From contig JAGWOC010000006.1 in assembly GCA_028872875.1 (NCBI GenBank), positions 7,796-71,795 of the forward strand: a stretch of DNA of 64,000 nt. The letters are read 5' to 3'. This DNA is from Chloroflexota bacterium. Lineage in GTDB: Bacteria; Chloroflexota; Dehalococcoidia; DSTF01; JACRBR01. Position 1 is the stretch's first letter; each line of letters begins with the position of its first letter. The position numbers and the translations under genes were made by a program. A model generated the notes under the pieces. That model saw only the letters and a list, made by a program, of their open reading frames with translations. It searched no databases and was not told the DNA's origin. Shown here in pieces: positions 1 to 64,000 of the stretch.

Positions 1-1
1 C

Positions 2-661
2 GTCGTCGCGGCCGACGTCGCCGACGACGCGGGCCGCCAGATCGCCGACGGCCTGAGCGCTCGCGGCAGCACCTGCACCTACGTCCACGCCGACGTGTCG
101 AGCGAGGGCGACGTGCAGGCGATGGTGCTGCTCGCGTTGAGCCGGTACGGACGGCTCGATGTGCTGTTCAACAATGCCGGCATCGAAGGCGAGTTCGCGC
201 CCACGGCCGATGTCACGCTCGAGGCGTGGGAGCGCGTACTCGCCGTCAATCTGCGTGGCGTCTTTCTCGGCTGCAAGTACGGCGTCGAGGCGATGCTGCG
301 CTCCGGCGGCGGCTCCATCATCAACAACGCCTCGGTGGCCGGCCTCGTTGGCTTTGCCGGAGCGGCGGCGTACTGCGCATCGAAGGGCGGTGTCGTGCAG
401 CTCACGAAGGCCGCGGCACTCGACTACGCGACGCTGGGCGTGCGCGTCAACTGCCTGTGCCCCGGCATCATCGACACGCCCATGGTCCGCCGGGCCACGC
501 AGGCGCCGGGCATCGCGGAGCAGCTCGTGGCGGCCGAGCCCGTGGGGCGCCTGGGGACGCCTCGCGAGGTGGCCGAGCTCGCGCTCTTCCTGGCGTCCGA
601 CCGCTCGTCGTTCCTCACCGGCGCGGCGGTGCCGGTGGACGGCGGCTTCGTCGCGCGTTAG
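2..661 (+). CDS. SDR family NAD(P)-dependent oxidoreductase (5' truncated by window)
   Basis: Open frame from position 2; NNAG motif, YxxxK (YCASK), VNCLCPG, C-terminal VDGG. Confidence 0.92.
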   Translation, partial: VVAADVADDAGRQIADGLSARGSTCTYVHADVSSEGDVQAMVLLALSRYGRLDVLFNNAGIEGEFAPTADVTLEAWERVLAVNLRGVFLGCKYGVEAMLRSGGGSIINNASVAGLVGFAGAAAYCASKGGVVQLTKAAALDYATLGVRVNCLCPGIIDTPMVRRATQAPGIAEQLVAAEPVGRLGTPREVAELALFLASDRSSFLTGAAVPVDGGFVAR

Positions 662-780
662 CGTGGTGGTCTGGCGCTGCTGTCCTCGCCCGGATCGCGC
701 CATTCGTCCCTTCGCCAACCACCCGAACGGCACCTGTCCCGAGGGATGCGGCGAGTGACCATGAGGGCGAGCGGGAGGAG

Positions 781-1365
781 ATGCGCATGAAGTCGTACGA
801 ACTGACCGCCTACCCGAAGAACTTGACCCTGAGCGACGGACGCCAGGTCACGATCCGCACGCTCGCCGCCGACGACGCCGATGCGCTGCTCCGCTTCTTC
901 CTCGGCCTGCCCGAGGCCGAGCGCTACTTTCTCAGAGACGATGTGACGTCGCCGGGGCTGATCGCCTCGTGGGCGGAACACCGCGACTACGCGCGGGCGC
1001 TGCCGCTGGTCGCCGTGTGCGGTGGCGAGATCGTGGCGGACGCGGTGTTGATCCGCAGCCGCCACGGCGCGTACCTGGAGCTGGCGGGCGTGCGCGTCGC
1101 CGTCGCTCCGGCGTTCCGGGAGCGCGGGCTGGGCACGGCGCTGCTGCGCGAGCTGTGCGATATCGCCGCCGATGCCGAGCTCGAGCGCGTCACCGCGGAG
1201 TTCGTCGCCGGCGTCCAGGACGACGCGATCGCGGCGGCCGAGCACCTCGGCTTCATCCGTGCGGCGACGGTGCACGAGCTGCTGCGCGACGAGCACCGGC
1301 GCCCCCATGACCTGGTCATCCTGATGCTGCCGCTCGGCAAGTGGTACCAGTGGGCGCGGTTCTAA
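781..1365 (+). CDS. GNAT family N-acetyltransferase
   Basis: ATG after GGGAGGAG RBS; acetyl-CoA motif VAPAFRERGLGTALL; N-terminal LSDGRQVTIR typical of Pat-like GNAT domains. Confidence 0.85.
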   Translation: MRMKSYELTAYPKNLTLSDGRQVTIRTLAADDADALLRFFLGLPEAERYFLRDDVTSPGLIASWAEHRDYARALPLVAVCGGEIVADAVLIRSRHGAYLELAGVRVAVAPAFRERGLGTALLRELCDIAADAELERVTAEFVAGVQDDAIAAAEHLGFIRAATVHELLRDEHRRPHDLVILMLPLGKWYQWARF

Positions 1366-1408
1366 CCCACATGTGATCGCCTGCGCGCGGTCCGCAGGGG
1401 AGGTTGCG

Positions 1409-2215
1409 ATGGAACCGAAGTTCAAGGACAGCGTGGTCGTCATCACCGGTGGTGGACGGGGCATCGGCCGCGCCATCGCGCTCGAGTTCGCGGGCGAGGG
1501 CGCCACGGTAGTGCTCGCCGGACGCCGCATGGACGCGCTCGAGACCACCGCGCGCGAGGCGGTCACCGCCGGCGGTAACGCCGATGTCATGCACTGCGAC
1601 GTCGCGAAGGAGGCGCACCTGCACGCGCTCGTCGGCCACACGATCCGTACGCGGGGTAAGATCGATGTGCTCGTCAACAACGCGGGCGTCGTCGCTGGCG
1701 GCCGGCTGGACGAGATCGGCCCGGACGACGTGCGGCGCATGGTCGAGGTGAACATCTGGGCGGCGGTCCGCCTGACGCAGCTCGCGCTGCCGCACATGCG
1801 CGAGGCGGGTGCCGGCACCATCGTCAACGTCTCGTCCGTCGCCGGGCGCATCGGCCTGCCGTACTACGCGGCGTACTGCGCGAGCAAGTTCGCCCTGCGC
1901 GGCTTCAGCGAGGCGCTGCGGCGCGAGGTGCGCCCGGACGGCGTCCACGTCGTGGCCGTCTACCCGGGCGGCACCGCCACGGACATGCTGGAGAACGTCG
2001 AGTTCGACCGCGTCGGCCTGCCCGTCGCCACGGCCGAGCAGGTCGCGCGCGCCGTCGTCCGAGGCGTGCGGCGCCGCCAGCCCGAGGTGTTCGTCGGCGC
2101 CGGCGACGCGCTCATCTCCCGCTGGAACGACCTTGCGCCGTGGACCGTCGACCTGGGCGTTGACGCCGTGCGCGAGCGGGTGCATAGCGCCGTCGCCAAC
2201 CAGCGCACGAGCTAG
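1409..2215 (+). CDS. SDR family oxidoreductase
   Basis: TGGGRGIG, NNAG, YCASK; GGGAGG RBS before ATG 1409. Confidence 0.92.
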   Translation: MEPKFKDSVVVITGGGRGIGRAIALEFAGEGATVVLAGRRMDALETTAREAVTAGGNADVMHCDVAKEAHLHALVGHTIRTRGKIDVLVNNAGVVAGGRLDEIGPDDVRRMVEVNIWAAVRLTQLALPHMREAGAGTIVNVSSVAGRIGLPYYAAYCASKFALRGFSEALRREVRPDGVHVVAVYPGGTATDMLENVEFDRVGLPVATAEQVARAVVRGVRRRQPEVFVGAGDALISRWNDLAPWTVDLGVDAVRERVHSAVANQRTS

Positions 2216-2236
2216 CCGCGCGCCGGTCGCGCGCGC

Positions 2237-3172
2237 CTACGCCTGTTCCTCGGCCTTCTTCGCCGCCTCGCGCGCGGCGATCTCCGCGTCGTCCGGCCGC
2301 ACGAGCAGCACCGGCGCCCGCGACTGCAGCATCCTGTCCGCCGTGCTGCCGAGCACCGTCCGCGCCAGCCCTTCGCGCCCGTGCGTCGACATCACGACGA
2401 GGTCGATGCGCTCGCTCTCGACGAAGTCAATGAGTTTGTCGGTCGGGTCGCCGCGCTCGACATGCGTGTCGACGGCGCCGCCGAGCGCGGCCGCGCGGCC
2501 TTCCATGTACGCCAGCGCATCGGATTCGAGTGCTTCGTCGATGGAAGGCACGTACGTTTCGGCCGCCGTGTACGGGTACATCTGCACGGCCCACGGCACG
2601 ACGCGCATGAGGCTGAGGCGAGCACCGAGCGCCGCCGCCACCTCCGTCGCGACCGATAGCGCCGCCTCCGCGAACGCGGAGCCATTGAGCGGTACGAGCA
2701 CGCGCGAGAACGACGGATGGTCGCCTGCCCGCTCGAGCGCGTGCGGCCCGACGGCCAGCACCGGCACGCGAGACGCCGCGACGACGTGCGACAGGTTGCT
2801 CCCGTAGGCCCAGCGGCGGATCCCCGCCCGGCCGTGGGTCGCCACGACGATCATCCGCGCGCCAGTCTCATCCGCGGCCCGCACGATCTCGTCCGGCGCC
2901 TCGCCCGGGCGGATGACGATGCGCGTTTCGGGATGTTGCAGGCGATCGCGCACCCGCTCGAGATACGCCGTGTAGTGGGTGCTGGCCGACTCGTCGAGCT
3001 GTACGACGAGGTCGGGAAAGCGCTTCCCGAGTTCGCCTGCTGTCCCCTCCCAGATCGTGATCAGCACCAGGTGGGTGCGCAGCGCATGCGCGATCGCCGA
3101 CGCATACGGCAGCGCGCCTTCCGCCAGCTCCGAGCCATCGAGCGGTACCAGGATCGGTCCGTGGTGTTGCAT
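2237..3172 (-). CDS. Universal stress protein, tandem USP domains
   Basis: ILVPLDGS and VLVPLNGS starts; ATHGR and MSTHGREG...LGSTADR..PVLLV motifs. Confidence 0.93.
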   Translation of the reverse strand: MQHHGPILVPLDGSELAEGALPYASAIAHALRTHLVLITIWEGTAGELGKRFPDLVVQLDESASTHYTAYLERVRDRLQHPETRIVIRPGEAPDEIVRAADETGARMIVVATHGRAGIRRWAYGSNLSHVVAASRVPVLAVGPHALERAGDHPSFSRVLVPLNGSAFAEAALSVATEVAAALGARLSLMRVVPWAVQMYPYTAAETYVPSIDEALESDALAYMEGRAAALGGAVDTHVERGDPTDKLIDFVESERIDLVVMSTHGREGLARTVLGSTADRMLQSRAPVLLVRPDDAEIAAREAAKKAEEQA

Positions 3173-3250
3173 CGTCGCTCCTCCTCTCGTCTACAAGCGT
3201 AACCGGGCGGCGCCGCAGAAGGATGGCCCGAGAGGACGGCCGCGAACGGG

Positions 3251-4690
3251 TCATTCGGCCTCTCGTACGGCCGCTGGTTGCTCCATCTCCTGCGCGAGGT
3301 CGTACGCGGCGCCCAGGTGCGGCACGACCACGCGCATCGTGCCGGCATCGCCGAGCCGCGCGGCAAGCGCTGCCGAGGCAGCGGGCTCGCCATGCGTCAC
3401 GAACACCACGCGCGGCGGCTGCGGCGCCGTCCGCACCCAGCGCAGCAGCTCGTCCGCATCCGCATGCGCCGACAGGCTGTGCACGCACACGACGCGCGCA
3501 CGTACCGGCACGTCGTCGCCGTGGATGCGCACGACGGCCGCGCCGTCTTCGAGCTGGCGCCCCGGCGTCCCGGCCGCCTGGAACCCCACCATCAGCACGA
3601 GGTTCTTGGGCTCCGGCAGGAGCCGCCGCGCGTGATGCAGCACCCGCCCGCCCGTCAGCATCCCGCTCGCCGAGATGATGATGCGCGGCCCGCGCAGCCC
3701 GTTGAGCTGCTTCGACTCCTCGACCGTCCGATGGAAGCGCACGTTCGCGGGCGCCAGCCTGTCGACGCCGTGCGCCTCGAGGTCCGGGTCGAGCTGGCCG
3801 GAACCCGCGTAGCGGTCATAGATGTGCGTGACATCCACCGCCATCGGGCTGTCGATGTCGATCGGCACGACGGGCAGGTCGCCGGAGCGCATCAGGTCGC
3901 CGAGCATGACCATCAGGAGCTGTGTGCGCGCGACGGCGAACGACGGGACCAGGACCGTGCCGCCGCGCGCGACCGTCTCGGCGACGGGCGCGCGGAGCGC
4001 ATCGACGAGGGGCGTCCGGTCGTGCAGCCGGTCGCCGTAGGTCGACTCCACAACCAGGACGTCGCAGGACGGCAGCGGCTCCGGGTCGACGTGCAGCGGC
4101 ACGCCGTAGCGCCCGACGTCGCCGCTGAACACGATGGTCGTCGGCGCGTGCCCGGAGGCGCCGGAATCGATGCGCACCTCGATTGAAGCCGAGCCCAGGA
4201 TGTGCCCGGCGTTGAGAAACCGCGCGCGGGCGCCCGCCCCGACGTTGAGCCACTCGTCGTAGTCCACGCCGCGCATCAGGCGCAGGGCCGCCCGCGCGTC
4301 GTCCGCCGTGAAGAGGGGCAGCGCCGGTTCGTGCCGGCTGTAGCGCTTGCGGTTCGCGTACGCCGCGTCCTCTTCCTGGAGCTTCGCCGCGTCCATGAGC
4401 AGGATGCCGGCCAGCTCGCGGGTCGCGCGCGTGCAGACGATCTCGCCCCGGAAGCCCATCGCCGCGAGGCGCGGCAGGTAGCCCGCGTGGTCGATGTGGG
4501 TGTGCGTCAGCAGCACGCGTTCGACCGCCCGCGGCTCGAACGCCGGCCGGCGCCAGTTGAGCTGGCGCAGCTCTCTCGACCCCTGGAAGAGGCCGGCATC
4601 GATGAGCATTCGCCGGCCATCGGCCGCAAGCACGTAGCGCGACCCCGTCACCGTGCCAGCCGCGCCGTCGAATGTCAGTCGCACGCTCAT
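3251..4690 (-). CDS. MBL-fold metallo-hydrolase, beta-CASP RNA-processing family
   Basis: GAAGTVTGS, THTHIDH, AGHILGS, ESTYGDR, SASGMLTGGR, LSAHAD motifs. Confidence 0.92.
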   Translation of the reverse strand: MSVRLTFDGAAGTVTGSRYVLAADGRRMLIDAGLFQGSRELRQLNWRRPAFEPRAVERVLLTHTHIDHAGYLPRLAAMGFRGEIVCTRATRELAGILLMDAAKLQEEDAAYANRKRYSRHEPALPLFTADDARAALRLMRGVDYDEWLNVGAGARARFLNAGHILGSASIEVRIDSGASGHAPTTIVFSGDVGRYGVPLHVDPEPLPSCDVLVVESTYGDRLHDRTPLVDALRAPVAETVARGGTVLVPSFAVARTQLLMVMLGDLMRSGDLPVVPIDIDSPMAVDVTHIYDRYAGSGQLDPDLEAHGVDRLAPANVRFHRTVEESKQLNGLRGPRIIISASGMLTGGRVLHHARRLLPEPKNLVLMVGFQAAGTPGRQLEDGAAVVRIHGDDVPVRARVVCVHSLSAHADADELLRWVRTAPQPPRVVFVTHGEPAASAALAARLGDAGTMRVVVPHLGAAYDLAQEMEQPAAVREAE

Positions 4691-4700
4691 GCGCCGCCGC

Positions 4701-5459
4701 TCACTCTCCGAGCCACCAGCGGCGGGGCGCCGGCCGCCGCGCGTAGCGCAGCCCGAACTTCCGCACGGCCGCGTCGCGGATGTGCGCCACCGCCTCTTCG
4801 ACCGAATCCGTGAGCACCAGCGTGCCCGCGTCGCGCGCGTCGATCGCGCGCGCCGGCAGCAGGGTGCCGCGGATGAACGCCAGCAGCGGCGACCAGTAGT
4901 CGACGCCGATCAGGACGAGCGGGAAGTCCCTGATCTTGCCGGTCTGGACCAGCGTGGCCGTCTCGAAGATCTCGTCGAGTGTGCCGAAGCCGCCGGGCAT
5001 GGCGATGAAGGCGTACGAGTACTTCACCAGCATGACCTTCCGCACGAAGAAGTGCCGGAAGGTGATCCAGGTGTCGAGGTATGGGTTTGGCCGCTGCTCC
5101 TTCGGGAGTTCGATGTTGCAGCCGACCGTCCGGCCGCCGGCGTCCTTCGCGCCCCGGTTCGCGGCCTCCATGATCCCGGGTCCTCCGCCCGTCATCACCG
5201 TGAACCCGGCACCCGCCAGCTCGCGGCCCACCTGCCTCGCCAGCGCGTAGTACGGGTGGTCCTCCGGGAGGCGCGCCGACCCGAACACCGTCACGCACGG
5301 CCCGACGAAGTGCAGCGCCCGGAATCCCCGGATGAACTCGAAGAAGATGGCCAGCGCGTGCCAGAACTCCCGCTGCCGCGTCCGGGGCCCTTCGAGGAAG
5401 ACCCGCTCGTCGCCGCGCGCCGCGGTCTTGCCCCACTGCTTCCCGTCCGTCCCGGACAT
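4701..5459 (-). CDS. LOG family (TIGR00730-like) nucleotide phosphoribohydrolase
   Basis: VTVFGSAR, TGGGPGIMEAANRGA, PGGFGTLDE motifs. Confidence 0.9.
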   Translation of the reverse strand: MSGTDGKQWGKTAARGDERVFLEGPRTRQREFWHALAIFFEFIRGFRALHFVGPCVTVFGSARLPEDHPYYALARQVGRELAGAGFTVMTGGGPGIMEAANRGAKDAGGRTVGCNIELPKEQRPNPYLDTWITFRHFFVRKVMLVKYSYAFIAMPGGFGTLDEIFETATLVQTGKIRDFPLVLIGVDYWSPLLAFIRGTLLPARAIDARDAGTLVLTDSVEEAVAHIRDAAVRKFGLRYARRPAPRRWWLGE

Positions 5460-5673
5460 CGCACCTCGTCGCTGCGGTCTGCCTCACGCACCCGCAGTGT
5501 ACGGCCCGATGCCCGTACGCACGATGGGCGCCGCACGTGCCCACTGCCTGCACGCCGGCCGGCACGGCCGATGGGGCCGGTTGGTACCCCGATCCCTGCC
5601 GGATGGCCGGTGGAAGGCTTCCCCGCATGGCTCGACACTGGTGGTACGACATGATGATCGACTGGAGGCCGGC

Positions 5674-6210
5674 ATGAAGGTCATGGCCACGTTCGACGGT
5701 TCCGCGTTCTCCGAGTCCACGATCCCGCTCCTGCTCGAGATCGCGCGGCTACCCGATGTCGAGTTCCGGCTCGTCAGCTTTGCCGGCGAGCCCCACGGGC
5801 GGGCACGCACCTCGCGCCAGCCGATGCCGGTCGCGGCCACGGTCATGAGCGGCGCCTCCGTCGTCGTCCCGCGACCCCCTACGCCCATCGCGGAGACGAA
5901 AGCGCAGGCGACCGAGCGCACCATCGCCGAGGTCAAGGAGTACCTGGACGAGATCGCCGCCCGCTTCCCGTCCAGCGCCAAGGTGCGCACCGAAGCCCAC
6001 GTCGGCAACGATCCGGGCGAGGCGATCGTGCGGTGGGCGATCGCCGAACATCCCGCTGTCATCGTCATGGCGACGCACGGCCGGGCGGGCCTGTCGCGGG
6101 CGCTCTTCAGCGCGACGACCGAGCAGGTCGTGCGGTCCGGCGTGGCGCCCGTCTTGCTCGTCCATCCCGAACACGGCAGCGTGCGCGCACAGGGGTCCGA
6201 CGAAGCCTGA
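5674..6210 (+). CDS. Universal stress protein
   Basis: GGAGG RBS; FDGSAFSE, MATHGRAGL, PVLLV. Confidence 0.88.
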   Translation: MKVMATFDGSAFSESTIPLLLEIARLPDVEFRLVSFAGEPHGRARTSRQPMPVAATVMSGASVVVPRPPTPIAETKAQATERTIAEVKEYLDEIAARFPSSAKVRTEAHVGNDPGEAIVRWAIAEHPAVIVMATHGRAGLSRALFSATTEQVVRSGVAPVLLVHPEHGSVRAQGSDEA

Positions 6211-6268
6211 GCCGCCATGCGGCGCCCCGGGCCCGCGGCGTCGTGTCGGACACGCATCGCACGGGGCT

Positions 6269-6344
6269 GGGCCACCTGGTCCCCGCAGGGGGCCAAACGG
6301 CACGTTGTCCCAGCCGCCAGATGATGTAACTTAGTAGGTGCTAA
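6269..6344 (+). promoter_or_regulatory. Promoter region: two DosR/NarL-like boxes, TTGTCC-N16-TAACTT promoter, TTAG-N6-CTAA inverted repeat
   Basis: GGGCC-ACCT-GGTCC (6269), GGGCC-AAAC-GGCAC (6290), TTAGTAGGTGCTAA (6331-6344) in an AT-rich patch. Confidence 0.5.
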
Positions 6345-6377
6345 ATTAAAGCGACACGAGCAGGAGGACGCGGGCCC

Positions 6378-7433
6378 ATGACGACCACGACCGAAACGCT
6401 GAAGACCGAGACACCGCTGCCGGAGGGCCTCGACCTGTCCTGGCTGCGCGCCCCCGGCGATTGGGGCATCCACGCGAAGCCCGGCAAGCGCGGCCTCACG
6501 CTGGACGAGATCAACGCCGGGCCTTACGCGGAGATCCCCGACACCGCGTCCGGGCAGACGATGCGGCCACGCGGCGCTCAGGCTCGCGATGGCGTCCCGC
6601 ACGTGGGCTACATGCTCCGCCGCAACGACATCTGGTCGAAGAACGCCACCCTCCTCTACGAAGAGGCCGTGCAGCGCCAGTGGAGCTCCGCCACCGACAT
6701 CCCGTGGGACAAGCTCGAACCGCTCCCCGACGACATCGAGCTCGCGATGAGCCAGCTCTGCACGTTCCTGACCGAGGTCGAGTTCATCGCCGGCGACACG
6801 CCCGCGCAGTGGTTACCCACGATCAGCAATGACCACTACGAGATCAAGCTCTACCTCGCCTCGCAGATCATGGACGAGGCACGCCACCTCGACGTCTTCC
6901 GCAAGCGCGCACTCGCCAACGGGGGCGGGCTGATGAGCGGCGGTCCCGGCTCCGGCCTGCGCAGCATCATCGGCGCCCGCGACTTCACCGAGATGTCCGC
7001 GATCATGCATATCATCGGCGAGGGCTTCATCCAGACGCTCTTCCGCTCCGGCGAGCTGCTCTCCCACAACGAAGCCGAGAAGTCGATGTTCCGCCTGGCG
7101 CTGCAGGATGAATCCCGCCACGTCGCGTTCGGCGTCATGCACATGAAGCACATCCTGGAGACTGAGCCCGAGCGGCGCGAGGAGGTCCACAACTACCTGG
7201 ACGTCGGCGAGGACATCTTTGCCGGCACCGGCGTCACCGCCACCGGCGGCTCGATCGAGTCGCTCGCCATCCTGCTCGGCGGCGGCGTCCAGCACATGGA
7301 CGAGGGGCTGAACACCCTGCTCGCCGTCCGCAAGCGCCAGGTGAACGAGTACATGCACCGCCTCGAGGTCGCCGGCCTGTCCGACCGCCGCGGCCGCATG
7401 ACGGCGCAGTTCGCGCCGTTCCTCGCCGCCTGA
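6378..7433 (+). CDS. Ferritin-like di-iron carboxylate protein
   Basis: Two (D/E)ExRH motifs (DEARH, DESRH) with upstream Glu ligands; AGGAGG RBS. Confidence 0.85.
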   Translation: MTTTTETLKTETPLPEGLDLSWLRAPGDWGIHAKPGKRGLTLDEINAGPYAEIPDTASGQTMRPRGAQARDGVPHVGYMLRRNDIWSKNATLLYEEAVQRQWSSATDIPWDKLEPLPDDIELAMSQLCTFLTEVEFIAGDTPAQWLPTISNDHYEIKLYLASQIMDEARHLDVFRKRALANGGGLMSGGPGSGLRSIIGARDFTEMSAIMHIIGEGFIQTLFRSGELLSHNEAEKSMFRLALQDESRHVAFGVMHMKHILETEPERREEVHNYLDVGEDIFAGTGVTATGGSIESLAILLGGGVQHMDEGLNTLLAVRKRQVNEYMHRLEVAGLSDRRGRMTAQFAPFLAA

Positions 7434-7460
7434 GGCGACGGCCGCCCGGCCAACGATCAC

Positions 7461-7490
7461 CAAGAGAGCGCTCGTGTGAGCGCTCTCTTG
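7461..7490. terminator. Bidirectional intrinsic terminator hairpin
   Basis: Perfect 13-bp stem CAAGAGAGCGCTC-gtgt-GAGCGCTCTCTTG between convergent genes. Confidence 0.8.
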
Positions 7491-7527
7491 TTCGCTGTCC
7501 GCTGGTGCGCCGTTACAGGCGCCGAGT

Positions 7528-7830
7528 CTACTCCACGCCCTGGAAGTCGTGCTGGACGTCGACGCCGTCCGCGTCGGCGTGGCCGCCGCCCGGGAGCTGC
7601 GGCTCGTTCGCCTCGGTGGTCTCGGCCTTCGCGCCCTCCGGCGCGTTCGTCGTCTCCGCTGTGTCAGGCGTCTGGTTCGCCGGAGCGTTCTGCGTCACGA
7701 CGGGCGTGTTGGTCGGCGTCTGGGCGGCTGTCGACGTGATGCCCAGCAGCGCCGCCCCACCGGCTGCGGAGCCGATCAGCATCAGGCCGGCACCGGCCCC
7801 CAGCAGCTTCGCCTTCGTGCTCTCAAACAT
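7528..7830 (-). CDS. Small secreted acidic low-complexity protein
   Basis: Signal peptide (KAKLLGAGAGLMLIG...TAA-Q), T/E/P-rich linker, C-terminal GGGHADADGVDVQHDFQGVE; GGGAGAGG RBS. Confidence 0.7.
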   Translation of the reverse strand: MFESTKAKLLGAGAGLMLIGSAAGGAALLGITSTAAQTPTNTPVVTQNAPANQTPDTAETTNAPEGAKAETTEANEPQLPGGGHADADGVDVQHDFQGVE

Positions 7831-7904
7831 GCGTGCCTCTCCCTTCCCACTCATCTGCCCGAGGCCACATGCTGCCTCGCTGCGTCCAGCGTAGGGACCG
7901 ACCG

Positions 7905-7931
7905 TGAACGCTGGATGAACACACCCTGAAG
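7905..7931 (-). promoter_or_regulatory. 11-bp-phased TGAA(C/G) direct repeats, candidate OmpR/PhoB-family binding site
   Basis: TGAAC at 7905 and 7916, TGAAG at 7927. Confidence 0.5.
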
Positions 7932-8055
7932 ATCCGCTTCATGAATCGCCGCCCTGCCTCGAAATCCCCTTCCAACACTGCGTCCTTGCCCCGCCGGAAC
8001 ACCGGCTGTACGCTCGCACGGATCGCCGCCGCCCGGGTGGCGCACCGCGCGGAAG

Positions 8056-8670
8056 GTGCCTGTGCCGCCGTTCACACTCGTCCCCCACAAGGTCTCGGCG
8101 CGCGTCACCGACCCGATCGTCGCGCCGCTGGCGGCGATCGGCGTGACGCCGAACATGATCTCCGTGCTCGGCTTCGCTGGAAACGTCCTGGCCGCCGCCC
8201 TCGCCGCCGGCGGCCACTTCCTCGCCGCCGGCCTCGTCATGCTCGCCGCCAGCGCGCTCGACCTCCTCGATGGCGCGCTCGCCCGCAAGACCAACACGGT
8301 CACGAAGTTCGGCGCCGTCTTCGACTCCGTGCTCGACCGCATGTCCGAGGCCGCCGTGCTCGCCGGCCTCCTCTTCCACTACACCCAGGCCGGCAGCCGC
8401 ACGCAGGAGGTCCTCCTCATCTACGCCGCCGTCGTCGGGTCGATCCTGGTCAGCTACGTGCGCGCCCGCGCCGAGGGCATCGGCATCGCCCTGCGCGAGG
8501 GGCTGTTCACGCGCGCCGAGCGCGTGCTCCTGCTCGGCATCGCGCTGATCGTTGGCCACGGCGCTGTGCCGGTCGCGCTCTGGATCCTGGCCGTGCTGGC
8601 GAACCTGACCGCGGTGCAGCGCGTCTTCGTTGTCTGGCAGAAGCTGCGCGAAGAAGGCCCGGACCGATGA
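8056..8670 (+). CDS. CDP-alcohol phosphatidyltransferase family protein
   Basis: TPN..S and DxxDGxxAR...GxxxDxxxD signature (DLLDGALARK...FGAVFDSVLDR). Confidence 0.92.
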   Translation: MPVPPFTLVPHKVSARVTDPIVAPLAAIGVTPNMISVLGFAGNVLAAALAAGGHFLAAGLVMLAASALDLLDGALARKTNTVTKFGAVFDSVLDRMSEAAVLAGLLFHYTQAGSRTQEVLLIYAAVVGSILVSYVRARAEGIGIALREGLFTRAERVLLLGIALIVGHGAVPVALWILAVLANLTAVQRVFVVWQKLREEGPDR

Positions 8671-9923
8671 CCACGGCGATCGTCGGCGCGACGCTGATCG
8701 ACGGCACCGGCGCCGATCCCGTCCCGGACGCGACGGTGATCGTCGATGAGCACGGCCGCATCGTGCGGGCCGGCCTGGGCATCGACCCGCCGCGCGACGC
8801 CGAAGTCATCGACGCCGCGGGCGGCACGCTGATGCCCGGCATGATCGACTGCCACGTGCACCTGTACGGGAAGGTGGCGCCGCTGCAGGAGCGCCTCCTC
8901 ACGCCGCCGAGCCTCGCGCTCTTCTATGGCGCCCGCAACGCCCTCCGCACGCTCGACGCCGGCATCACCACCGTGCGCGACGCCGGGGGCTCGCCGGCGG
9001 GATTCAAGATGGCGATCGAACGCGGGCTCATCCCGGGCCCGCGTATCCGCATCGCCGTCGCCATGCTCTCGCAGACGGGCGGCCACGGCGACGCGATGAT
9101 GCCCTCCGGCGCAGCGACGGGCGCGCGGGCGGGGCCCGAGTGGCCCGAGCACGTCGTCGATGGCGCGGACGAGGTGCGCCGCGCCGTGCGCCAGCTCCTG
9201 CGCGCGGGGGCCGACTTCATCAAGCTGGCCGCGAGCGGCGGCGTCCTGTCGCCCAGCGACGAGCCCGGCCACACCGCCTTCACCCCAGAGGAGATCGCGG
9301 TCATGGTCTACGAGGCGCGCGCGGCCGGCAAGACGTGCATGGCGCACGCCCAGGGCACCGAAGGCATCCGCAACGCCGTCGAGGCCGGCGTCGAATCGAT
9401 CGAGCACGGCATCTTCCTCGACGACGCCGCGATCGCCGAGATGCGGCGCCGGCGCACATTCCTCGTGCCGACGCTCGTCGCGCCGGTGTGGGTGCTGCGC
9501 CACGCCGAGCGTGCGCCCGGCAGCGTGCTGCCACAGGCCGTCCGCAAGACCAGGGAAGTGATGGATGCGCACAAGGCAAGCTTCGTGCGCGCGGCGGCCG
9601 CCGGCGTGCGCATCGCCATGGGCACCGACAGCGGCGTCGGGCACCACGGCTCGAACGCCGAAGAGCTCGAACGCATGGTCGAAGGCGGCCTGACGCCCAT
9701 GCAGGCGATCGTCGCGGCGACGAAGGCCGCCAGCGAGTGCGTCCACATGCAGCACGAGGTCGGCACGATCGAGCCCGGCAAGCTCGCGGACCTCCTCATC
9801 ATCGAGGGCGACCCGCTCGCGGAGATCGGCATCCTGCGCGACGCGAAACGCCTCGCGCTGATCATGCAGGGCGGCCGCGCCCACAAGAACCGCCTGCCCA
9901 CGCGGCCAGGCGCTACCGCGTAG
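8667..9923 (+). CDS. Metal-dependent amidohydrolase (imidazolonepropionase/prolidase-like)
   Basis: PGMIDCHVH, GITTVRDAG, SIEHG, MGTDSG, GKLADL; ATGA overlap with upstream gene. Confidence 0.92.
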   Translation: MTTAIVGATLIDGTGADPVPDATVIVDEHGRIVRAGLGIDPPRDAEVIDAAGGTLMPGMIDCHVHLYGKVAPLQERLLTPPSLALFYGARNALRTLDAGITTVRDAGGSPAGFKMAIERGLIPGPRIRIAVAMLSQTGGHGDAMMPSGAATGARAGPEWPEHVVDGADEVRRAVRQLLRAGADFIKLAASGGVLSPSDEPGHTAFTPEEIAVMVYEARAAGKTCMAHAQGTEGIRNAVEAGVESIEHGIFLDDAAIAEMRRRRTFLVPTLVAPVWVLRHAERAPGSVLPQAVRKTREVMDAHKASFVRAAAAGVRIAMGTDSGVGHHGSNAEELERMVEGGLTPMQAIVAATKAASECVHMQHEVGTIEPGKLADLLIIEGDPLAEIGILRDAKRLALIMQGGRAHKNRLPTRPGATA

Positions 9924-9951
9924 CCGGACATCGCGAACGAAAGGGTGATAC

Positions 9952-10905
9952 TTGGCCATCGAGATCACACCGCACATCATCAGCCTGCACGTCGATCTGC
10001 CGTGGTTCCCGCAGCCCTACCCGCCCAACGTCTTCCTGATCCGCGACGGCGGCGAGGCCGCGCTCATCGATAGCGGCTTCAGCGACGACGACTCGTACGA
10101 CAAGCGCATCGCACTGCTGGGCGAGTTGGGCATCAGGATGCGCGACGGTGCAGCCCCGGCCCGGTCCGCGCTGACGTACATCATCCTGACGCACCACCAC
10201 TACGACCACGCGAGCGGCGCCTACCGCCTGCGCGCCGCGACGGGCGCGCAGGTCGTCGTCCACCGCGACGAAGAGGCGCTGCTCCTCTCGCCCGAGGACG
10301 AGACGGGCGACCTGGAGATCCCGGAGGACCAGAAGGAGGCGCGCGCGCGGGCGAAGCAGTGGCGGGAAGACGCGGCGAAGGCCACGCCCGACGTGCGCGT
10401 CGCCGATGGCGATGTGCTGCGCGTCGGCGCGCTGCACCTGCGCTGTGTGCACGCGCCGGGCCACACCGCCGGCCACCTCTGCATCTTCCTCGAAGAAGAG
10501 CGCGCGCTGTTCGCCGGTGACAACGTGCTCGGCGTCGGCACCGCCGCGATCTCGCCGCCGCCGCACGGCGACATGGCGGAGTACATCCGCTCGCTGCGCA
10601 AGATGCAGGCGCTCGATGCGGCGCTGCTCCTGCCCGGCCACGGACCCGTGGTGAGGGAGCCGAACCGCAAGATCCAGGAGCTCATCGACCATCGGCGACA
10701 GCGCGAGGACCAGATCGTCGCGCTCATCGCGCAGGGCAAGGACAGCGTCAAGACGCTGGTGAAGGCGATCTACCCGGAGCTCGACAAGCGCCTCAACGGC
10801 ATGGCCACGGGCCAGATCATCTCCCACCTTCACAAGCTCCAGTCCGAGGGCAAGCTGCGGCTCGAAGGCAAGGGCGAGGAGATGCGGGTGGTGGGCCGGC
10901 AGTAG
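9952..10905 (+). CDS. MBL-fold metallo-hydrolase (LACTB2-like, C-terminal winged helix)
   Basis: THHHYDH, PGHTAGH, FAGD, PGHGP motifs. Confidence 0.88.
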   Translation: MAIEITPHIISLHVDLPWFPQPYPPNVFLIRDGGEAALIDSGFSDDDSYDKRIALLGELGIRMRDGAAPARSALTYIILTHHHYDHASGAYRLRAATGAQVVVHRDEEALLLSPEDETGDLEIPEDQKEARARAKQWREDAAKATPDVRVADGDVLRVGALHLRCVHAPGHTAGHLCIFLEEERALFAGDNVLGVGTAAISPPPHGDMAEYIRSLRKMQALDAALLLPGHGPVVREPNRKIQELIDHRRQREDQIVALIAQGKDSVKTLVKAIYPELDKRLNGMATGQIISHLHKLQSEGKLRLEGKGEEMRVVGRQ

Positions 10906-10911
10906 CGATGG

Positions 10912-11037
10912 CGGGCGGGCACATGGGCCCGCCGGGCGGGCAACGGGCGGGCACATGGGCCCGCCCCTACGGTGTGCGCGGGCGCAGGCCGGGCTGGCCC
11001 GGCCTCTCACCTCTAACCTCTAACCTCCAACATCTAG
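10912..11037 (-). repeat. Two GTAG-type REP-like palindromes plus a heptamer tandem array
   Basis: CGGGCGGGCACATGGGCCCGCC twice (10912, 10944; second ends CCTAC, i.e. GTAG on minus strand); CCTCT(A/C)A-type heptamers 11003-11037. Confidence 0.7.
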
Positions 11038-12275
11038 ATCAGGTGGCCCATCTTCGTGCGCTTCGTCTCGAGGTAGCGCAGGTTGTGCGGGTTGGGTTCC
11101 GCGATCACGGACACGCGCTCGACGACGCGCAGGCCGTAGCCCTCGAGCCCCGCGCGCTTCTCCGGGTTGTTCGTGATCAGTCGCAGGTCGCGCAGGCCCA
11201 GGTCGACGAGGATCTGCATGCCGATGCCGTAGTCGCGGCGGTCGGCGGGGAAGCCCAGCGCCTCGTTCGCCTCCACGGTGTCCATGCCCTTGTCCTGCAG
11301 GTTGTACGCCTTGATCTTGTTGTGGAGGCCGATGCCGCGGCCCTCCTGGCGCATGTACACCACGACGCCGCGCCCCGCCGCCTCGATCATGCGCATCGCC
11401 AGGTGGAGCTGCTCGCCGCAGTCGCAGCGCCGCGAGCCGAAGACGTCGCCCGTCACGCACTGGCTGTGGACGCGCACCAGCACGGGCTCGTCTCCGCCCA
11501 CGTCGCCGAACACGAGCGCCACGTGCTCGTCGGGGTCCGTCAGCGCCCTGTAGGCGATGCACTGCCACTCGCCGTACTCCGTCGGCAGTACGGTCTCGGC
11601 GACGCGCCGCACCAGCTTCTCCTTGTGCATCCGGTACTGGATGAGCTGCGTGACGCTGATGATCTTCAGGCTGTGCTTCTTCCCGAAGCGCTTGAGCTGC
11701 GGCAGGCGCGACATCGTCCCGTCGTCGTTCATGATCTCGCACAGCACACCCGCCGGGTACAGCCCCGCGAGCTTGCAGAGGTCAACCGTCGCCTCGGTCT
11801 GGCCCGCCCGCACCAGCACGCCGCCCTCGCGCGCCCGCAGCGGGAAGATGTGGCCCGGCATCACGAGGTCGTTCGGTCGCGTCTTCGGGTCGATGAGCAC
11901 CTGCGCCGTGCGCGCGCGGTCCGCGGCCGAGATGCCCGTCGTGACGCCGTAGCGCGCCTCGACACCGACGGTGAACGGCGTGCCGAAGTGCGAGTCGTTG
12001 TGGTTCACCATCATCGGGATGTGGAGCTGTTCGAGCCGCTCCGCGGTCATCGGCACGCAGACAAGGCCGCGGCCGTAGCGCGCCATGAAGTTGATCGCCT
12101 CGGGCGTGCAGAACTGGGCGGGGATCGTCAGGTCGCCTTCGTTCTCGCGGTCCTCATCGTCGATGATGATCACGAAGCGGCCGTTGCGGTACTCCTCGAT
12201 GGCCTCCTCGACCGTGGCGAGCCCCTTCGCGCGAAGCGCTTCCTTCCGGCTGATCCGCGGCAGTTCCTGTTGCAC
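11034..12275 (-). CDS. ribBA: Bifunctional DHBP synthase / GTP cyclohydrolase II
   Basis: [52 protein letters not shown]; GTG start after GGAAGGAG. Confidence 0.97.
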
Positions 12276-12304
12276 GTCTCCTTCCCGGTTCGTAGGTGGA
12301 TCCG

Positions 12305-12904
12305 TCACGAAGACACCGCCGCCCCGCGACGATCCGCGACCATCTGCTCCACGTAGCGTGCGATGATGTCCGTCTCGATATTCACCCGATCCCCCGGCCG
12401 CCGCACGTGCAGGTTGGTGTGATCCTGCGTGTACTGCACGAGCGACACCGCGAACGAGCGGTCGTCCTTGTCCACCACCGTCAGACTGATGCCGTCAATC
12501 GCCACCGGCCCCTTGACGATCATGTGCCGCAGGATGTCCGGCGGGGCGTCGAAGCGCGCCACGATCGCCTCGCCCTCCCGCGTGAACGACGCGACCGTCG
12601 CCGTCGCCTCGACGACGCCGCGCACGAGGTGGCCGCTGACGCGCCCGGCGAGCTGCAGCGAGCGCTCGAGGTTCACCGGGTCGCCCGGCTTGAGGTCGCC
12701 GAGGTTGCTGCGGCGGTAGGTCTCCGGCATCACGTTCGCCGAGAAGCCCTCCTCGTCGAAGTGCTTCGCCGTCAGGTCCACGCCGTTGACCGAGATGCTG
12801 TCGCCGAGGTTCGTGCCCCACAGCACCTTCTTCGCGGCGATCTTCAGCTCGCCCTCGCGGGCGCTGCGGACGCTGCCGACCTCTTCGATGATGCCGGTGA
12901 ACAT
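12305..12904 (-). CDS. ribE: Riboflavin synthase (alpha chain)
   Basis: [11 protein letters not shown]-terminus, [26 protein letters not shown]. Confidence 0.96.
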
Positions 12905-12925
12905 CAACCCTCCGGAGTTCGTGTC

Positions 12926-12954
12926 ATGCTAACAATAAGTACCCAACGCGTCAA
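12926..12954 (-). promoter_or_regulatory. Sigma70-type promoter for ribE-ribBA
   Basis: Minus strand TTGACG-N17-TAGCAT with TG extension, 21 nt upstream of the ATG. Confidence 0.7.
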
Positions 12955-13166
12955 TCGCTGGCCGACGGTCCTGCGGAAATCGCAGGGGCCAACCGATCAC
13001 CGGGCGAAAACCTTCGCATTGCCACTGCAGCCGGATCTTCGAGCGCCCTGCCGCCGTCCCTCATTGTACCCGTCACGCCGGCACGGCACGACGGGGCCAG
13101 ATTGACAGCACACGCCCATCGATGGGAAGCTGACGCCCAACTACAGGGCTGTGCAGGAGGATCATC

Positions 13167-14480
13167 ATGGACTGGCGCACACGCTATGCGGATCGCCTGG
13201 TGGCCGCCGAGGACGCGGCGCGCGTCGTGGCCTCCGGCGACAAGGTGTGGGTCGGCATGTTCACCAGCAACCCGGAGACGCTCGCGACCGCACTCTACGC
13301 GCGCAAGGACGAGCTGCGCGGCGTGACGATCCACCACTACGTCTCGCCGTTCGTCTGGGCGACCCCCGAATCCGCCGGCGCGTTCACGCTCGTCAGCGCG
13401 TTCACGACGCCGGCCGACCGCGGCCAGGTAAACGCCGGCACGGCCGAGTATCTGCCGCTCGGCAACTTCCGCGAGAGCTGGATCAAGGAGGCGGTCGGCC
13501 CCTTCGATGTCGCGCTTGTCAAGACGTCGCCGCCGGACGAGCACGGCTACATGAGCTTCGGCAGCGCGCTCTGGGCAAACCGCACGATGTGCGACGTTTC
13601 GCGCCAGATCGTCTGCGAGGTCGACGAGCGCCTCATCCGCACCTACGGCGAGAACTACCTGCACATCTCCGAGGTCACGCGACTCGCCGAGCACCGCGTG
13701 GCCGACGACCGGGAGCCGCCGATCCCGCCGCGCACGGACGAGGTGATCCTGGCCGCCGAGGTGATCTGCACCCTCGTCGCGAGCGAGCTGGTGCGCGACG
13801 GCGACACGTTGCAGATGGGCATCGGCGACGTCACGTCCGCGATGGCGCTCTATCTTGGCGACAAGCATGACCTGGGCATCCAGACGGAGCTGATCACCGG
13901 CGGCGTGGCCGCGCTCGTCGAGCAGGGCGTGGTGACGGGCAGGCGCAAGGACGTCGCGCCGGGCAGGGTCGTCGGGTCGGCCCTGGTGCAGGTGCCGCGC
14001 GAGGAGCTGGAGATGGTGCATCAGAACCCCCGGTTCGAGCTGTGGGACTTCTGCCACACCGACGACCTGCGCACCCTCGTCCGCGAGACGAACCTCGTCG
14101 CCATCAACAACGCGCTCCAGATCGACCTCACCGGCCAGGTCACCGCCGAGACCCTGAACGGACAGGTCTACAGCGGGCCGGGCGGGCAGAGCGTGTTCGC
14201 GGCCGCGGCATCGTACAGCGAGGGCGGGCGCTCGATCATCGCTGTGCCGTCCAGCTCGACGGTGGCGGGCGAGCGCTGCTCCCGCATCGTCCCGTTTCTG
14301 GCGCCGGGCTCGATGGTGACGGTGCCGCGCACGTTCGTCGACTACGTGGTGACCGAACACGGCATCGCCACGCTCCGCGGCAAGACCGTGCGTCAGCGCA
14401 CGGAGGAGATGATCGCCATCGCGCACCCGGACTTCCGCGCCGAGCTGCGGACCGAGGCCCAGCGGCTACGCTACCTCTGA
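13167..14480 (+). CDS. Acetyl-CoA hydrolase/transferase (4-hydroxybutyrate CoA-transferase-like)
   Basis: DGDTLQMGIG, LGIQTE, AINNALQIDLTGQV, SGPGGQ, DYVVTEHGIATLRGKT, IAHPDFR. Confidence 0.92.
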   Translation: MDWRTRYADRLVAAEDAARVVASGDKVWVGMFTSNPETLATALYARKDELRGVTIHHYVSPFVWATPESAGAFTLVSAFTTPADRGQVNAGTAEYLPLGNFRESWIKEAVGPFDVALVKTSPPDEHGYMSFGSALWANRTMCDVSRQIVCEVDERLIRTYGENYLHISEVTRLAEHRVADDREPPIPPRTDEVILAAEVICTLVASELVRDGDTLQMGIGDVTSAMALYLGDKHDLGIQTELITGGVAALVEQGVVTGRRKDVAPGRVVGSALVQVPREELEMVHQNPRFELWDFCHTDDLRTLVRETNLVAINNALQIDLTGQVTAETLNGQVYSGPGGQSVFAAAASYSEGGRSIIAVPSSSTVAGERCSRIVPFLAPGSMVTVPRTFVDYVVTEHGIATLRGKTVRQRTEEMIAIAHPDFRAELRTEAQRLRYL

Positions 14481-14489
14481 GGCCGGGCG

Positions 14490-15593
14490 TCAGGCATCGC
14501 CGCGCGCCGCGACGTACCCCACGATCGCGACGTCATCACCGAGGCGCTGTACCTCCACGTCGTGCAGCGCGATCGCGTCCGCCATGCGCGCGACGCCCGT
14601 CCCGGCCACCGCCGGGTAGCGCATGCCGCCGACGATCTTCGGCGCGATAATCGCGTGCACCTTATCGGCGAGCCCGGCGGCGAACAGGCTCGCGTGCAGC
14701 ACGCCGCCGCCCTCGACCAGCAGCGTCAGCACGCCGCGCTCGCCCAGCGCGCGCAGCAGCGCCGCCAGGTCGACGCGCCCGCGCGCGTCCGGCGGCAGCA
14801 CGAGCGCCTCCGCGCCCGCGCGCTCGACCGCCGCGCGCCAGTCCGGCGGCGAAGCCCCGGTCGTCGCGATCAGCGTCGCTCCGCCCGGGCTGAGCACCTT
14901 CGCGTCGAGCGGCGTGCGCCCGCGCGAGTCGGCGACGACGCGCAGCGGCTGCCGCGCGGCGGCGACGCCCCCCGGCCGCGCGGTGAGCCGCGGGTCGTCG
15001 AGGAGCACGTTGTTGACGCCGCACAGGATCGCGTCGACGCGCGTGCGAAACTCGTGCGCCCAGGCGCGCGCCGCCTCGCCCGCGACCCAGCGCGAGTCCC
15101 CGCTCGATGCCGCGATCTTGCCGTCGAGCGTAGCCGCGAACTTCGCGACGACGAACGGCAGTCCGGTCGCGCAGTACTTCACGTACCCCTCGAGCAGCCG
15201 GCGCGACTCCGCCTCGCCGTCGCCGACCGTGACCTCGATGCCGGCCGCACGCAGCGCGTCCACGCCGCGCCCCGCGACCAGCGGGTTCGGGTCGAGCGTC
15301 GCCGCGTGCACCGCGCGCACACCGGCCGCGATCAGCGCGTCGGTGCACGGCGGCGTGCGCCCGGTATGCGCGTGGGGCTCGAGCGTGACGTACGCGACGG
15401 CGCCGCGCGCGGCGTCGCCAGCCGCGCGCAGCGCCACCACCTCGGCGTGCGCCTGTCCGGGTGGCTGCGTCGCGCCCTCGCCGACGACGCGGCCTTCGCG
15501 CACGAGGACGCAGCCGACGCTCGGGTTCGGACTCGTGCTGCCCAGCACGGAGGCCGCCAGCTCCAGCGCCCGCCGCATGTACTCCGATGTCAT
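14490..15593 (-). CDS. ribD: Diaminohydroxyphosphoribosylaminopyrimidine deaminase / reductase
   Basis: TSPNPSVG, HAE, TLEP..HTGRTPPC, LDGKIA, LLVEGGG; the first Cys of the usual PCxH motif reads His (EPHAH). Confidence 0.95.
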   Translation of the reverse strand: MTSEYMRRALELAASVLGSTSPNPSVGCVLVREGRVVGEGATQPPGQAHAEVVALRAAGDAARGAVAYVTLEPHAHTGRTPPCTDALIAAGVRAVHAATLDPNPLVAGRGVDALRAAGIEVTVGDGEAESRRLLEGYVKYCATGLPFVVAKFAATLDGKIAASSGDSRWVAGEAARAWAHEFRTRVDAILCGVNNVLLDDPRLTARPGGVAAARQPLRVVADSRGRTPLDAKVLSPGGATLIATTGASPPDWRAAVERAGAEALVLPPDARGRVDLAALLRALGERGVLTLLVEGGGVLHASLFAAGLADKVHAIIAPKIVGGMRYPAVAGTGVARMADAIALHDVEVQRLGDDVAIVGYVAARGDA

Positions 15594-15633
15594 GCTCGCA
15601 GGATAACCCGCCCGCGCGCCACGCCCTTGCGGC

Positions 15634-16869
15634 TCATGGACGAAGCGGCGGCGAGCCCGTGGCCAGCCGCCGGTACAGCGCGTCCATCTTCGCCATCTCG
15701 CGCTCGTTCAGCCCTCGCTCCTCGACGATCCGCCGGTTCAGCTCTACCGCCCGCCTGCGCAGCCCGCTGTCGCGCAGCGCCCGCTCGATGCGCCCGGCGA
15801 GCAGGTCCTGACGATGCAGGGGCACGCGAAGGCCGTTGACGCCGTCCTCGACCAGTTCGCGCTGCGTCGGCAGGTCCGACACGATCGGGAAGCAGCCGGC
15901 GGCCATCGCCTGCAGGAGCGCAACCGAGGTCCCGTCCGACGACGGCACTGAAACGAAGACGTCGGCGGCGTGCAGGGCATCGCGGAACGACGCCCGGTCG
16001 AGGAATCCGGCGAACTCGACCGCAGCGCCCAGCGCCGCCGCCGCGCGCCGCAGCTCCGCGGTCTGCGACCCGCCGTGCGCGACGACGAGCCTCGCGCCCG
16101 GCGCTGCCGCGCGCACGCGCGCGAACGCCGCGATGATCTCGTCGACGTTGTAGAGCGGCTCGTGGGCGCGCGTGCTCAGCACGCACGGCGTCCGCGACGG
16201 CTCCGGCGGGCGCACGTTGACCGAACGTCCGACCTCCTCCATGAAGAAGCGGTCAGCGCCGAGCGTCACCAGCTCGACGCGCTCTCGCGGCGCGCCAAGC
16301 GCGACAAGCCGCTCCGCCATGTAACCGTTGTTCGACGTCAGCAGGTCCGCCCGCCGGATCGTCCACTTCGCGATCGCGCGCGACAGCGGATCACGCTCGG
16401 GCTCGACGAGCACATCCGATCCCCAGCACGTCACGACGTACGGATGGAAGCCCGCCGCCGCGCCGTAGAACCCGTGCTCGACGAGGAAGTGGGCGTGCAG
16501 CACATCCGGCGCGATCGCGCGCACGACGCGCGCCAGTCCCGCGCGCCGGTAGCGCAGCGCCTGCGCCAGCCGGAGGAGCCCGCGCGGCACGCGGGCGAGC
16601 ATCGGCGAAGCACCGCCGGCCGGCCGCGCGGCGTACGCGCCTCGCGGCCCCGGCCGCAGCACGTGCACCGTGACGCCGTCGAGCGGCTCCGCCGGCTCGT
16701 AGAAGCTGATCGCGTGCACGTCGTGCCCGCGGTCGACGGACGAGCGCAGCCACGCGCGCGTGTGCACGCCGTCGAAGTCGCCGAGCACGGCGATCCGCAG
16801 CCCGGGCGGGCCGCCGACAGGCCCGTCTGGGTATGACTTCCTCGCCGGAGTCTCGCCTGCCGCCGCCAA
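15634..16869 (-). CDS. Glycosyltransferase family 4
   Basis: DVLHAH, CWGSDV, DGTSVALLQAMAAGCFPIVSD, VEDGVNG; start codon uncertain (TTG chosen). Confidence 0.85.
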   Translation of the reverse strand: MAAAGETPARKSYPDGPVGGPPGLRIAVLGDFDGVHTRAWLRSSVDRGHDVHAISFYEPAEPLDGVTVHVLRPGPRGAYAARPAGGASPMLARVPRGLLRLAQALRYRRAGLARVVRAIAPDVLHAHFLVEHGFYGAAAGFHPYVVTCWGSDVLVEPERDPLSRAIAKWTIRRADLLTSNNGYMAERLVALGAPRERVELVTLGADRFFMEEVGRSVNVRPPEPSRTPCVLSTRAHEPLYNVDEIIAAFARVRAAAPGARLVVAHGGSQTAELRRAAAALGAAVEFAGFLDRASFRDALHAADVFVSVPSSDGTSVALLQAMAAGCFPIVSDLPTQRELVEDGVNGLRVPLHRQDLLAGRIERALRDSGLRRRAVELNRRIVEERGLNEREMAKMDALYRRLATGSPPLRP

Positions 16870-16871
16870 CG

Positions 16872-18281
16872 TCAGCCACCCGCCCGGCCATACGGCCCGT
16901 CCGGGCGCGCCGCTTCCGGCTCTGCCGCCGACGGGCGCCCGAACCGCGAGACCACGCCGCGCGCCGCGTCGATGTAGAGCCGGGCGTCGCCGGCGCGCGG
17001 CACGACCGCGCCGAGCACCGGCTGCCCCGAGATCCGCCGGTATGCGTACAGCGCCACGCAGAAGTGCGCCGTGTACGCCAGCGACGACGCCCCCGCCGCG
17101 CCGTTCACGCCGAAGGCCGGCACCAGCACGAACAGCGCGACCAGCGTGACCGCGAGCGACGCCACCGTGATCATCGTGTTCACCAGCGGCCGTCCCTGGC
17201 TGAAGATGTAGCTCGTCAGCACCTTCGAACCGGTGAGCGCCACCGTCCCCGGCAGCAGCCACCACAGCGCCTGTACCGAGCCGCGGAAGCCGCTGCCGAA
17301 CACCGCCGGGATGACGAATGCCGCGGCCGCGGCGAGCGCCGCCGCGCCGAGCGCCGCGACCAGCATCGTGTTGCGGCAGGCCACCGGCGCGATCGCGCGC
17401 GCCTCATCGGGGTCGGCCGAGGTGAGCCGCGGCACCAGCACGATCGCCACCGCGTTCGCCAGCAGGAACACCGCCTCGCTCATCGATACGCCGACCGCGT
17501 AGATGCCCACGCCCGCCAGCCCGACGAAGCCGCGGACGATGTACTGGTCGAGCCGGTAGTTCAGCATCTGCAGCGCGTTCCCGCTCTCGCCCTGCACGCC
17601 GAAGCGCGCCAGCCGCCGGATCGTCGCGAGCCTCGGCCGCACGATCTGCGCCACGTCGACGTTCCGCAGGCCGATGCGCAGCAGCGCGAAGCCGGCCACG
17701 CAGACGTGCGCGCCCGTCCAGAAGACGATCACCTGCTCCGGCGTCGGGCTGCCCACGCCCATCGCGACCGCCACGAGCGTCAGCACGACGAGCGGCTGGA
17801 TCACCGTCGCGATGCCCATCTCGACGAAGCGGCTCAGTCCCTGCAGGATCAGCCGCAGTATCGCCGAGTACACCAGCGCCGGCACCGCGAAGATGAACAG
17901 CCAGACCGGCACGCCACCGCCGATTGCGCCCGTGCCGATGAACGGCGCCACCGCCGCGACGAGCGCCGCCGTCACCGCCAGTGACCACAGCACGCTGACG
18001 TGCGCCGCCGCGACGATGTCGCGCAGCGCCATCTCGCGCCGGTTGATGTAGTAGATCGCCGCGCTGCCGATCCCCAGCCCGAGCACGAGCTGCGCGAAGC
18101 CCGCCGACAGCACGAAGATCGCGTAGACGCCGCGCCCGCTCGGCCCCAGCGCCCGCGCGACGAGCGCGCCCTGCGCGAACGCCAGCGCCCCGTCGACCGC
18201 ATACGTCGCCAGCACGACGTTGACGTGCCGGAGGAACGAAGGTGCGGGCAGTGGCGCCGTTTCGGGCAGATCCTCGGTCAT
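16872..18281 (-). CDS. Oligosaccharide flippase / polysaccharide biosynthesis protein (Wzx-like)
   Basis: Polytopic; ARALGPSGRG, NYRLDQ, VGIYAVG, LVPAFGVNGAAGA motifs. Confidence 0.88.
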   Translation of the reverse strand: MTEDLPETAPLPAPSFLRHVNVVLATYAVDGALAFAQGALVARALGPSGRGVYAIFVLSAGFAQLVLGLGIGSAAIYYINRREMALRDIVAAAHVSVLWSLAVTAALVAAVAPFIGTGAIGGGVPVWLFIFAVPALVYSAILRLILQGLSRFVEMGIATVIQPLVVLTLVAVAMGVGSPTPEQVIVFWTGAHVCVAGFALLRIGLRNVDVAQIVRPRLATIRRLARFGVQGESGNALQMLNYRLDQYIVRGFVGLAGVGIYAVGVSMSEAVFLLANAVAIVLVPRLTSADPDEARAIAPVACRNTMLVAALGAAALAAAAAFVIPAVFGSGFRGSVQALWWLLPGTVALTGSKVLTSYIFSQGRPLVNTMITVASLAVTLVALFVLVPAFGVNGAAGASSLAYTAHFCVALYAYRRISGQPVLGAVVPRAGDARLYIDAARGVVSRFGRPSAAEPEAARPDGPYGRAGG

Positions 18282-18338
18282 CGCCGGGATTGTATCGGGC
18301 GGACAGGAGGCGCGACGCGGCACACCGGCCCCGTGGGG

Positions 18339-19682
18339 CTACGCGCCGACGCCGCGAGGCGGCCGCACCAGCTCCTCGACCGCCGCGATCTCCGCCCCCA
18401 TGCGCTGCTCCCACGTCCAGAAGTGCAGCCGCGCGTACGCCGACGCGGCCGCCCCCAGACGCTCGCGCTGCGCGTCATCACCGGCCAGCGTCACGAGCAG
18501 GTCCGCCAGCCGCTCTTCCATGGGCTTCACGACGCCGGACCGCTGCGAACTGTCGATGAGCCGCCCCGTCGCGCCGTCGGCGATCAGCTCGCGCGTGTCG
18601 CCCGCGTCCACCGCGACGATGCACATCCCGCACGCCATCGCCTCCAGCAGCGGGTTGCCGACGTTCGACAGGTCCGCCACCGCCAGGAACACGTCCGATG
18701 CGTGCATGAAGCGCATCACGTCGCGCTGCGGCACCGCGCCGGCGAAGCGTACCGCGTCCGCGACGCCGAGCGACCGCGCCAGGGCCTCGAGCCGCGCGCG
18801 CTCCTCGCCGTCGCCCACGACGAGCAGCGTCGCGCCCGGCACCCAGGCGCGCACCCGCGGCAGCGCCCGCACCGCCCGGTCGACGCGCTTCCACGCCGCC
18901 AGCCGCGACGCCGTCAGCATGACGAACCCGTCCGGGGCGATGCCCAGCGACGCCCGCGCGGCCGCGCGCTCCTCCGCCGTCGCCGGATGCAGCCGGTCGA
19001 GGTCGAGCCCGTTGCGCCAGAACCGCACGCGCCCCTTCGATGCCGGGTTCAGCCGCGCCAGCACCTCGTCCCCCTGCGTCCCGTCGTCCGTCATGATGTA
19101 GAGGCCGGCGCGCGTCTTGAGCGCCAGCGCCTCCTCGTACCGGCGCCAGTACAGCAGCCGGTCGCTGAGTGCGGGGTACATCACGGTCCCCTGGAAGCGC
19201 GCGACGAGCGGCAGCCGGAAGCCCCGCCGCCGCAACACGCGCGCCGCCAGCACCGCGTGCGCCTCGTACGCGTACAGGACGTCAAACGCGCCCGGTTCCG
19301 CGCCCAGCAGGTGCTCCGCGCGCTTCGCCGCAAGCCACGGGAACGCCACCGCGAACCGCAGCTTCTGGTCGATGCGCTCGACCGCCGCCCAGACGGACCG
19401 AGCGGCGGGCAGCCGCGGCAGCGCCGGCACCCGCTCGTGCAGGTCGCGCACGCTCGGCATGTGGAAGGTGTGGAAGCGGACGTTCGCGATCTCCGGCCGC
19501 GACTCCGGCGAAGGCTTCGGCTTCGCTGCTTCGTAGAAGTGGTTCGCGCCGATGTCCGGCAGCACCGCATCGACCGTGTGCCCTGCCTCGCCGTACGCCC
19601 GCAGCGTGCGTTCGAGCGTCGGCGCCCCCTTCCCCTGGTCGAGCGACCACACGTCGAGCGCGCAGATCATGAGGATTCGCAT
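18339..19682 (-). CDS. Glycosyltransferase family 4
   Basis: SRLAAWKRVD, VVGDGEER, NPLLEAMACG motifs. Confidence 0.9.
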   Translation of the reverse strand: MRILMICALDVWSLDQGKGAPTLERTLRAYGEAGHTVDAVLPDIGANHFYEAAKPKPSPESRPEIANVRFHTFHMPSVRDLHERVPALPRLPAARSVWAAVERIDQKLRFAVAFPWLAAKRAEHLLGAEPGAFDVLYAYEAHAVLAARVLRRRGFRLPLVARFQGTVMYPALSDRLLYWRRYEEALALKTRAGLYIMTDDGTQGDEVLARLNPASKGRVRFWRNGLDLDRLHPATAEERAAARASLGIAPDGFVMLTASRLAAWKRVDRAVRALPRVRAWVPGATLLVVGDGEERARLEALARSLGVADAVRFAGAVPQRDVMRFMHASDVFLAVADLSNVGNPLLEAMACGMCIVAVDAGDTRELIADGATGRLIDSSQRSGVVKPMEERLADLLVTLAGDDAQRERLGAAASAYARLHFWTWEQRMGAEIAAVEELVRPPRGVGA

Positions 19683-19715
19683 GTCAATGGCCGCGGGAAG
19701 CGGTGCCGGCGGTTT

Positions 19716-19820
19716 GCTGTCTGTCTGTTGTCTGTCGTCTGTTGTCTGTCGTGCGCCGTCTGCGCATTGGCGCCTGCGTCCGTCGTCTGCCGCCGTTTGT
19801 TCTCGTGTTCTCTGTTCTTT
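19716..19820 (-). repeat. Short heptamer tandem arrays (AGAACAG-like and AC(G/A)ACAG-like)
   Basis: Imperfect 7-nt periodic runs directly after the stop of the upstream gene. Confidence 0.6.
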
Positions 19821-20649
19821 ACCCGTCGTCGCCCGCGCGGCCGCCGCCCGCGCCGCGCGCGCGGAACGCCGGCCGCGCGTCGATCGGCTCCGGCGACGAC
19901 GTGACGCCGCGCCGCCGCGCCGCGACGTCGAGCGCCAGCGCCCCCAGCACCCCCGCGAGCAAACCGATCGCCACCGCCGCTCCCAGCCGCCCCGGCGTCG
20001 AGCCTAATCCCGTCCGCTCCTCGCGCGCCGGAATCGGAAACACCGCCTGCGCCGTCATCGTCCGCGCGACGACCTCGTACGACTGGGCGAGCTGCGACGC
20101 CGTCTCGTAGTTCGCCTCGGCCGCCTTGAGCTGCTGCTGCGCGGCCGTGTCGCCCGGCGCCGCCGCAGCCGCGGCCGCCTGCTGCTCAAGCTGCGCCCGC
20201 GCCTCATCGAGCTGGCGCGCGTACGGCGCCGCGAGCAGCCGCTCGAGCGCCGGCGTCTGCTGTGCCGCGGCGTCCGCGAACGCCTGCTGCCACGCCCGCG
20301 CGATACCGAGCGCCCCGGCGCCGGTCACCCGGAACTCGATCTCCGGCCGGTTGAACTGCGCCTGGGCCGAGAGCCGCGGCTGTAGTTGCGCGGTGGCGAG
20401 CCCCGTCCGCTGCGCGACGTCTCGCAGCACCTGGTCGCTCGTCGCCAGCTTGGCGTAGTCGAAGGGCGAAGGCAGCACCGCCGGCCCGAAGAGCGGCGGC
20501 AGCGCGTCAACGAGCACCGTCGAGCGGAACCGCGCGTCGCCCGATGTGGGCCACAACGCTCCGGTGATCAGCGCAACCGCGACCGCGACGGCAACGGCGG
20601 CGACGGGGAGCCAGAGATAGCGCCGGATCGCGCCCCAATCGCGCGACAC
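19819..20649 (-). CDS. Wzz/chain-length-determinant-like membrane protein
   Basis: N- and C-terminal TM segments (AIRRYLWLPV...; AVAIGLLAGVLGAL) around a coiled-coil; in polysaccharide cluster; start uncertain. Confidence 0.65.
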   Translation of the reverse strand: MSRDWGAIRRYLWLPVAAVAVAVAVALITGALWPTSGDARFRSTVLVDALPPLFGPAVLPSPFDYAKLATSDQVLRDVAQRTGLATAQLQPRLSAQAQFNRPEIEFRVTGAGALGIARAWQQAFADAAAQQTPALERLLAAPYARQLDEARAQLEQQAAAAAAAPGDTAAQQQLKAAEANYETASQLAQSYEVVARTMTAQAVFPIPAREERTGLGSTPGRLGAAVAIGLLAGVLGALALDVAARRRGVTSSPEPIDARPAFRARGAGGGRAGDDG

Positions 20650-20910
20650 GCCGCCCGCGCGTCCCTGCCCGATGCCTGCTCTCAAGCCCTGCTCCTGCCC
20701 GCCGCGTTCGAGTGTAGGGGCAAGCGGATCGATCGTCAATCGGCCAGGCGCCGCACGCGGCTGCACCGGCGGCGCCACCCGCCGTTGTCCTGCCGGCGGC
20801 CCCTATGCTACGATCGGCATCGCCACGTATTGGTGTTCCCCGATCCTCAGAAGCGAGCCTGCGCCCGAAGCCTGCTTCGCGCGGCAGCGACAGAACGAGT
20901 GGCTTCGGCG

Positions 20911-21491
20911 ATGCGATGCGCACTGGCGGCCGTGCTGGCTCTCACCTTCGTCGCCGGAGGCTCCGGCGTTGGCGCGCACGCGACGGGCGCGATCGCCCCG
21001 ACGATCGTGAGCCGTCTGGCCGACGCGTCCCGGCACGAGATCACCGGTGGCGAGATCGCCAGCGGCGAAGCCCTGCTCGTTCTCGCCACCGTCGGCGGTA
21101 GCGGCGCCCCATCTACAGGCGGCGTCACCGTCGACCGCTACGACGCCGCCGATTGCTCCGGCCCGGCGACGAGCGGCGCCTCCGTCCCGCTCACCACCCA
21201 GGGCGTCCCGGCCGCTCACGCGGCGGATCTCTCGAACGCCGCCGGCTGGGACAGCGCCACCACCTGGAACTCGAACAGCCAGGATGCGCCGTCATGCGCG
21301 CCGACGTGAACGGCGACGGCGTCGCCAACATCCTCGACCTTGCGGCCACCGCATCGCAGTACAGCCAGGCCGTGCCGCCGGCGCGCGCCCGCTACGACCA
21401 GGGCCGGCCGCCCTTCGACTGCGTGATCAACATTCTCGACCTGGCGAAGATGGCCGCGGTCTATGGCCAGAGCGTCACCGGTTGCCCGTAG
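20911..21491 (+). pseudogene. Broken secreted protein with C-terminal dockerin-type domain
   Basis: Signal peptide ORF 20911-21309; in another frame ADVNGDGVANILDLA...INILDLAKMAAVYGQSVTGCP duplicated Ca-loop motif ends at 21491. Confidence 0.65.
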
Positions 21492-21569
21492 GCGCGCACT
21501 TTCCGGCTCCCCGCCACACAGGCCAAAGAACGCACCGTGGGCTGGTGTCCCACCGGCGGTCGCGCCGTG

Positions 21570-21903
21570 GACGATCACCGACGTGTTGAGCGGCCACAAG
21601 CAGATCGCCAACGCAGTCATCAGGGCGATGATCGCGCGGGCGGGGGAGATCAGCGAGCAACCGGGACACTGGTGGTCCGATCAACGCAACAACCACGACG
21701 CAGTCGGTGGTTACCAGGCGCTCGGTGAGGAGATCTGGCGGCAATCGGATGGCCGGGTGGACGCGTTCGTGCACATAGTGGCTACGGTCGTGGCGGCGCT
21801 GCGCGTCGCGGAGCGGATCGGCGCGCGCGCGCGCGTGGCGACGCGGATCGTGGACTCCGGGTGCGGGTACCTCAGCACCGGCGTGTACGCGCGGGTTCCG
21901 TAG
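21570..21903 (+). pseudogene. Cysteine synthase family remnant with internal deletion
   Basis: WWSDQxNN..GEEIWRQxxGRVDAFVH joined directly to C-terminal VVAALRVAERIG..IVDSGxxYLST; no N-terminus or PLP lysine. Confidence 0.7.
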
Positions 21904-21963
21904 CCGCCTCTGGCCCACGGGCGGATCGCCACTCCACCAGCCGGACCGGGAACCACGCGCAGC

Positions 21964-22956
21964 TCACACCCGCTTGCGCCGCTCCGCGAACACGCCGAAC
22001 ACTGCGATCACTGCCAGCCCTCCGACGATGCCGGCGAACGCGATGATGGCGGGCGCAAACGACGAGGGCTTGCGGACGATCTTCTCGCCGGAGATCTGCA
22101 GATCGACGAACTGCGACACCGACTTGATGCCATCGCGCTGACCGTCGCTGCCGTTCCAGACTGCGAACGCCGCGTTCGTCTTGCCACCGGGGGCGAATGA
22201 TGGGGAGCCCTCGGCTCCCGCCAACGAGCGGACGAAGAGCACGCGCCAGCGGCCGTCCTTCCAGCGACCGACGCCACCTACGTCCTGCACGTCCGCGTTT
22301 GTCAGTGTGCCGAACTGAGCGGCAACAAGGTTCTCGACCGGCGACCCGTGTTTCTGAGCCGAGAGCGGGTTGCCGGCGGCGAGCCCCGTCTGGAACGTCG
22401 TGTCGCCGTCCTGGGGATAGAGGTCGACCTGCATGTTGGCGTAGCGCGCCCGGTTCGTGGCGAAGCCGCTGTCAACATCACGTTGCCACGCTGCCTTCCA
22501 ATGCCAGATGTTGACGCCGGCGCCCGGGTCGCCCATGCAGAACGACGGGATACGGGTCGTGCCTGCCGCCGGGAACTCCACCGCGGCAGCGTCGGTGAAC
22601 GATGTTGTCGTGTCGATAGCAGCGTCCTGCGTAGCGTCGGACCATTCGCTTAGAATGTACAGACGCTTGCCATCATGTGCGGCGCGCAGTTGCACAGCGG
22701 CGACCGTACCGCCGCCCATGGGACGCGTGATGTTCTGCGCGGAGAGTGCCACATCAACGGGTTGGACGTTGTTCCAGAATGCCGCGAACGGATCATCACG
22801 AGGCACGGAGGGCGCGGCGCGGACCTGCACGACCTGCGCCTGGGATGAGGCGGGCATGACGCCGAGGAAGCCCGTCGTCGCGGCCACGACGGCCGCCGCA
22901 AGGACGATAGCGAGGCCGGCGGCGAACCCGCGCGACGGGACTCTACGGCTCATCAT
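21964..22956 (-). CDS. Type II DMSO-reductase-family gamma subunit (EbdC/NxrC-like haem b protein) with C-terminal TM anchor
   Basis: Sec signal; DAAAVEFP, FCMG, VNIWHWKA, WKDGRWRVLFVRSL, AFAVWNG..RDGIKSVS (Met/Lys haem ligands); terminal TM plus ERRKRV. Confidence 0.88.
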   Translation of the reverse strand: MMSRRVPSRGFAAGLAIVLAAAVVAATTGFLGVMPASSQAQVVQVRAAPSVPRDDPFAAFWNNVQPVDVALSAQNITRPMGGGTVAAVQLRAAHDGKRLYILSEWSDATQDAAIDTTTSFTDAAAVEFPAAGTTRIPSFCMGDPGAGVNIWHWKAAWQRDVDSGFATNRARYANMQVDLYPQDGDTTFQTGLAAGNPLSAQKHGSPVENLVAAQFGTLTNADVQDVGGVGRWKDGRWRVLFVRSLAGAEGSPSFAPGGKTNAAFAVWNGSDGQRDGIKSVSQFVDLQISGEKIVRKPSSFAPAIIAFAGIVGGLAVIAVFGVFAERRKRV

Positions 22957-23683
22957 GTTCGCCTCCAGCTAGCTCGCCCGCCATGCACGGCGGATCTTCG
23001 CCCGGCTCCTCGGGCCGGTAGGGTTGATCCGGAAGGGCCGCGAGCGCCCCGACCCGCAGGTGCCGCCGTTCCCATGCAAGGAACGCCTTCAAGAGCGCGC
23101 CTGCGGCACCGATGACGCCCTCCGGATCCGCGACCACCATGCGGTCGCCGATCGCGTAGCCCCACCGGCCAAGGTGGTCGCGAAAGAACGCGCGTCCAGC
23201 CTTTCTACAGATGGCGACCTGGGCGCGGCCGTGATGTTCGAGCGCGTACGCTTCTTTGAGCGCGAGCAGATAGGCGAACTCCAATTCCATGGCCAATCCG
23301 TCGGGCCGCTGGCCATGCGCCTCGACGCCGAAGGCGCGGTAAAAGCCGGCGACGTCCGCCATCTGCTCGGATGCCTGGAAAAGATGCTTCGCGGTGTACG
23401 CGGTCTCGTACGCGGGGCAGATGGTCGATGTCGTCATCGTGAAGACGGTCGTGTGCGCGCGTTCCAGTGCTTCGTCGTCGCACGCATCCAGCGCGACGCG
23501 CAGATGTTGCACGTCGTCCGCGACGCCAGCATCGATGACGCCTGCGGCCTCGGTAGCGGCCGCGGCGACGCCGCGGAGGGCCTGGCACGTGTCGGGCGTG
23601 GGGTAGGCGCACGCGAGCGAGAGCAGCCTGTACACGACGGCGCGGCTCAGCGTGACCTCGTCGGCGGCGACGGTGGCATTCAT
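22943..23683 (-). CDS. TorD/NarJ/EbdD-like molybdoenzyme maturation chaperone
   Basis: CPAYETAY, ADVAGFYRAFG, RPDxLAMELEF, FFRDHLGRW motifs. Confidence 0.88.
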   Translation of the reverse strand: MNATVAADEVTLSRAVVYRLLSLACAYPTPDTCQALRGVAAAATEAAGVIDAGVADDVQHLRVALDACDDEALERAHTTVFTMTTSTICPAYETAYTAKHLFQASEQMADVAGFYRAFGVEAHGQRPDGLAMELEFAYLLALKEAYALEHHGRAQVAICRKAGRAFFRDHLGRWGYAIGDRMVVADPEGVIGAAGALLKAFLAWERRHLRVGALAALPDQPYRPEEPGEDPPCMAGELAGGEHDEP

Positions 23684-23697
23684 CAGTGTCGACCTCT

Positions 23698-24945
23698 CTA
23701 GATGGTGTTCAGGTACTTCGGACCGCGATCGTGCAACGGCTCCATGACGCTCTGTCGCACGATCTCCTTGCCGTTCCGGTCGAAGCCGACCACGGTATCG
23801 TTGAACAGCTCCATCGTCTTCCCGGCGACGTTCATCTCGCCGATCTTGTGCCCGTTGACGACCTCGAAGCGGTGGACGATGCGCTGCGTCGTCCGGAACA
23901 GTTGCAGTACGGCCTGCAAACGGCGCGACGGTGCGGCGTACCGCTCGATCGCGGCATCGGCGCCCGGGCCGAACATCTGGTGCAGATACGGCCGCGGCAC
24001 CCATCGGGGCGGGATGTAGTAGATGTTGGGTTCGGTGCCGAACTGTGGGTAGAGCGGCAGCGCCACCTGCTCCTCGCGCACCATGTAGTACAGCGGGTTA
24101 TCCGGGTTGACGGCCCATCTGCCGTCCGCTCCGACCTCGATCAGCCCCTGGAGCCGGATCTTGCCGACGCAGGCGGACATGCAGCGCGTCTCCATCGGCT
24201 CGCCCTCAGAGATGGGGTCGGTCCCTTCGATGCGCGGGTAGCACGCGATGCACTTCTCCGACACCCGCGTCGTGCTGCGGAACATGGGCTTTTTATACGG
24301 GCACTGCTCGACGCACTTGCGGTAGCCGCGGCACCGCTGCTCATCAATCAGGACGATGCCATCCTCCGGGCGCTTGTAGATAGCGTTGCGGGGACACGCC
24401 GCCAGGCACGCCGGGTACGTGCAGTGGTTGCAGATGCGCTGCAGGTAGAAGAACCAGGTGCGGTGCTCGGGAAGGCTCGTCGCTTGCAACTCGCTCTCCC
24501 TGCGGTTGCGCGGTGTGTCCTCGAAGATGTTGGGTGCCGTCCATTCATCGTCTGTAGGCAGGTAACCGATTGCCTCATCCGTCTTGCCGAGGGCGGCGGC
24601 GGCCTCAAAGATCGTCTTGCCGGTGAACTGACCGTAGGGCGCGGCCGGCGTCGCCGTCCGGCCATCCCACTTCTGCCCGCCGGGATCCGCCTTGTCGAGG
24701 AGCTTGAGGGTGTTGACATCCCAGTGGTGCGGGTAGCCGCCGTAGGGCTTCGTCTCCACGTTGTTCCACCACATGTGCTCCTGGCCCTCGGAGAAGGTCC
24801 ACGTGGACTTGCACGCCATGGTGCACGTCTGGCAGGCGATGCAGCGGTTAATGTTAAACACCGCCGCGAACTGCCATTTCGGGTGCGCTTCGCGGAAGCG
24901 GTAGGTCATCGGGCGGCCGAGTTGCCAGTTGTACACGTCAGGCAT
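23698..24945 (-). CDS. nxrB: Nitrite oxidoreductase / nitrate reductase beta subunit (periplasmic NXR type)
   Basis: MPDVYNWQLGR N-terminus, FNINRCIACQTC, WWNNVETKPYGGYP, FFYLQRICNHCTYP, CRGYRKC, ALPLYPQFGTEPN; four Fe-S motifs. Confidence 0.92.
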   Translation of the reverse strand: MPDVYNWQLGRPMTYRFREAHPKWQFAAVFNINRCIACQTCTMACKSTWTFSEGQEHMWWNNVETKPYGGYPHHWDVNTLKLLDKADPGGQKWDGRTATPAAPYGQFTGKTIFEAAAALGKTDEAIGYLPTDDEWTAPNIFEDTPRNRRESELQATSLPEHRTWFFYLQRICNHCTYPACLAACPRNAIYKRPEDGIVLIDEQRCRGYRKCVEQCPYKKPMFRSTTRVSEKCIACYPRIEGTDPISEGEPMETRCMSACVGKIRLQGLIEVGADGRWAVNPDNPLYYMVREEQVALPLYPQFGTEPNIYYIPPRWVPRPYLHQMFGPGADAAIERYAAPSRRLQAVLQLFRTTQRIVHRFEVVNGHKIGEMNVAGKTMELFNDTVVGFDRNGKEIVRQSVMEPLHDRGPKYLNTI

Positions 24946-25222
24946 GACGGACCTCTTGCGCAGGAGCAACGCACAGGACGTCGTCGAGCAGGCTGTGGAT
25001 GAATGCTTCGCCGCGCTGGTGATAGACGGCGTGGGTCCCGGCGTACCTCGGGTTTTCAAACAGGCGCAGGATGCGCTCGCGGGGCCAGCCCATCATCGCG
25101 TACTCCTCGATGAAGGCGCGCGCCATGGCCGCGGCGCCGTCGTAGCCGGGCGGGCCGTCGACGAACACCGCCATTGCCTCGAACGGGTCTTCGGCCTCCG
25201 CGCCCTTGTGGAACTCCGCCAT
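24938..25222 (-). CDS. Small hypothetical protein between alpha and beta subunits
   Basis: 94 aa, own RBS (GAGGAG), stop overlaps nxrB start. Confidence 0.75.
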   Translation of the reverse strand: MAEFHKGAEAEDPFEAMAVFVDGPPGYDGAAAMARAFIEEYAMMGWPRERILRLFENPRYAGTHAVYHQRGEAFIHSLLDDVLCVAPAQEVRHA

Positions 25223-25226
25223 GTGC

Positions 25227-28200
25227 TTAACTCCTCACCACGTTCATGGCGCCGCCGTCCAGGTAGCGCTCCATGAAGTTGTCCTCGCCCCCGGGAGACA
25301 TGCCGGTGGTGCCGGGCGTCCAGACGCCCTGCCCGCCCATGCCGCCTGGTTCCGCCTTCGTGATGCGCACGAGCGTTTCCTTGGGGACGGTGTTGATCGC
25401 GTGGTTGTCGGCCTCGCCGCCGAACATGAACGACGTGAAGATCTTCTTCTTGTGGAACAGGGTGTCCGTCTGGTGCATCGGCATCGCCCAGTCGCGCGTG
25501 ATGCTCTGCTGCGACCCGTAACGGAAGCTGGCTTGGTAGCCGGTGTCCTCTGACACGGCGCGTCCGTCGGCACGCGTCTCGTGGCCCTTCACAGATTTCT
25601 CTGTGGCGATGAAGGTGCCGTGCTTGGTCATGACCGTGTGGTATGGATATGCCGGGTTGTACTTCACCCGCAGCATCAGCCGCGCCACGTGGTAGAACGG
25701 GTCCTCCGGGTGATCTTCGTGGCCCGGATAAGGCCGGTCGGTGGGGTTGGCGTCGACGTAGACGTAATCGCCGTCCGCTAGCCCCAGGTCGCGGGCGGCC
25801 TGCGGATTCATGTGCAACTGCTGGTCCCCGACCCCGGGCTGCCGCTTCTCGACGCGGCGCGGATCGCCAAAGTTGCTCGCCCAGATGACGTTCCAGTCCG
25901 TGACCGCCCAGCCCGAGTGCACCGTGTGGCGCGTCTTCGGCGTCAAGCAATAGAACTGGAAGCCCTGCTCCCAGAGCGGGTTCTTCGTGTTCTTCACCTC
26001 CCGCCACGGCAACCGGATGTTGCGCACCGTCCGCATCTCGGCATCGAGCTCGTCACGCGCGATGCCGTAGTCCTCGGGCCTGATGAGTTCGTTCGAGCTG
26101 ACGATGACGTTCGGCAGATACGGCGTCGCCTCCGGACCCTCCCGGTGGACGATGAAGTTCTCGCCGTATTCGATCGCCTCCGGGATGTCGCAGTAGGAGT
26201 TCAGCCGCCCGGTGTCGGTCCAGAACGGGTCGTTGTCATGGATCTGGTCCCAGAACGGGATACGGGGATATGTACGGAACATCATCAGCGCCGCGCCGGG
26301 CTCGCCGTACTTCCCGTCGAGAATGTCCTGCACCTTGTAGCCCTTCGTGGTCGCCGATGCGTCCAGCAGCCGCTGCAGGTACACGCGGCCCTTTCCCTCC
26401 AGCGCGAACTTCCAGTAGTCCGCGATGCGCTGGTCGCCAATCTCCCCGGCCAGCTTCTCGGCCACGGCGGCCATGATCCGCAGGTCGTCCTTGGTGTCGT
26501 GCAGCGGCTTGAGGCCGGTCTGCCCCCAGATCTGGAGGAACGGGTTGGAGCAGGACGCCGTCACCTCCAGCTCCTGGAACTCGGACCACGAGTTCGCCGG
26601 AAGGATGACGTCGGAATACTCGCAGGAGGCCGTCATTTCGATGTCCTGCGTGACGATCATGTCGACCTTCGGGTTGACATCGCGGAGCATGTGGTACGCC
26701 CACTTGGCGTTGTTGAAGAGATTGACGTTGGTCGTCCAGATCACCTTCGTGGGCGACGGCATGTGGCTCTTGCCCGTGAATACCTTACGGCCGAGCTTGG
26801 GCGTATCGACGATCAGCGCCTGGTCGCCGTGGTCCCAGTACGCGGGCTCTTCGTCCTTGGTGTAGGCATGCGCCTTGATGTCGGAGCCCGACGCGTTCTC
26901 GTCGAGGTTCATGTCGAACGGATCCTCAGCGATCCAGCCCTTGAAGCCGGGGCCGGATTCCGGCGTGGACTGGAAGAGGGCCGCCTTGTAGTTGCCGGCC
27001 CAGGAGTGGCTACCCGCCCCGGGGATACCGATGTTGCCGGTGAGCATGAGCGGCAGGTACGTCGCGCGGTTGTGCTGCGTGGCGTGAAAATAGTGGTTCA
27101 CGCCCTCACCGGTGTGGATCGAGACGGGTTTCATCGTCGCGATGTCGTCGGCCAGCCGCCGGATCAGTTCCTTCGGCGCGCCAGTGATCTCCGCCGTCGT
27201 ATCGAGGTCGTAGTCGCGCAGGTGGTTGCGGTACGCCTCCCAGAGCGTCAGCACCGCGACGCTCTTCCCATCGGCGAGCTGGATCGTGGCGCGATAGTCA
27301 AGCTTCGGGTCGATGTTCGCGGCCCTCATGCGCTCACCCAGGTCGTCCCGGGTGATGGCGCGCAGCTTGCCACTCGCGGCGTTGAAGACCACGTAATCGC
27401 CGAGTTGCGCGTACTGTTCCTTCGTCAGCCCCTGCCGCGTGAAGCTCGGTCCGTTTGCCGGGAGGCTCGGCTGGTAGCCGGGGAAGACATCGGCGGCGGA
27501 CAAGCGCTTCAGCGTGTCGGTACGGATGAGGAGTGGCAGGTCCGTGTACTTCTTCACGAAATCGGCGTCGTACTTGTTCTCATCCATCAAGATCCGGGTG
27601 ATCGCGAGGAAGATCGAAGTGTCCGACAGGCCCGGCCGCACAGGGATCCAGTAGTCGGACTTCGTCGCGGGCGGGCTGTACTCCGGGCAGATCGTCACGA
27701 TCTTCCCGCCGCGCTCCAGCGCGTCGTGCAGGAAGTGCGATTCGGGCATCTTGTTCTCAACCAGGTTCTTGCCCACCTGGATGAGCAGCCTGCTATAGCG
27801 CAGGTCGTTGAAGTCGACATCCGAGTTCTGCAGGCCGTGGACAAACGGATGTCCCGGCGCCTGGTCACCGTGCCACGTGTAGTTCGACCAGTTCCGGCCA
27901 GCCCTAGCGTCTTCGCGGCCGACACCGCGCACGTGCGCATCGAGCAACGCCAGGGTGTTGGACATGCGGTACATGCCGTACTTGCCGATGACGCCGGTCA
28001 GGCCCATGCCGCCTCGCAGCTTCATCGTCTGCGTGCCAGCGCCGTGCATGTCGGCGATCATCTCCGGCTGGTAGCCCTCGGCCGTCAGCCGCTTCGCTCC
28101 GTCCTCGCCGCTGTAGGCCCGGGCGATGCTCACGAGGCCGCGGGCAACGTATCGCGTGGCTTCGTCCCAACTGGCGCGCACGAACGTGTCGGTGCCGCGA

Positions 28201-36041: not shown

Positions 36042-36842
36042 GTGCCTGATTACAGCGACTACCAGTATCTGACCGTCGAACGCCGGGACGGCGGCGTGGC
36101 GGTGCTGACGTTGAACCGCCCGGAGAAGCGCAACGCCATCAACAACGATATGCACTCCGAGCTCGAGCGAGTCTTCCTCCAGATCGGCGCCGACGAGCAG
36201 GTCCGCGCGCTCGTGTTGACGGGCGCCGGCACGGCGTTCTGCGCGGGCGGAGACGCCCGGTCGATGGAGGACGGGTCGTTCGTGCCATCCGGTCCGGCGA
36301 CGCCGTTCCGCGCGGTGCGCACGCTGCTCCACAACCTGCTGGAGATCGAACAGCCGGTCGTGGCCGCCGTCAACGGCGACGCCGCCGGTCTCGGCGCGAA
36401 CATCGCGCTGTACTGCGACGTGATCATCGCGTCGGAGACGGCGCGCTTCGCCGACACGCACACCCGCATGGGACTCGTCGCCGGGGATGGCGGCGTCATC
36501 ATCTGGCCGCTGCTCATCGGCTGGGCGAAGGCGAAGGAGTACCTGCTTACCGGCGACTGGATTACCGGCGCGCAGGGACAGCAGATGGGACTCGTCAACT
36601 ACGCCGTGCCTCAGGATCAGGTCATACCCACGGCGATGGAGTGGGCGCAGCGTCTGGCAGCGGGCGCGCCAAAGGCAATGCGCTGGACGAAGTACTCGAT
36701 GAACCGCATCCTTCGCGACCAGATCAACCTCGCGCTCGACGTCTCCACGTTCTTGGAGGCGGCCACGATGTACAGCGCCGACCTCAAGGAAGCCGCGTCG
36801 GCGTTCTTCGAGAAGCGTGCGCCCAAGTTCACGGGAGAGTAG
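36042..36842 (+). CDS. Enoyl-CoA hydratase/isomerase family protein
   Basis: LNRPEKRNA, AFCAGGD, AAVNGDAAGLG, GLVAGDGG. Confidence 0.92.
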   Translation: MPDYSDYQYLTVERRDGGVAVLTLNRPEKRNAINNDMHSELERVFLQIGADEQVRALVLTGAGTAFCAGGDARSMEDGSFVPSGPATPFRAVRTLLHNLLEIEQPVVAAVNGDAAGLGANIALYCDVIIASETARFADTHTRMGLVAGDGGVIIWPLLIGWAKAKEYLLTGDWITGAQGQQMGLVNYAVPQDQVIPTAMEWAQRLAAGAPKAMRWTKYSMNRILRDQINLALDVSTFLEAATMYSADLKEAASAFFEKRAPKFTGE

Positions 36843-36853
36843 GAGTCGCGACC

Positions 36854-37825
36854 ATGATCCGCACACCCATCACCGAACTGCTCGGCATCGAGCACCCGAT
36901 CATCCAGGCCGGCATGGGGAGCGTCGCCGGGTCCGAACTGGCGGCCGCCGTCTGCAACGCGGGCGGGCTCGGTGTGCTCGGCGCGGCGTTCTGGCCGCCC
37001 GACCAGCTCCGCAGCGAGATCCGCCGTGTCAAGTCGCTCACCGACAAGCCGTACGCCGTCGATCTGCTCGTCGCCGAGGGCGCGCCGGGGATGGAAGAGC
37101 TGTTGAAGGTGATCTTCGACGAGCAGGTTCCCGTGTTCATCTCCGGGCTCGGCAGCCCGGGCGCGGTCGTCAGCGAAATGCACCGCCGCGGCATGAAGGT
37201 GCTGGCGATGGTCGGGACGGTGCGCCACGCGCGGCGCTGCGTCGACGCCGGCGTCGACGCAGTCGTGGCGCAGGGCACGGAGGCGGGCGGCCACACCGGC
37301 CGCGTCGCGACGTTCCCGCTCGTGCCTGCGGTCGTGGACGCCGTGAGGCCGGTGCCGGTCGCCGCCGCGGGCGGCATCGCGGACGGGCGCGGTCTTGTGG
37401 CGGCGCTGGCGCTCGGTGCATCGGCCGCAGTCGTCGGCACGCGCTTCGTCGCCACGCGGGAGGCGCACGGACACGAAGCCTACAAGCAACGCATCGTCGC
37501 CGCGTCGGAGGAGGACACCGTGGTGACGAAGGTCTACACCGGCAAGAGCTGCCGGGTCATCCCGAACGGCTACATCGACGGATGGGCCGGGCGAGAAGGC
37601 GAAGTCGAGCGCTTCCCGGCGCAGCTTCTGAAGAATTGGGCGCACATGGAGGCCGCGATCGAAGGCGGCGACACCGATACGGGCATCATGCCAGCCGGCC
37701 AGATTTCTGGCGTCGTCCGGTCGGTCGAAAGCGCCGGCGACATCGTGCGCCGGATGATGGCGGAGGCCGAGGCGATCATCACCGGCCTCGCCAGCGCACG
37801 GCTGACCGCAGCGGGCAAAGGATAG
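36854..37825 (+). CDS. Nitronate monooxygenase / FabK-like FMN oxidoreductase
   Basis: PIIQAGMG, QGTEAGGHTG, AAGGIADGRG, GTRF, PAGQ. Confidence 0.9.
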   Translation: MIRTPITELLGIEHPIIQAGMGSVAGSELAAAVCNAGGLGVLGAAFWPPDQLRSEIRRVKSLTDKPYAVDLLVAEGAPGMEELLKVIFDEQVPVFISGLGSPGAVVSEMHRRGMKVLAMVGTVRHARRCVDAGVDAVVAQGTEAGGHTGRVATFPLVPAVVDAVRPVPVAAAGGIADGRGLVAALALGASAAVVGTRFVATREAHGHEAYKQRIVAASEEDTVVTKVYTGKSCRVIPNGYIDGWAGREGEVERFPAQLLKNWAHMEAAIEGGDTDTGIMPAGQISGVVRSVESAGDIVRRMMAEAEAIITGLASARLTAAGKG

Positions 37826-37831
37826 CGGCGC

Positions 37832-38614
37832 GTGGAGTCGAAGCACGTCCTGTTCGAACGGCGGGACCGCGTGGCGCTGATCACCGTCAACCGGCCCGAC
37901 CGGATGAACGCCATCGATCCGGCGACGAGCGCCGAGCTGTTGCGAGCCTTCGAGGCGTTCCGCGATGACGACGCATTGTGGGCAGCGGTGCTGACCGGCG
38001 CGGGCGACCGCGCGTTCTCCGCCGGCGCCGACCTGGTGGCCATGGCGGCAGCCAGCGCGCGCGGCGAAGCGCCCGACCTGCGCGTGCCGTTCGGCGGCAT
38101 CACCCGGAAGTTCGACTGCTGGAAGCCGATCGTCGCGGCGATCAACGGGCACTGCCTCGCCGGCGGACTGGAACTCGCGCTCTGCTGCGACATCCGCATC
38201 GCCGCCGGGCACGCGCAGTTCGGCCTGCCGGAGGTGACGCGCGCGATCATCCCAGGCGCCGGCGGCACGCAGCGGCTGCTTCGCGCCATCCCGTCCGCGG
38301 CAGCCATGCAACTGCTGCTCACGGGCGGCCGCTTCGACGCGCAGTGGGCGCTGCGCGTTGGTCTGGTGTCGGAAGTTGTCGCCGCGGACCGTCTCCTGCC
38401 GCGCGCGCTCGAGATCGCGGATGAGATCTGCCGCAACGGACCGCTCGCCGTGCGGGCGGCGAAGGAAGCCGCGCTGCGGGGCCGTGAGACGACGATTGAA
38501 GAGGGCCTGCGGATCGAAAACGAGAAGGGCCGCGAGGTGATCGCGACCGCGGACGCCCGCGAGGGCCCCAGGGCATTCGCCGAAAAGCGCGCGCCACGCT
38601 ACGAGGGCCGCTGA
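37832..38614 (+). CDS. Enoyl-CoA hydratase (crotonase, CaiD-like)
   Basis: AFSAGADL, GGLELALCCD, FGLPEV, PGAGGTQRL (both catalytic Glu present). Confidence 0.92.
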   Translation: MESKHVLFERRDRVALITVNRPDRMNAIDPATSAELLRAFEAFRDDDALWAAVLTGAGDRAFSAGADLVAMAAASARGEAPDLRVPFGGITRKFDCWKPIVAAINGHCLAGGLELALCCDIRIAAGHAQFGLPEVTRAIIPGAGGTQRLLRAIPSAAAMQLLLTGGRFDAQWALRVGLVSEVVAADRLLPRALEIADEICRNGPLAVRAAKEAALRGRETTIEEGLRIENEKGREVIATADAREGPRAFAEKRAPRYEGR

Positions 38615-38615
38615 G

Positions 38616-39662
38616 TTGGAGACGACGATGCTGGCCGCCCGCTTCTATGCGCCCGGCGAACCACTTCGCGTCGAGGAGGTGCCGATGCCGGCGGCCGGCC
38701 CCGGCCAGGTGCTCGTTCGCGTGACCGCGTGCGGCATCTGCGGGTCGGACGTTCACTTTGTCGAGGGGCGTGCGCTGGTCGCCGCGACGCCGATTACGCT
38801 CGGGCACGAGCCAGCCGGGGTCGTCGTCGAGACGGGTGCGGACGTGACTGACATCGCGCCCGGCCAGCGGGTCGTTGTCCGCCCGGGCGCGGGCTGCGGC
38901 CGCTGCCGCGCCTGCGCATCCGGGCGGGACAGCCTGTGCGAGCGCACGCGCGTGTTGGGCATGCACGTGGATGGCGGGCTCGCGGAGTACCTGGCTGCGG
39001 ACGCGTTGAGCCTTATTCCCGTGCCGGACGGTGTGCCGCTGGAACAAGCGGCGATCATCAGCGACGCAGTCGCGACGCCGTATCACGCACTCGTCGAACG
39101 AGGCGCGTTACAGGCCGGCGAGTCCGTGGCCGTCTTCGGCTGCGGCGGGTTGGGCACGCACGCCGTGCAACTGGCCCGGCTTGCGGGCGCGGCGACGGTG
39201 ATCGCCGTCGACGTGCGCGCGTCGGCGCTGGATCGGGCGCGCCGTGCCGGCGCCGACATCGCGATCGACCCGAACCAGGAGCGCCCGGCGCGCCGCATCC
39301 GCGAGCTTGTTGGAGGCGTTGACCTGGCGCTGGAGTGCGTCGGTCGCGCGGATACGATCGGCGAGGCGGTCAAGAGCCTTTGCCGCGGCGGGCGAGCGGT
39401 CGTCGTGGGCATGGGGCCGGACGCGATCCAGTTGCCGCCGCCCAACGTGTTCACCTGGAGTGAGCACGCGCTCATCGGCTCGTTCGGCAGCACTGCGGCC
39501 CACGTGCGGCGCCTGCTGGGCATGGCCGCGTCGGGCCGTCTCGATCTTTCGGCCTCGGTGACAGCGGTGCTCCCACTGAGCGACGTCAACGCCGGCCTCG
39601 ACATGCTGCGGGCGCCCGGCGGCGACGCGGGGCGAGTCGTCGTGCAGCCCGGGCGAGAGTAG
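38616..39662 (+). CDS. Zinc-binding alcohol dehydrogenase
   Basis: CGICGSD, GHE, CGRCRAC...C, FGCGGLG. Confidence 0.92.
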   Translation: METTMLAARFYAPGEPLRVEEVPMPAAGPGQVLVRVTACGICGSDVHFVEGRALVAATPITLGHEPAGVVVETGADVTDIAPGQRVVVRPGAGCGRCRACASGRDSLCERTRVLGMHVDGGLAEYLAADALSLIPVPDGVPLEQAAIISDAVATPYHALVERGALQAGESVAVFGCGGLGTHAVQLARLAGAATVIAVDVRASALDRARRAGADIAIDPNQERPARRIRELVGGVDLALECVGRADTIGEAVKSLCRGGRAVVVGMGPDAIQLPPPNVFTWSEHALIGSFGSTAAHVRRLLGMAASGRLDLSASVTAVLPLSDVNAGLDMLRAPGGDAGRVVVQPGRE

Positions 39663-39671
39663 GGGACGCCT

Positions 39672-40529
39672 ATGCGGAAGTACGAGCTGACCCCGCCGTC
39701 ACGCCACATCGGACACTACGTGGAGAGCGGCGACTGGAGCGACTACTGGCGCACAGCTATCAGCCTCGCGCGCGACGGCCGCATCCTGGTCCGCGGCTAT
39801 CCGGTCGAGGAGATCATCGAACGCCTGACATCGACGGAAGCCCACTGGCTGCTGCTCAAAGGGGAACTGCCGACGGTGCGGGAGGCCGCGATCTTCGATG
39901 CGTGCCTCCGCTCCGGCATGGACCAGCAGTTCATCAGCTCGGCGGCCGCCGCGACCCGCTTCGCGGCGTCCGCATCGCAATCGCCCGTGAGCGCCGTCGC
40001 TGCCGGCATGCTGGCGACCGGAACCGTGACCGGATCGCCGCGTCCCGCCATGGAGCTGTTGTACGCGGCGGCGGCGAGGATGGCCGAGCAGGACCTCGCG
40101 CGTGAGGAGGCGGCACTCGCGATCGTCGCGGAGTACCGGGCGCGCCGCGAACTCGTACCAGGCTTCGGCCACCCACTGCATCGTGCCGGCGACGAGCCGC
40201 GCGCCGCCGCGCTGCGCCGCGTCGTCGAGCGCACCGGCGGATGGGGCGAGCACGGCCTGCTGCTCGACGCGATCCACGCGGCCCTCGAGGAGGCGCTGTC
40301 CCGCCCCCTGACCATCAACCTGGCAGGCATGCTTGCCGCGGTGTACAGCGACCTGGACTTCGACCCGCTGATGGCGGAAGGCATCTCGGCTATCGAATAC
40401 GGATGGGCGCTCGTCGCGCACGCCGTCGAGGAAATCCGCGATGGTGTGCCATTGCGGATCATCCCGGACGCGCTCGGCGCGGAGTACACGGGTCCACCGG
40501 AGCGGCACATTCCTGATCGAAACGGCTGA
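39672..40529 (+). CDS. Citryl-CoA lyase / citrate synthase-like protein
   Basis: WRTAIS...ILVRGYPVEE, LLKGELPT, PGFGHPLH, YTGP. Confidence 0.8.
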   Translation: MRKYELTPPSRHIGHYVESGDWSDYWRTAISLARDGRILVRGYPVEEIIERLTSTEAHWLLLKGELPTVREAAIFDACLRSGMDQQFISSAAAATRFAASASQSPVSAVAAGMLATGTVTGSPRPAMELLYAAAARMAEQDLAREEAALAIVAEYRARRELVPGFGHPLHRAGDEPRAAALRRVVERTGGWGEHGLLLDAIHAALEEALSRPLTINLAGMLAAVYSDLDFDPLMAEGISAIEYGWALVAHAVEEIRDGVPLRIIPDALGAEYTGPPERHIPDRNG

Positions 40530-40556
40530 GACGCGCGAGCGAAAGGATCGAGCAAC

Positions 40557-41342
40557 ATGAGCTTCAAGAACATCCTCCTGGAAGAGAATCAGTCAATAAG
40601 GACCATCACGTTGAACCGGCCCGAACGCATGAACGCCATCAGCACGGACACCGTGCCCGAGCTGATCGAAGCGCTCCGCATCGTCGCAGCCGATGAGGAG
40701 GCGCGCGTGCTCGTCATCACTGGCGCGGGCGACCGCGCCTTCTCGGCAGGCGCCGACGTGTCCGACATGGTGCGCCGCACGGCACCTGAGGCCGCCGCGA
40801 TCGTTCGCCTGTATCTGGACTACATCCGGGCGATCCGCGAGTTGCCCATTCCCGTCATCGCGAAGGTGAACGGCGTCGCCGCCGGCGGCGGCTGCTGCAC
40901 CGCGCTCGCGAGCGATATCCGCATCGCGTCGGACCGCGCTCGCTTCGGCTTCGTATTCGTGCGCGTGGGGCTCACCGGGGCGGATATGGGCGCCACGTAC
41001 TTCCTGCCGCGACTCGTCGGCTTCGGCCGGGCGACCGAGCTGCTCCTGAACGGCGACGTGATAGACGCGCAGGAGGCGTATCGCATCGGCCTCGCGAACC
41101 GCGTTGTACCGCACGAGGACCTCGATCGTGTCGTCGACGAGTACGCGAGCCGGCTCGCGGCCGGGCCGCCCCTGGCCCTGAAGCTGACGAAGTCCGCGCT
41201 GAACGCCAGCCTCGACCGTGACATGGCGGCCGAGTTCGACTTCGAGACGTACGCACAGACGCTCTGCATCATCTCGGAAGACCATCTGGAGGGCGCGCAG
41301 GCGTTTCGCGAGAAGCGCGCGCCGGCGTTCGTAGGGCGCTGA
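40557..41342 (+). CDS. Enoyl-CoA hydratase/isomerase family protein
   Basis: LNRPERMNA, AFSAGAD, VNGVAAGGG, FVRVGLTGADMGATYFLPR. Confidence 0.92.
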   Translation: MSFKNILLEENQSIRTITLNRPERMNAISTDTVPELIEALRIVAADEEARVLVITGAGDRAFSAGADVSDMVRRTAPEAAAIVRLYLDYIRAIRELPIPVIAKVNGVAAGGGCCTALASDIRIASDRARFGFVFVRVGLTGADMGATYFLPRLVGFGRATELLLNGDVIDAQEAYRIGLANRVVPHEDLDRVVDEYASRLAAGPPLALKLTKSALNASLDRDMAAEFDFETYAQTLCIISEDHLEGAQAFREKRAPAFVGR

Positions 41343-41352
41343 CGGAGGTGCG

Positions 41353-42495
41353 ATGATCGACTTTTCTCTCACGGAGGAGCAGGAGCTGTTCCGCAAGGCC
41401 ATCAGGACTTTCGCCGAGCAGGAAGTCGCCCCGATCGCCCGCGAGTACGACGAGCGAGAGGAATACCCGGTGCACGTCCTCAAGAAACTCGGCGAACTCG
41501 GATACCTCGGCGCCTCACTCCCGGCCGATGCGGGCGGCGGAGGCGGCGGCATGATCGCCGCCGCGATCATGTCCGAGGAGATGGGGTACGTTTCCGCTGG
41601 CATCTATCTGGGCGTGTACGTCCACGTGTTCCTGGCGCTCAACGCCATCGCACGCTTCGGTAGCGATGCGCAGCGACAGCGCTACCTTGAGCCAGGCATC
41701 CGCGGGGAAACGATCGGCGCCTGGGGATTCGCCGAGCCCGACGCCGGGTCCGACCCAGGGTCGATGACGACGCGCGCCGTCCGGGATGGCGACGACTACG
41801 TGATCAACGGCACCAAGATGTACATCACCAACGGTTCGATCGCCGACTTCGTCGTCGCGACGGCCGTGACGGACCCGAAGCTCGGCATGAAGGGACTGAG
41901 CCTCTTCGTCGTCGACACGGACACGCCGGGGTTCTCCGTCGCGCGAAAGCTGAAGAAGCTGGGCGTGCGGGCCTCGGACACCGCGGAACTCGCCTTTCAG
42001 GACTGTCGCGTGAGCAAGAAGGCGCTCCTGGGCGAGGAGAACGTGGGCTTCGCCAACGCCATGAAGACCCTGACTGCCGGCCGCATCGTCTCGGCCGCCT
42101 TCGCGCTCGGCACGGCGCGCGCCGCGTTCGATCAGTCCCTCGCGCACGTGAAGGGGCGGCACGCCTTCGGTCGGCCGGTCGGGCAGTTCCAGGGGATCCA
42201 GTGGCAGCTTGCGGACATGGCGCTGGAGATCGAGGCGGCGAGGCTGCTGATGCTCAAGGCGGCGTGGCTCTCTGATCGCGGCCTGCCGCACATCAAGGAA
42301 GCGTCGATGGCAAAACTGTACGCCACCGAGATGTGCGCGCGGATCACCGGTCAGGCCGTACTGCTCCACGGCGGCTCGGGCTACATGATGGACTCCGACA
42401 TCCAGCGCTTCTACCGTGACGTCAAAGTCATGGAGATCGGCGAAGGGACGTCGCACATTCAGCGAAACACCATAGCGCGGCAGCTGGGGGTCTAG
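41353..42495 (+). CDS. Acyl-CoA dehydrogenase
   Basis: EPDAGSD, INGTKMYITNG, KLGVRASDT, FQGIQ, HGGSGY, IGEGTS. Confidence 0.95.
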   Translation: MIDFSLTEEQELFRKAIRTFAEQEVAPIAREYDEREEYPVHVLKKLGELGYLGASLPADAGGGGGGMIAAAIMSEEMGYVSAGIYLGVYVHVFLALNAIARFGSDAQRQRYLEPGIRGETIGAWGFAEPDAGSDPGSMTTRAVRDGDDYVINGTKMYITNGSIADFVVATAVTDPKLGMKGLSLFVVDTDTPGFSVARKLKKLGVRASDTAELAFQDCRVSKKALLGEENVGFANAMKTLTAGRIVSAAFALGTARAAFDQSLAHVKGRHAFGRPVGQFQGIQWQLADMALEIEAARLLMLKAAWLSDRGLPHIKEASMAKLYATEMCARITGQAVLLHGGSGYMMDSDIQRFYRDVKVMEIGEGTSHIQRNTIARQLGV

Positions 42496-42526
42496 CCCTC
42501 GCAGCATACGAAAGGAGAGCGACCCG

Positions 42527-43186
42527 GTGGCGTACCAACTGGCGAACCTGGAGCGCGACGGCAAGGTCGCGATCCTCACGCTCAACCGTCCGGAGAAGCG
42601 CAATGCGTTGAACACCGCGCTGCGCGACGAGATTCGGGCCGCCCTGGAAGAGCTGGAGGCGGACGACGCCATCAGCATCGCCGTCATCACGGGAGCCGGG
42701 CCGGTATTCTGCGCCGGATTCGACACCAGCGAGTTCGCGACGGTGTCGCCGGCCGAGGTCTTCGCCGGCGAGTCGTCGCGCCGCTATCATCACCGGCTGC
42801 AGCACTTCGACAAGCCGCTGGTCGCCGCCGTCAACGGCCCGGCCATGGGCGGCGGCTTCGACATCGCCACGCTGTGCGACATCCGCATCGCCGCCGAAGG
42901 CGCGGCGTTCGGGCACCCGGAGATCAAGTTCGGCGCGCCCACGCTGTTCGGGCCGCTGGCCGCGATCATCGGGGGCGGCATCGCCCGCGACCTGTGTTTG
43001 AGCGGCCGCCGCGTCGAGGCGCAAGAGGCGTGGCGCATCGGCCTCGTCAGCAAGGTCGTGCCCACGGAGCATCTGCTCGATGAGGCGAAGACCGTCGCCC
43101 GCACGATCGCCGAGGCGCCCGCGGCCACGCTGCGGAGCGTGAAGACGAACATCCTCGAAGCGACGCCCTGGAAGTTCGGCGAGTGA
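42527..43186 (+). CDS. Enoyl-CoA hydratase/isomerase family protein (short)
   Basis: LNRPEKRNAL, FCAGFD, AVNGPAMGGG, FGHPEIKFG. Confidence 0.9.
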   Translation: MAYQLANLERDGKVAILTLNRPEKRNALNTALRDEIRAALEELEADDAISIAVITGAGPVFCAGFDTSEFATVSPAEVFAGESSRRYHHRLQHFDKPLVAAVNGPAMGGGFDIATLCDIRIAAEGAAFGHPEIKFGAPTLFGPLAAIIGGGIARDLCLSGRRVEAQEAWRIGLVSKVVPTEHLLDEAKTVARTIAEAPAATLRSVKTNILEATPWKFGE

Positions 43187-44367
43187 GCGGCCCGCTCGAT
43201 GGCATCCGGGTCTGCGACCTCACCATCGCGCAGTTCGGCGCACATGCCACCATGATGCTCGCCGACATGGGCGCCGACGTCGTCAAGATCGAGTCGCCGC
43301 GCGGCGGGGATCCCGGGCGCGGCATCGCGCTCCAGCCGGATGGAACATCCGCGTTCTTCCTCGCACACAACCGCAACAAGCGGAGCGTTGCGGTGAACCT
43401 GCGACGTCCGGCAGGCAAGGAGATCGCCCGGCGGCTCGCGGCGCGGTCTGACATCTTCGTGCAGAGCTGGAAGCCCGGCGTGATCGAGCGATTGGAGCTC
43501 GACTACGACAACATCAGGCGTGTGAAGCCGGACATCATCTACGCATCGGCAAGCGGCTTCGGTCCGCGCGGTCCGCGCGCGCACTTGGCGGCCATGGACA
43601 TGGTCGCCCAGGCAGTCGGTGGGCTCGCGCTTGCGAACACGCCGCCCGGGTCGGACGAGCCGTCACCCGTCGGACCCACCATCGCGGACCAGACCGGCTC
43701 TCTCCTGCTGGCGTACGGCATCGTCCTGGCGTTGTTGCACCGCCTGCGCACGGGCGAGGGACAGCAGGTCGATGTCTCGCTGCTCGGCGCGCAGATGACG
43801 CTCCAGGCGTGGAACATCGCCAACTTCTTCCTCAGCGGCGAGCAGACGCGCGGGGGACGCAGGGACGCGATCTCACCACTGTTCACGTTTTATCGTGCCA
43901 GCGACGGTTGGTTCGCCATCGCCATCATCGACGAGCGGCAGTGGCCGAAGCTGTGCCAGATCGTCGGGCGGCCCGAGCTCGCGACCGACACGCGTTTCGA
44001 TGGACGAGACGGGCGGGAGCGGCACAAGGGCGAGCTCATGGCCGAGCTGGATGCCGCGTTCGGCAGGCGGCCGCGAGACGCATGGCTCCGTGCCTTCGAG
44101 GCCGCCGATATCCCTTCTGGTCCCGTCAATGCATACGGCGACCTCGCCGCCGATCCGCAGGTGATCGCGAACGGCTATCTGGTCGAAACAATCGCCGGGA
44201 CGCGCTCGACGCGTCTCGTCGGCCCCGCCGTCGAGCTCAGCGCGAGCCCCGCCAGCATCCGCCCGAAAGCTCCAGAACTGGGTCAGCACACCGAGGAGGT
44301 GCTCCTGAATCTCGGGTACGAATGGGACGAGATCTCCGCGCTCCGCGAAGAGCGCGTCATCCTTTGA
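43183..44367 (+). CDS. CaiB/BaiF family III CoA-transferase
   Basis: PLDGIRVCDL, LADMGADVVKIE, NRNKRS, GEGQQVDVSL, APELGQHT. Confidence 0.93.
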   Translation: MSGPLDGIRVCDLTIAQFGAHATMMLADMGADVVKIESPRGGDPGRGIALQPDGTSAFFLAHNRNKRSVAVNLRRPAGKEIARRLAARSDIFVQSWKPGVIERLELDYDNIRRVKPDIIYASASGFGPRGPRAHLAAMDMVAQAVGGLALANTPPGSDEPSPVGPTIADQTGSLLLAYGIVLALLHRLRTGEGQQVDVSLLGAQMTLQAWNIANFFLSGEQTRGGRRDAISPLFTFYRASDGWFAIAIIDERQWPKLCQIVGRPELATDTRFDGRDGRERHKGELMAELDAAFGRRPRDAWLRAFEAADIPSGPVNAYGDLAADPQVIANGYLVETIAGTRSTRLVGPAVELSASPASIRPKAPELGQHTEEVLLNLGYEWDEISALREERVIL

Positions 44368-44405
44368 ATGGCATCGCAAGTTGTGAGAAGCAGGGAGGAA
44401 CACCG

Positions 44406-44789
44406 ATGACCACAGCCAACGAAGCGACGATCCGCGAGTTCTGCGCCGCGTTCGCCCGGCGCGACGTGGATGAGCTGCTGACGTTCTTCACCGACGACGC
44501 CGTCTATCACAACATGCCGATGCGCCCGGTGCAGGGCGAGGCGGCGATCCGCGGCGTGCTCGAGATGTTCCTCAAGCCGGCGCAATCGGTGGAGTTCGCG
44601 GTGCTCACGATTGGCTCGGCTGGCGACACCGTCTTCACTGAGCGCCTCGACACCTTCCTGATGGGCGACCGCCGAGTGGAACTGCCGATCGCAGGCGTAT
44701 TCGACTTGCGCGGCGGCAAGATCGCGGCATGGCGCGACTACTTCGACCTGGCCACCTGGACGAAACAGGCGAGCCCTCCGGCGGGCTAA
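44406..44789 (+). CDS. Limonene-1,2-epoxide hydrolase family protein (NTF2/SnoaL fold)
   Basis: DAVYHNMP, VFTERLD, GKIAAWRDYFD motifs. Confidence 0.85.
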   Translation: MTTANEATIREFCAAFARRDVDELLTFFTDDAVYHNMPMRPVQGEAAIRGVLEMFLKPAQSVEFAVLTIGSAGDTVFTERLDTFLMGDRRVELPIAGVFDLRGGKIAAWRDYFDLATWTKQASPPAG

Positions 44790-44799
44790 GGAGGAGGCG

Positions 44800-45102
44800 A
44801 TGGAGCAAGGAGCGATTCGTGTTCCCGTCAATGCGCCCGGCGGCGTACTCGGGGTGACTCCGGCGACGAGCTGCTGACGGAGGCGATGGCGTTCGCGCGG
44901 CGGCTCGCCGAGGGGCCGGCGGTGGCGATGCAGCTCGCGCAGCGGCTCGTCTACCGCGGCGCCGAGGGGACGGGCTGGCTGGAGGCGCTGGAACAGGCGA
45001 ACACGGCGATGGCGATCGTCCAGTCGACGGAGGACGCGCGGGAGGGCCCGCGAGCGTTCGCGGAGAGCCGGGCGCCTAAGTTCACCGGGCGGTAGCGCGG
45101 CG
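44800..45102 (+). pseudogene. Truncated operon gene start fused out of frame to the 3' third of an enoyl-CoA hydratase gene
   Basis: Strong RBS AAGGAGGAGG + ATG 44800 stops after 25 codons; 44853-45102 is an inverted copy of 52988-53238. Confidence 0.8.
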
Positions 45103-45235
45103 TTTCGGCCATCGGCGCCGTCGCGGGCGCTGGAGGGTGGAGGCGCAGGGCCGGTGGAGTTGGCGCCCCGCCGTGGCCGCGGCGGGGCCGTTGGCCCCTT
45201 GACCCACGGGCGGGCGGCGATCAGGCTAGACACGC

Positions 45236-46237
45236 ATGGAACCGGAGCAGATCGCGGCGTACCTGCGCGCGCAGATGCCCGATGCGCGCGATGTCGCGGT
45301 GTCGGACCTGGCGCGCATCCCGGGCGGGGCGTCGCGCGAGACGTGGATGTTCGACGCGCGCTGGTCGCGCGGCGGCGTGGCCGAGGAGCACGCGCTGATC
45401 CTGCGGCGCGACCCGCCGGCGAGCCTGCTCGAGAGCAACATCGGCCTGGAGTTCGCGCTGTACACGGCGCTGGCCGGGAGCGGCATCCCCGTGCCGCGCG
45501 TGCTCTGGCTCGAACGGGACGGCGCGGCGCTCGAGCGCCCGTTCTACGTCATGGAGCGCCTGCCGGGGGCGACGGACGCGCGCACGCTCGCCACGTCGCC
45601 GGAGTGGGCGGACGTGCGGCCGCTGGTAGCGCGCCAGAAGGCCGATATCCTGGCGAGGATCCACGCGTTCGACATCGCACGGCTGCCATCGCTCGAGCAG
45701 CCGGCGTCGCGCGAGGCGTGCGCGCCGCACGAGGTCGCGCGCTGGGAGCGCACGATGCGCGAGGACAGCCTGGAGCCGCAGCCGGTGCTGGAGATGGCGC
45801 TGAGCTGGCTCAAGCGTCACGAGCCACCGGCGCCGGAGCGGCTGGCGCTGGTACACGCGGACTATCGCACGGGCAACTTCCTGTACGACCGCAGCGGCAT
45901 CACGGGCATCCTCGACTGGGAGATGGCGCACGCGGGAGACCCCATCGAGGACATCGGCTGGGTGTGCGTGAAGTCGTGGCGCTGGGCGGGCGATGATCGC
46001 GTCGGCGGGCTCTGCGGGCGCGACGAGTTCATCGCGACGTACGAAGCCGCCGGCGGCGTCAAGGTCGACCGCGACGCGCTGAAGTTCTGGGAGGTGCTCG
46101 GGAACGTCAAGCTTGCCGTGATCTTCATCACCGCCACGAAGGCCGTCGTCCTGGGGCAGTCGCCGGACCTGTTGCTGGCCGTCACCTCCTTCATCAACCC
46201 GGGCATCGAGGCGGAGATCATGGAGCTGATCGCGTGA
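45236..46237 (+). CDS. APH-fold phosphotransferase (LvaA / ACAD10 kinase-domain-like)
   Basis: GGASRETW, PFYVME, VHADYRTGN, ILDWEMAHAGDPIED. Confidence 0.88.
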   Translation: MEPEQIAAYLRAQMPDARDVAVSDLARIPGGASRETWMFDARWSRGGVAEEHALILRRDPPASLLESNIGLEFALYTALAGSGIPVPRVLWLERDGAALERPFYVMERLPGATDARTLATSPEWADVRPLVARQKADILARIHAFDIARLPSLEQPASREACAPHEVARWERTMREDSLEPQPVLEMALSWLKRHEPPAPERLALVHADYRTGNFLYDRSGITGILDWEMAHAGDPIEDIGWVCVKSWRWAGDDRVGGLCGRDEFIATYEAAGGVKVDRDALKFWEVLGNVKLAVIFITATKAVVLGQSPDLLLAVTSFINPGIEAEIMELIA

Positions 46238-46707
46238 GGCCGTATCCGGAGGAGGTGCTGCGGGCGGTGCAGGTCGGCATCATGGCGCACCTCGCGCCCG
46301 AGGTGCGTTCGGCGTACGGGCAGGCGCAGATCGCGTTCTCGATGCTGCTATTCATGGTCGTGCAGCGCGATGCCGACAGCGCCGCTGCCGACCTCGTCGA
46401 CGACAGCCGGGCGTTGCGGGGGCTGCTGGCGGATGCGGACGCCGCGCTCGCGGCCGTCCACCGCGACGACGCGCGGGCCGCGCGCGAGCGGCTCGCGGCC
46501 CTCCCGGGCGCCGCGGCGACGCTGCGGCTGTCGGACCTGCGGGCGGAGAACACGGCGCTGCGCGGGGCGCTCGCCGATCTGGCACCGCTCATCGAGCCGG
46601 CCGCGGACGACGCCGCGCTGGCGCCCCTGCGGGACGTGCGGGCGGCCGTCTTCGACTATCTGACGGCCGACGCGAAGCGCCGCACGGTGCCGATCCTCAG
46701 CGGCTGA
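46234..46707 (+). CDS. Hypothetical helical protein, probable kinase partner (LvaB-like)
   Basis: GTGA overlap with kinase; RPxPEEVLRAV N-terminus. Confidence 0.6.
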   Translation: MRPYPEEVLRAVQVGIMAHLAPEVRSAYGQAQIAFSMLLFMVVQRDADSAAADLVDDSRALRGLLADADAALAAVHRDDARAARERLAALPGAAATLRLSDLRAENTALRGALADLAPLIEPAADDAALAPLRDVRAAVFDYLTADAKRRTVPILSG

Positions 46708-46738
46708 CGTACGCGGCGCGCGGCCCTACACTGGTCTT

Positions 46739-47305
46739 ATGATCGAGCAGGTTCGCGCGCGGCTGGCGGGCTACCAGCCGCGGTACATCGACGAGCCGGC
46801 ACTGGCGCGCGCGGCGGTGCTGCTGCCGCTGTACGAAAACGGCGGCGAGACGCACGTGCTGTTCACCAGGCGGTCGGAGCTGGTGGAGCATCACAAGGGC
46901 CAGATCTCGTTCCCGGGGGGCGGCTACGACGCGGCGGACGGCGACCTGCGGGTGACGGCGCTGCGCGAGACGTGGGAGGAGATCGGCGTGGCGCAGGACC
47001 ACGTCGAGGTGCTGGGGCAGCTCGACGAGATGGTGACGGTGTCGGACTTCCTGGTGCGGCCGTTCGTGGGGCTGATCACCGAGCCGGGGCCGTACCCGTT
47101 CGTCCACAGCGAGCACGAGGTCGCCGAGATCATCGAGGTGCCGCTGCGCCACCTGCGGGATGGCGCGAACGCCGTCGCGGAGCCGCGCACGTACCAGGGC
47201 CGCACGGCCATGGCGTACACGTACCGGTACGGTGATCATGTGATCTGGGGGGCGACCGCGCGCATCCTGCACCAATTTCTGGAGCTCATCGCTCACGACG
47301 CATAG
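46739..47305 (+). CDS. Nudix CoA pyrophosphatase
   Basis: LFTRRS..HKGQISFPGG, ALRETWEEIG, IWGATA. Confidence 0.92.
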   Translation: MIEQVRARLAGYQPRYIDEPALARAAVLLPLYENGGETHVLFTRRSELVEHHKGQISFPGGGYDAADGDLRVTALRETWEEIGVAQDHVEVLGQLDEMVTVSDFLVRPFVGLITEPGPYPFVHSEHEVAEIIEVPLRHLRDGANAVAEPRTYQGRTAMAYTYRYGDHVIWGATARILHQFLELIAHDA

Positions 47306-47341
47306 GCAGGAGTTCGCGGGCGGAGCCCGAGGAGGCAGTGC

Positions 47342-47524
47342 ATGGATCTGGTGTTGCAGTCGAGCGAGGTCGCGTTGCTGCTTCGCGTGCTGACGGAGGA
47401 GATCGGCGACCTCCGGGTGGAGATCGGGAAGACGGAGAGCCACGACCTGCGCGAATCGCTCAAGCGCGACGAGGCGGCGCTCCGGAACATCGTGCGGCGG
47501 CTGGACCCGGCGTCGACGCTGTAG
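47342..47524 (+). CDS. Small hypothetical helical protein
   Basis: 60 aa, GAGGAGG RBS, normal codon bias. Confidence 0.65.
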   Translation: MDLVLQSSEVALLLRVLTEEIGDLRVEIGKTESHDLRESLKRDEAALRNIVRRLDPASTL

Positions 47525-47557
47525 CGGCGGAGCTTCATCTCCGCCCTCGCGGAGCCT

Positions 47558-50473
47558 TCAGACGTCGAGGCGGAAGCCTTGGCCGCGCAGCGTGACGATG
47601 TAGCGGCGCTCGCCGCCGGCTTGGACGATGCGTTCGCGCACGCGCCGGACGAGCGCATCGAGCGCCTCCTCGGAGACGCCTTCGACGTGGGCATCGGGCC
47701 AGACGTGCGTGACGAGCTCCTCTCGGCCGATCACCTTCCCCCTGCGCTCGTAGAGGTACGCGAGCAGCCGGAACTGCTCATTGGACAGCCCCGGCCGCGC
47801 CTCGCTGCCGTGCACGTAGACGCGGCGCGTCTCCATATCGACGTGGAGCGCGGGCGGCGTCGCAGGTGGCGGCGGCGTGACAGGCGCAAGCGCATCCGGC
47901 GCCTCGCCGCCGGATGCGGACGCGCCCGCCGCGGCAGGACCGTGGCGGCGCCGGTACACGACGCCCCCGACGACGGCCGCGGCGATGGCGGCGAGCGCGA
48001 TGGGGATGCCGATGGCGAGCAGCATGCCGGTGCCGCGTGAACTGCGGCCCGCTGTCACCGCGACGGTCGACGGCGCGACGGACGTCGGCGGCGCGGCGGC
48101 GCCGACCGTGAGCGCCAGCGCCTTCGAGGTGATGTCGGCGATGCTGGCGGTCACGGTGTACTTGCCGGGGCCGCCGGCGGCGACCTCGGCTACCGCCATG
48201 CCGTCGACGGTCTTCGCCGATCCGCCGGTGCTGACGCCGGATGCGTCCGTCAGGGTGAAGGACACGGCAGAACCATCGGGCACGGGGTCGCCGTTCATAT
48301 CGACGATGGGCCCGGCGACGAGCGGCAGCGTGCGCAGGTTGGCGACGGCGTTGGGGTTCTGCCCGTAGACGCTGACCCGGATGTCCTGCGACGGGTCGGG
48401 GCGGACCGCGTCGTTGACGTTGTAGAAGATGCCGGCGATGTTGACCGGCGAGTGCCCCTTCGGCGTGATGTCGCCGTAGAGCGCGCGAAAGCCTGCCTCG
48501 ATGGCGGCCTGCGTCTTGTTGTAGACGGCGAAGAACGCGGTGAGGCTGCTCAGCTCGGTGGAGCCGAGGTCGTACGGGACGTTGTAGGCGATCGCCACCA
48601 TCGTCTTGTTGCGCAGGTCGACCGGCGGCGCATCGAGGAAGCGCTTGACGGCGCCGGATGCCGGGCGGGCATCGGGGTTGTATTCGGCAAGCGCGAAGAT
48701 CAGCCACGACGCATCGCCGACGGCTTTCGCCGTGGCGGCGTTCGCGGGGTCGGCGGGCTTGCTGAGCCAGGCGTCGAGCTCCCCGAAGCTGATGGTCGAG
48801 ACATCCTCCGGTTTCAGGCGGCCCTGGCCGGCCGGGCCGTACAACGCGAGCAGCGTGTTCTGCAGGTCGAGCTTGGACTTGATGCGATAGGGGTAGCAGT
48901 CCGCCCAGCACTCGACGATCAGCACCTTCTCCGGCGAGATGGGGCCGCGCGGCAGGCGGGCGCGCAGCTCGCTGACGCTGGCCGGCTGCACGAGGGTCAG
49001 CGCGTCCTCGGCGAGCGACCGCATCTCGGCGTCGCCCTGGCCGGCGGCTGCGGTGGCGGCCGTGGGGTCGGCGAGCACCTGGCTGAGCTGGAGCTTCGGG
49101 TAGAGCTTGAGTTTGGCGGCGATGATGTGGCGGACGGCGTCATCGACGCGGCGCCGGAAGTCGGGGTCGGCGGCGTACTGCTGGCGCATGTAGAGGATGC
49201 TGTCCTGGATGACGGGGAGCTGGTTGTCCCTCCATCCGGGGTGCGCCGGGTCGTGGTAGAACTCGACGAACGGCAGCAGGTCGCTGCCGGCCATGAGCGC
49301 GTCGCGCACAACGGTGCGGTTCGGGAAGTCGGGTTGCCCCTGCTCCTGGGCGTACCACTTCTTGATCGCCGGCACGCCGAGCGAGTCGCTCATCATGAAG
49401 TGGTTGGCGCGCCAGCTCGAGAACTCGGGGAGCTGGAGCAGGGTCGTCAGCGCGGCGCGGTCGAGCGAGATCGGGCGGGTGAAGGGCGCGGGCGACGACG
49501 GCACGAAGTTCCGGTAGCGGATGTGCGAGACCATCATGCCGTCGGTCGTGCCGAGCGATGCGCCGGCCGCGACGCGGTCGACCTCGGCGAAGGGGGCGAG
49601 CTCCGTCTGGCGGAGCTGGTCGAGGGACTTGTTGACGGTCGGCACCTGGTCGTCCGTCGAGCGGTCGCTTTCGCCGTGGCCGGGGAAGTGCTTGGCGACG
49701 GTGAGCATGCGGCCGGCGCTGCCCTCGTGGACGCCGCGGACGAAGGCGCGGCCGAGCTCGCCGACCCAGGTGGCGTTGCCGCCGAACGAGCGTACGCCGA
49801 TGTCGCCGCCGCCGCCCGAGCGCGGCGTATCGAGCACATCGACCGCGGGACCGAGGAGCATGTTGATGCCGGCCGCGGAGAGCTCCTTGCCGACGATCTG
49901 GCCGGTCGCCTCGGCGTGCTTCTTGCTCCAGGTGGCGCCGATGGTCATGTTGTCCGGGATCGCCGTGTAGCCGTTCGTCACGTTGGTGAGCGGGTAGAGG
50001 TCGCCTTCGTTGTCGGTCGCGATGAGGAGCGGGATGAAGTAGGGGTTGGCGGCGTCGCCGCGCCGCGTGGCCTCGTAGGCGCGCTGCTGGAGGCCGTTGG
50101 TGAGCGCCGCGATCTGGGCGGGCGTGTCGCCCCGGTTGACGATGTTGCCGTTGCTGGCGGTGACGAGGACCGAGCCCACCTTGAAGTCGCGGATGAGGGA
50201 CGCGATATCGGACGTCGCGGAGACGTCGCTACCGACGAAGTTGACCATCACGAGCTGCCCGACGCGCTCATCCACGGTGAGCGAGGAGACGACGCGATCG
50301 ATCATCGCGCTGTCGGGCCCGGGGGTCTGCGCGCGGGTGACAGCGGGGCGGTGCGCGCCGGCCAGTGCGAGCGCGAGCGCAACGGCGGCGAGCAACGCAA
50401 GGCGCATCCCGGTCCGAGTGCGCGAGCGGCGGGACGGCGTGCGGCAGGACGCGGTGGACATGCGTGCGGCCAC
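47558..50473 (-). CDS. Fusion: signal peptide - GH3 (NagZ-like) - Ig-like - TM - OmpR/PhoB winged-helix DNA-binding domain
   Basis: ERVGQLVMV, ATDNEG, LGPAVDV, VRSFG, KHFPGHG, MVSH, MSDSL; TM LLAIGIPIALAAIAAAVVGGVVY-RRR; C-terminal LSNEQFRLLAYL..REELVTHVW..ALVRRVRERI..IVTLRGQGFRL. Confidence 0.88.
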   Translation of the reverse strand: MAARMSTASCRTPSRRSRTRTGMRLALLAAVALALALAGAHRPAVTRAQTPGPDSAMIDRVVSSLTVDERVGQLVMVNFVGSDVSATSDIASLIRDFKVGSVLVTASNGNIVNRGDTPAQIAALTNGLQQRAYEATRRGDAANPYFIPLLIATDNEGDLYPLTNVTNGYTAIPDNMTIGATWSKKHAEATGQIVGKELSAAGINMLLGPAVDVLDTPRSGGGGDIGVRSFGGNATWVGELGRAFVRGVHEGSAGRMLTVAKHFPGHGESDRSTDDQVPTVNKSLDQLRQTELAPFAEVDRVAAGASLGTTDGMMVSHIRYRNFVPSSPAPFTRPISLDRAALTTLLQLPEFSSWRANHFMMSDSLGVPAIKKWYAQEQGQPDFPNRTVVRDALMAGSDLLPFVEFYHDPAHPGWRDNQLPVIQDSILYMRQQYAADPDFRRRVDDAVRHIIAAKLKLYPKLQLSQVLADPTAATAAAGQGDAEMRSLAEDALTLVQPASVSELRARLPRGPISPEKVLIVECWADCYPYRIKSKLDLQNTLLALYGPAGQGRLKPEDVSTISFGELDAWLSKPADPANAATAKAVGDASWLIFALAEYNPDARPASGAVKRFLDAPPVDLRNKTMVAIAYNVPYDLGSTELSSLTAFFAVYNKTQAAIEAGFRALYGDITPKGHSPVNIAGIFYNVNDAVRPDPSQDIRVSVYGQNPNAVANLRTLPLVAGPIVDMNGDPVPDGSAVSFTLTDASGVSTGGSAKTVDGMAVAEVAAGGPGKYTVTASIADITSKALALTVGAAAPPTSVAPSTVAVTAGRSSRGTGMLLAIGIPIALAAIAAAVVGGVVYRRRHGPAAAGASASGGEAPDALAPVTPPPPATPPALHVDMETRRVYVHGSEARPGLSNEQFRLLAYLYERRGKVIGREELVTHVWPDAHVEGVSEEALDALVRRVRERIVQAGGERRYIVTLRGQGFRLDV

Positions 50474-50553
50474 GTGTGCGATTATGCCACTCCGGCGCGC
50501 TCGGGGGTATGTCGCATCCGAAGGACGACGCCGCGGTCAGCAGGCGCGTTGCG

Positions 50554-51405
50554 TCAGCCGCGGGGGCGTTCGCCGTAATCGCCGAAGGGTGCGTCGCGGC
50601 GGCGCACGGCCTCGCGAAAGCCCTCGCGCATCGCCGTGTCGCGCCAGGCGATGCCCTCGGGCGTGTGGCGGGCGATGCCGTCAAAGACGGTGCCGATGAG
50701 CTGCGTGGTGCGCAGCCCCATGTTCTCGTACGCCTGGTTGACGAGCAGCTTGCTCATCACGAGCTGGTTCAGCGGGATCGTCGCGAGTCGCCGGGCCATC
50801 GCCGTCACGGCGGCCGGCAGCTCGTCGGCCGGGAGCGCCTTCGACGCGAGCCCCAGCCGCTCGGCTTCGGCGCCGGACAGCGCCTCGCCCGTGAGCATGA
50901 GGCGCTTGGCGTGCTCGAGCCCCAGCCGGTAGACCCACATGACGGTCGTCGGCTCGCCCCAGATGCGCGCGGGCGGGTAGCCGATCTGCGCGTCCTCGGC
51001 CATGAAGATGAGGTCGCAGCAGAGGGCGAGGTCGGTGCCGCCGCCAACGCACCAGCCGTGTACCTGCGCGATCACGGGTTTCGGGCTCTCCCAGAGGGCC
51101 ATGTAGGCGCGCACGTTGCGGGACATCCCCAGATAGTCGCGGACGGGGTCCCACTGGCCGGACATGGCGCGCTGAGAGGCGTCCTCGGCCTTCGTGCCCC
51201 AGTCGAGGTCGTAGCCGGCGCAGAAGGCGCGCCCGGCGCCGCTGAGCACGAGCACGCGCACGTCGGGGTCGTCGTTCGCCGCCGCGACGGCGGCGCGGAC
51301 ATCGGCCACGAGCTGCGTGTTGATGGCGTTCAGGCGTGCCGGCCGGTTGAGGACGACGCGGGCGATGCCGTCGGCCGCGCTGTAATCGACCGTCTCGTAG
51401 CTCAC
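50554..51405 (-). CDS. Crotonase/enoyl-CoA hydratase family protein
   Basis: LNRPARLNAI, AFCAGYDL, VHGWCVGGG, IGYPPAR. Confidence 0.9.
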   Translation of the reverse strand: MSYETVDYSAADGIARVVLNRPARLNAINTQLVADVRAAVAAANDDPDVRVLVLSGAGRAFCAGYDLDWGTKAEDASQRAMSGQWDPVRDYLGMSRNVRAYMALWESPKPVIAQVHGWCVGGGTDLALCCDLIFMAEDAQIGYPPARIWGEPTTVMWVYRLGLEHAKRLMLTGEALSGAEAERLGLASKALPADELPAAVTAMARRLATIPLNQLVMSKLLVNQAYENMGLRTTQLIGTVFDGIARHTPEGIAWRDTAMREGFREAVRRRDAPFGDYGERPRG

Positions 51406-51543
51406 GGCTGCGTCCTCTCGTAGACCTCGGGCGGTGCTATCCTGCACATGCGAGCGTATCCAGGATACTTCGCGCTGGTCGCCGCGATGAGGTGGACGTC
51501 TCGCATGCTGGGCCTCCGGGCGCGGGGTCAGGGTGCGCCCTGA

Positions 51544-51572
51544 TTGCGGGAGGCATCCCCGCGCCGTATACT
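51544..51572 (+). promoter_or_regulatory. Sigma70-type promoter for helicase
   Basis: TTGCGG-N17-TATACT, about 110 nt upstream of start. Confidence 0.55.
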
Positions 51573-51680
51573 ACGGTATCAGCATCTTCAGTACACGTCC
51601 GCTGCGATTGCCCCCCATCGAGCCGGTGTCGCCTTTCGCACTGGTCGTCGAGAAGAAATCTTCTGACGAAAGGTATCTGC

Positions 51681-52904
51681 TTGTCATCCTTCAGTGAATT
51701 CGCGTTGAGGCCATCGAGCCTCAAGGCGCTGGCTTCGATGCATATCGAGACGCCGACGCCCATCCAGGCATCATCCATCCCCCCACTCCTCGAAGGGCGC
51801 GACGTCATCGGCCAGGCCTTCACGGGCTCGGGCAAGACGCTGGCCTTCGGGCTGCCGCTGATCGAGCGGATTGACATCCAGCACAAGTGGCTGCAGGCGC
51901 TCGTGCTCGTACCGACGCGCGAGCTGGCGTTGCAGGTCGGCGGGGTGTTGGAGAAGCTGGCGAAGCCGGCCGGCATCTTCACGACGCTGATCTTCGGCGG
52001 ACGGGCCTTCGGGCCGCAGCAGGACGACATCTACGCCGGCGCGCAGGTCGTCGTCGGCACGCCGGGCCGCGTGCTCGACCATCTGAGCCGCGGGTCGATG
52101 CGGCTCGACGGCGTCACCTACCTGGTGCTCGACGAGGCGGACGAGATGCTCGACCGGGGCTTCGCGCCGGACGTCGAGCGGATCCTCGGCTACGCCGTGG
52201 GGGAGCGGCAGACGTCGCTCTTCTCGGCGACGACGCCGTCGTGGGTGCACAAGGTCTCGACGAAGTACCTCAAGGACCCGGTGGTGATCGAGTCACACGC
52301 GGACGAAGAGGCGGCGCCGGACATCGACCACTTCGTGTTCGAGCTGGGGCGCGAGGACCGCTTCGCGGCGCTCTGCCGGCTGCTCGACGAGCCGACCGAC
52401 GGCACGACGCTTGTCTTCGGACGGACGAAGCACGGCGTACGCAACCTGGGGCTGAAGCTCGAGCGGATGGGCTACCAGGTGGACGTGCTGCAGGGGAACC
52501 TGAGCCAGGGCCAGCGCGAGCGCGTCATCGGCAAGTTCCGCGCGGGCAAGACGCCCGTGCTGCTTGCGACCAACGTGGCGGCGCGCGGCCTCGACGTGCT
52601 GCACATCAGCCGGGTGATCAACTACGAGCTGCCGGAGACGCACGAGCTGTTCACGCACCGCGTCGGCCGCACGGGCCGCATGGGGCGCTCCGGGCGGGCG
52701 ATCACGCTGATCGGCCCGGGCGACCTGCCGAAGTGGCACGAGATCGAGCGGGGAATCGGGAGGAAGCTGCCGCGCATCGGCGCCGACGGGCAGGAGATCA
52801 AGGTCGTGGCGCCGGCGAACGGCGCGAAGCCCGGCGCGGGCGTCGGCGGCGGCAACCGCGGCTTCGGCCGCCGGCGGCGCACGCACGCCGGTGCGTGGCG
52901 GTAG
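51681..52904 (+). CDS. DEAD-box RNA helicase
   Basis: Q motif PTPIQ, TGSGKT, PTRELA, TPGR, DEAD, SAT, ARGLD, HRVGRTGR; TTG start after GAAAGG. Confidence 0.95.
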   Translation: MSSFSEFALRPSSLKALASMHIETPTPIQASSIPPLLEGRDVIGQAFTGSGKTLAFGLPLIERIDIQHKWLQALVLVPTRELALQVGGVLEKLAKPAGIFTTLIFGGRAFGPQQDDIYAGAQVVVGTPGRVLDHLSRGSMRLDGVTYLVLDEADEMLDRGFAPDVERILGYAVGERQTSLFSATTPSWVHKVSTKYLKDPVVIESHADEEAAPDIDHFVFELGREDRFAALCRLLDEPTDGTTLVFGRTKHGVRNLGLKLERMGYQVDVLQGNLSQGQRERVIGKFRAGKTPVLLATNVAARGLDVLHISRVINYELPETHELFTHRVGRTGRMGRSGRAITLIGPGDLPKWHEIERGIGRKLPRIGADGQEIKVVAPANGAKPGAGVGGGNRGFGRRRRTHAGAWR

Positions 52905-52926
52905 GCGATACGCGCGTCAGCGCAGC

Positions 52927-52960
52927 AGCGCCCGGCGGTGAACCGCCGGGCGCTTTGTTT
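52927..52960 (+). terminator. Rho-independent terminator
   Basis: 12-bp stem AGCGCCCGGCGG-tgaa-CCGCCGGGCGCT followed by TTGTTT. Confidence 0.85.
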
Positions 52961-52994
52961 GTTCCTTCGACAATGAGATCCCGCCTGCGCCGCG

Positions 52995-53810
52995 CTACCG
53001 CCCGGTGAACTTCGGCGGCCGCGACTCCGCGAACGCGCGCGGACCTTCGCGGGCGTCCTCGGTCGACAGGGCGATCGCCATCGCCGTGTTCGCCTGTTCC
53101 AGCGCCTCCAGCCAGCCCGTCCCCTCGGCGCCACGATAGACGAGGCGCTTCGCGAGCTGCATCGCCACCGCCGGCCCCTCGGCGAGCCGGCGCGCGAACG
53201 CCATCGCCTCCGTCAGCAGCTCGTCGCCGGACGTCACCTTCGTCACGTAGCCGATGCGCAGCGCCTCCCGCGCGTCGATGAAGTCGCCCGTCCAGATCAG
53301 CTCCAGCGCCCGCGCGATGCCGACGATCTTCGGCAGGAAGTAGCAGCCGCCATCGCCCGGCACCAGCCCCACCTTCACATACGACATCGCGAAGCGCGCG
53401 TGCTCCGACGCGATGCGGATGTCCGCCATCGACGCCATATCCATGCCCGCGCCGACCGCCGCCCCGTTGACCGCGGCGATGTACGGCTTGTCGAGGAGCT
53501 GCACCGCGCGCGGCACCGCGTGGACGCCGTCGCGGAGCCAGTTGCGCCGGTCCGCGGCCGACGGCGGCGTCTCCGCGCGCGCCGTCTCCGCGACGCCGGA
53601 GCCGCCCCGCAGGTCCGCCCCGGCGCAGAACCCGCGCCCCGCTCCCGTCACGATCACGCAGCGCACGTCGCGGTCGACCCGCGCGTCATCGAGCGCCTGC
53701 GCCCACTCTTGGATCATCACGTCCGTGAACGCGTTCATGCGCTCCGGCCGGTTCAGCGTGATCGTCGCCACGCCGTCCTGCTTCTCGTAGAGGATCTGCT
53801 CGAAGTCCAT
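52995..53810 (-). CDS. Enoyl-CoA hydratase/isomerase family protein
   Basis: LNRPERMNA, GFCAGADL, AVNGAAVGAG, GLVPGDGG. Confidence 0.92.
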   Translation of the reverse strand: MDFEQILYEKQDGVATITLNRPERMNAFTDVMIQEWAQALDDARVDRDVRCVIVTGAGRGFCAGADLRGGSGVAETARAETPPSAADRRNWLRDGVHAVPRAVQLLDKPYIAAVNGAAVGAGMDMASMADIRIASEHARFAMSYVKVGLVPGDGGCYFLPKIVGIARALELIWTGDFIDAREALRIGYVTKVTSGDELLTEAMAFARRLAEGPAVAMQLAKRLVYRGAEGTGWLEALEQANTAMAIALSTEDAREGPRAFAESRPPKFTGR

Positions 53811-54003
53811 AGGCCCCTCCGCACCTGCCAGTGACCGGCACCAGAGAGGCAGCGTGGCACACCCGCCTCATTGGTTCCAGGTTCCCGATCCCCGGGTTCC
53901 GGCTCGTGCCGCCCGCAAGGGCCGCATGGCCGTTGACCTCAACCCGGCCCCGCCACACAATGCAGCGATCCGCAGGACGCCCGCATCCCGGGAGGCGCAC
54001 GCC

Positions 54004-54792
54004 ATGGAATACAAGGAAGTCGTCGGCCGCAGGCGGTCGATCCGGTTCTTCGACCCCGACCGGCCCGTCGAGCGGGAGAAGATCCAGAAGATGCTCGAGG
54101 CGGCCCGCCTCGCCTCGTGCGCGGTCAACGCGCAGTGGCAGCGCGCCATCGTCAGCTTCCGCGACGACCTCACCGAGGACCAGCTCTCCCGCCTCAAGAC
54201 GCCGGTCGCCGCCCTCAACGTCGAGCTGGCGCCGGTGCACATCCACTGGTTCAACGACCTCAGCATCGTCAACAAGATCCAGGGCTCGCGGCTCAAGGAG
54301 CTGGTCGATGTCGGCGCCCTGGCCCCGACGCACGGCTGGAGCCACAAGTTCGTCGACGACTTCGTCTACCCGCAGATCCTCAAGCCGATGACCCAGAACC
54401 CCGGCTACCCGGTGCCGTCGACGATGGACGTCGGCATCGCGATGTGCCAGGCGCTGCTCACCGGCGTCGATGAGGGCCTGGGCGTCGGGCTGGTGACGCT
54501 CAACGGCGCCGTGCTCAAGGAAGTCTTCAAGGTGCCGGAGGAGTGGATCCCGCTCTCTACGATCCTCGTCGGCTACCCGGCCGAGTCGTGGGAGGCCGGC
54601 GGCCAGCGCCCGCGCCCGCCGTTCGAAGAGCTGTACTTCGAAGGCGCCTACGGCAAGCCTTTCCCGCGCGACCCGAAGGTCGTCGAGGAGCTGAAGGCGG
54701 CGAAGATGATCCAGGAGCCCGCGAAGCCCAACGACCCGAAGCGCATCGCCGAGATCAAGGCGCTCGCGGAGAAGTACGGCCTGCCCATGTGA
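54004..54792 (+). CDS. Nitroreductase family protein
   Basis: RRRSIRFF, LEAARLASC..NAQ, DEGLG, LVGYPAE; GGGAGG RBS. Confidence 0.88.
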   Translation: MEYKEVVGRRRSIRFFDPDRPVEREKIQKMLEAARLASCAVNAQWQRAIVSFRDDLTEDQLSRLKTPVAALNVELAPVHIHWFNDLSIVNKIQGSRLKELVDVGALAPTHGWSHKFVDDFVYPQILKPMTQNPGYPVPSTMDVGIAMCQALLTGVDEGLGVGLVTLNGAVLKEVFKVPEEWIPLSTILVGYPAESWEAGGQRPRPPFEELYFEGAYGKPFPRDPKVVEELKAAKMIQEPAKPNDPKRIAEIKALAEKYGLPM

Positions 54793-55024
54793 TGGAGGTG
54801 AGAGGCCGGAGGTCAGAGGTCAGGGGCACGCCCGACCGCCACGTCGTCGTAGCGAAGGAGCTTTAGCTCCGTTCTCCGCTGTGGCACGCCGCCCCGTAGG
54901 GACAGGCCTTCAGACGTGTCCGCCCGTGCGCGCCCTGGGGCTCGCGAAAGGCCGCTGCGGTTCGTCGTAGCGAAGGAGCGTTAGCTCCGTCCCCCGGTGT
55001 CGCACCCCGCACCGTGGGGACAGG
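54793..55024 (+). repeat. Heptamer array plus two 63-bp direct repeats containing GTAG-type REP-like hairpins
   Basis: NNRGAGG heptamers after the stop; copies 54844-54906 and 54962-55024 (8 mismatches by my alignment) with GTAG-CGAA-GGAGC-N4-GCTCC. Confidence 0.75.
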
Positions 55025-55031
55025 AGTGTAC

Positions 55032-55412
55032 ATGACCATCGACGCTGCCGAAGAACAGCCCGTCGCGCTGCGGCCGATGCTCGACTACGCTTCGGTGCGC
55101 ACCTGGCTCGACGGCCTCCGCCAGCACTGGGGCGGCGACCCCGCGACCGACGACCCCGAGCGCCTGCCCGTCCTCGAAGCGTTCTGCCGCTACGCCAACC
55201 GCGACCCCGACCAGATCATCAAGGAGACGACGATGATCAAGGACGGCGACAAGCGCATCCGCATCAAGGGCCGCAACAAGTACGCCGCCCTGATCGACGG
55301 GTGGCAGGCCGGCGTCGAGGGCTCCCGCATCCGCAAAGCGAAGTGGGGCAACACCGTCCGCAGCTTCCTCATCCACAACGGCGTCCTGCTTCAGTCGGGG
55401 GTGCAGACGTAA
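55032..55412 (+). CDS. Hypothetical helical protein
   Basis: CAGGAG RBS, strong GC3 bias, 126 aa. Confidence 0.75.
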   Translation: MTIDAAEEQPVALRPMLDYASVRTWLDGLRQHWGGDPATDDPERLPVLEAFCRYANRDPDQIIKETTMIKDGDKRIRIKGRNKYAALIDGWQAGVEGSRIRKAKWGNTVRSFLIHNGVLLQSGVQT

Positions 55413-55418
55413 CGCGAA

Positions 55419-55441
55419 GGGGCGCGCCCGCGGCGCGCCCC
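55419..55441. terminator. GC-rich hairpin between convergent genes
   Basis: GGGGCGCGCC-cgc-GGCGCGCCCC; no clear U tract. Confidence 0.45.
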
Positions 55442-55481
55442 CTGAACTACTCACTTTGAACTATAAACGGCGAACTCCCCC

Positions 55482-55781
55482 TTACGCCCGCCGCCGCTCC
55501 GACAGCACCACCGTCAGCCGCACGTCCTTGAGCACCGCCCGCGCCGCTTCGCCCTGGCCGATGTCGAGGCAATCGCAGTAGGCGGAGAAGATCGAGCGGT
55601 CGAGCAGCCTGAGCCCGGCCTCGTTCAGCTCGTCGAAGTGGTCCCGCCGCAGCCGCAGCAGGCGGCGCAGCCGGCTCAGGTAGCCGTCCTTGAGCTGCTC
55701 GGGGCGCGCCTTCGCGATCTCCGGGATCATCGCGCGCACGTCCTTCGCCGTCCGTGTCCTCGTCGTCTGGGCGCGCGCCAT
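55482..55781 (-). CDS. Hypothetical protein translationally coupled to the response regulator
   Basis: TGATG overlap; 99 aa, strong codon bias. Confidence 0.75.
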   Translation of the reverse strand: MARAQTTRTRTAKDVRAMIPEIAKARPEQLKDGYLSRLRRLLRLRRDHFDELNEAGLRLLDRSIFSAYCDCLDIGQGEAARAVLKDVRLTVVLSERRRA

Positions 55782-56509
55782 CAGCCGACCGCCGTCTCTT
55801 CCACGCCCAGCTCCGGCCCGCTGTCCAGTCCGACGATGCCCTTGCGGATCGCGTAGCGGATCAGGTCCGTGCGGTTCTGCGCGTGCAGCTTCGACATGAT
55901 GTGCGCCTTGTGCGCCTCCACCGTCTTCACGCTGATGAACAGCTCGCCGGCGATCTTCTGGTTCGAGTACCCCTCGGCGATCAGTTGCAGCACCTCGCGC
56001 TCGCGGCTGGTCAGCAGGTCGAAGCCGGTCTTCGACTCAGGCTTCTTCGCCTGCCACAGGTAGTCCTGCACCGCGTCGCCGTCGCTGATCGACGAGCTGA
56101 AGTACGTGTTGCCGCGGTGCACCGACTGGATGCCGAGCAGCAGCTCCTGGACGTCCGACTTCTTGACGACGTAGCCACTGGCGCCCGCCCGCAGCGCGGC
56201 GAGGATCTGCTCGTCCTCCATGTAGCCGGTGAGGATCAGCACTTTCGTCTTCGGCGCGCGGCGGCGGATCTGGCGCGTCGCCTCCAGGCCGTTCAGGCCC
56301 GGCATCACCATGTCCATCAGCACCACGTCCGGGTGCAGCTTCTCGACCGATTCCAGCGCCTCGCGGCCGTTCGCGGCGTCGCCGACGACGTCGACTTCGG
56401 ACTGCGCCTCCAGCAACATCTTCAGCGCCTGCCGCAGCACCGCGTGGTCATCGACGATCAGGACCTTGATGCGTCCTGCGTGCGCCCGCGGCGCGTTCCC
56501 ACCGATCAT
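55781..56509 (-). CDS. NarL/LuxR family response regulator
   Basis: IVDDH, VLMD, GYVVK receiver; LTSREREVLQLIAEGYSNQKIAGELFISVKTVEAH HTH. Confidence 0.95.
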   Translation of the reverse strand: MIGGNAPRAHAGRIKVLIVDDHAVLRQALKMLLEAQSEVDVVGDAANGREALESVEKLHPDVVLMDMVMPGLNGLEATRQIRRRAPKTKVLILTGYMEDEQILAALRAGASGYVVKKSDVQELLLGIQSVHRGNTYFSSSISDGDAVQDYLWQAKKPESKTGFDLLTSREREVLQLIAEGYSNQKIAGELFISVKTVEAHKAHIMSKLHAQNRTDLIRYAIRKGIVGLDSGPELGVEETAVG

Positions 56510-56611
56510 CTGGCTCCCTCCATCCTGCTCGTGGCGCACATCCTGCGCCCATCTCTGCGTTGCTCAGCCCCCGAAACCCCTAAGGGTTTCTTAAGGGAGT
56601 CCGCCGAAGTA

Positions 56612-56845
56612 TTACGCGCCGGCCCGGGCGGGCAAAGCCGGCTCCTGCCCCAGGTCCGGCAACAGCGCCACCGCCGCCCCGACCGCCGCCGCTTCCTCGT
56701 GCACCGAGCGCCCCTGCGGCTCGACGGATGCGGGGTACACGCGCGCTGCGCCGCAGCGCTTGCAACGCCCCCGCACCAGGTCGTCCTCGCCGGGCGCGCC
56801 CAGCACCCAGTGGTGCACACAGGGGTCCATCGATGATTCGGGCAT
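56612..56845 (-). CDS. Small zinc-ribbon-like protein
   Basis: CVHHWVL...GRCKRCG; GGAGG RBS. Confidence 0.65.
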   Translation of the reverse strand: MPESSMDPCVHHWVLGAPGEDDLVRGRCKRCGAARVYPASVEPQGRSVHEEAAAVGAAVALLPDLGQEPALPARAGA

Positions 56846-56903
56846 CTGCCACCTCCGCCAATCCGAACGACGGGATTATCCGCCCGTTGCAGATCCCTGC
56901 ACA

Positions 56904-56954
56904 TACGGGTTTCCCCTGACAAACCGTAGGGGATTACCCCTAATTTCCGTAGGG
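56904..56954. promoter_or_regulatory. 23-bp-phased palindromic boxes, candidate NarL/LuxR operator array
   Basis: TACGGG-TTTC-CCCTGA (56904), TAGGGG-ATTA-CCCCTA (56927), half site TAGGG (56950); related GAAACCC-CTAA-GGGTTTC at 56573. Confidence 0.6.
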
Positions 56955-57223
56955 AGCGTAGGTGCGCAGGCGTCGCCGAAGCAGGGCGCTCGGCGGCGGC
57001 CGTCGGGCGGCCGGGTGGTCGCGGGTCGATGGCTGCGGTGATGCCGGTGGGTAGTCGGCCGCCGATGACTCGGGGAGGCCGCCACATCGAGCGGCGGCGC
57101 CCGGCGCGCCGCCCTGCGGCCGCGATTCCTTGACCCCCTTCGAAGCCCGATGCTACCTTGGGACGGACGGCGGAGTGGCGGCCTTGCGTGTCGCCCGCGC
57201 GCAGCGCATCCGCCGCAGCGCAT

Positions 57224-57300
57224 GGTGGGCGTAGCCTAGCGGTTAAGGCGCCAGGTTGTGGCCCTGGAGATCGAGGGTTCAAATCCCTCCGTCCACCCCA
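57224..57300 (+). tRNA. tRNA-His (GTG)
   Basis: G-1, acceptor GTGGGCG/CGTCCAC, anticodon arm CCAGG-TTGTGGC-CCTGG, GGTTCAAATCC, encoded CCA. Confidence 0.96.
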
Positions 57301-57337
57301 TCCCTCCATCGACAGCACGTCCCCGAAGGAGCCCCCA

Positions 57338-58393
57338 GTGCCCGAACACGAGACGCCGCAGCCGGCCGATGGCTCCGCCGCGCCGGAGCCCATCGAGACG
57401 GCGCCCGCCCCGGCGGAAGAAGCGCCCTCCGTAGCCATCGATGGCGAGGATTCGCCGGAGGCGCCCGAGCGCGCTGGCCGGGGCATGCGCTGGCTGCAGC
57501 TCGTCGGGGTGGCGGTCGTGCCCGCGGTCATCGTCGGGCTGGCGGTGTGGTTCTTCGCGCCAGGAGCAAGCGGGAGCGGCCGCTCGGGGCAGGATGTCGC
57601 GAGCGTGCTCAACGCCTTCAGCGCCCAGCCGAACACGACGACGAGGCGCTTCGAGGGCCAGCTACCGCCGGGGTTCCCTGGCGGCGTGCCGACGTATCCG
57701 GGCGCACACATCGTCTCGTCGCTGCTCCAGATTCGCGGCGCCGATGCCGCCTACCTCGTCGTGTACGACACGGGGGCAGCGCAGGATACGGTCGCAGCGT
57801 ATTACCAGGACAAGCTGAACGCCGACCCGTGGCAACTGCAGGGCGGCCAGTCAGACACGAACGGCGCGCTGCATCAGTTCAGCGACACCAAGGACCCGAG
57901 CCTGTCGGGGCTGGTGCTCATCTCGGCTTCGGTCGGCGGCAACGTGACGACAATCCTGGAGAGCGTGACGGTGATCGGCGGCGCGAAGGCGGCGGGCTCC
58001 CAAGCGTATGCGCCGGGGCCGAGCAAGGCCCTCCCGGCCGGCTTCCCGTCGGGGATTCAGCCCTACCCGGGCTCGACCACGACATCGGCGGCGTACCGGA
58101 AGCAGCCGCAGGCCACCTCGTACATCGTCACCTTCGTGACGAAGGATGCCGCGGGCAAGGTGCTCGACTACTACCGGAAGCAGTTGGCGGCCAACGGCTG
58201 GACGGTCCAGGATGGCACCTCGCCGTCCCCTCCGGCCGCGACGCCGACCCAGCCGGCGACGGCGATCACGTTCAAGGACAGCACGTCGAAGATCTCGGGC
58301 AGCATTACGACCGGCACAGTTGCACAGGACGCGAGCTACACCAGCATCGACGTGCAGGTGTCTGTCAGCACGGCGAGCGCGGGCGGCAACTGA
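57338..58393 (+). CDS. Membrane-anchored extracytoplasmic protein with two tandem domains
   Basis: AAGGAG RBS; single TM; two repeats of LPxGFPxxxxxYPG...V.xYYxxxLxxxxW. Confidence 0.75.
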   Translation: MPEHETPQPADGSAAPEPIETAPAPAEEAPSVAIDGEDSPEAPERAGRGMRWLQLVGVAVVPAVIVGLAVWFFAPGASGSGRSGQDVASVLNAFSAQPNTTTRRFEGQLPPGFPGGVPTYPGAHIVSSLLQIRGADAAYLVVYDTGAAQDTVAAYYQDKLNADPWQLQGGQSDTNGALHQFSDTKDPSLSGLVLISASVGGNVTTILESVTVIGGAKAAGSQAYAPGPSKALPAGFPSGIQPYPGSTTTSAAYRKQPQATSYIVTFVTKDAAGKVLDYYRKQLAANGWTVQDGTSPSPPAATPTQPATAITFKDSTSKISGSITTGTVAQDASYTSIDVQVSVSTASAGGN

Positions 58394-58504
58394 GCGTCCA
58401 GTGGCGGACGCTGCGCCCGCGTTGAGCCGTGCCGGGTGGCCGGAGCAGCGGGGCCTCTGTGCTAGACTACCCGCGCGACGCGCCGGTGCCGGCGCCGACC
58501 TCTC

Positions 58505-58580
58505 GCGCTCGTAGCTCAGCGGATAGAGCATCGGTCTTCGGAACCGGGGGTCGGGGGTTCGAATCCCTCCGAGCGCGCCA
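58505..58580 (+). tRNA. tRNA-Arg (TCG)
   Basis: Acceptor GCGCTCG/CGAGCGC, anticodon loop CT-TCG-GA, GGTTCGAATCC, encoded CCA. Confidence 0.95.
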
Positions 58581-58616
58581 CGCATTTTGAATCTGAAACC
58601 GCCGTGTTGCCGCGTC

Positions 58617-58691
58617 GAGCGTCCGCGGCGCGCTGTCGATCGATAGGAGGGAGCAGTTCCATGGTGTCGTACAAGTGCGTGATCCTCGGCG
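58617..58691 (+). repeat. About 70-bp direct-repeat copy of 61444-61514 (RBS and first codons of the FAD oxidoreductase)
   Basis: TCCGCGGCGCGCTGTCGAT..AGGAxGGAGCAGTTCCATGGTGTCGTACAAGTxCGTGATCCTCGGCG at both sites. Confidence 0.9.
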
Positions 58692-58927
58692 CTCCTTCGC
58701 GGCGCCCTCCCGTTGGGCGAGCACATCCATCACTCCGGCGGCAAGAGAAGTCAACGGGTCAGCGACGTGAGTGATTGCCGGAGACATGGTTAACAGTCGC
58801 CGGAATCCGAGAGATGGCGCCGCAAACCACTTGACTCCTTCCGCCAGGGCGCGTCGGGGTTGCCAGCGCTCGCCGGACAGACCGTCGAAAAGCGGGCTTG
58901 CGGTGCCCAGGTTGCCGATGTAGAGTA

Positions 58928-58947
58928 GTAGTCATGGTCACGACTAC
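58928..58947. promoter_or_regulatory. GTAGT-N10-ACTAC operator 1 (overlaps regulator start)
   Basis: TA-GTAGT-CATGGTCACG-ACTAC-G; same motif at 59828. Confidence 0.7.
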
Positions 58948-59800
58948 GAGCGCCGCGATCGAGCATCTCCAGGAAGTGGGCTTCGGCGAGTACGAGGCCA
59001 AGGCGTACACGACGCTCATTCAGCGTGGGCCGCTCACCGGATACCAGCTTGCCAAGGCGTCCGGCATCCCGCGCCCCAACGTGTACCCGGTGATCGATCG
59101 CCTTGAGAAGCGCGGGGCCGTGACGCGGATCGAGGTCGGCGACGGCGTGAAGTACGCGGCGCTGCCGGCCGCGGAGATGCTGGCGCGGCTCTCACGCGCC
59201 GTCGAAGCACATCTTGCCAGTGCGGGAAGCGCGCTTGGCGACCTGGCTCAGGCGACGACGTCAGAATACTCGTGGAATATCGAGGGGTACGACAACGCAC
59301 TGGCGCGCGCCGAGCAGCTCATCACCGGCGCCCGTGAACGGGTGCTCATCGGCCTCTGGTCGAGGGAGTCGGCCCGTCTTGCCGCAGCGGTTGCAGCCGC
59401 CCAAGCGCGCGGGGTCCGAATCGTTACGCTCTGCATCGAGGGTTGCGCTGAGGAATGCGGCCGGTGTCGGGGCGACGTGTATCGATACGCGGTGGCGGAG
59501 GAAGCGGCTACGCGCTGGCTGATAGTCGTCGCGGACGATCGCGAGATCCTCGTGGGGCAAACCTCGCGCGGTGGTGAGACGCAAGCCGCCCAGACGTCGC
59601 TCGAGGTCTTCGTGTCGATGGCGTCCCAGTATCTCCGCGACGCCATCGCCACTGCGGAGATCGCCCGCAGCCTCGGAGCCCGGCTGCCGAAACTGCTCGA
59701 CCGCGAGGCTGCGGACGCGCTCCAGGGAGGCGGCCTCGCCGCGGGTGGCGAGTCGTGGCTCAAGCGGATGTCGGCGATCGTACGGCGAACGCCCAGGTGA
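58934..59800 (+). CDS. TrmB family transcriptional regulator with Cys cluster
   Basis: LQEVGFGEYEAKAY..SGIPRPNVY..L HTH; C-x3-C-x3-C-x2-C in effector domain. Confidence 0.9.
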   Translation: MVTTTSAAIEHLQEVGFGEYEAKAYTTLIQRGPLTGYQLAKASGIPRPNVYPVIDRLEKRGAVTRIEVGDGVKYAALPAAEMLARLSRAVEAHLASAGSALGDLAQATTSEYSWNIEGYDNALARAEQLITGARERVLIGLWSRESARLAAAVAAAQARGVRIVTLCIEGCAEECGRCRGDVYRYAVAEEAATRWLIVVADDREILVGQTSRGGETQAAQTSLEVFVSMASQYLRDAIATAEIARSLGARLPKLLDREAADALQGGGLAAGGESWLKRMSAIVRRTPR

Positions 59801-59827
59801 GGAGGTTCTCTTTATGCGCACTCGATA

Positions 59828-59847
59828 GTAGTTATATACGCCACTAC
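59828..59847. promoter_or_regulatory. GTAGT-N10-ACTAC operator 2
   Basis: TA-GTAGT-TATATACGCC-ACTAC-G upstream of the downstream genes. Confidence 0.7.
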
Positions 59848-59876
59848 GCACCGATAGCTCCGAACGGCTCCCGATC

Positions 59877-60557
59877 ATGCAACACAGCACATTCCGCAGA
59901 TATCTCGGCATCTTCGTCCCCGTCGCGGTGGTAGCCATCGCCGGCGCAGTGGTCGTCGGCTTCTCCGGCCGGGGTGACTCCCGCAACGCTCACGCCAACA
60001 ACCACACGCAGAACAGTGACAGCGCGATCGCGTTCCGCAATGACGTCAGAAAGCTCTGGGAGGACCACGTGACGTGGACGCGCCTGGCGATCATCGCCAT
60101 CGCCGACGGGCGGCCCGAACAAGGGGCGACCGTCGACCGTCTGCTCCAGAACCAGACGGACATCGGCAACGCGATCAAGCCCTACTACGGTGACGCGGCG
60201 GGGAATCAGTTGACCGCATTGCTGCGTGACCACATCGTGACCGCCGCGGAGATCATCACGGACGCGAAGGCCGGCAACACGGCTGGCGTCAACGACGCCA
60301 AGGCACGCTGGTACGCCAATGGCGACGCGATTGCGACGTTGCTCAACGGGGCGAACCCGCAGCAGTGGCCGCTGGACCACATGAAGCAGATGATGCGCGA
60401 GCACCTCGATCTGACGCTCGCCGAGGCCGTTGCGCATCTCTCGGCCGACTGGCCGGCAGACGTCGTGGCGTACGACCGGGTGCACACGGCGATTCTCAGC
60501 ATGGCCGACATGCTCAGCCTCGGGATCATCAACCAGTTCCCGAAGCAGTTCCGATAA
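59877..60557 (+). CDS. Secreted helical-bundle protein with spaced His (RKLWEDHVTWTR family)
   Basis: N-terminal signal/TM; WEDH, LRDH, MREH, RVH on successive helices; function unknown. Confidence 0.75.
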   Translation: MQHSTFRRYLGIFVPVAVVAIAGAVVVGFSGRGDSRNAHANNHTQNSDSAIAFRNDVRKLWEDHVTWTRLAIIAIADGRPEQGATVDRLLQNQTDIGNAIKPYYGDAAGNQLTALLRDHIVTAAEIITDAKAGNTAGVNDAKARWYANGDAIATLLNGANPQQWPLDHMKQMMREHLDLTLAEAVAHLSADWPADVVAYDRVHTAILSMADMLSLGIINQFPKQFR

Positions 60558-60611
60558 CGCACATGTGGGGCGGAGGTGCCAGGGCGCACGCCCAGCCAGG
60601 AGGAAGTCACG

Positions 60612-61469
60612 ATGACAGCGCAACCGTCACCTGAGGTTGACTGTGAGATTCCGGTTGCCGGCGCGGCCGTACCGCTCTCGCACGAATTGCTCTGGGGCCT
60701 GGACTGGCTCGCGTTGCGAGCATCGAAGGTGTACCGGGGTGAGGGTGTGCCGCGCGGCCACGGCGAGCCGGTCATCGTCGTCCCGGGCTTCCTTGGGTCG
60801 TACCATGGCTTGCACGAGCTCACGGACTGGCTCGCGCGCAGCGGCTACGCCGTAAGCGACCCGGGATTCGAGCGCAACGTCGCGTGCCCGGACACCCTGC
60901 TCGAACGCCTGGAGGGCCGCATTGCCGGCGAGTATGCCGCCCACGGGCGGCCGGTGTCGCTGGTCGGCCACAGCCTGGGCGGATCACTGGCGCGTGCCGC
61001 GGCGGCGCGCATGCCGGAGCACATCTCGCACGTCATCACGCTGGGGTCGCCGCTCCGCGAGATGCGAGCCCATCCGCTCGTCGCGGAGCTCGCGCGCCTG
61101 GCCGCGGCACTCGCGCCGTCGCCGCACCGCACGCACGCGGGGCACGAGCACGGCCCGACGTGTTCGTGCGAACTGGCCGATGCGCTGGCCCAGCCCCTCG
61201 CGCCCGGCATCCGGCGCACCGCCATCTTCAGCCGCCGTGATGGCGTCGTCGACTGGCGCACCTCGATGGAAGGAGATGCCTCCGTCGATGTCGAGGTCGG
61301 CGGGACGCACATCGGTCTCGCCGTCAACCCACGCGCTTACGCGGCCATCGCCCTTGCGCTCGCGTCGCAGCCGCAGCCGCAGACGTCGGCACGGGCTCCA
61401 GGACGCGACGGAGCGAGCAAGCCCGCGGTCGCCATGGCCGGCGGAGCATCCGCGGCGCGCTGTCGATAG
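60612..61469 (+). CDS. Alpha/beta hydrolase (esterase/lipase-like)
   Basis: VVPGFL, GHSLGG, ITLGSP, DGVV, THIG. Confidence 0.88.
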   Translation: MTAQPSPEVDCEIPVAGAAVPLSHELLWGLDWLALRASKVYRGEGVPRGHGEPVIVVPGFLGSYHGLHELTDWLARSGYAVSDPGFERNVACPDTLLERLEGRIAGEYAAHGRPVSLVGHSLGGSLARAAAARMPEHISHVITLGSPLREMRAHPLVAELARLAAALAPSPHRTHAGHEHGPTCSCELADALAQPLAPGIRRTAIFSRRDGVVDWRTSMEGDASVDVEVGGTHIGLAVNPRAYAAIALALASQPQPQTSARAPGRDGASKPAVAMAGGASAARCR

Positions 61470-61483
61470 GAAGGAGCAGTTCC

Positions 61484-62716
61484 ATGGTGTCGTACAAGTA
61501 CGTGATCCTCGGCGGCGGGATGGTCGCCGGGTACGCGGCCAGGGAGTTCGTCGAGCGCGGCGTCGGGCCCGGCGAGCTGGCCATCCTCTCGTCCGACTCG
61601 GTCCCACCGTACGAGCGTCCGCCGCTATCGAAAGGCTTCCTCGCGGGCGTCGACAGCGAAGACAGCATTTTGATCAACCCCGAATCCTTCTACGCGGAAC
61701 ACGGCATCGATCTACGACTCACGACGCGCGTCGTGCGAGTCGACCCGAACGCGAAGCGTCTATTCACGAGCGCTGGCGACGAGTTCGGCTTCGACAAGCT
61801 GCTGATCGCCACCGGCGCGAATGTCCGCATGCTCGAGACGCCGGGCGCGGCGCTCGATGGCGTCTTCTCCCTGCGCACGTTTGACGACGCCAGGCGTTTG
61901 CGAGACGCCTCCAAACACGCACAGCAGGCGGTGGTGGTCGGGGGCGGCTTCATCGCCATGGAGGTCGCTTCGGTGCTGGCGACCGCGGGCGTCAAGACGA
62001 CCATGCTCTTTCCTGAGGATCGCGTCTGGATGCGGCTGTTCTCACCGGAGATGTCGATGTTCTTCGCGCGGTACTACCAGCAGCGGGACGTGACGTTCGT
62101 CGCCGGCGAGACCGCCACGGCCCTCGAGGGCACCGGCAACGTGACCGAGGTCGTGACTTCGAGTGGCCGGCGTGTACCCGCAGACCTCGTCGTCGCCGGC
62201 ATCGGCGTGGTGCCGGCGCTCGACGCTGTCAGCGATAGCGGCGTCACGATCGACAACGGCGTCCGCGTGAACGAGTTCCTCGAGACGGGACGCGCCGATG
62301 TCTACGCCGCCGGAGACATCGCCAACTACCGCGACGTGATCTTCGAGAAGCAGCGTCGCGCCGAGCACTGGGATAACGCGGTGGAGCAAGGGAAACATGC
62401 CGCCCGCGCAATGCTGGGTGAGCGGGAGCCCTTCATCCACGTGCCGTACTTCTTCTCCGACGTCTTCGACCTCTCGTACGAGTTCTGGGGCGACGCGGCG
62501 GATGCCGACCGCGTCGTGTACCGCGGAGACGTCTCGACGCGCAGCTTCAGCGCTTGGTGGCTCCGGGATCGCCATGTTCGCGCTGCCTTCGTGATGGATC
62601 GACCTGACGACGAGCGAGAACGCGCGCCCGTGTGGATCGCGGAGCACCAGCAGGTGGACGCGGAGCGCATGTCCGATGAAACGGTGCCGCTTTCGGATCT
62701 CATGGTGAAGAGCTGA
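61484..62716 (+). CDS. FAD-dependent oxidoreductase (ferredoxin reductase / monodehydroascorbate reductase-like)
   Basis: GGGMVAG, PYERPPLSKG, IATGA, VGGGFIAME, AAGDIA, EHWDNA, PYFFSD. Confidence 0.92.
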   Translation: MVSYKYVILGGGMVAGYAAREFVERGVGPGELAILSSDSVPPYERPPLSKGFLAGVDSEDSILINPESFYAEHGIDLRLTTRVVRVDPNAKRLFTSAGDEFGFDKLLIATGANVRMLETPGAALDGVFSLRTFDDARRLRDASKHAQQAVVVGGGFIAMEVASVLATAGVKTTMLFPEDRVWMRLFSPEMSMFFARYYQQRDVTFVAGETATALEGTGNVTEVVTSSGRRVPADLVVAGIGVVPALDAVSDSGVTIDNGVRVNEFLETGRADVYAAGDIANYRDVIFEKQRRAEHWDNAVEQGKHAARAMLGEREPFIHVPYFFSDVFDLSYEFWGDAADADRVVYRGDVSTRSFSAWWLRDRHVRAAFVMDRPDDERERAPVWIAEHQQVDAERMSDETVPLSDLMVKS

Positions 62717-62795
62717 GGGCCGGGAGCCGAGGCACCAAGCTCAATGTGGAAGTTGGCGCCGGCACGCTGGCCGGCGGCCAGGAAGGAGTACACCC

Positions 62796-63497
62796 ATGCC
62801 CGCATTCGTCGAAGAACGGACCACTGATGCTCGAGGCGTCGCACTGCTGGACAACGAGCCATTTCCGGACACGATGAAACTGCGCCGACGGAACATATCA
62901 GAGGCGCAGTTCGGGCAACTTGAGCAGCACGCCGCAGCGATCTTCTCGGCATTAGGTATGGACCTCGATACGACGACGACAATGAAGACGCCCGAACGCT
63001 TCATACGGGCCCTCTTCGACGCGACGTCGGGCTACGAGGGAGATCCCAAGCTGATCACCGTGTTCGATACGGAATGCCATGGGGGTTCGCACTGCCGCTC
63101 GAGCCAGGTGATCGAGGGACCGATTCCCTTCTTCTCGCTGTGCGAGCATCACGCCCTCCCATTCTACGGATGCGCCTACGTCGGGTACATCGCGCATGAG
63201 CACATCATCGGCGTCTCCAAGCTCACACGTCTCGTGCGCCTCTTTGCCCGACGCTTCTCGGTGCAGGAGCGTATCGGGCAAGAGGTCGCCGATACGCTCG
63301 AGGTGATGCTCGAGCCGCATGGCATCGCCGTGTATCTGCAGGCGCATCATCTGTGCACGCAGATGCGGGGCGTTGCTGAGGTGTCGCCACTCACGCGGAC
63401 GACTTTCTGGCGCGGCGCATACGACAGCGACGCATCTCTGCGTGCAGAGTTCCTGACTGCGTGTGGTTTGCAAAGTGACCGAACTCACTCCGTTTGA
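62796..63497 (+). CDS. folE: GTP cyclohydrolase I
   Basis: TPER, SLCEHHALPF, GVSKLTR, VQER, HLCTQMRGV. Confidence 0.92.
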   Translation: MPAFVEERTTDARGVALLDNEPFPDTMKLRRRNISEAQFGQLEQHAAAIFSALGMDLDTTTTMKTPERFIRALFDATSGYEGDPKLITVFDTECHGGSHCRSSQVIEGPIPFFSLCEHHALPFYGCAYVGYIAHEHIIGVSKLTRLVRLFARRFSVQERIGQEVADTLEVMLEPHGIAVYLQAHHLCTQMRGVAEVSPLTRTTFWRGAYDSDASLRAEFLTACGLQSDRTHSV

Positions 63498-64000
63498 ACT
63501 CCTGCGTGATGATGCCGTCGGATCGCCGGTCCCGCTGCCCGAGCGCCTGGCGGCGCTGTACGGCGGCCTTCGTCTGAATCAGCCGGGGCCGTCGAAGCGC
63601 ATCATCAGTAACTTCGTCTCAACGATTGACGGAGTCGTGGCGCTCAATGACGACGGCACCTCAGGTGGCGGCGAGATCAGCGGGTTCAATCGACATGACC
63701 GCGCGCTGATGGGGTTGCTTCGTTCCGTGAGCGATGCCATCGTGGTCGGTGCCGGGACCTTGAGGGCTGCGCCTCAGCATCTCTGGAACGCGGCAAGGGC
63801 CTTCCCCGAGCTCAAGGATGACTATCGCGAACTGCGCCACCGGCTCGGGAAGGCGGATGAGCCGCTCAACGTGATCGTCACAGCAAGCGGCAACCTCGAC
63901 CCCGGCTACTCGGTGTTCAACAGTGATCTCGTGCAGACGCTCGTCGTCACGACGCGTGATGGCGCGCGTGAACTGACGCGCAGAGGACTGCCGCCGCGCG
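63475..64000 (+). CDS. RibD C-terminal / dihydrofolate reductase family protein (3' truncated by window)
   Basis: Frame translated by hand from GTG 63475: NFVSTIDGVVA, DRALMGLLR..DAIVVGAGTLR, VTASG; not in the ORF track because no stop falls inside the window. Confidence 0.85.
   Translation, partial: MTELTPFELLRDDAVGSPVPLPERLAALYGGLRLNQPGPSKRIISNFVSTIDGVVALNDDGTSGGGEISGFNRHDRALMGLLRSVSDAIVVGAGTLRAAPQHLWNAARAFPELKDDYRELRHRLGKADEPLNVIVTASGNLDPGYSVFNSDLVQTLVVTTRDGARELTRRGLPPR

Follow-up and report, generated by a model that had tools for sequence, protein, structure and literature searches.

We found that a 24-kb block within the window (the whole 64,000-nucleotide stretch of DNA that was analysed) is probably a composite accessory region of separately inherited modules, not one integrated system. 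The block comprises three units, an NXR cassette (21964-29918), a TetR/phosphoesterase/alpha-subunit unit (30040-34339) and an acyl-CoA operon (34473-44789), with minus-strand genes from 21964 to 34339 followed by the 11 plus-strand genes of the operon (Table 1). Our analysis supports the view that the EBDH-like alpha subunit and the CoA operon belong to a single unit, switched by TetR, that recurs elsewhere, and a dedicated coupling of NXR to the hydroxylase or the operon is unproven. A first-pass annotation had read the block as an acquired module coupling hydroxylation and beta-oxidation to NXR. Its gene content and order were correct, save for one unlisted polytopic membrane protein that we added, and its interpretation survived in part: the alpha/operon unit stood, the single NXR-coupled module did not. 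RpoB places the host in the Dehalococcoidia (Chloroflexota), the phylum proposed earlier, with named relatives at 81-95% identity all labelled Dehalococcoidia or Chloroflexota/Chloroflexi. The genome appears heterotroph-like; it holds a haem-copper oxidase, and RuBisCO was not found in it.

Table 1. Features of the 24-kb block, in window positions.
Feature	Position	Strand	Evidence
NxrC-like haem-b gamma subunit (EB_dh)	21964-22956	-	PF09459 EB_dh E 5.3e-35
NarJ/NxrD-like chaperone	~22943-23695	-	PF02613 E 3.8e-16
NxrB Fe-S beta subunit	~23698-24945	-	Fer4_11 E 4e-24
Conserved 94-aa ORF (orf94) between nxrA and nxrB	24938-25222	-	Adjoins nxrA in 52/80 loci
NxrA catalytic Mo subunit, periplasmic-type nitrite oxidoreductase/nitrate reductase	25227-28682	-	7b04_B match and TAT signal
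Polytopic membrane protein	28695-29918	-	12 bp upstream of nxrA; likely start ATG near 29777
Structured ~260-nt spacer, alpha stop codon to membrane-protein start	29777-30040	-	Perfect 9-bp hairpin
Orphan EBDH/S25DH-like type II DMSO-reductase alpha subunit	30040-~32826	-	2ivf_A (EbdA) 610 bits, residues 24-904
Metallophosphoesterase (CpdA/SpdA-like)	32844-33662	-	PF00149 E 3.6e-20
TetR-family regulator	33659-34339	-	PF00440 TetR_N E 2.7e-18
Divergent control region	34340-34472	.	Two promoter-like sites TTGACA-18-TAAACT
Acyl-CoA catabolic operon, 11 genes, divergent from TetR	34473-44789	+	Pfam and NCBIfam matches

The hydroxylase, its switch and the acyl-CoA operon

The control region carries TAGCG-NN-CGCTA palindromes at 34353-34366 and 34438-34451, each of which overlaps one -10 box. 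The only matches to this operator pattern were these two sites in the gap between the TetR and ligase genes, with none upstream of the NXR cassette. TetR orthologues stand in divergent orientation to the operon in G012 (80% identity), G295 (65%), G325 (65%), G035 (59%), G328 (58%) and G169 (56%), and the G012 control region has similar ACTAGCG-NN-C(G/A)(C/T)TAG sites. The operon runs in the order AMP-ligase, ECH1, FabK/NMO-like, ECH2, Zn-ADH, citryl-CoA-lyase-like, ECH3, ACAD, ECH4, family-III CoA-transferase and LEH/SnoaL-like, an order that is identical in G012, G295, G325, G328 and G169. G012, which belongs to the same family as the host, has TetR and the whole operon at 72-92% identity. 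It is the closest relative of the operon proteins (83-92%), and neither alpha nor NXR lies nearby there; ACAD and CitS are 90% and 83% identical to those of G012, compared with 74-80% to other groups. An operon marker was present in 2 of 40 relatives.

The alpha subunit scored 905.6 bits against TIGR03479, under the cut-off of 984.75. A twin-arginine motif is absent from it and from 10/10 orthologues, and in four of these the reading frame upstream is closed off within 9-24 codons. Because it has no TAT signal, alpha is probably cytoplasmic, unlike the exported NXR. The genome encodes 13 alpha paralogues (12 of them without a TAT signal) and about three beta, two gamma and two chaperone partner genes. 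Some alpha relatives at 50-52% identity are named 'steroid C-25 hydroxylase alpha subunit' by JGI. The neighbouring phosphoesterase reached 164.6 bits against NF050112, under the cut-off of 400, and the phosphoesterase–alpha pair reappears on L124, an independent contig, with identities of 90% and 94%. Elsewhere alpha lies within the operon, between ECH2 and ADH (G035), after ECH2 at the operon end (G141), or beside ECH/ACAD/CoAT genes on metagenome contigs (L129, L130 and L132); TetR and the operon only were found in G169 and G325. Kinases of the APH family turn up repeatedly in the vicinity of the operon or alpha.

We propose that these genes, module A, may act as a substrate-inducible catabolic unit, in which a TetR repressor would occupy the two palindromic operators overlapping the -10 boxes of the divergent promoters. 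One direction of the switch would yield TetR, the phosphoesterase and an orphan molybdenum hydroxylase resembling EBDH/S25DH, TAT-less and cytoplasmic. The other would yield an operon that oxidises the resulting alcohol, activates the acid with CoA and degrades it through beta-oxidation-like steps. The substrate may be of alkyl or isoprenoid type and is possibly alicyclic.

The NXR cassette and its link to the operon

The cassette is ordered membrane protein, nxrA, small ORF, nxrB, chaperone, nxrC. NxrA matches Kuenenia NxrA (7b04_B) over its full length (1708.5 bits, residues 4-1146), with a TAT signal (PF10518 TAT_signal, E 6.4e-6). NxrB (TIGR03478, 250 bits) and NxrC (TIGR03477, 152 bits against 169.85) fall under their cut-offs. 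The likely start of NxrB is Met residue 39 of ORF 23698-25059, and the protein shares 58-69% identity with its beta-subunit counterpart in 66 of 80 NxrA loci. The hydrophobic ends of NxrC, read from the translation, indicate a signal peptide at the N-terminus and a membrane helix at the C-terminus. For the chaperone, whose PF02613 domain occurs in one other gene of the genome, the likely start is Met residue 108 of the long ORF (22943-24004): alignments with relatives begin at residue ~104-119. The order nxrA-orf94-nxrB-nxrD-nxrC is found widely, with beta, delta and gamma present in 66, 60 and 61 of the 80 loci, 36 of which extend 5 kb or more on the upstream side and 8 kb or more on the downstream side. 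Two further proteins are conserved. For orf94 we found no Pfam family and only 'hypothetical' Atlas clusters; its AlphaFold model is a four-helix protein (pLDDT 83.1) for which the PDB gave no match at E<=0.001. The membrane protein has no Pfam or NCBIfam family, and its model (pLDDT 76.5, about 12 helices) gave no Foldseek PDB match; its gene likewise stands immediately upstream of nxrA in G005 (62%), G022 (58%), L082 and L040, and downstream of nxrC in L043, L045, L068 and L069. The spacer beyond it folds with a z of -4.39 (0/200 shuffles equally stable), matches no Rfam family and is not conserved in G005 or G022.

The cassette has a history different from that of the operon. NxrA is 88% identical to that of G005 and sister to an Acidimicrobiia pair, it was not found in 3/3 same-genus genomes, and the NxrA of the same-order genomes G035 and G038 belongs to another clade. 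From these comparisons, operon proteins track host kinship, whereas NxrA groups with G005 and Acidimicrobiia. We suggest that module B is an outward-facing NXR of the Kuenenia/Nitrospira type, membrane-anchored by the NxrC C-terminal helix, that brings its own chaperone and the two conserved proteins without a known family. It is probably transcribed alone and would interconvert nitrite and nitrate in general respiration, which would be its only link to module A. Accretion probably brought the two modules together, in a flexible part of the genome where molybdoenzyme genes gather.

We considered whether hydroxylase, operon and NXR could instead form a dedicated anaerobic degradation module, in which the NXR-type enzyme works as a nitrate reductase and hands electrons from substrate hydroxylation and beta-oxidation on to nitrate or, in a variant, oxidises nitrite released or met during the pathway. 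Parts unlinked in every other genome would have counted against the first-pass reading, and G295 is an exception to such unlinking. NXR adjoins the operon in two of eight informative operon loci, those of the window (G000) and G295, in different arrangements and with NxrA from different subclades (the G295 protein is 71% identical to that of the window and 80-83% to L041, L101, L079 and L075). Six genomes (G000, G035, G169, G295, G325 and G328) combine the operon with an NxrA that reaches 60% identity or more, and such an NxrA occurs in five of the eight other operon-bearing genomes; G012 and G141 hold only a 41-42% NxrA type, and G100 has none. Two independent juxtapositions among six both-holding genomes are far in excess of random placement in a 3.4-Mb genome. 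Clusters of EBDH-like alpha paralogues are also found in G295, at 13-35 kb from nxrA, and in G169, where the distance is about 20-30 kb, and a passage of PMC10732223 calls the Kuenenia enzyme bidirectional.

Against this, the other six informative loci (G012, G035, G141, G169, G325 and G100) have no NXR beside the operon; the G328 locus is cut by a contig end. In G295 the cassette ends 1.1 kb from the operon 3' end in convergent orientation, so co-transcription of the two is impossible there. The nearest operon relatives of the window (G012) and of G295 (its congener G325, with an operon 93-95% identical and NXR on another contig) both lack an adjacent NXR. Elsewhere, TetR and phosphoesterase were found in 0/80 NxrA loci, each operon gene in 0-2/80 (at no more than 45% identity) and EBDH-like alpha in 2/80 (at 23-30%). 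NXR is common in G295's family (12 of 17), and genome-level co-occurrence is therefore weak evidence. Further, no operator precedes the cassette, the structured spacer lies between it and alpha, alpha is TAT-less while NXR is exported, and the genome's haem-copper oxidase means that the pathway need not be anaerobic. The NXR–operon link thus appears weak yet not a one-off; with the parts apart in most holders and no shared operator or transcription unit, we regard dedicated coupling, as first proposed, as unlikely.

Composition, borders and assembly

The block is absent from the same site in the same-genus genomes G001 and G002, where the left flank is joined straight to w51492. It is therefore an accessory region, and the differing histories of its parts speak against acquisition as a single unit. 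By measurement it is also less GC-extreme than its flanks, as had been judged by eye: GC3 is under the genome median (0.913) in 19 of 20 block genes (0.81-0.89, one gene 0.93; 10th-37th percentile, moderately low and not extreme), compared with 0.90-0.96 in the flanks, and rises sharply to 0.94-0.95 at 45236. The 5-kb windows over 22.5-32.5 kb have 65.3-66.0% GC, among the lowest 0.7-1.7% of 582 genome windows.

Since GC3 is lowered across the whole block and not in NXR alone, the 24 kb could share one origin, as a ready-made island from a single horizontal transfer whose other arrangements are later break-ups. The block alpha, with a GC3 of 0.85 where the 11 other measured paralogues have 0.93-0.95, fits this idea, as does the empty site. 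We consider it still less likely than dedicated coupling. The closest relatives of the operon, in G012, have no alpha or NXR nearby, and the closest NXR, in G005, has no match to alpha, TetR or phosphoesterase in the 5.9 kb of its contig upstream of the membrane-protein gene. The NXR part is the only tetranucleotide outlier (distance from genome 0.228, with 2.7% of 300 random genome pieces equally or more distant; operon 0.116, ordinary). Total GC of nxrAB is low in G295 too (63-64% against 66-70% around), so the protein itself imposes part of this. At the block borders we found neither an integrase nor a tRNA, and no flanking or direct repeat, so an integrative island found no backing. Deleted or truncated genes, proposed for both borders, were weakly borne out: on the left (20779-21963) by one sub-threshold PALP fragment (22.3 bits, cut-off 35) with no relative among 40 related genomes, and on the right (44790-45235) by no gene or fragment.

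Independent Logan contigs, from runs of two studies, bridge the left border (X1, 19500-22261), the membrane-protein/alpha junction (X1, 27507-30132; X5, from the other study, 29393-30220) and the alpha/phosphoesterase/TetR/ligase stretch (X1, 32695-35515; X2, 33138-35488); no RNA run contains the stretch. The junctions, flagged earlier for checking, are thus not assembly artefacts, and despite a 234-contig MAG with 3.47% estimated contamination and composition shifts at ~21.9 kb and ~33 kb, chimeric joining of a metagenome bin is scarcely credible given these contigs and the phosphoesterase–alpha pair on L124.

Comparison with known systems

The alpha subunit aligns to residues 63-952 of EbdA from EbdABC of Aromatoleum aromaticum (2ivf) and shares the H-x3-C-x5-C spacing of the FS0 cluster. 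It also retains equivalents of Asp223 and Lys450, which we take to be residues with roles in EbdA. Unlike EbdA, it lacks a TAT signal and adjacent partner genes (beta, gamma or delta), Ala stands at the position of His192 next to a deletion of two residues, and its score is far under the EbdA equivalog cut-off (645 against 2000). Unlike EbdABC, it sits in or beside acyl-CoA genes.

The many alpha paralogues, 13 in this host, recall S25DH/S26DH of Sterolibacterium denitrificans, a likeness drawn from published descriptions. Eight S25DH-like genes are given for that organism in a section of PMC8449060, and one chaperone gene (SdhD, delta-4) is co-expressed with DH5-7 in an excerpt of PMC7411048. 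The APH-family kinases recall the hydroxylation–phosphorylation–elimination logic of the 25-hydroxysteroid kinase, as outlined in PMC8449060. Unlike that system, the host here is a Chloroflexota with 12 of 13 paralogues TAT-less, and steroid-ring degradation genes were not identified in it.

The perchlorate reduction genomic island, a mobile respiratory island as portrayed in part of PMC4623255, likewise has a type II DMSO-reductase respiratory cassette, a patchy, phylogeny-crossing distribution and an accessory setting; unlike it, our block has no detected integrase, transposase, tRNA target or flanking repeats.

NxrABC of Kuenenia stuttgartiensis and of Nitrospira/Nitrospina is the closest match to module B, which shares its TAT signal, Fe-S beta subunit, EB_dh haem-b gamma subunit and NarJ-like chaperone. 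The present host differs in being a heterotroph-like Dehalococcoidia genome, with a haem-copper oxidase and no RuBisCO found. Gene order also differs: the block has A-orf94-B-D-C and an extra polytopic membrane protein, whereas in sampled Brocadia loci orf94 is missing and the gamma, beta and delta genes precede alpha. The block NxrC differs from the Kuenenia-type system in its C-terminal anchor helix. Within the portion of PMC10732223 concerned, the nitrate reducers Ca. Methanoperedens and Thermogutta share a clade with the Kuenenia enzyme.

Gene content and integrity of the block

The window (G000:C169:7796-71795) belongs to a metagenome-assembled genome of 3.41 Mb in 234 contigs (70.3% GC, 95.5% completeness, 3.5% contamination) from an uncultured Chloroflexota lineage recovered from mine drainage and sediment metagenomes. 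The named relatives of its RpoB, at 81–95% identity, were all labelled Dehalococcoidia or Chloroflexota/Chloroflexi, which places the host in Dehalococcoidia and agrees with the Chloroflexota host proposed in the first-pass annotation. The gene list of that annotation was confirmed by an ORF listing with a GC3 filter and by sequence searches of Pfam, NCBIfam and PDB. Two gene sets diverge from a single gap: a leftward series that includes an EBDH-like molybdenum subunit (alpha) and an NXR-type cassette, and a rightward acyl-CoA operon of 11 genes. None of the operon enzymes matched NCBIfam above any curated cut-off, so the operon's substrate cannot be named.

It is very unlikely that the block is an assembly chimera, because the junction between alpha and the membrane-protein gene is spanned by Logan contigs of two separate studies, further Logan contigs run across the left border and through the alpha/phosphoesterase/TetR/ligase stretch, and an independent 3.9-kb metagenome contig (L124) carries the same phosphoesterase–alpha pair at 90% and 94% identity. 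The junctions thus hold. Among the sequencing runs listed as containing the stretch, none is recorded as RNA. Two neighbouring ORFs are recorded in the table as separate observations: a NirK-like multicopper ORF a little upstream of the window, and a 971-aa ORF that joins a GH3 glycosidase N-terminal domain to a C-terminal OmpR-type DNA-binding domain (Trans_reg_C).

Features of the block, its surroundings and compared loci (window positions unless another sequence is named)
Feature	Location	Strand	Content
NirK-like ORF	G000:C169:6700-7479		176 bits, below TIGR02376 cut-off of 296; one in-frame TAG
Left-border ORF	21463-21903		sub-threshold PALP fragment
NXR cassette	21964-29918	-	leftward: membrane protein, NxrA, 94-aa ORF, NxrB, NarJ-like chaperone, EB_dh haem-b subunit
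orf94	24938-25222	-	between nxrA and nxrB
Membrane protein	28695-29918	-	polytopic
Spacer	29777-30040		alpha stop codon to membrane-protein start, about 260 nt
Alpha	30040-32826	-	preceded leftward by TetR, then metallophosphoesterase
Divergent gap	34340-34472		134 bp
Palindromes	34353-34366; 34438-34451		TAGCG-NN-CGCTA
Operon	34473-44789	+	AMP-ligase, four crotonase-family, FabK/NMO-like reductase, Zn-ADH, citryl-CoA-lyase-like, ACAD, family-III CoA-transferase, LEH/SnoaL-like
APH-family kinases	45236-46237; L217 17469-18251; L129 6470-7321; L235 13183-13998		beside or inside the operon–alpha unit
GH3/Trans_reg_C ORF	47558-50473		971 aa
Gene pair w50554/w51492	50554-52904		compared with L211 and L213
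Bridging Logan contigs	X1 27507-30132; X5 29393-30220		membrane-protein/alpha junction
Cupredoxin-domain proteins	L232 9-2402 and 5081-6544 (G295:C3)		upstream of G295 NXR cassette
Broken NxrA	L015/L025 (G022:C14:395463-398607)		6 TGA and 1 TAG within the match
Alpha paralogues of G000	contigs C42, C50, C59, C110, C141, C168, C185, C220		in addition to the window copy

An accessory block of moderately atypical composition

Five-kb windows over 22.5–32.5 kb had GC contents among the lowest 0.7–1.7% of 582 windows in the genome. By GC3, the better gauge of composition, 19 of 20 block genes fell below the genome median of 0.913 (10th–37th percentile); flank genes were at 0.90–0.96. Alpha itself had a GC3 of 0.85 versus 0.93–0.95 in the 11 other alpha paralogues measured. 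Tetranucleotide usage singled out the NXR part alone: of 300 random pieces of the genome, 2.7% were at least as distant, compared with 14% for the alpha–phosphoesterase–TetR part and 32% for the operon. The low GC of nxrAB is in part a property of the proteins, because the nxrAB locus of G295, a genome found in the class-level search, shows the same dip. The compositional signal for foreign origin is real but moderate.

Comparison with relatives showed that the block is accessory. In two genomes of the same genus (G001 and G002), the left-flank genes lead directly to w51492, which is inverted, indicating that the 21–51 kb stretch is not at this site. In both genomes w50554 and w51492 together have the opposite orientation with respect to the left flank, so an inversion went along with the gain of the 21–50 kb stretch. 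NxrA was not found in any of the three same-genus genomes (completeness 76–98%); among other relatives it was present in G005 (88% identity), in G035 and G038 (69%) and, broken, in G022. The operon marker, the citryl-CoA-lyase-like gene, occurred in 2 of 40 relatives (G012 and G035), 8 of 300 class-level genomes and 1 of 400 phylum-level genomes.

The marks of an integrative island were missing. We found no integrase domain among the ORFs scanned, no flanking repeats linking the two borders and no tRNA at either border, the nearest lying at 57–58 kb. Nor was the truncated gene claimed at the left border confirmed: the ORF there gave only a sub-threshold PALP fragment match and had no relative in 40 related genomes.

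A putative EBDH-like hydroxylase associated with an acyl-CoA operon

Alpha is a type II DMSO-reductase alpha subunit of 928 aa whose best solved relative is EbdA (610 bits). It scored below the curated family cut-offs for both TIGR03479 (905.6 versus 984.75) and the EbdA equivalog NF042978 (645.2 versus 2000). It carries the FS0 motif H-x3-C-x5-C with the same spacing as EbdA and keeps the equivalents of EbdA Asp223 (Asp), the Mo ligand, and Lys450 (Lys); at the position of EbdA His192 it has Ala, next to which two residues are deleted. By family similarity, alpha probably works like an EBDH/S25DH-type hydroxylase, performing water-dependent C–H hydroxylation.

A twin-arginine motif was absent from alpha and from all 10 orthologues, and the N-termini of all these proteins are short and hydrophilic. 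In four orthologues the upstream frame closes within 9–24 codons, too short a distance for an overlooked signal in those four. Alpha is thus predicted to be cytoplasmic. It has no dedicated beta or gamma gene next to it. G000 encodes 13 EBDH-like alpha paralogues versus only about three beta loci, about two gamma loci and two NarJ-type chaperone genes, and a single paralogue (on C220) has a TAT signal (S-R-R-x-F-L-K), the other 12 having none. Copy number ranges from 0 to 15 among related genomes, with none in same-genus G003 at E ≤ 1e-100. Two ideas about these paralogues were set aside. The NXR chaperone cannot be the sole NarJ-type chaperone for all alpha subunits, as C141 carries another PF02613 gene. 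A general tie of the other 12 paralogues to beta-oxidation genes is weak, and we make no claim for it: ECH genes nearby numbered 4 versus 1.0 expected (a count that includes the window's own two loci) and ACAD genes 2 versus 0.9. Among titles and abstract openings of openly accessible papers, we found no description of TAT-less EBDH-like enzymes or of such enzymes expanding in Chloroflexota. These TAT-less orphan hydroxylases, together with two unnamed conserved proteins of the NXR cassette, are the most original concrete findings of this analysis. As the EBDH-like alpha subunits of this lineage are mostly TAT-less orphans, an annotation pipeline scoring 'ethylbenzene dehydrogenase' matches as anaerobic hydrocarbon activation would be in error about them.

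The link between alpha and the operon recurs in differing arrangements. In G035 an alpha orthologue (71% identity) lies inside the operon, between ECH2 and ADH; in G141 it comes after ECH2 and closes the operon; and on three metagenome contigs (L129, L130 and L132) it lies behind ECH/ACAD/CoAT genes with 46–66% identity to the window's. The operon also occurs without an adjacent alpha (G012, G169, G295, G325 and G328, and likewise an operon-like cluster of 38–66% identity in G100), and alpha occurs without the operon (G005, G011 and C168/G002-type copies). Because adjacency recurs in differing arrangements, this association, recurrent and non-obligatory, is good evidence that the two probably share a function, in agreement with the earlier proposal of hydroxylase and CoA operon as one switched unit. 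APH-family kinase genes lie beside or inside the operon–alpha unit in four genomes, with a mutual identity of only 28–41%; they recall the hydroxylation–phosphorylation–elimination route of anaerobic sterol side-chain oxidation.

The gap from which the two gene sets diverge contains two promoter-like sites with identical hexamers (TTGACA-18-TAAACT) in opposite directions, and each of two palindromes overlaps one -10 box. Similar palindromic sites lie at both -10 positions in the orthologous control region of G012. With up to two mismatches, the pattern had 2 matches in the window versus 5.0 expected by chance, that is, fewer, so the weight of the palindromes lies in their position only. The regulator has an N-terminal HTH domain (PF00440, E 2.7e-18); with the palindromic candidate operators in the divergent promoter region, both elements of a putative TetR repressor with a divergent operon are present. 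Alpha and operon, as a unit with a defined candidate operator, are a tractable target for a substrate search.

The NXR cassette and its relation to the catabolic unit

NxrA (1151 aa) matched Kuenenia NxrA (7b04_B) at 1708.5 bits over residues 4–1146 (chain residues 3–1144), and its TAT signal (PF10518, E 6.4e-6, residues 4–21) predicts export to the membrane's outer face. The cluster also holds the Fe–S subunit NxrB (Fer4_11), a NarJ-type chaperone (PF02613) and the haem-b subunit NxrC (PF09459, EB_dh), whose sequence includes a signal peptide as well as a membrane helix at the C-terminus. The type II subunit models of NCBIfam also matched the NXR subunits, in every case below the curated cut-off. 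In a FastTree phylogeny with SH-like support only, the window's clade was sister to the Brocadia NxrA group, the window and G005 were sister to an Acidimicrobiia pair, and G035 and G038 of the same order lay elsewhere. NxrA relatives are encoded in more than 549 stretches of the genome collection from many phyla, and 40 of 300 sampled Dehalococcoidia genomes carried an NxrA-like gene at E ≤ 1e-200, with identity reaching at least 60% in about 24 of these genomes. Kuenenia-type NXR genes are thus common in Dehalococcoidia and should not be taken to mark nitrite-oxidising autotrophs. According to PMC10732223, nitrite oxidisers and nitrate reducers both fall within this NXR clade and direction is not assignable from sequence. 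A haem-copper oxidase is encoded in G000, where a search for RuBisCO found none; the window's enzyme may catalyse either nitrite oxidation or nitrate reduction.

Two cassette proteins have no known family. The gene orf94 separates nxrA from nxrB in 52 of 80 NXR loci spread over many phyla and is absent from Brocadia loci; its product was confidently modelled as a four-helix protein (pLDDT 83). The membrane protein accompanies NxrA within one subclade: its gene is immediately 5' of nxrA in the window, G005, G022, L082 and L040, and 3' of nxrC in four loci from Chloroflexota. The protein might be a membrane partner of NXR. For both, Foldseek found nothing in PDB at E ≤ 0.001, and an Atlas search returned unnamed clusters only. 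In G022 the membrane-protein, chaperone and gamma genes are still recognisable beside the broken NxrA, which looks like a decaying cassette.

The central proposal of the first-pass annotation was one 24-kb island coupling hydroxylation and beta-oxidation to NXR. Its Chloroflexota host, accessory block and single hydroxylase/CoA-operon unit stood; as for the coupling, most of the comparative evidence points instead to separate modules. We compared 80 NxrA loci from other genomes, 36 of which extended 5 kb or more upstream and 8 kb or more downstream. The order A–orf94–B–D–C was common (beta in 66 of 80, delta in 60 and gamma in 61), and no TetR or phosphoesterase gene lay near nxrA in any of the 80. 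An EBDH-like alpha was near nxrA at 2 loci (23–30% identity), and each operon gene at 0–2 (up to 45% identity). The closest cassette is that of G005, whose contig continues for 5.9 kb upstream of the membrane-protein gene; this stretch had no match to alpha, TetR or phosphoesterase. The operator pattern (up to two mismatches) occurred nowhere else in the window, and neither the membrane-protein gene nor nxrA has anything similar upstream. Between alpha and the membrane-protein gene, the spacer has strong predicted structure (z -4.39; none of 200 shuffles was as stable), and we read these two features as pointing to an NXR transcription unit separate from alpha's. An Rfam scan of 20500-46000 (E ≤ 1) gave a chance miRNA match only, with no Moco or other riboswitch in the spacer, and the sequence upstream of the membrane-protein gene was not conserved in G005 or G022.

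What speaks for coupling is a second juxtaposition. In G295, nxrA–orf94–nxrB–nxrD–nxrC ends 1.1 kb away from a complete TetR and operon unit, on its CoA-transferase side, in convergent orientation and without alpha, phosphoesterase or membrane protein. Of eight informative operon loci, two thereby have NXR next to the operon. The G328 contig breaks off 77 bp past the operon, and G325, a congener of G295 with a 93–95% identical operon, has nxrA on another contig. The G295 NxrA belongs to another subclade (71% identity to the window's, 80–83% to L041, L101, L079 and L075), while operon protein identity follows host kinship (G000–G012 83–90%, G295–G325 93–95%, 74–80% between groups), which argues that NXR cassettes were placed beside the operon twice, independently. 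Alpha paralogues also lie near nxrA in G295 (five, at 13–35 kb) and G169 (three, at about 20–30 kb). Upstream of G295 nxrA are genes for MobB, a histidine kinase and cupredoxin-repeat proteins; the last are large, with up to six cupredoxin/plastocyanin-like domains, and possibly serve NXR as electron carriers. We read these arrangements as probable regional clustering of molybdoenzyme and respiratory genes.

The second placement keeps a functional NXR–operon link alive as an unlikely but live alternative to separate modules. If it were true, this lineage would use the NXR-type enzyme as a dedicated outlet for electrons, or as a sink for nitrite, in the O2-independent degradation of recalcitrant organics. 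Quite improbable, in our estimate, is a joint reading in which a Dehalococcoidia clade of cytoplasmic, TAT-less orphan EBDH-like hydroxylases would act within an acyl-CoA pathway under a TetR switch, with a CoA-activated or intracellular alkyl or isoprenoid intermediate as their possible substrate instead of a periplasmic hydrocarbon, and repeated NXR placement (G000 and G295) would reflect selection for coupling O2-independent catabolism to nitrate/nitrite redox. Separate modules, the favoured reading, resemble known systems to different degrees. Alpha differs from ethylbenzene dehydrogenase in having neither TAT export nor a co-encoded alpha–beta–gamma complex and in scoring below the curated cut-off. 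The NXR cassette matches the periplasmic-type NXR of Kuenenia and Nitrospira in its full-length NxrA, TAT signal, NxrB, NxrC and chaperone.
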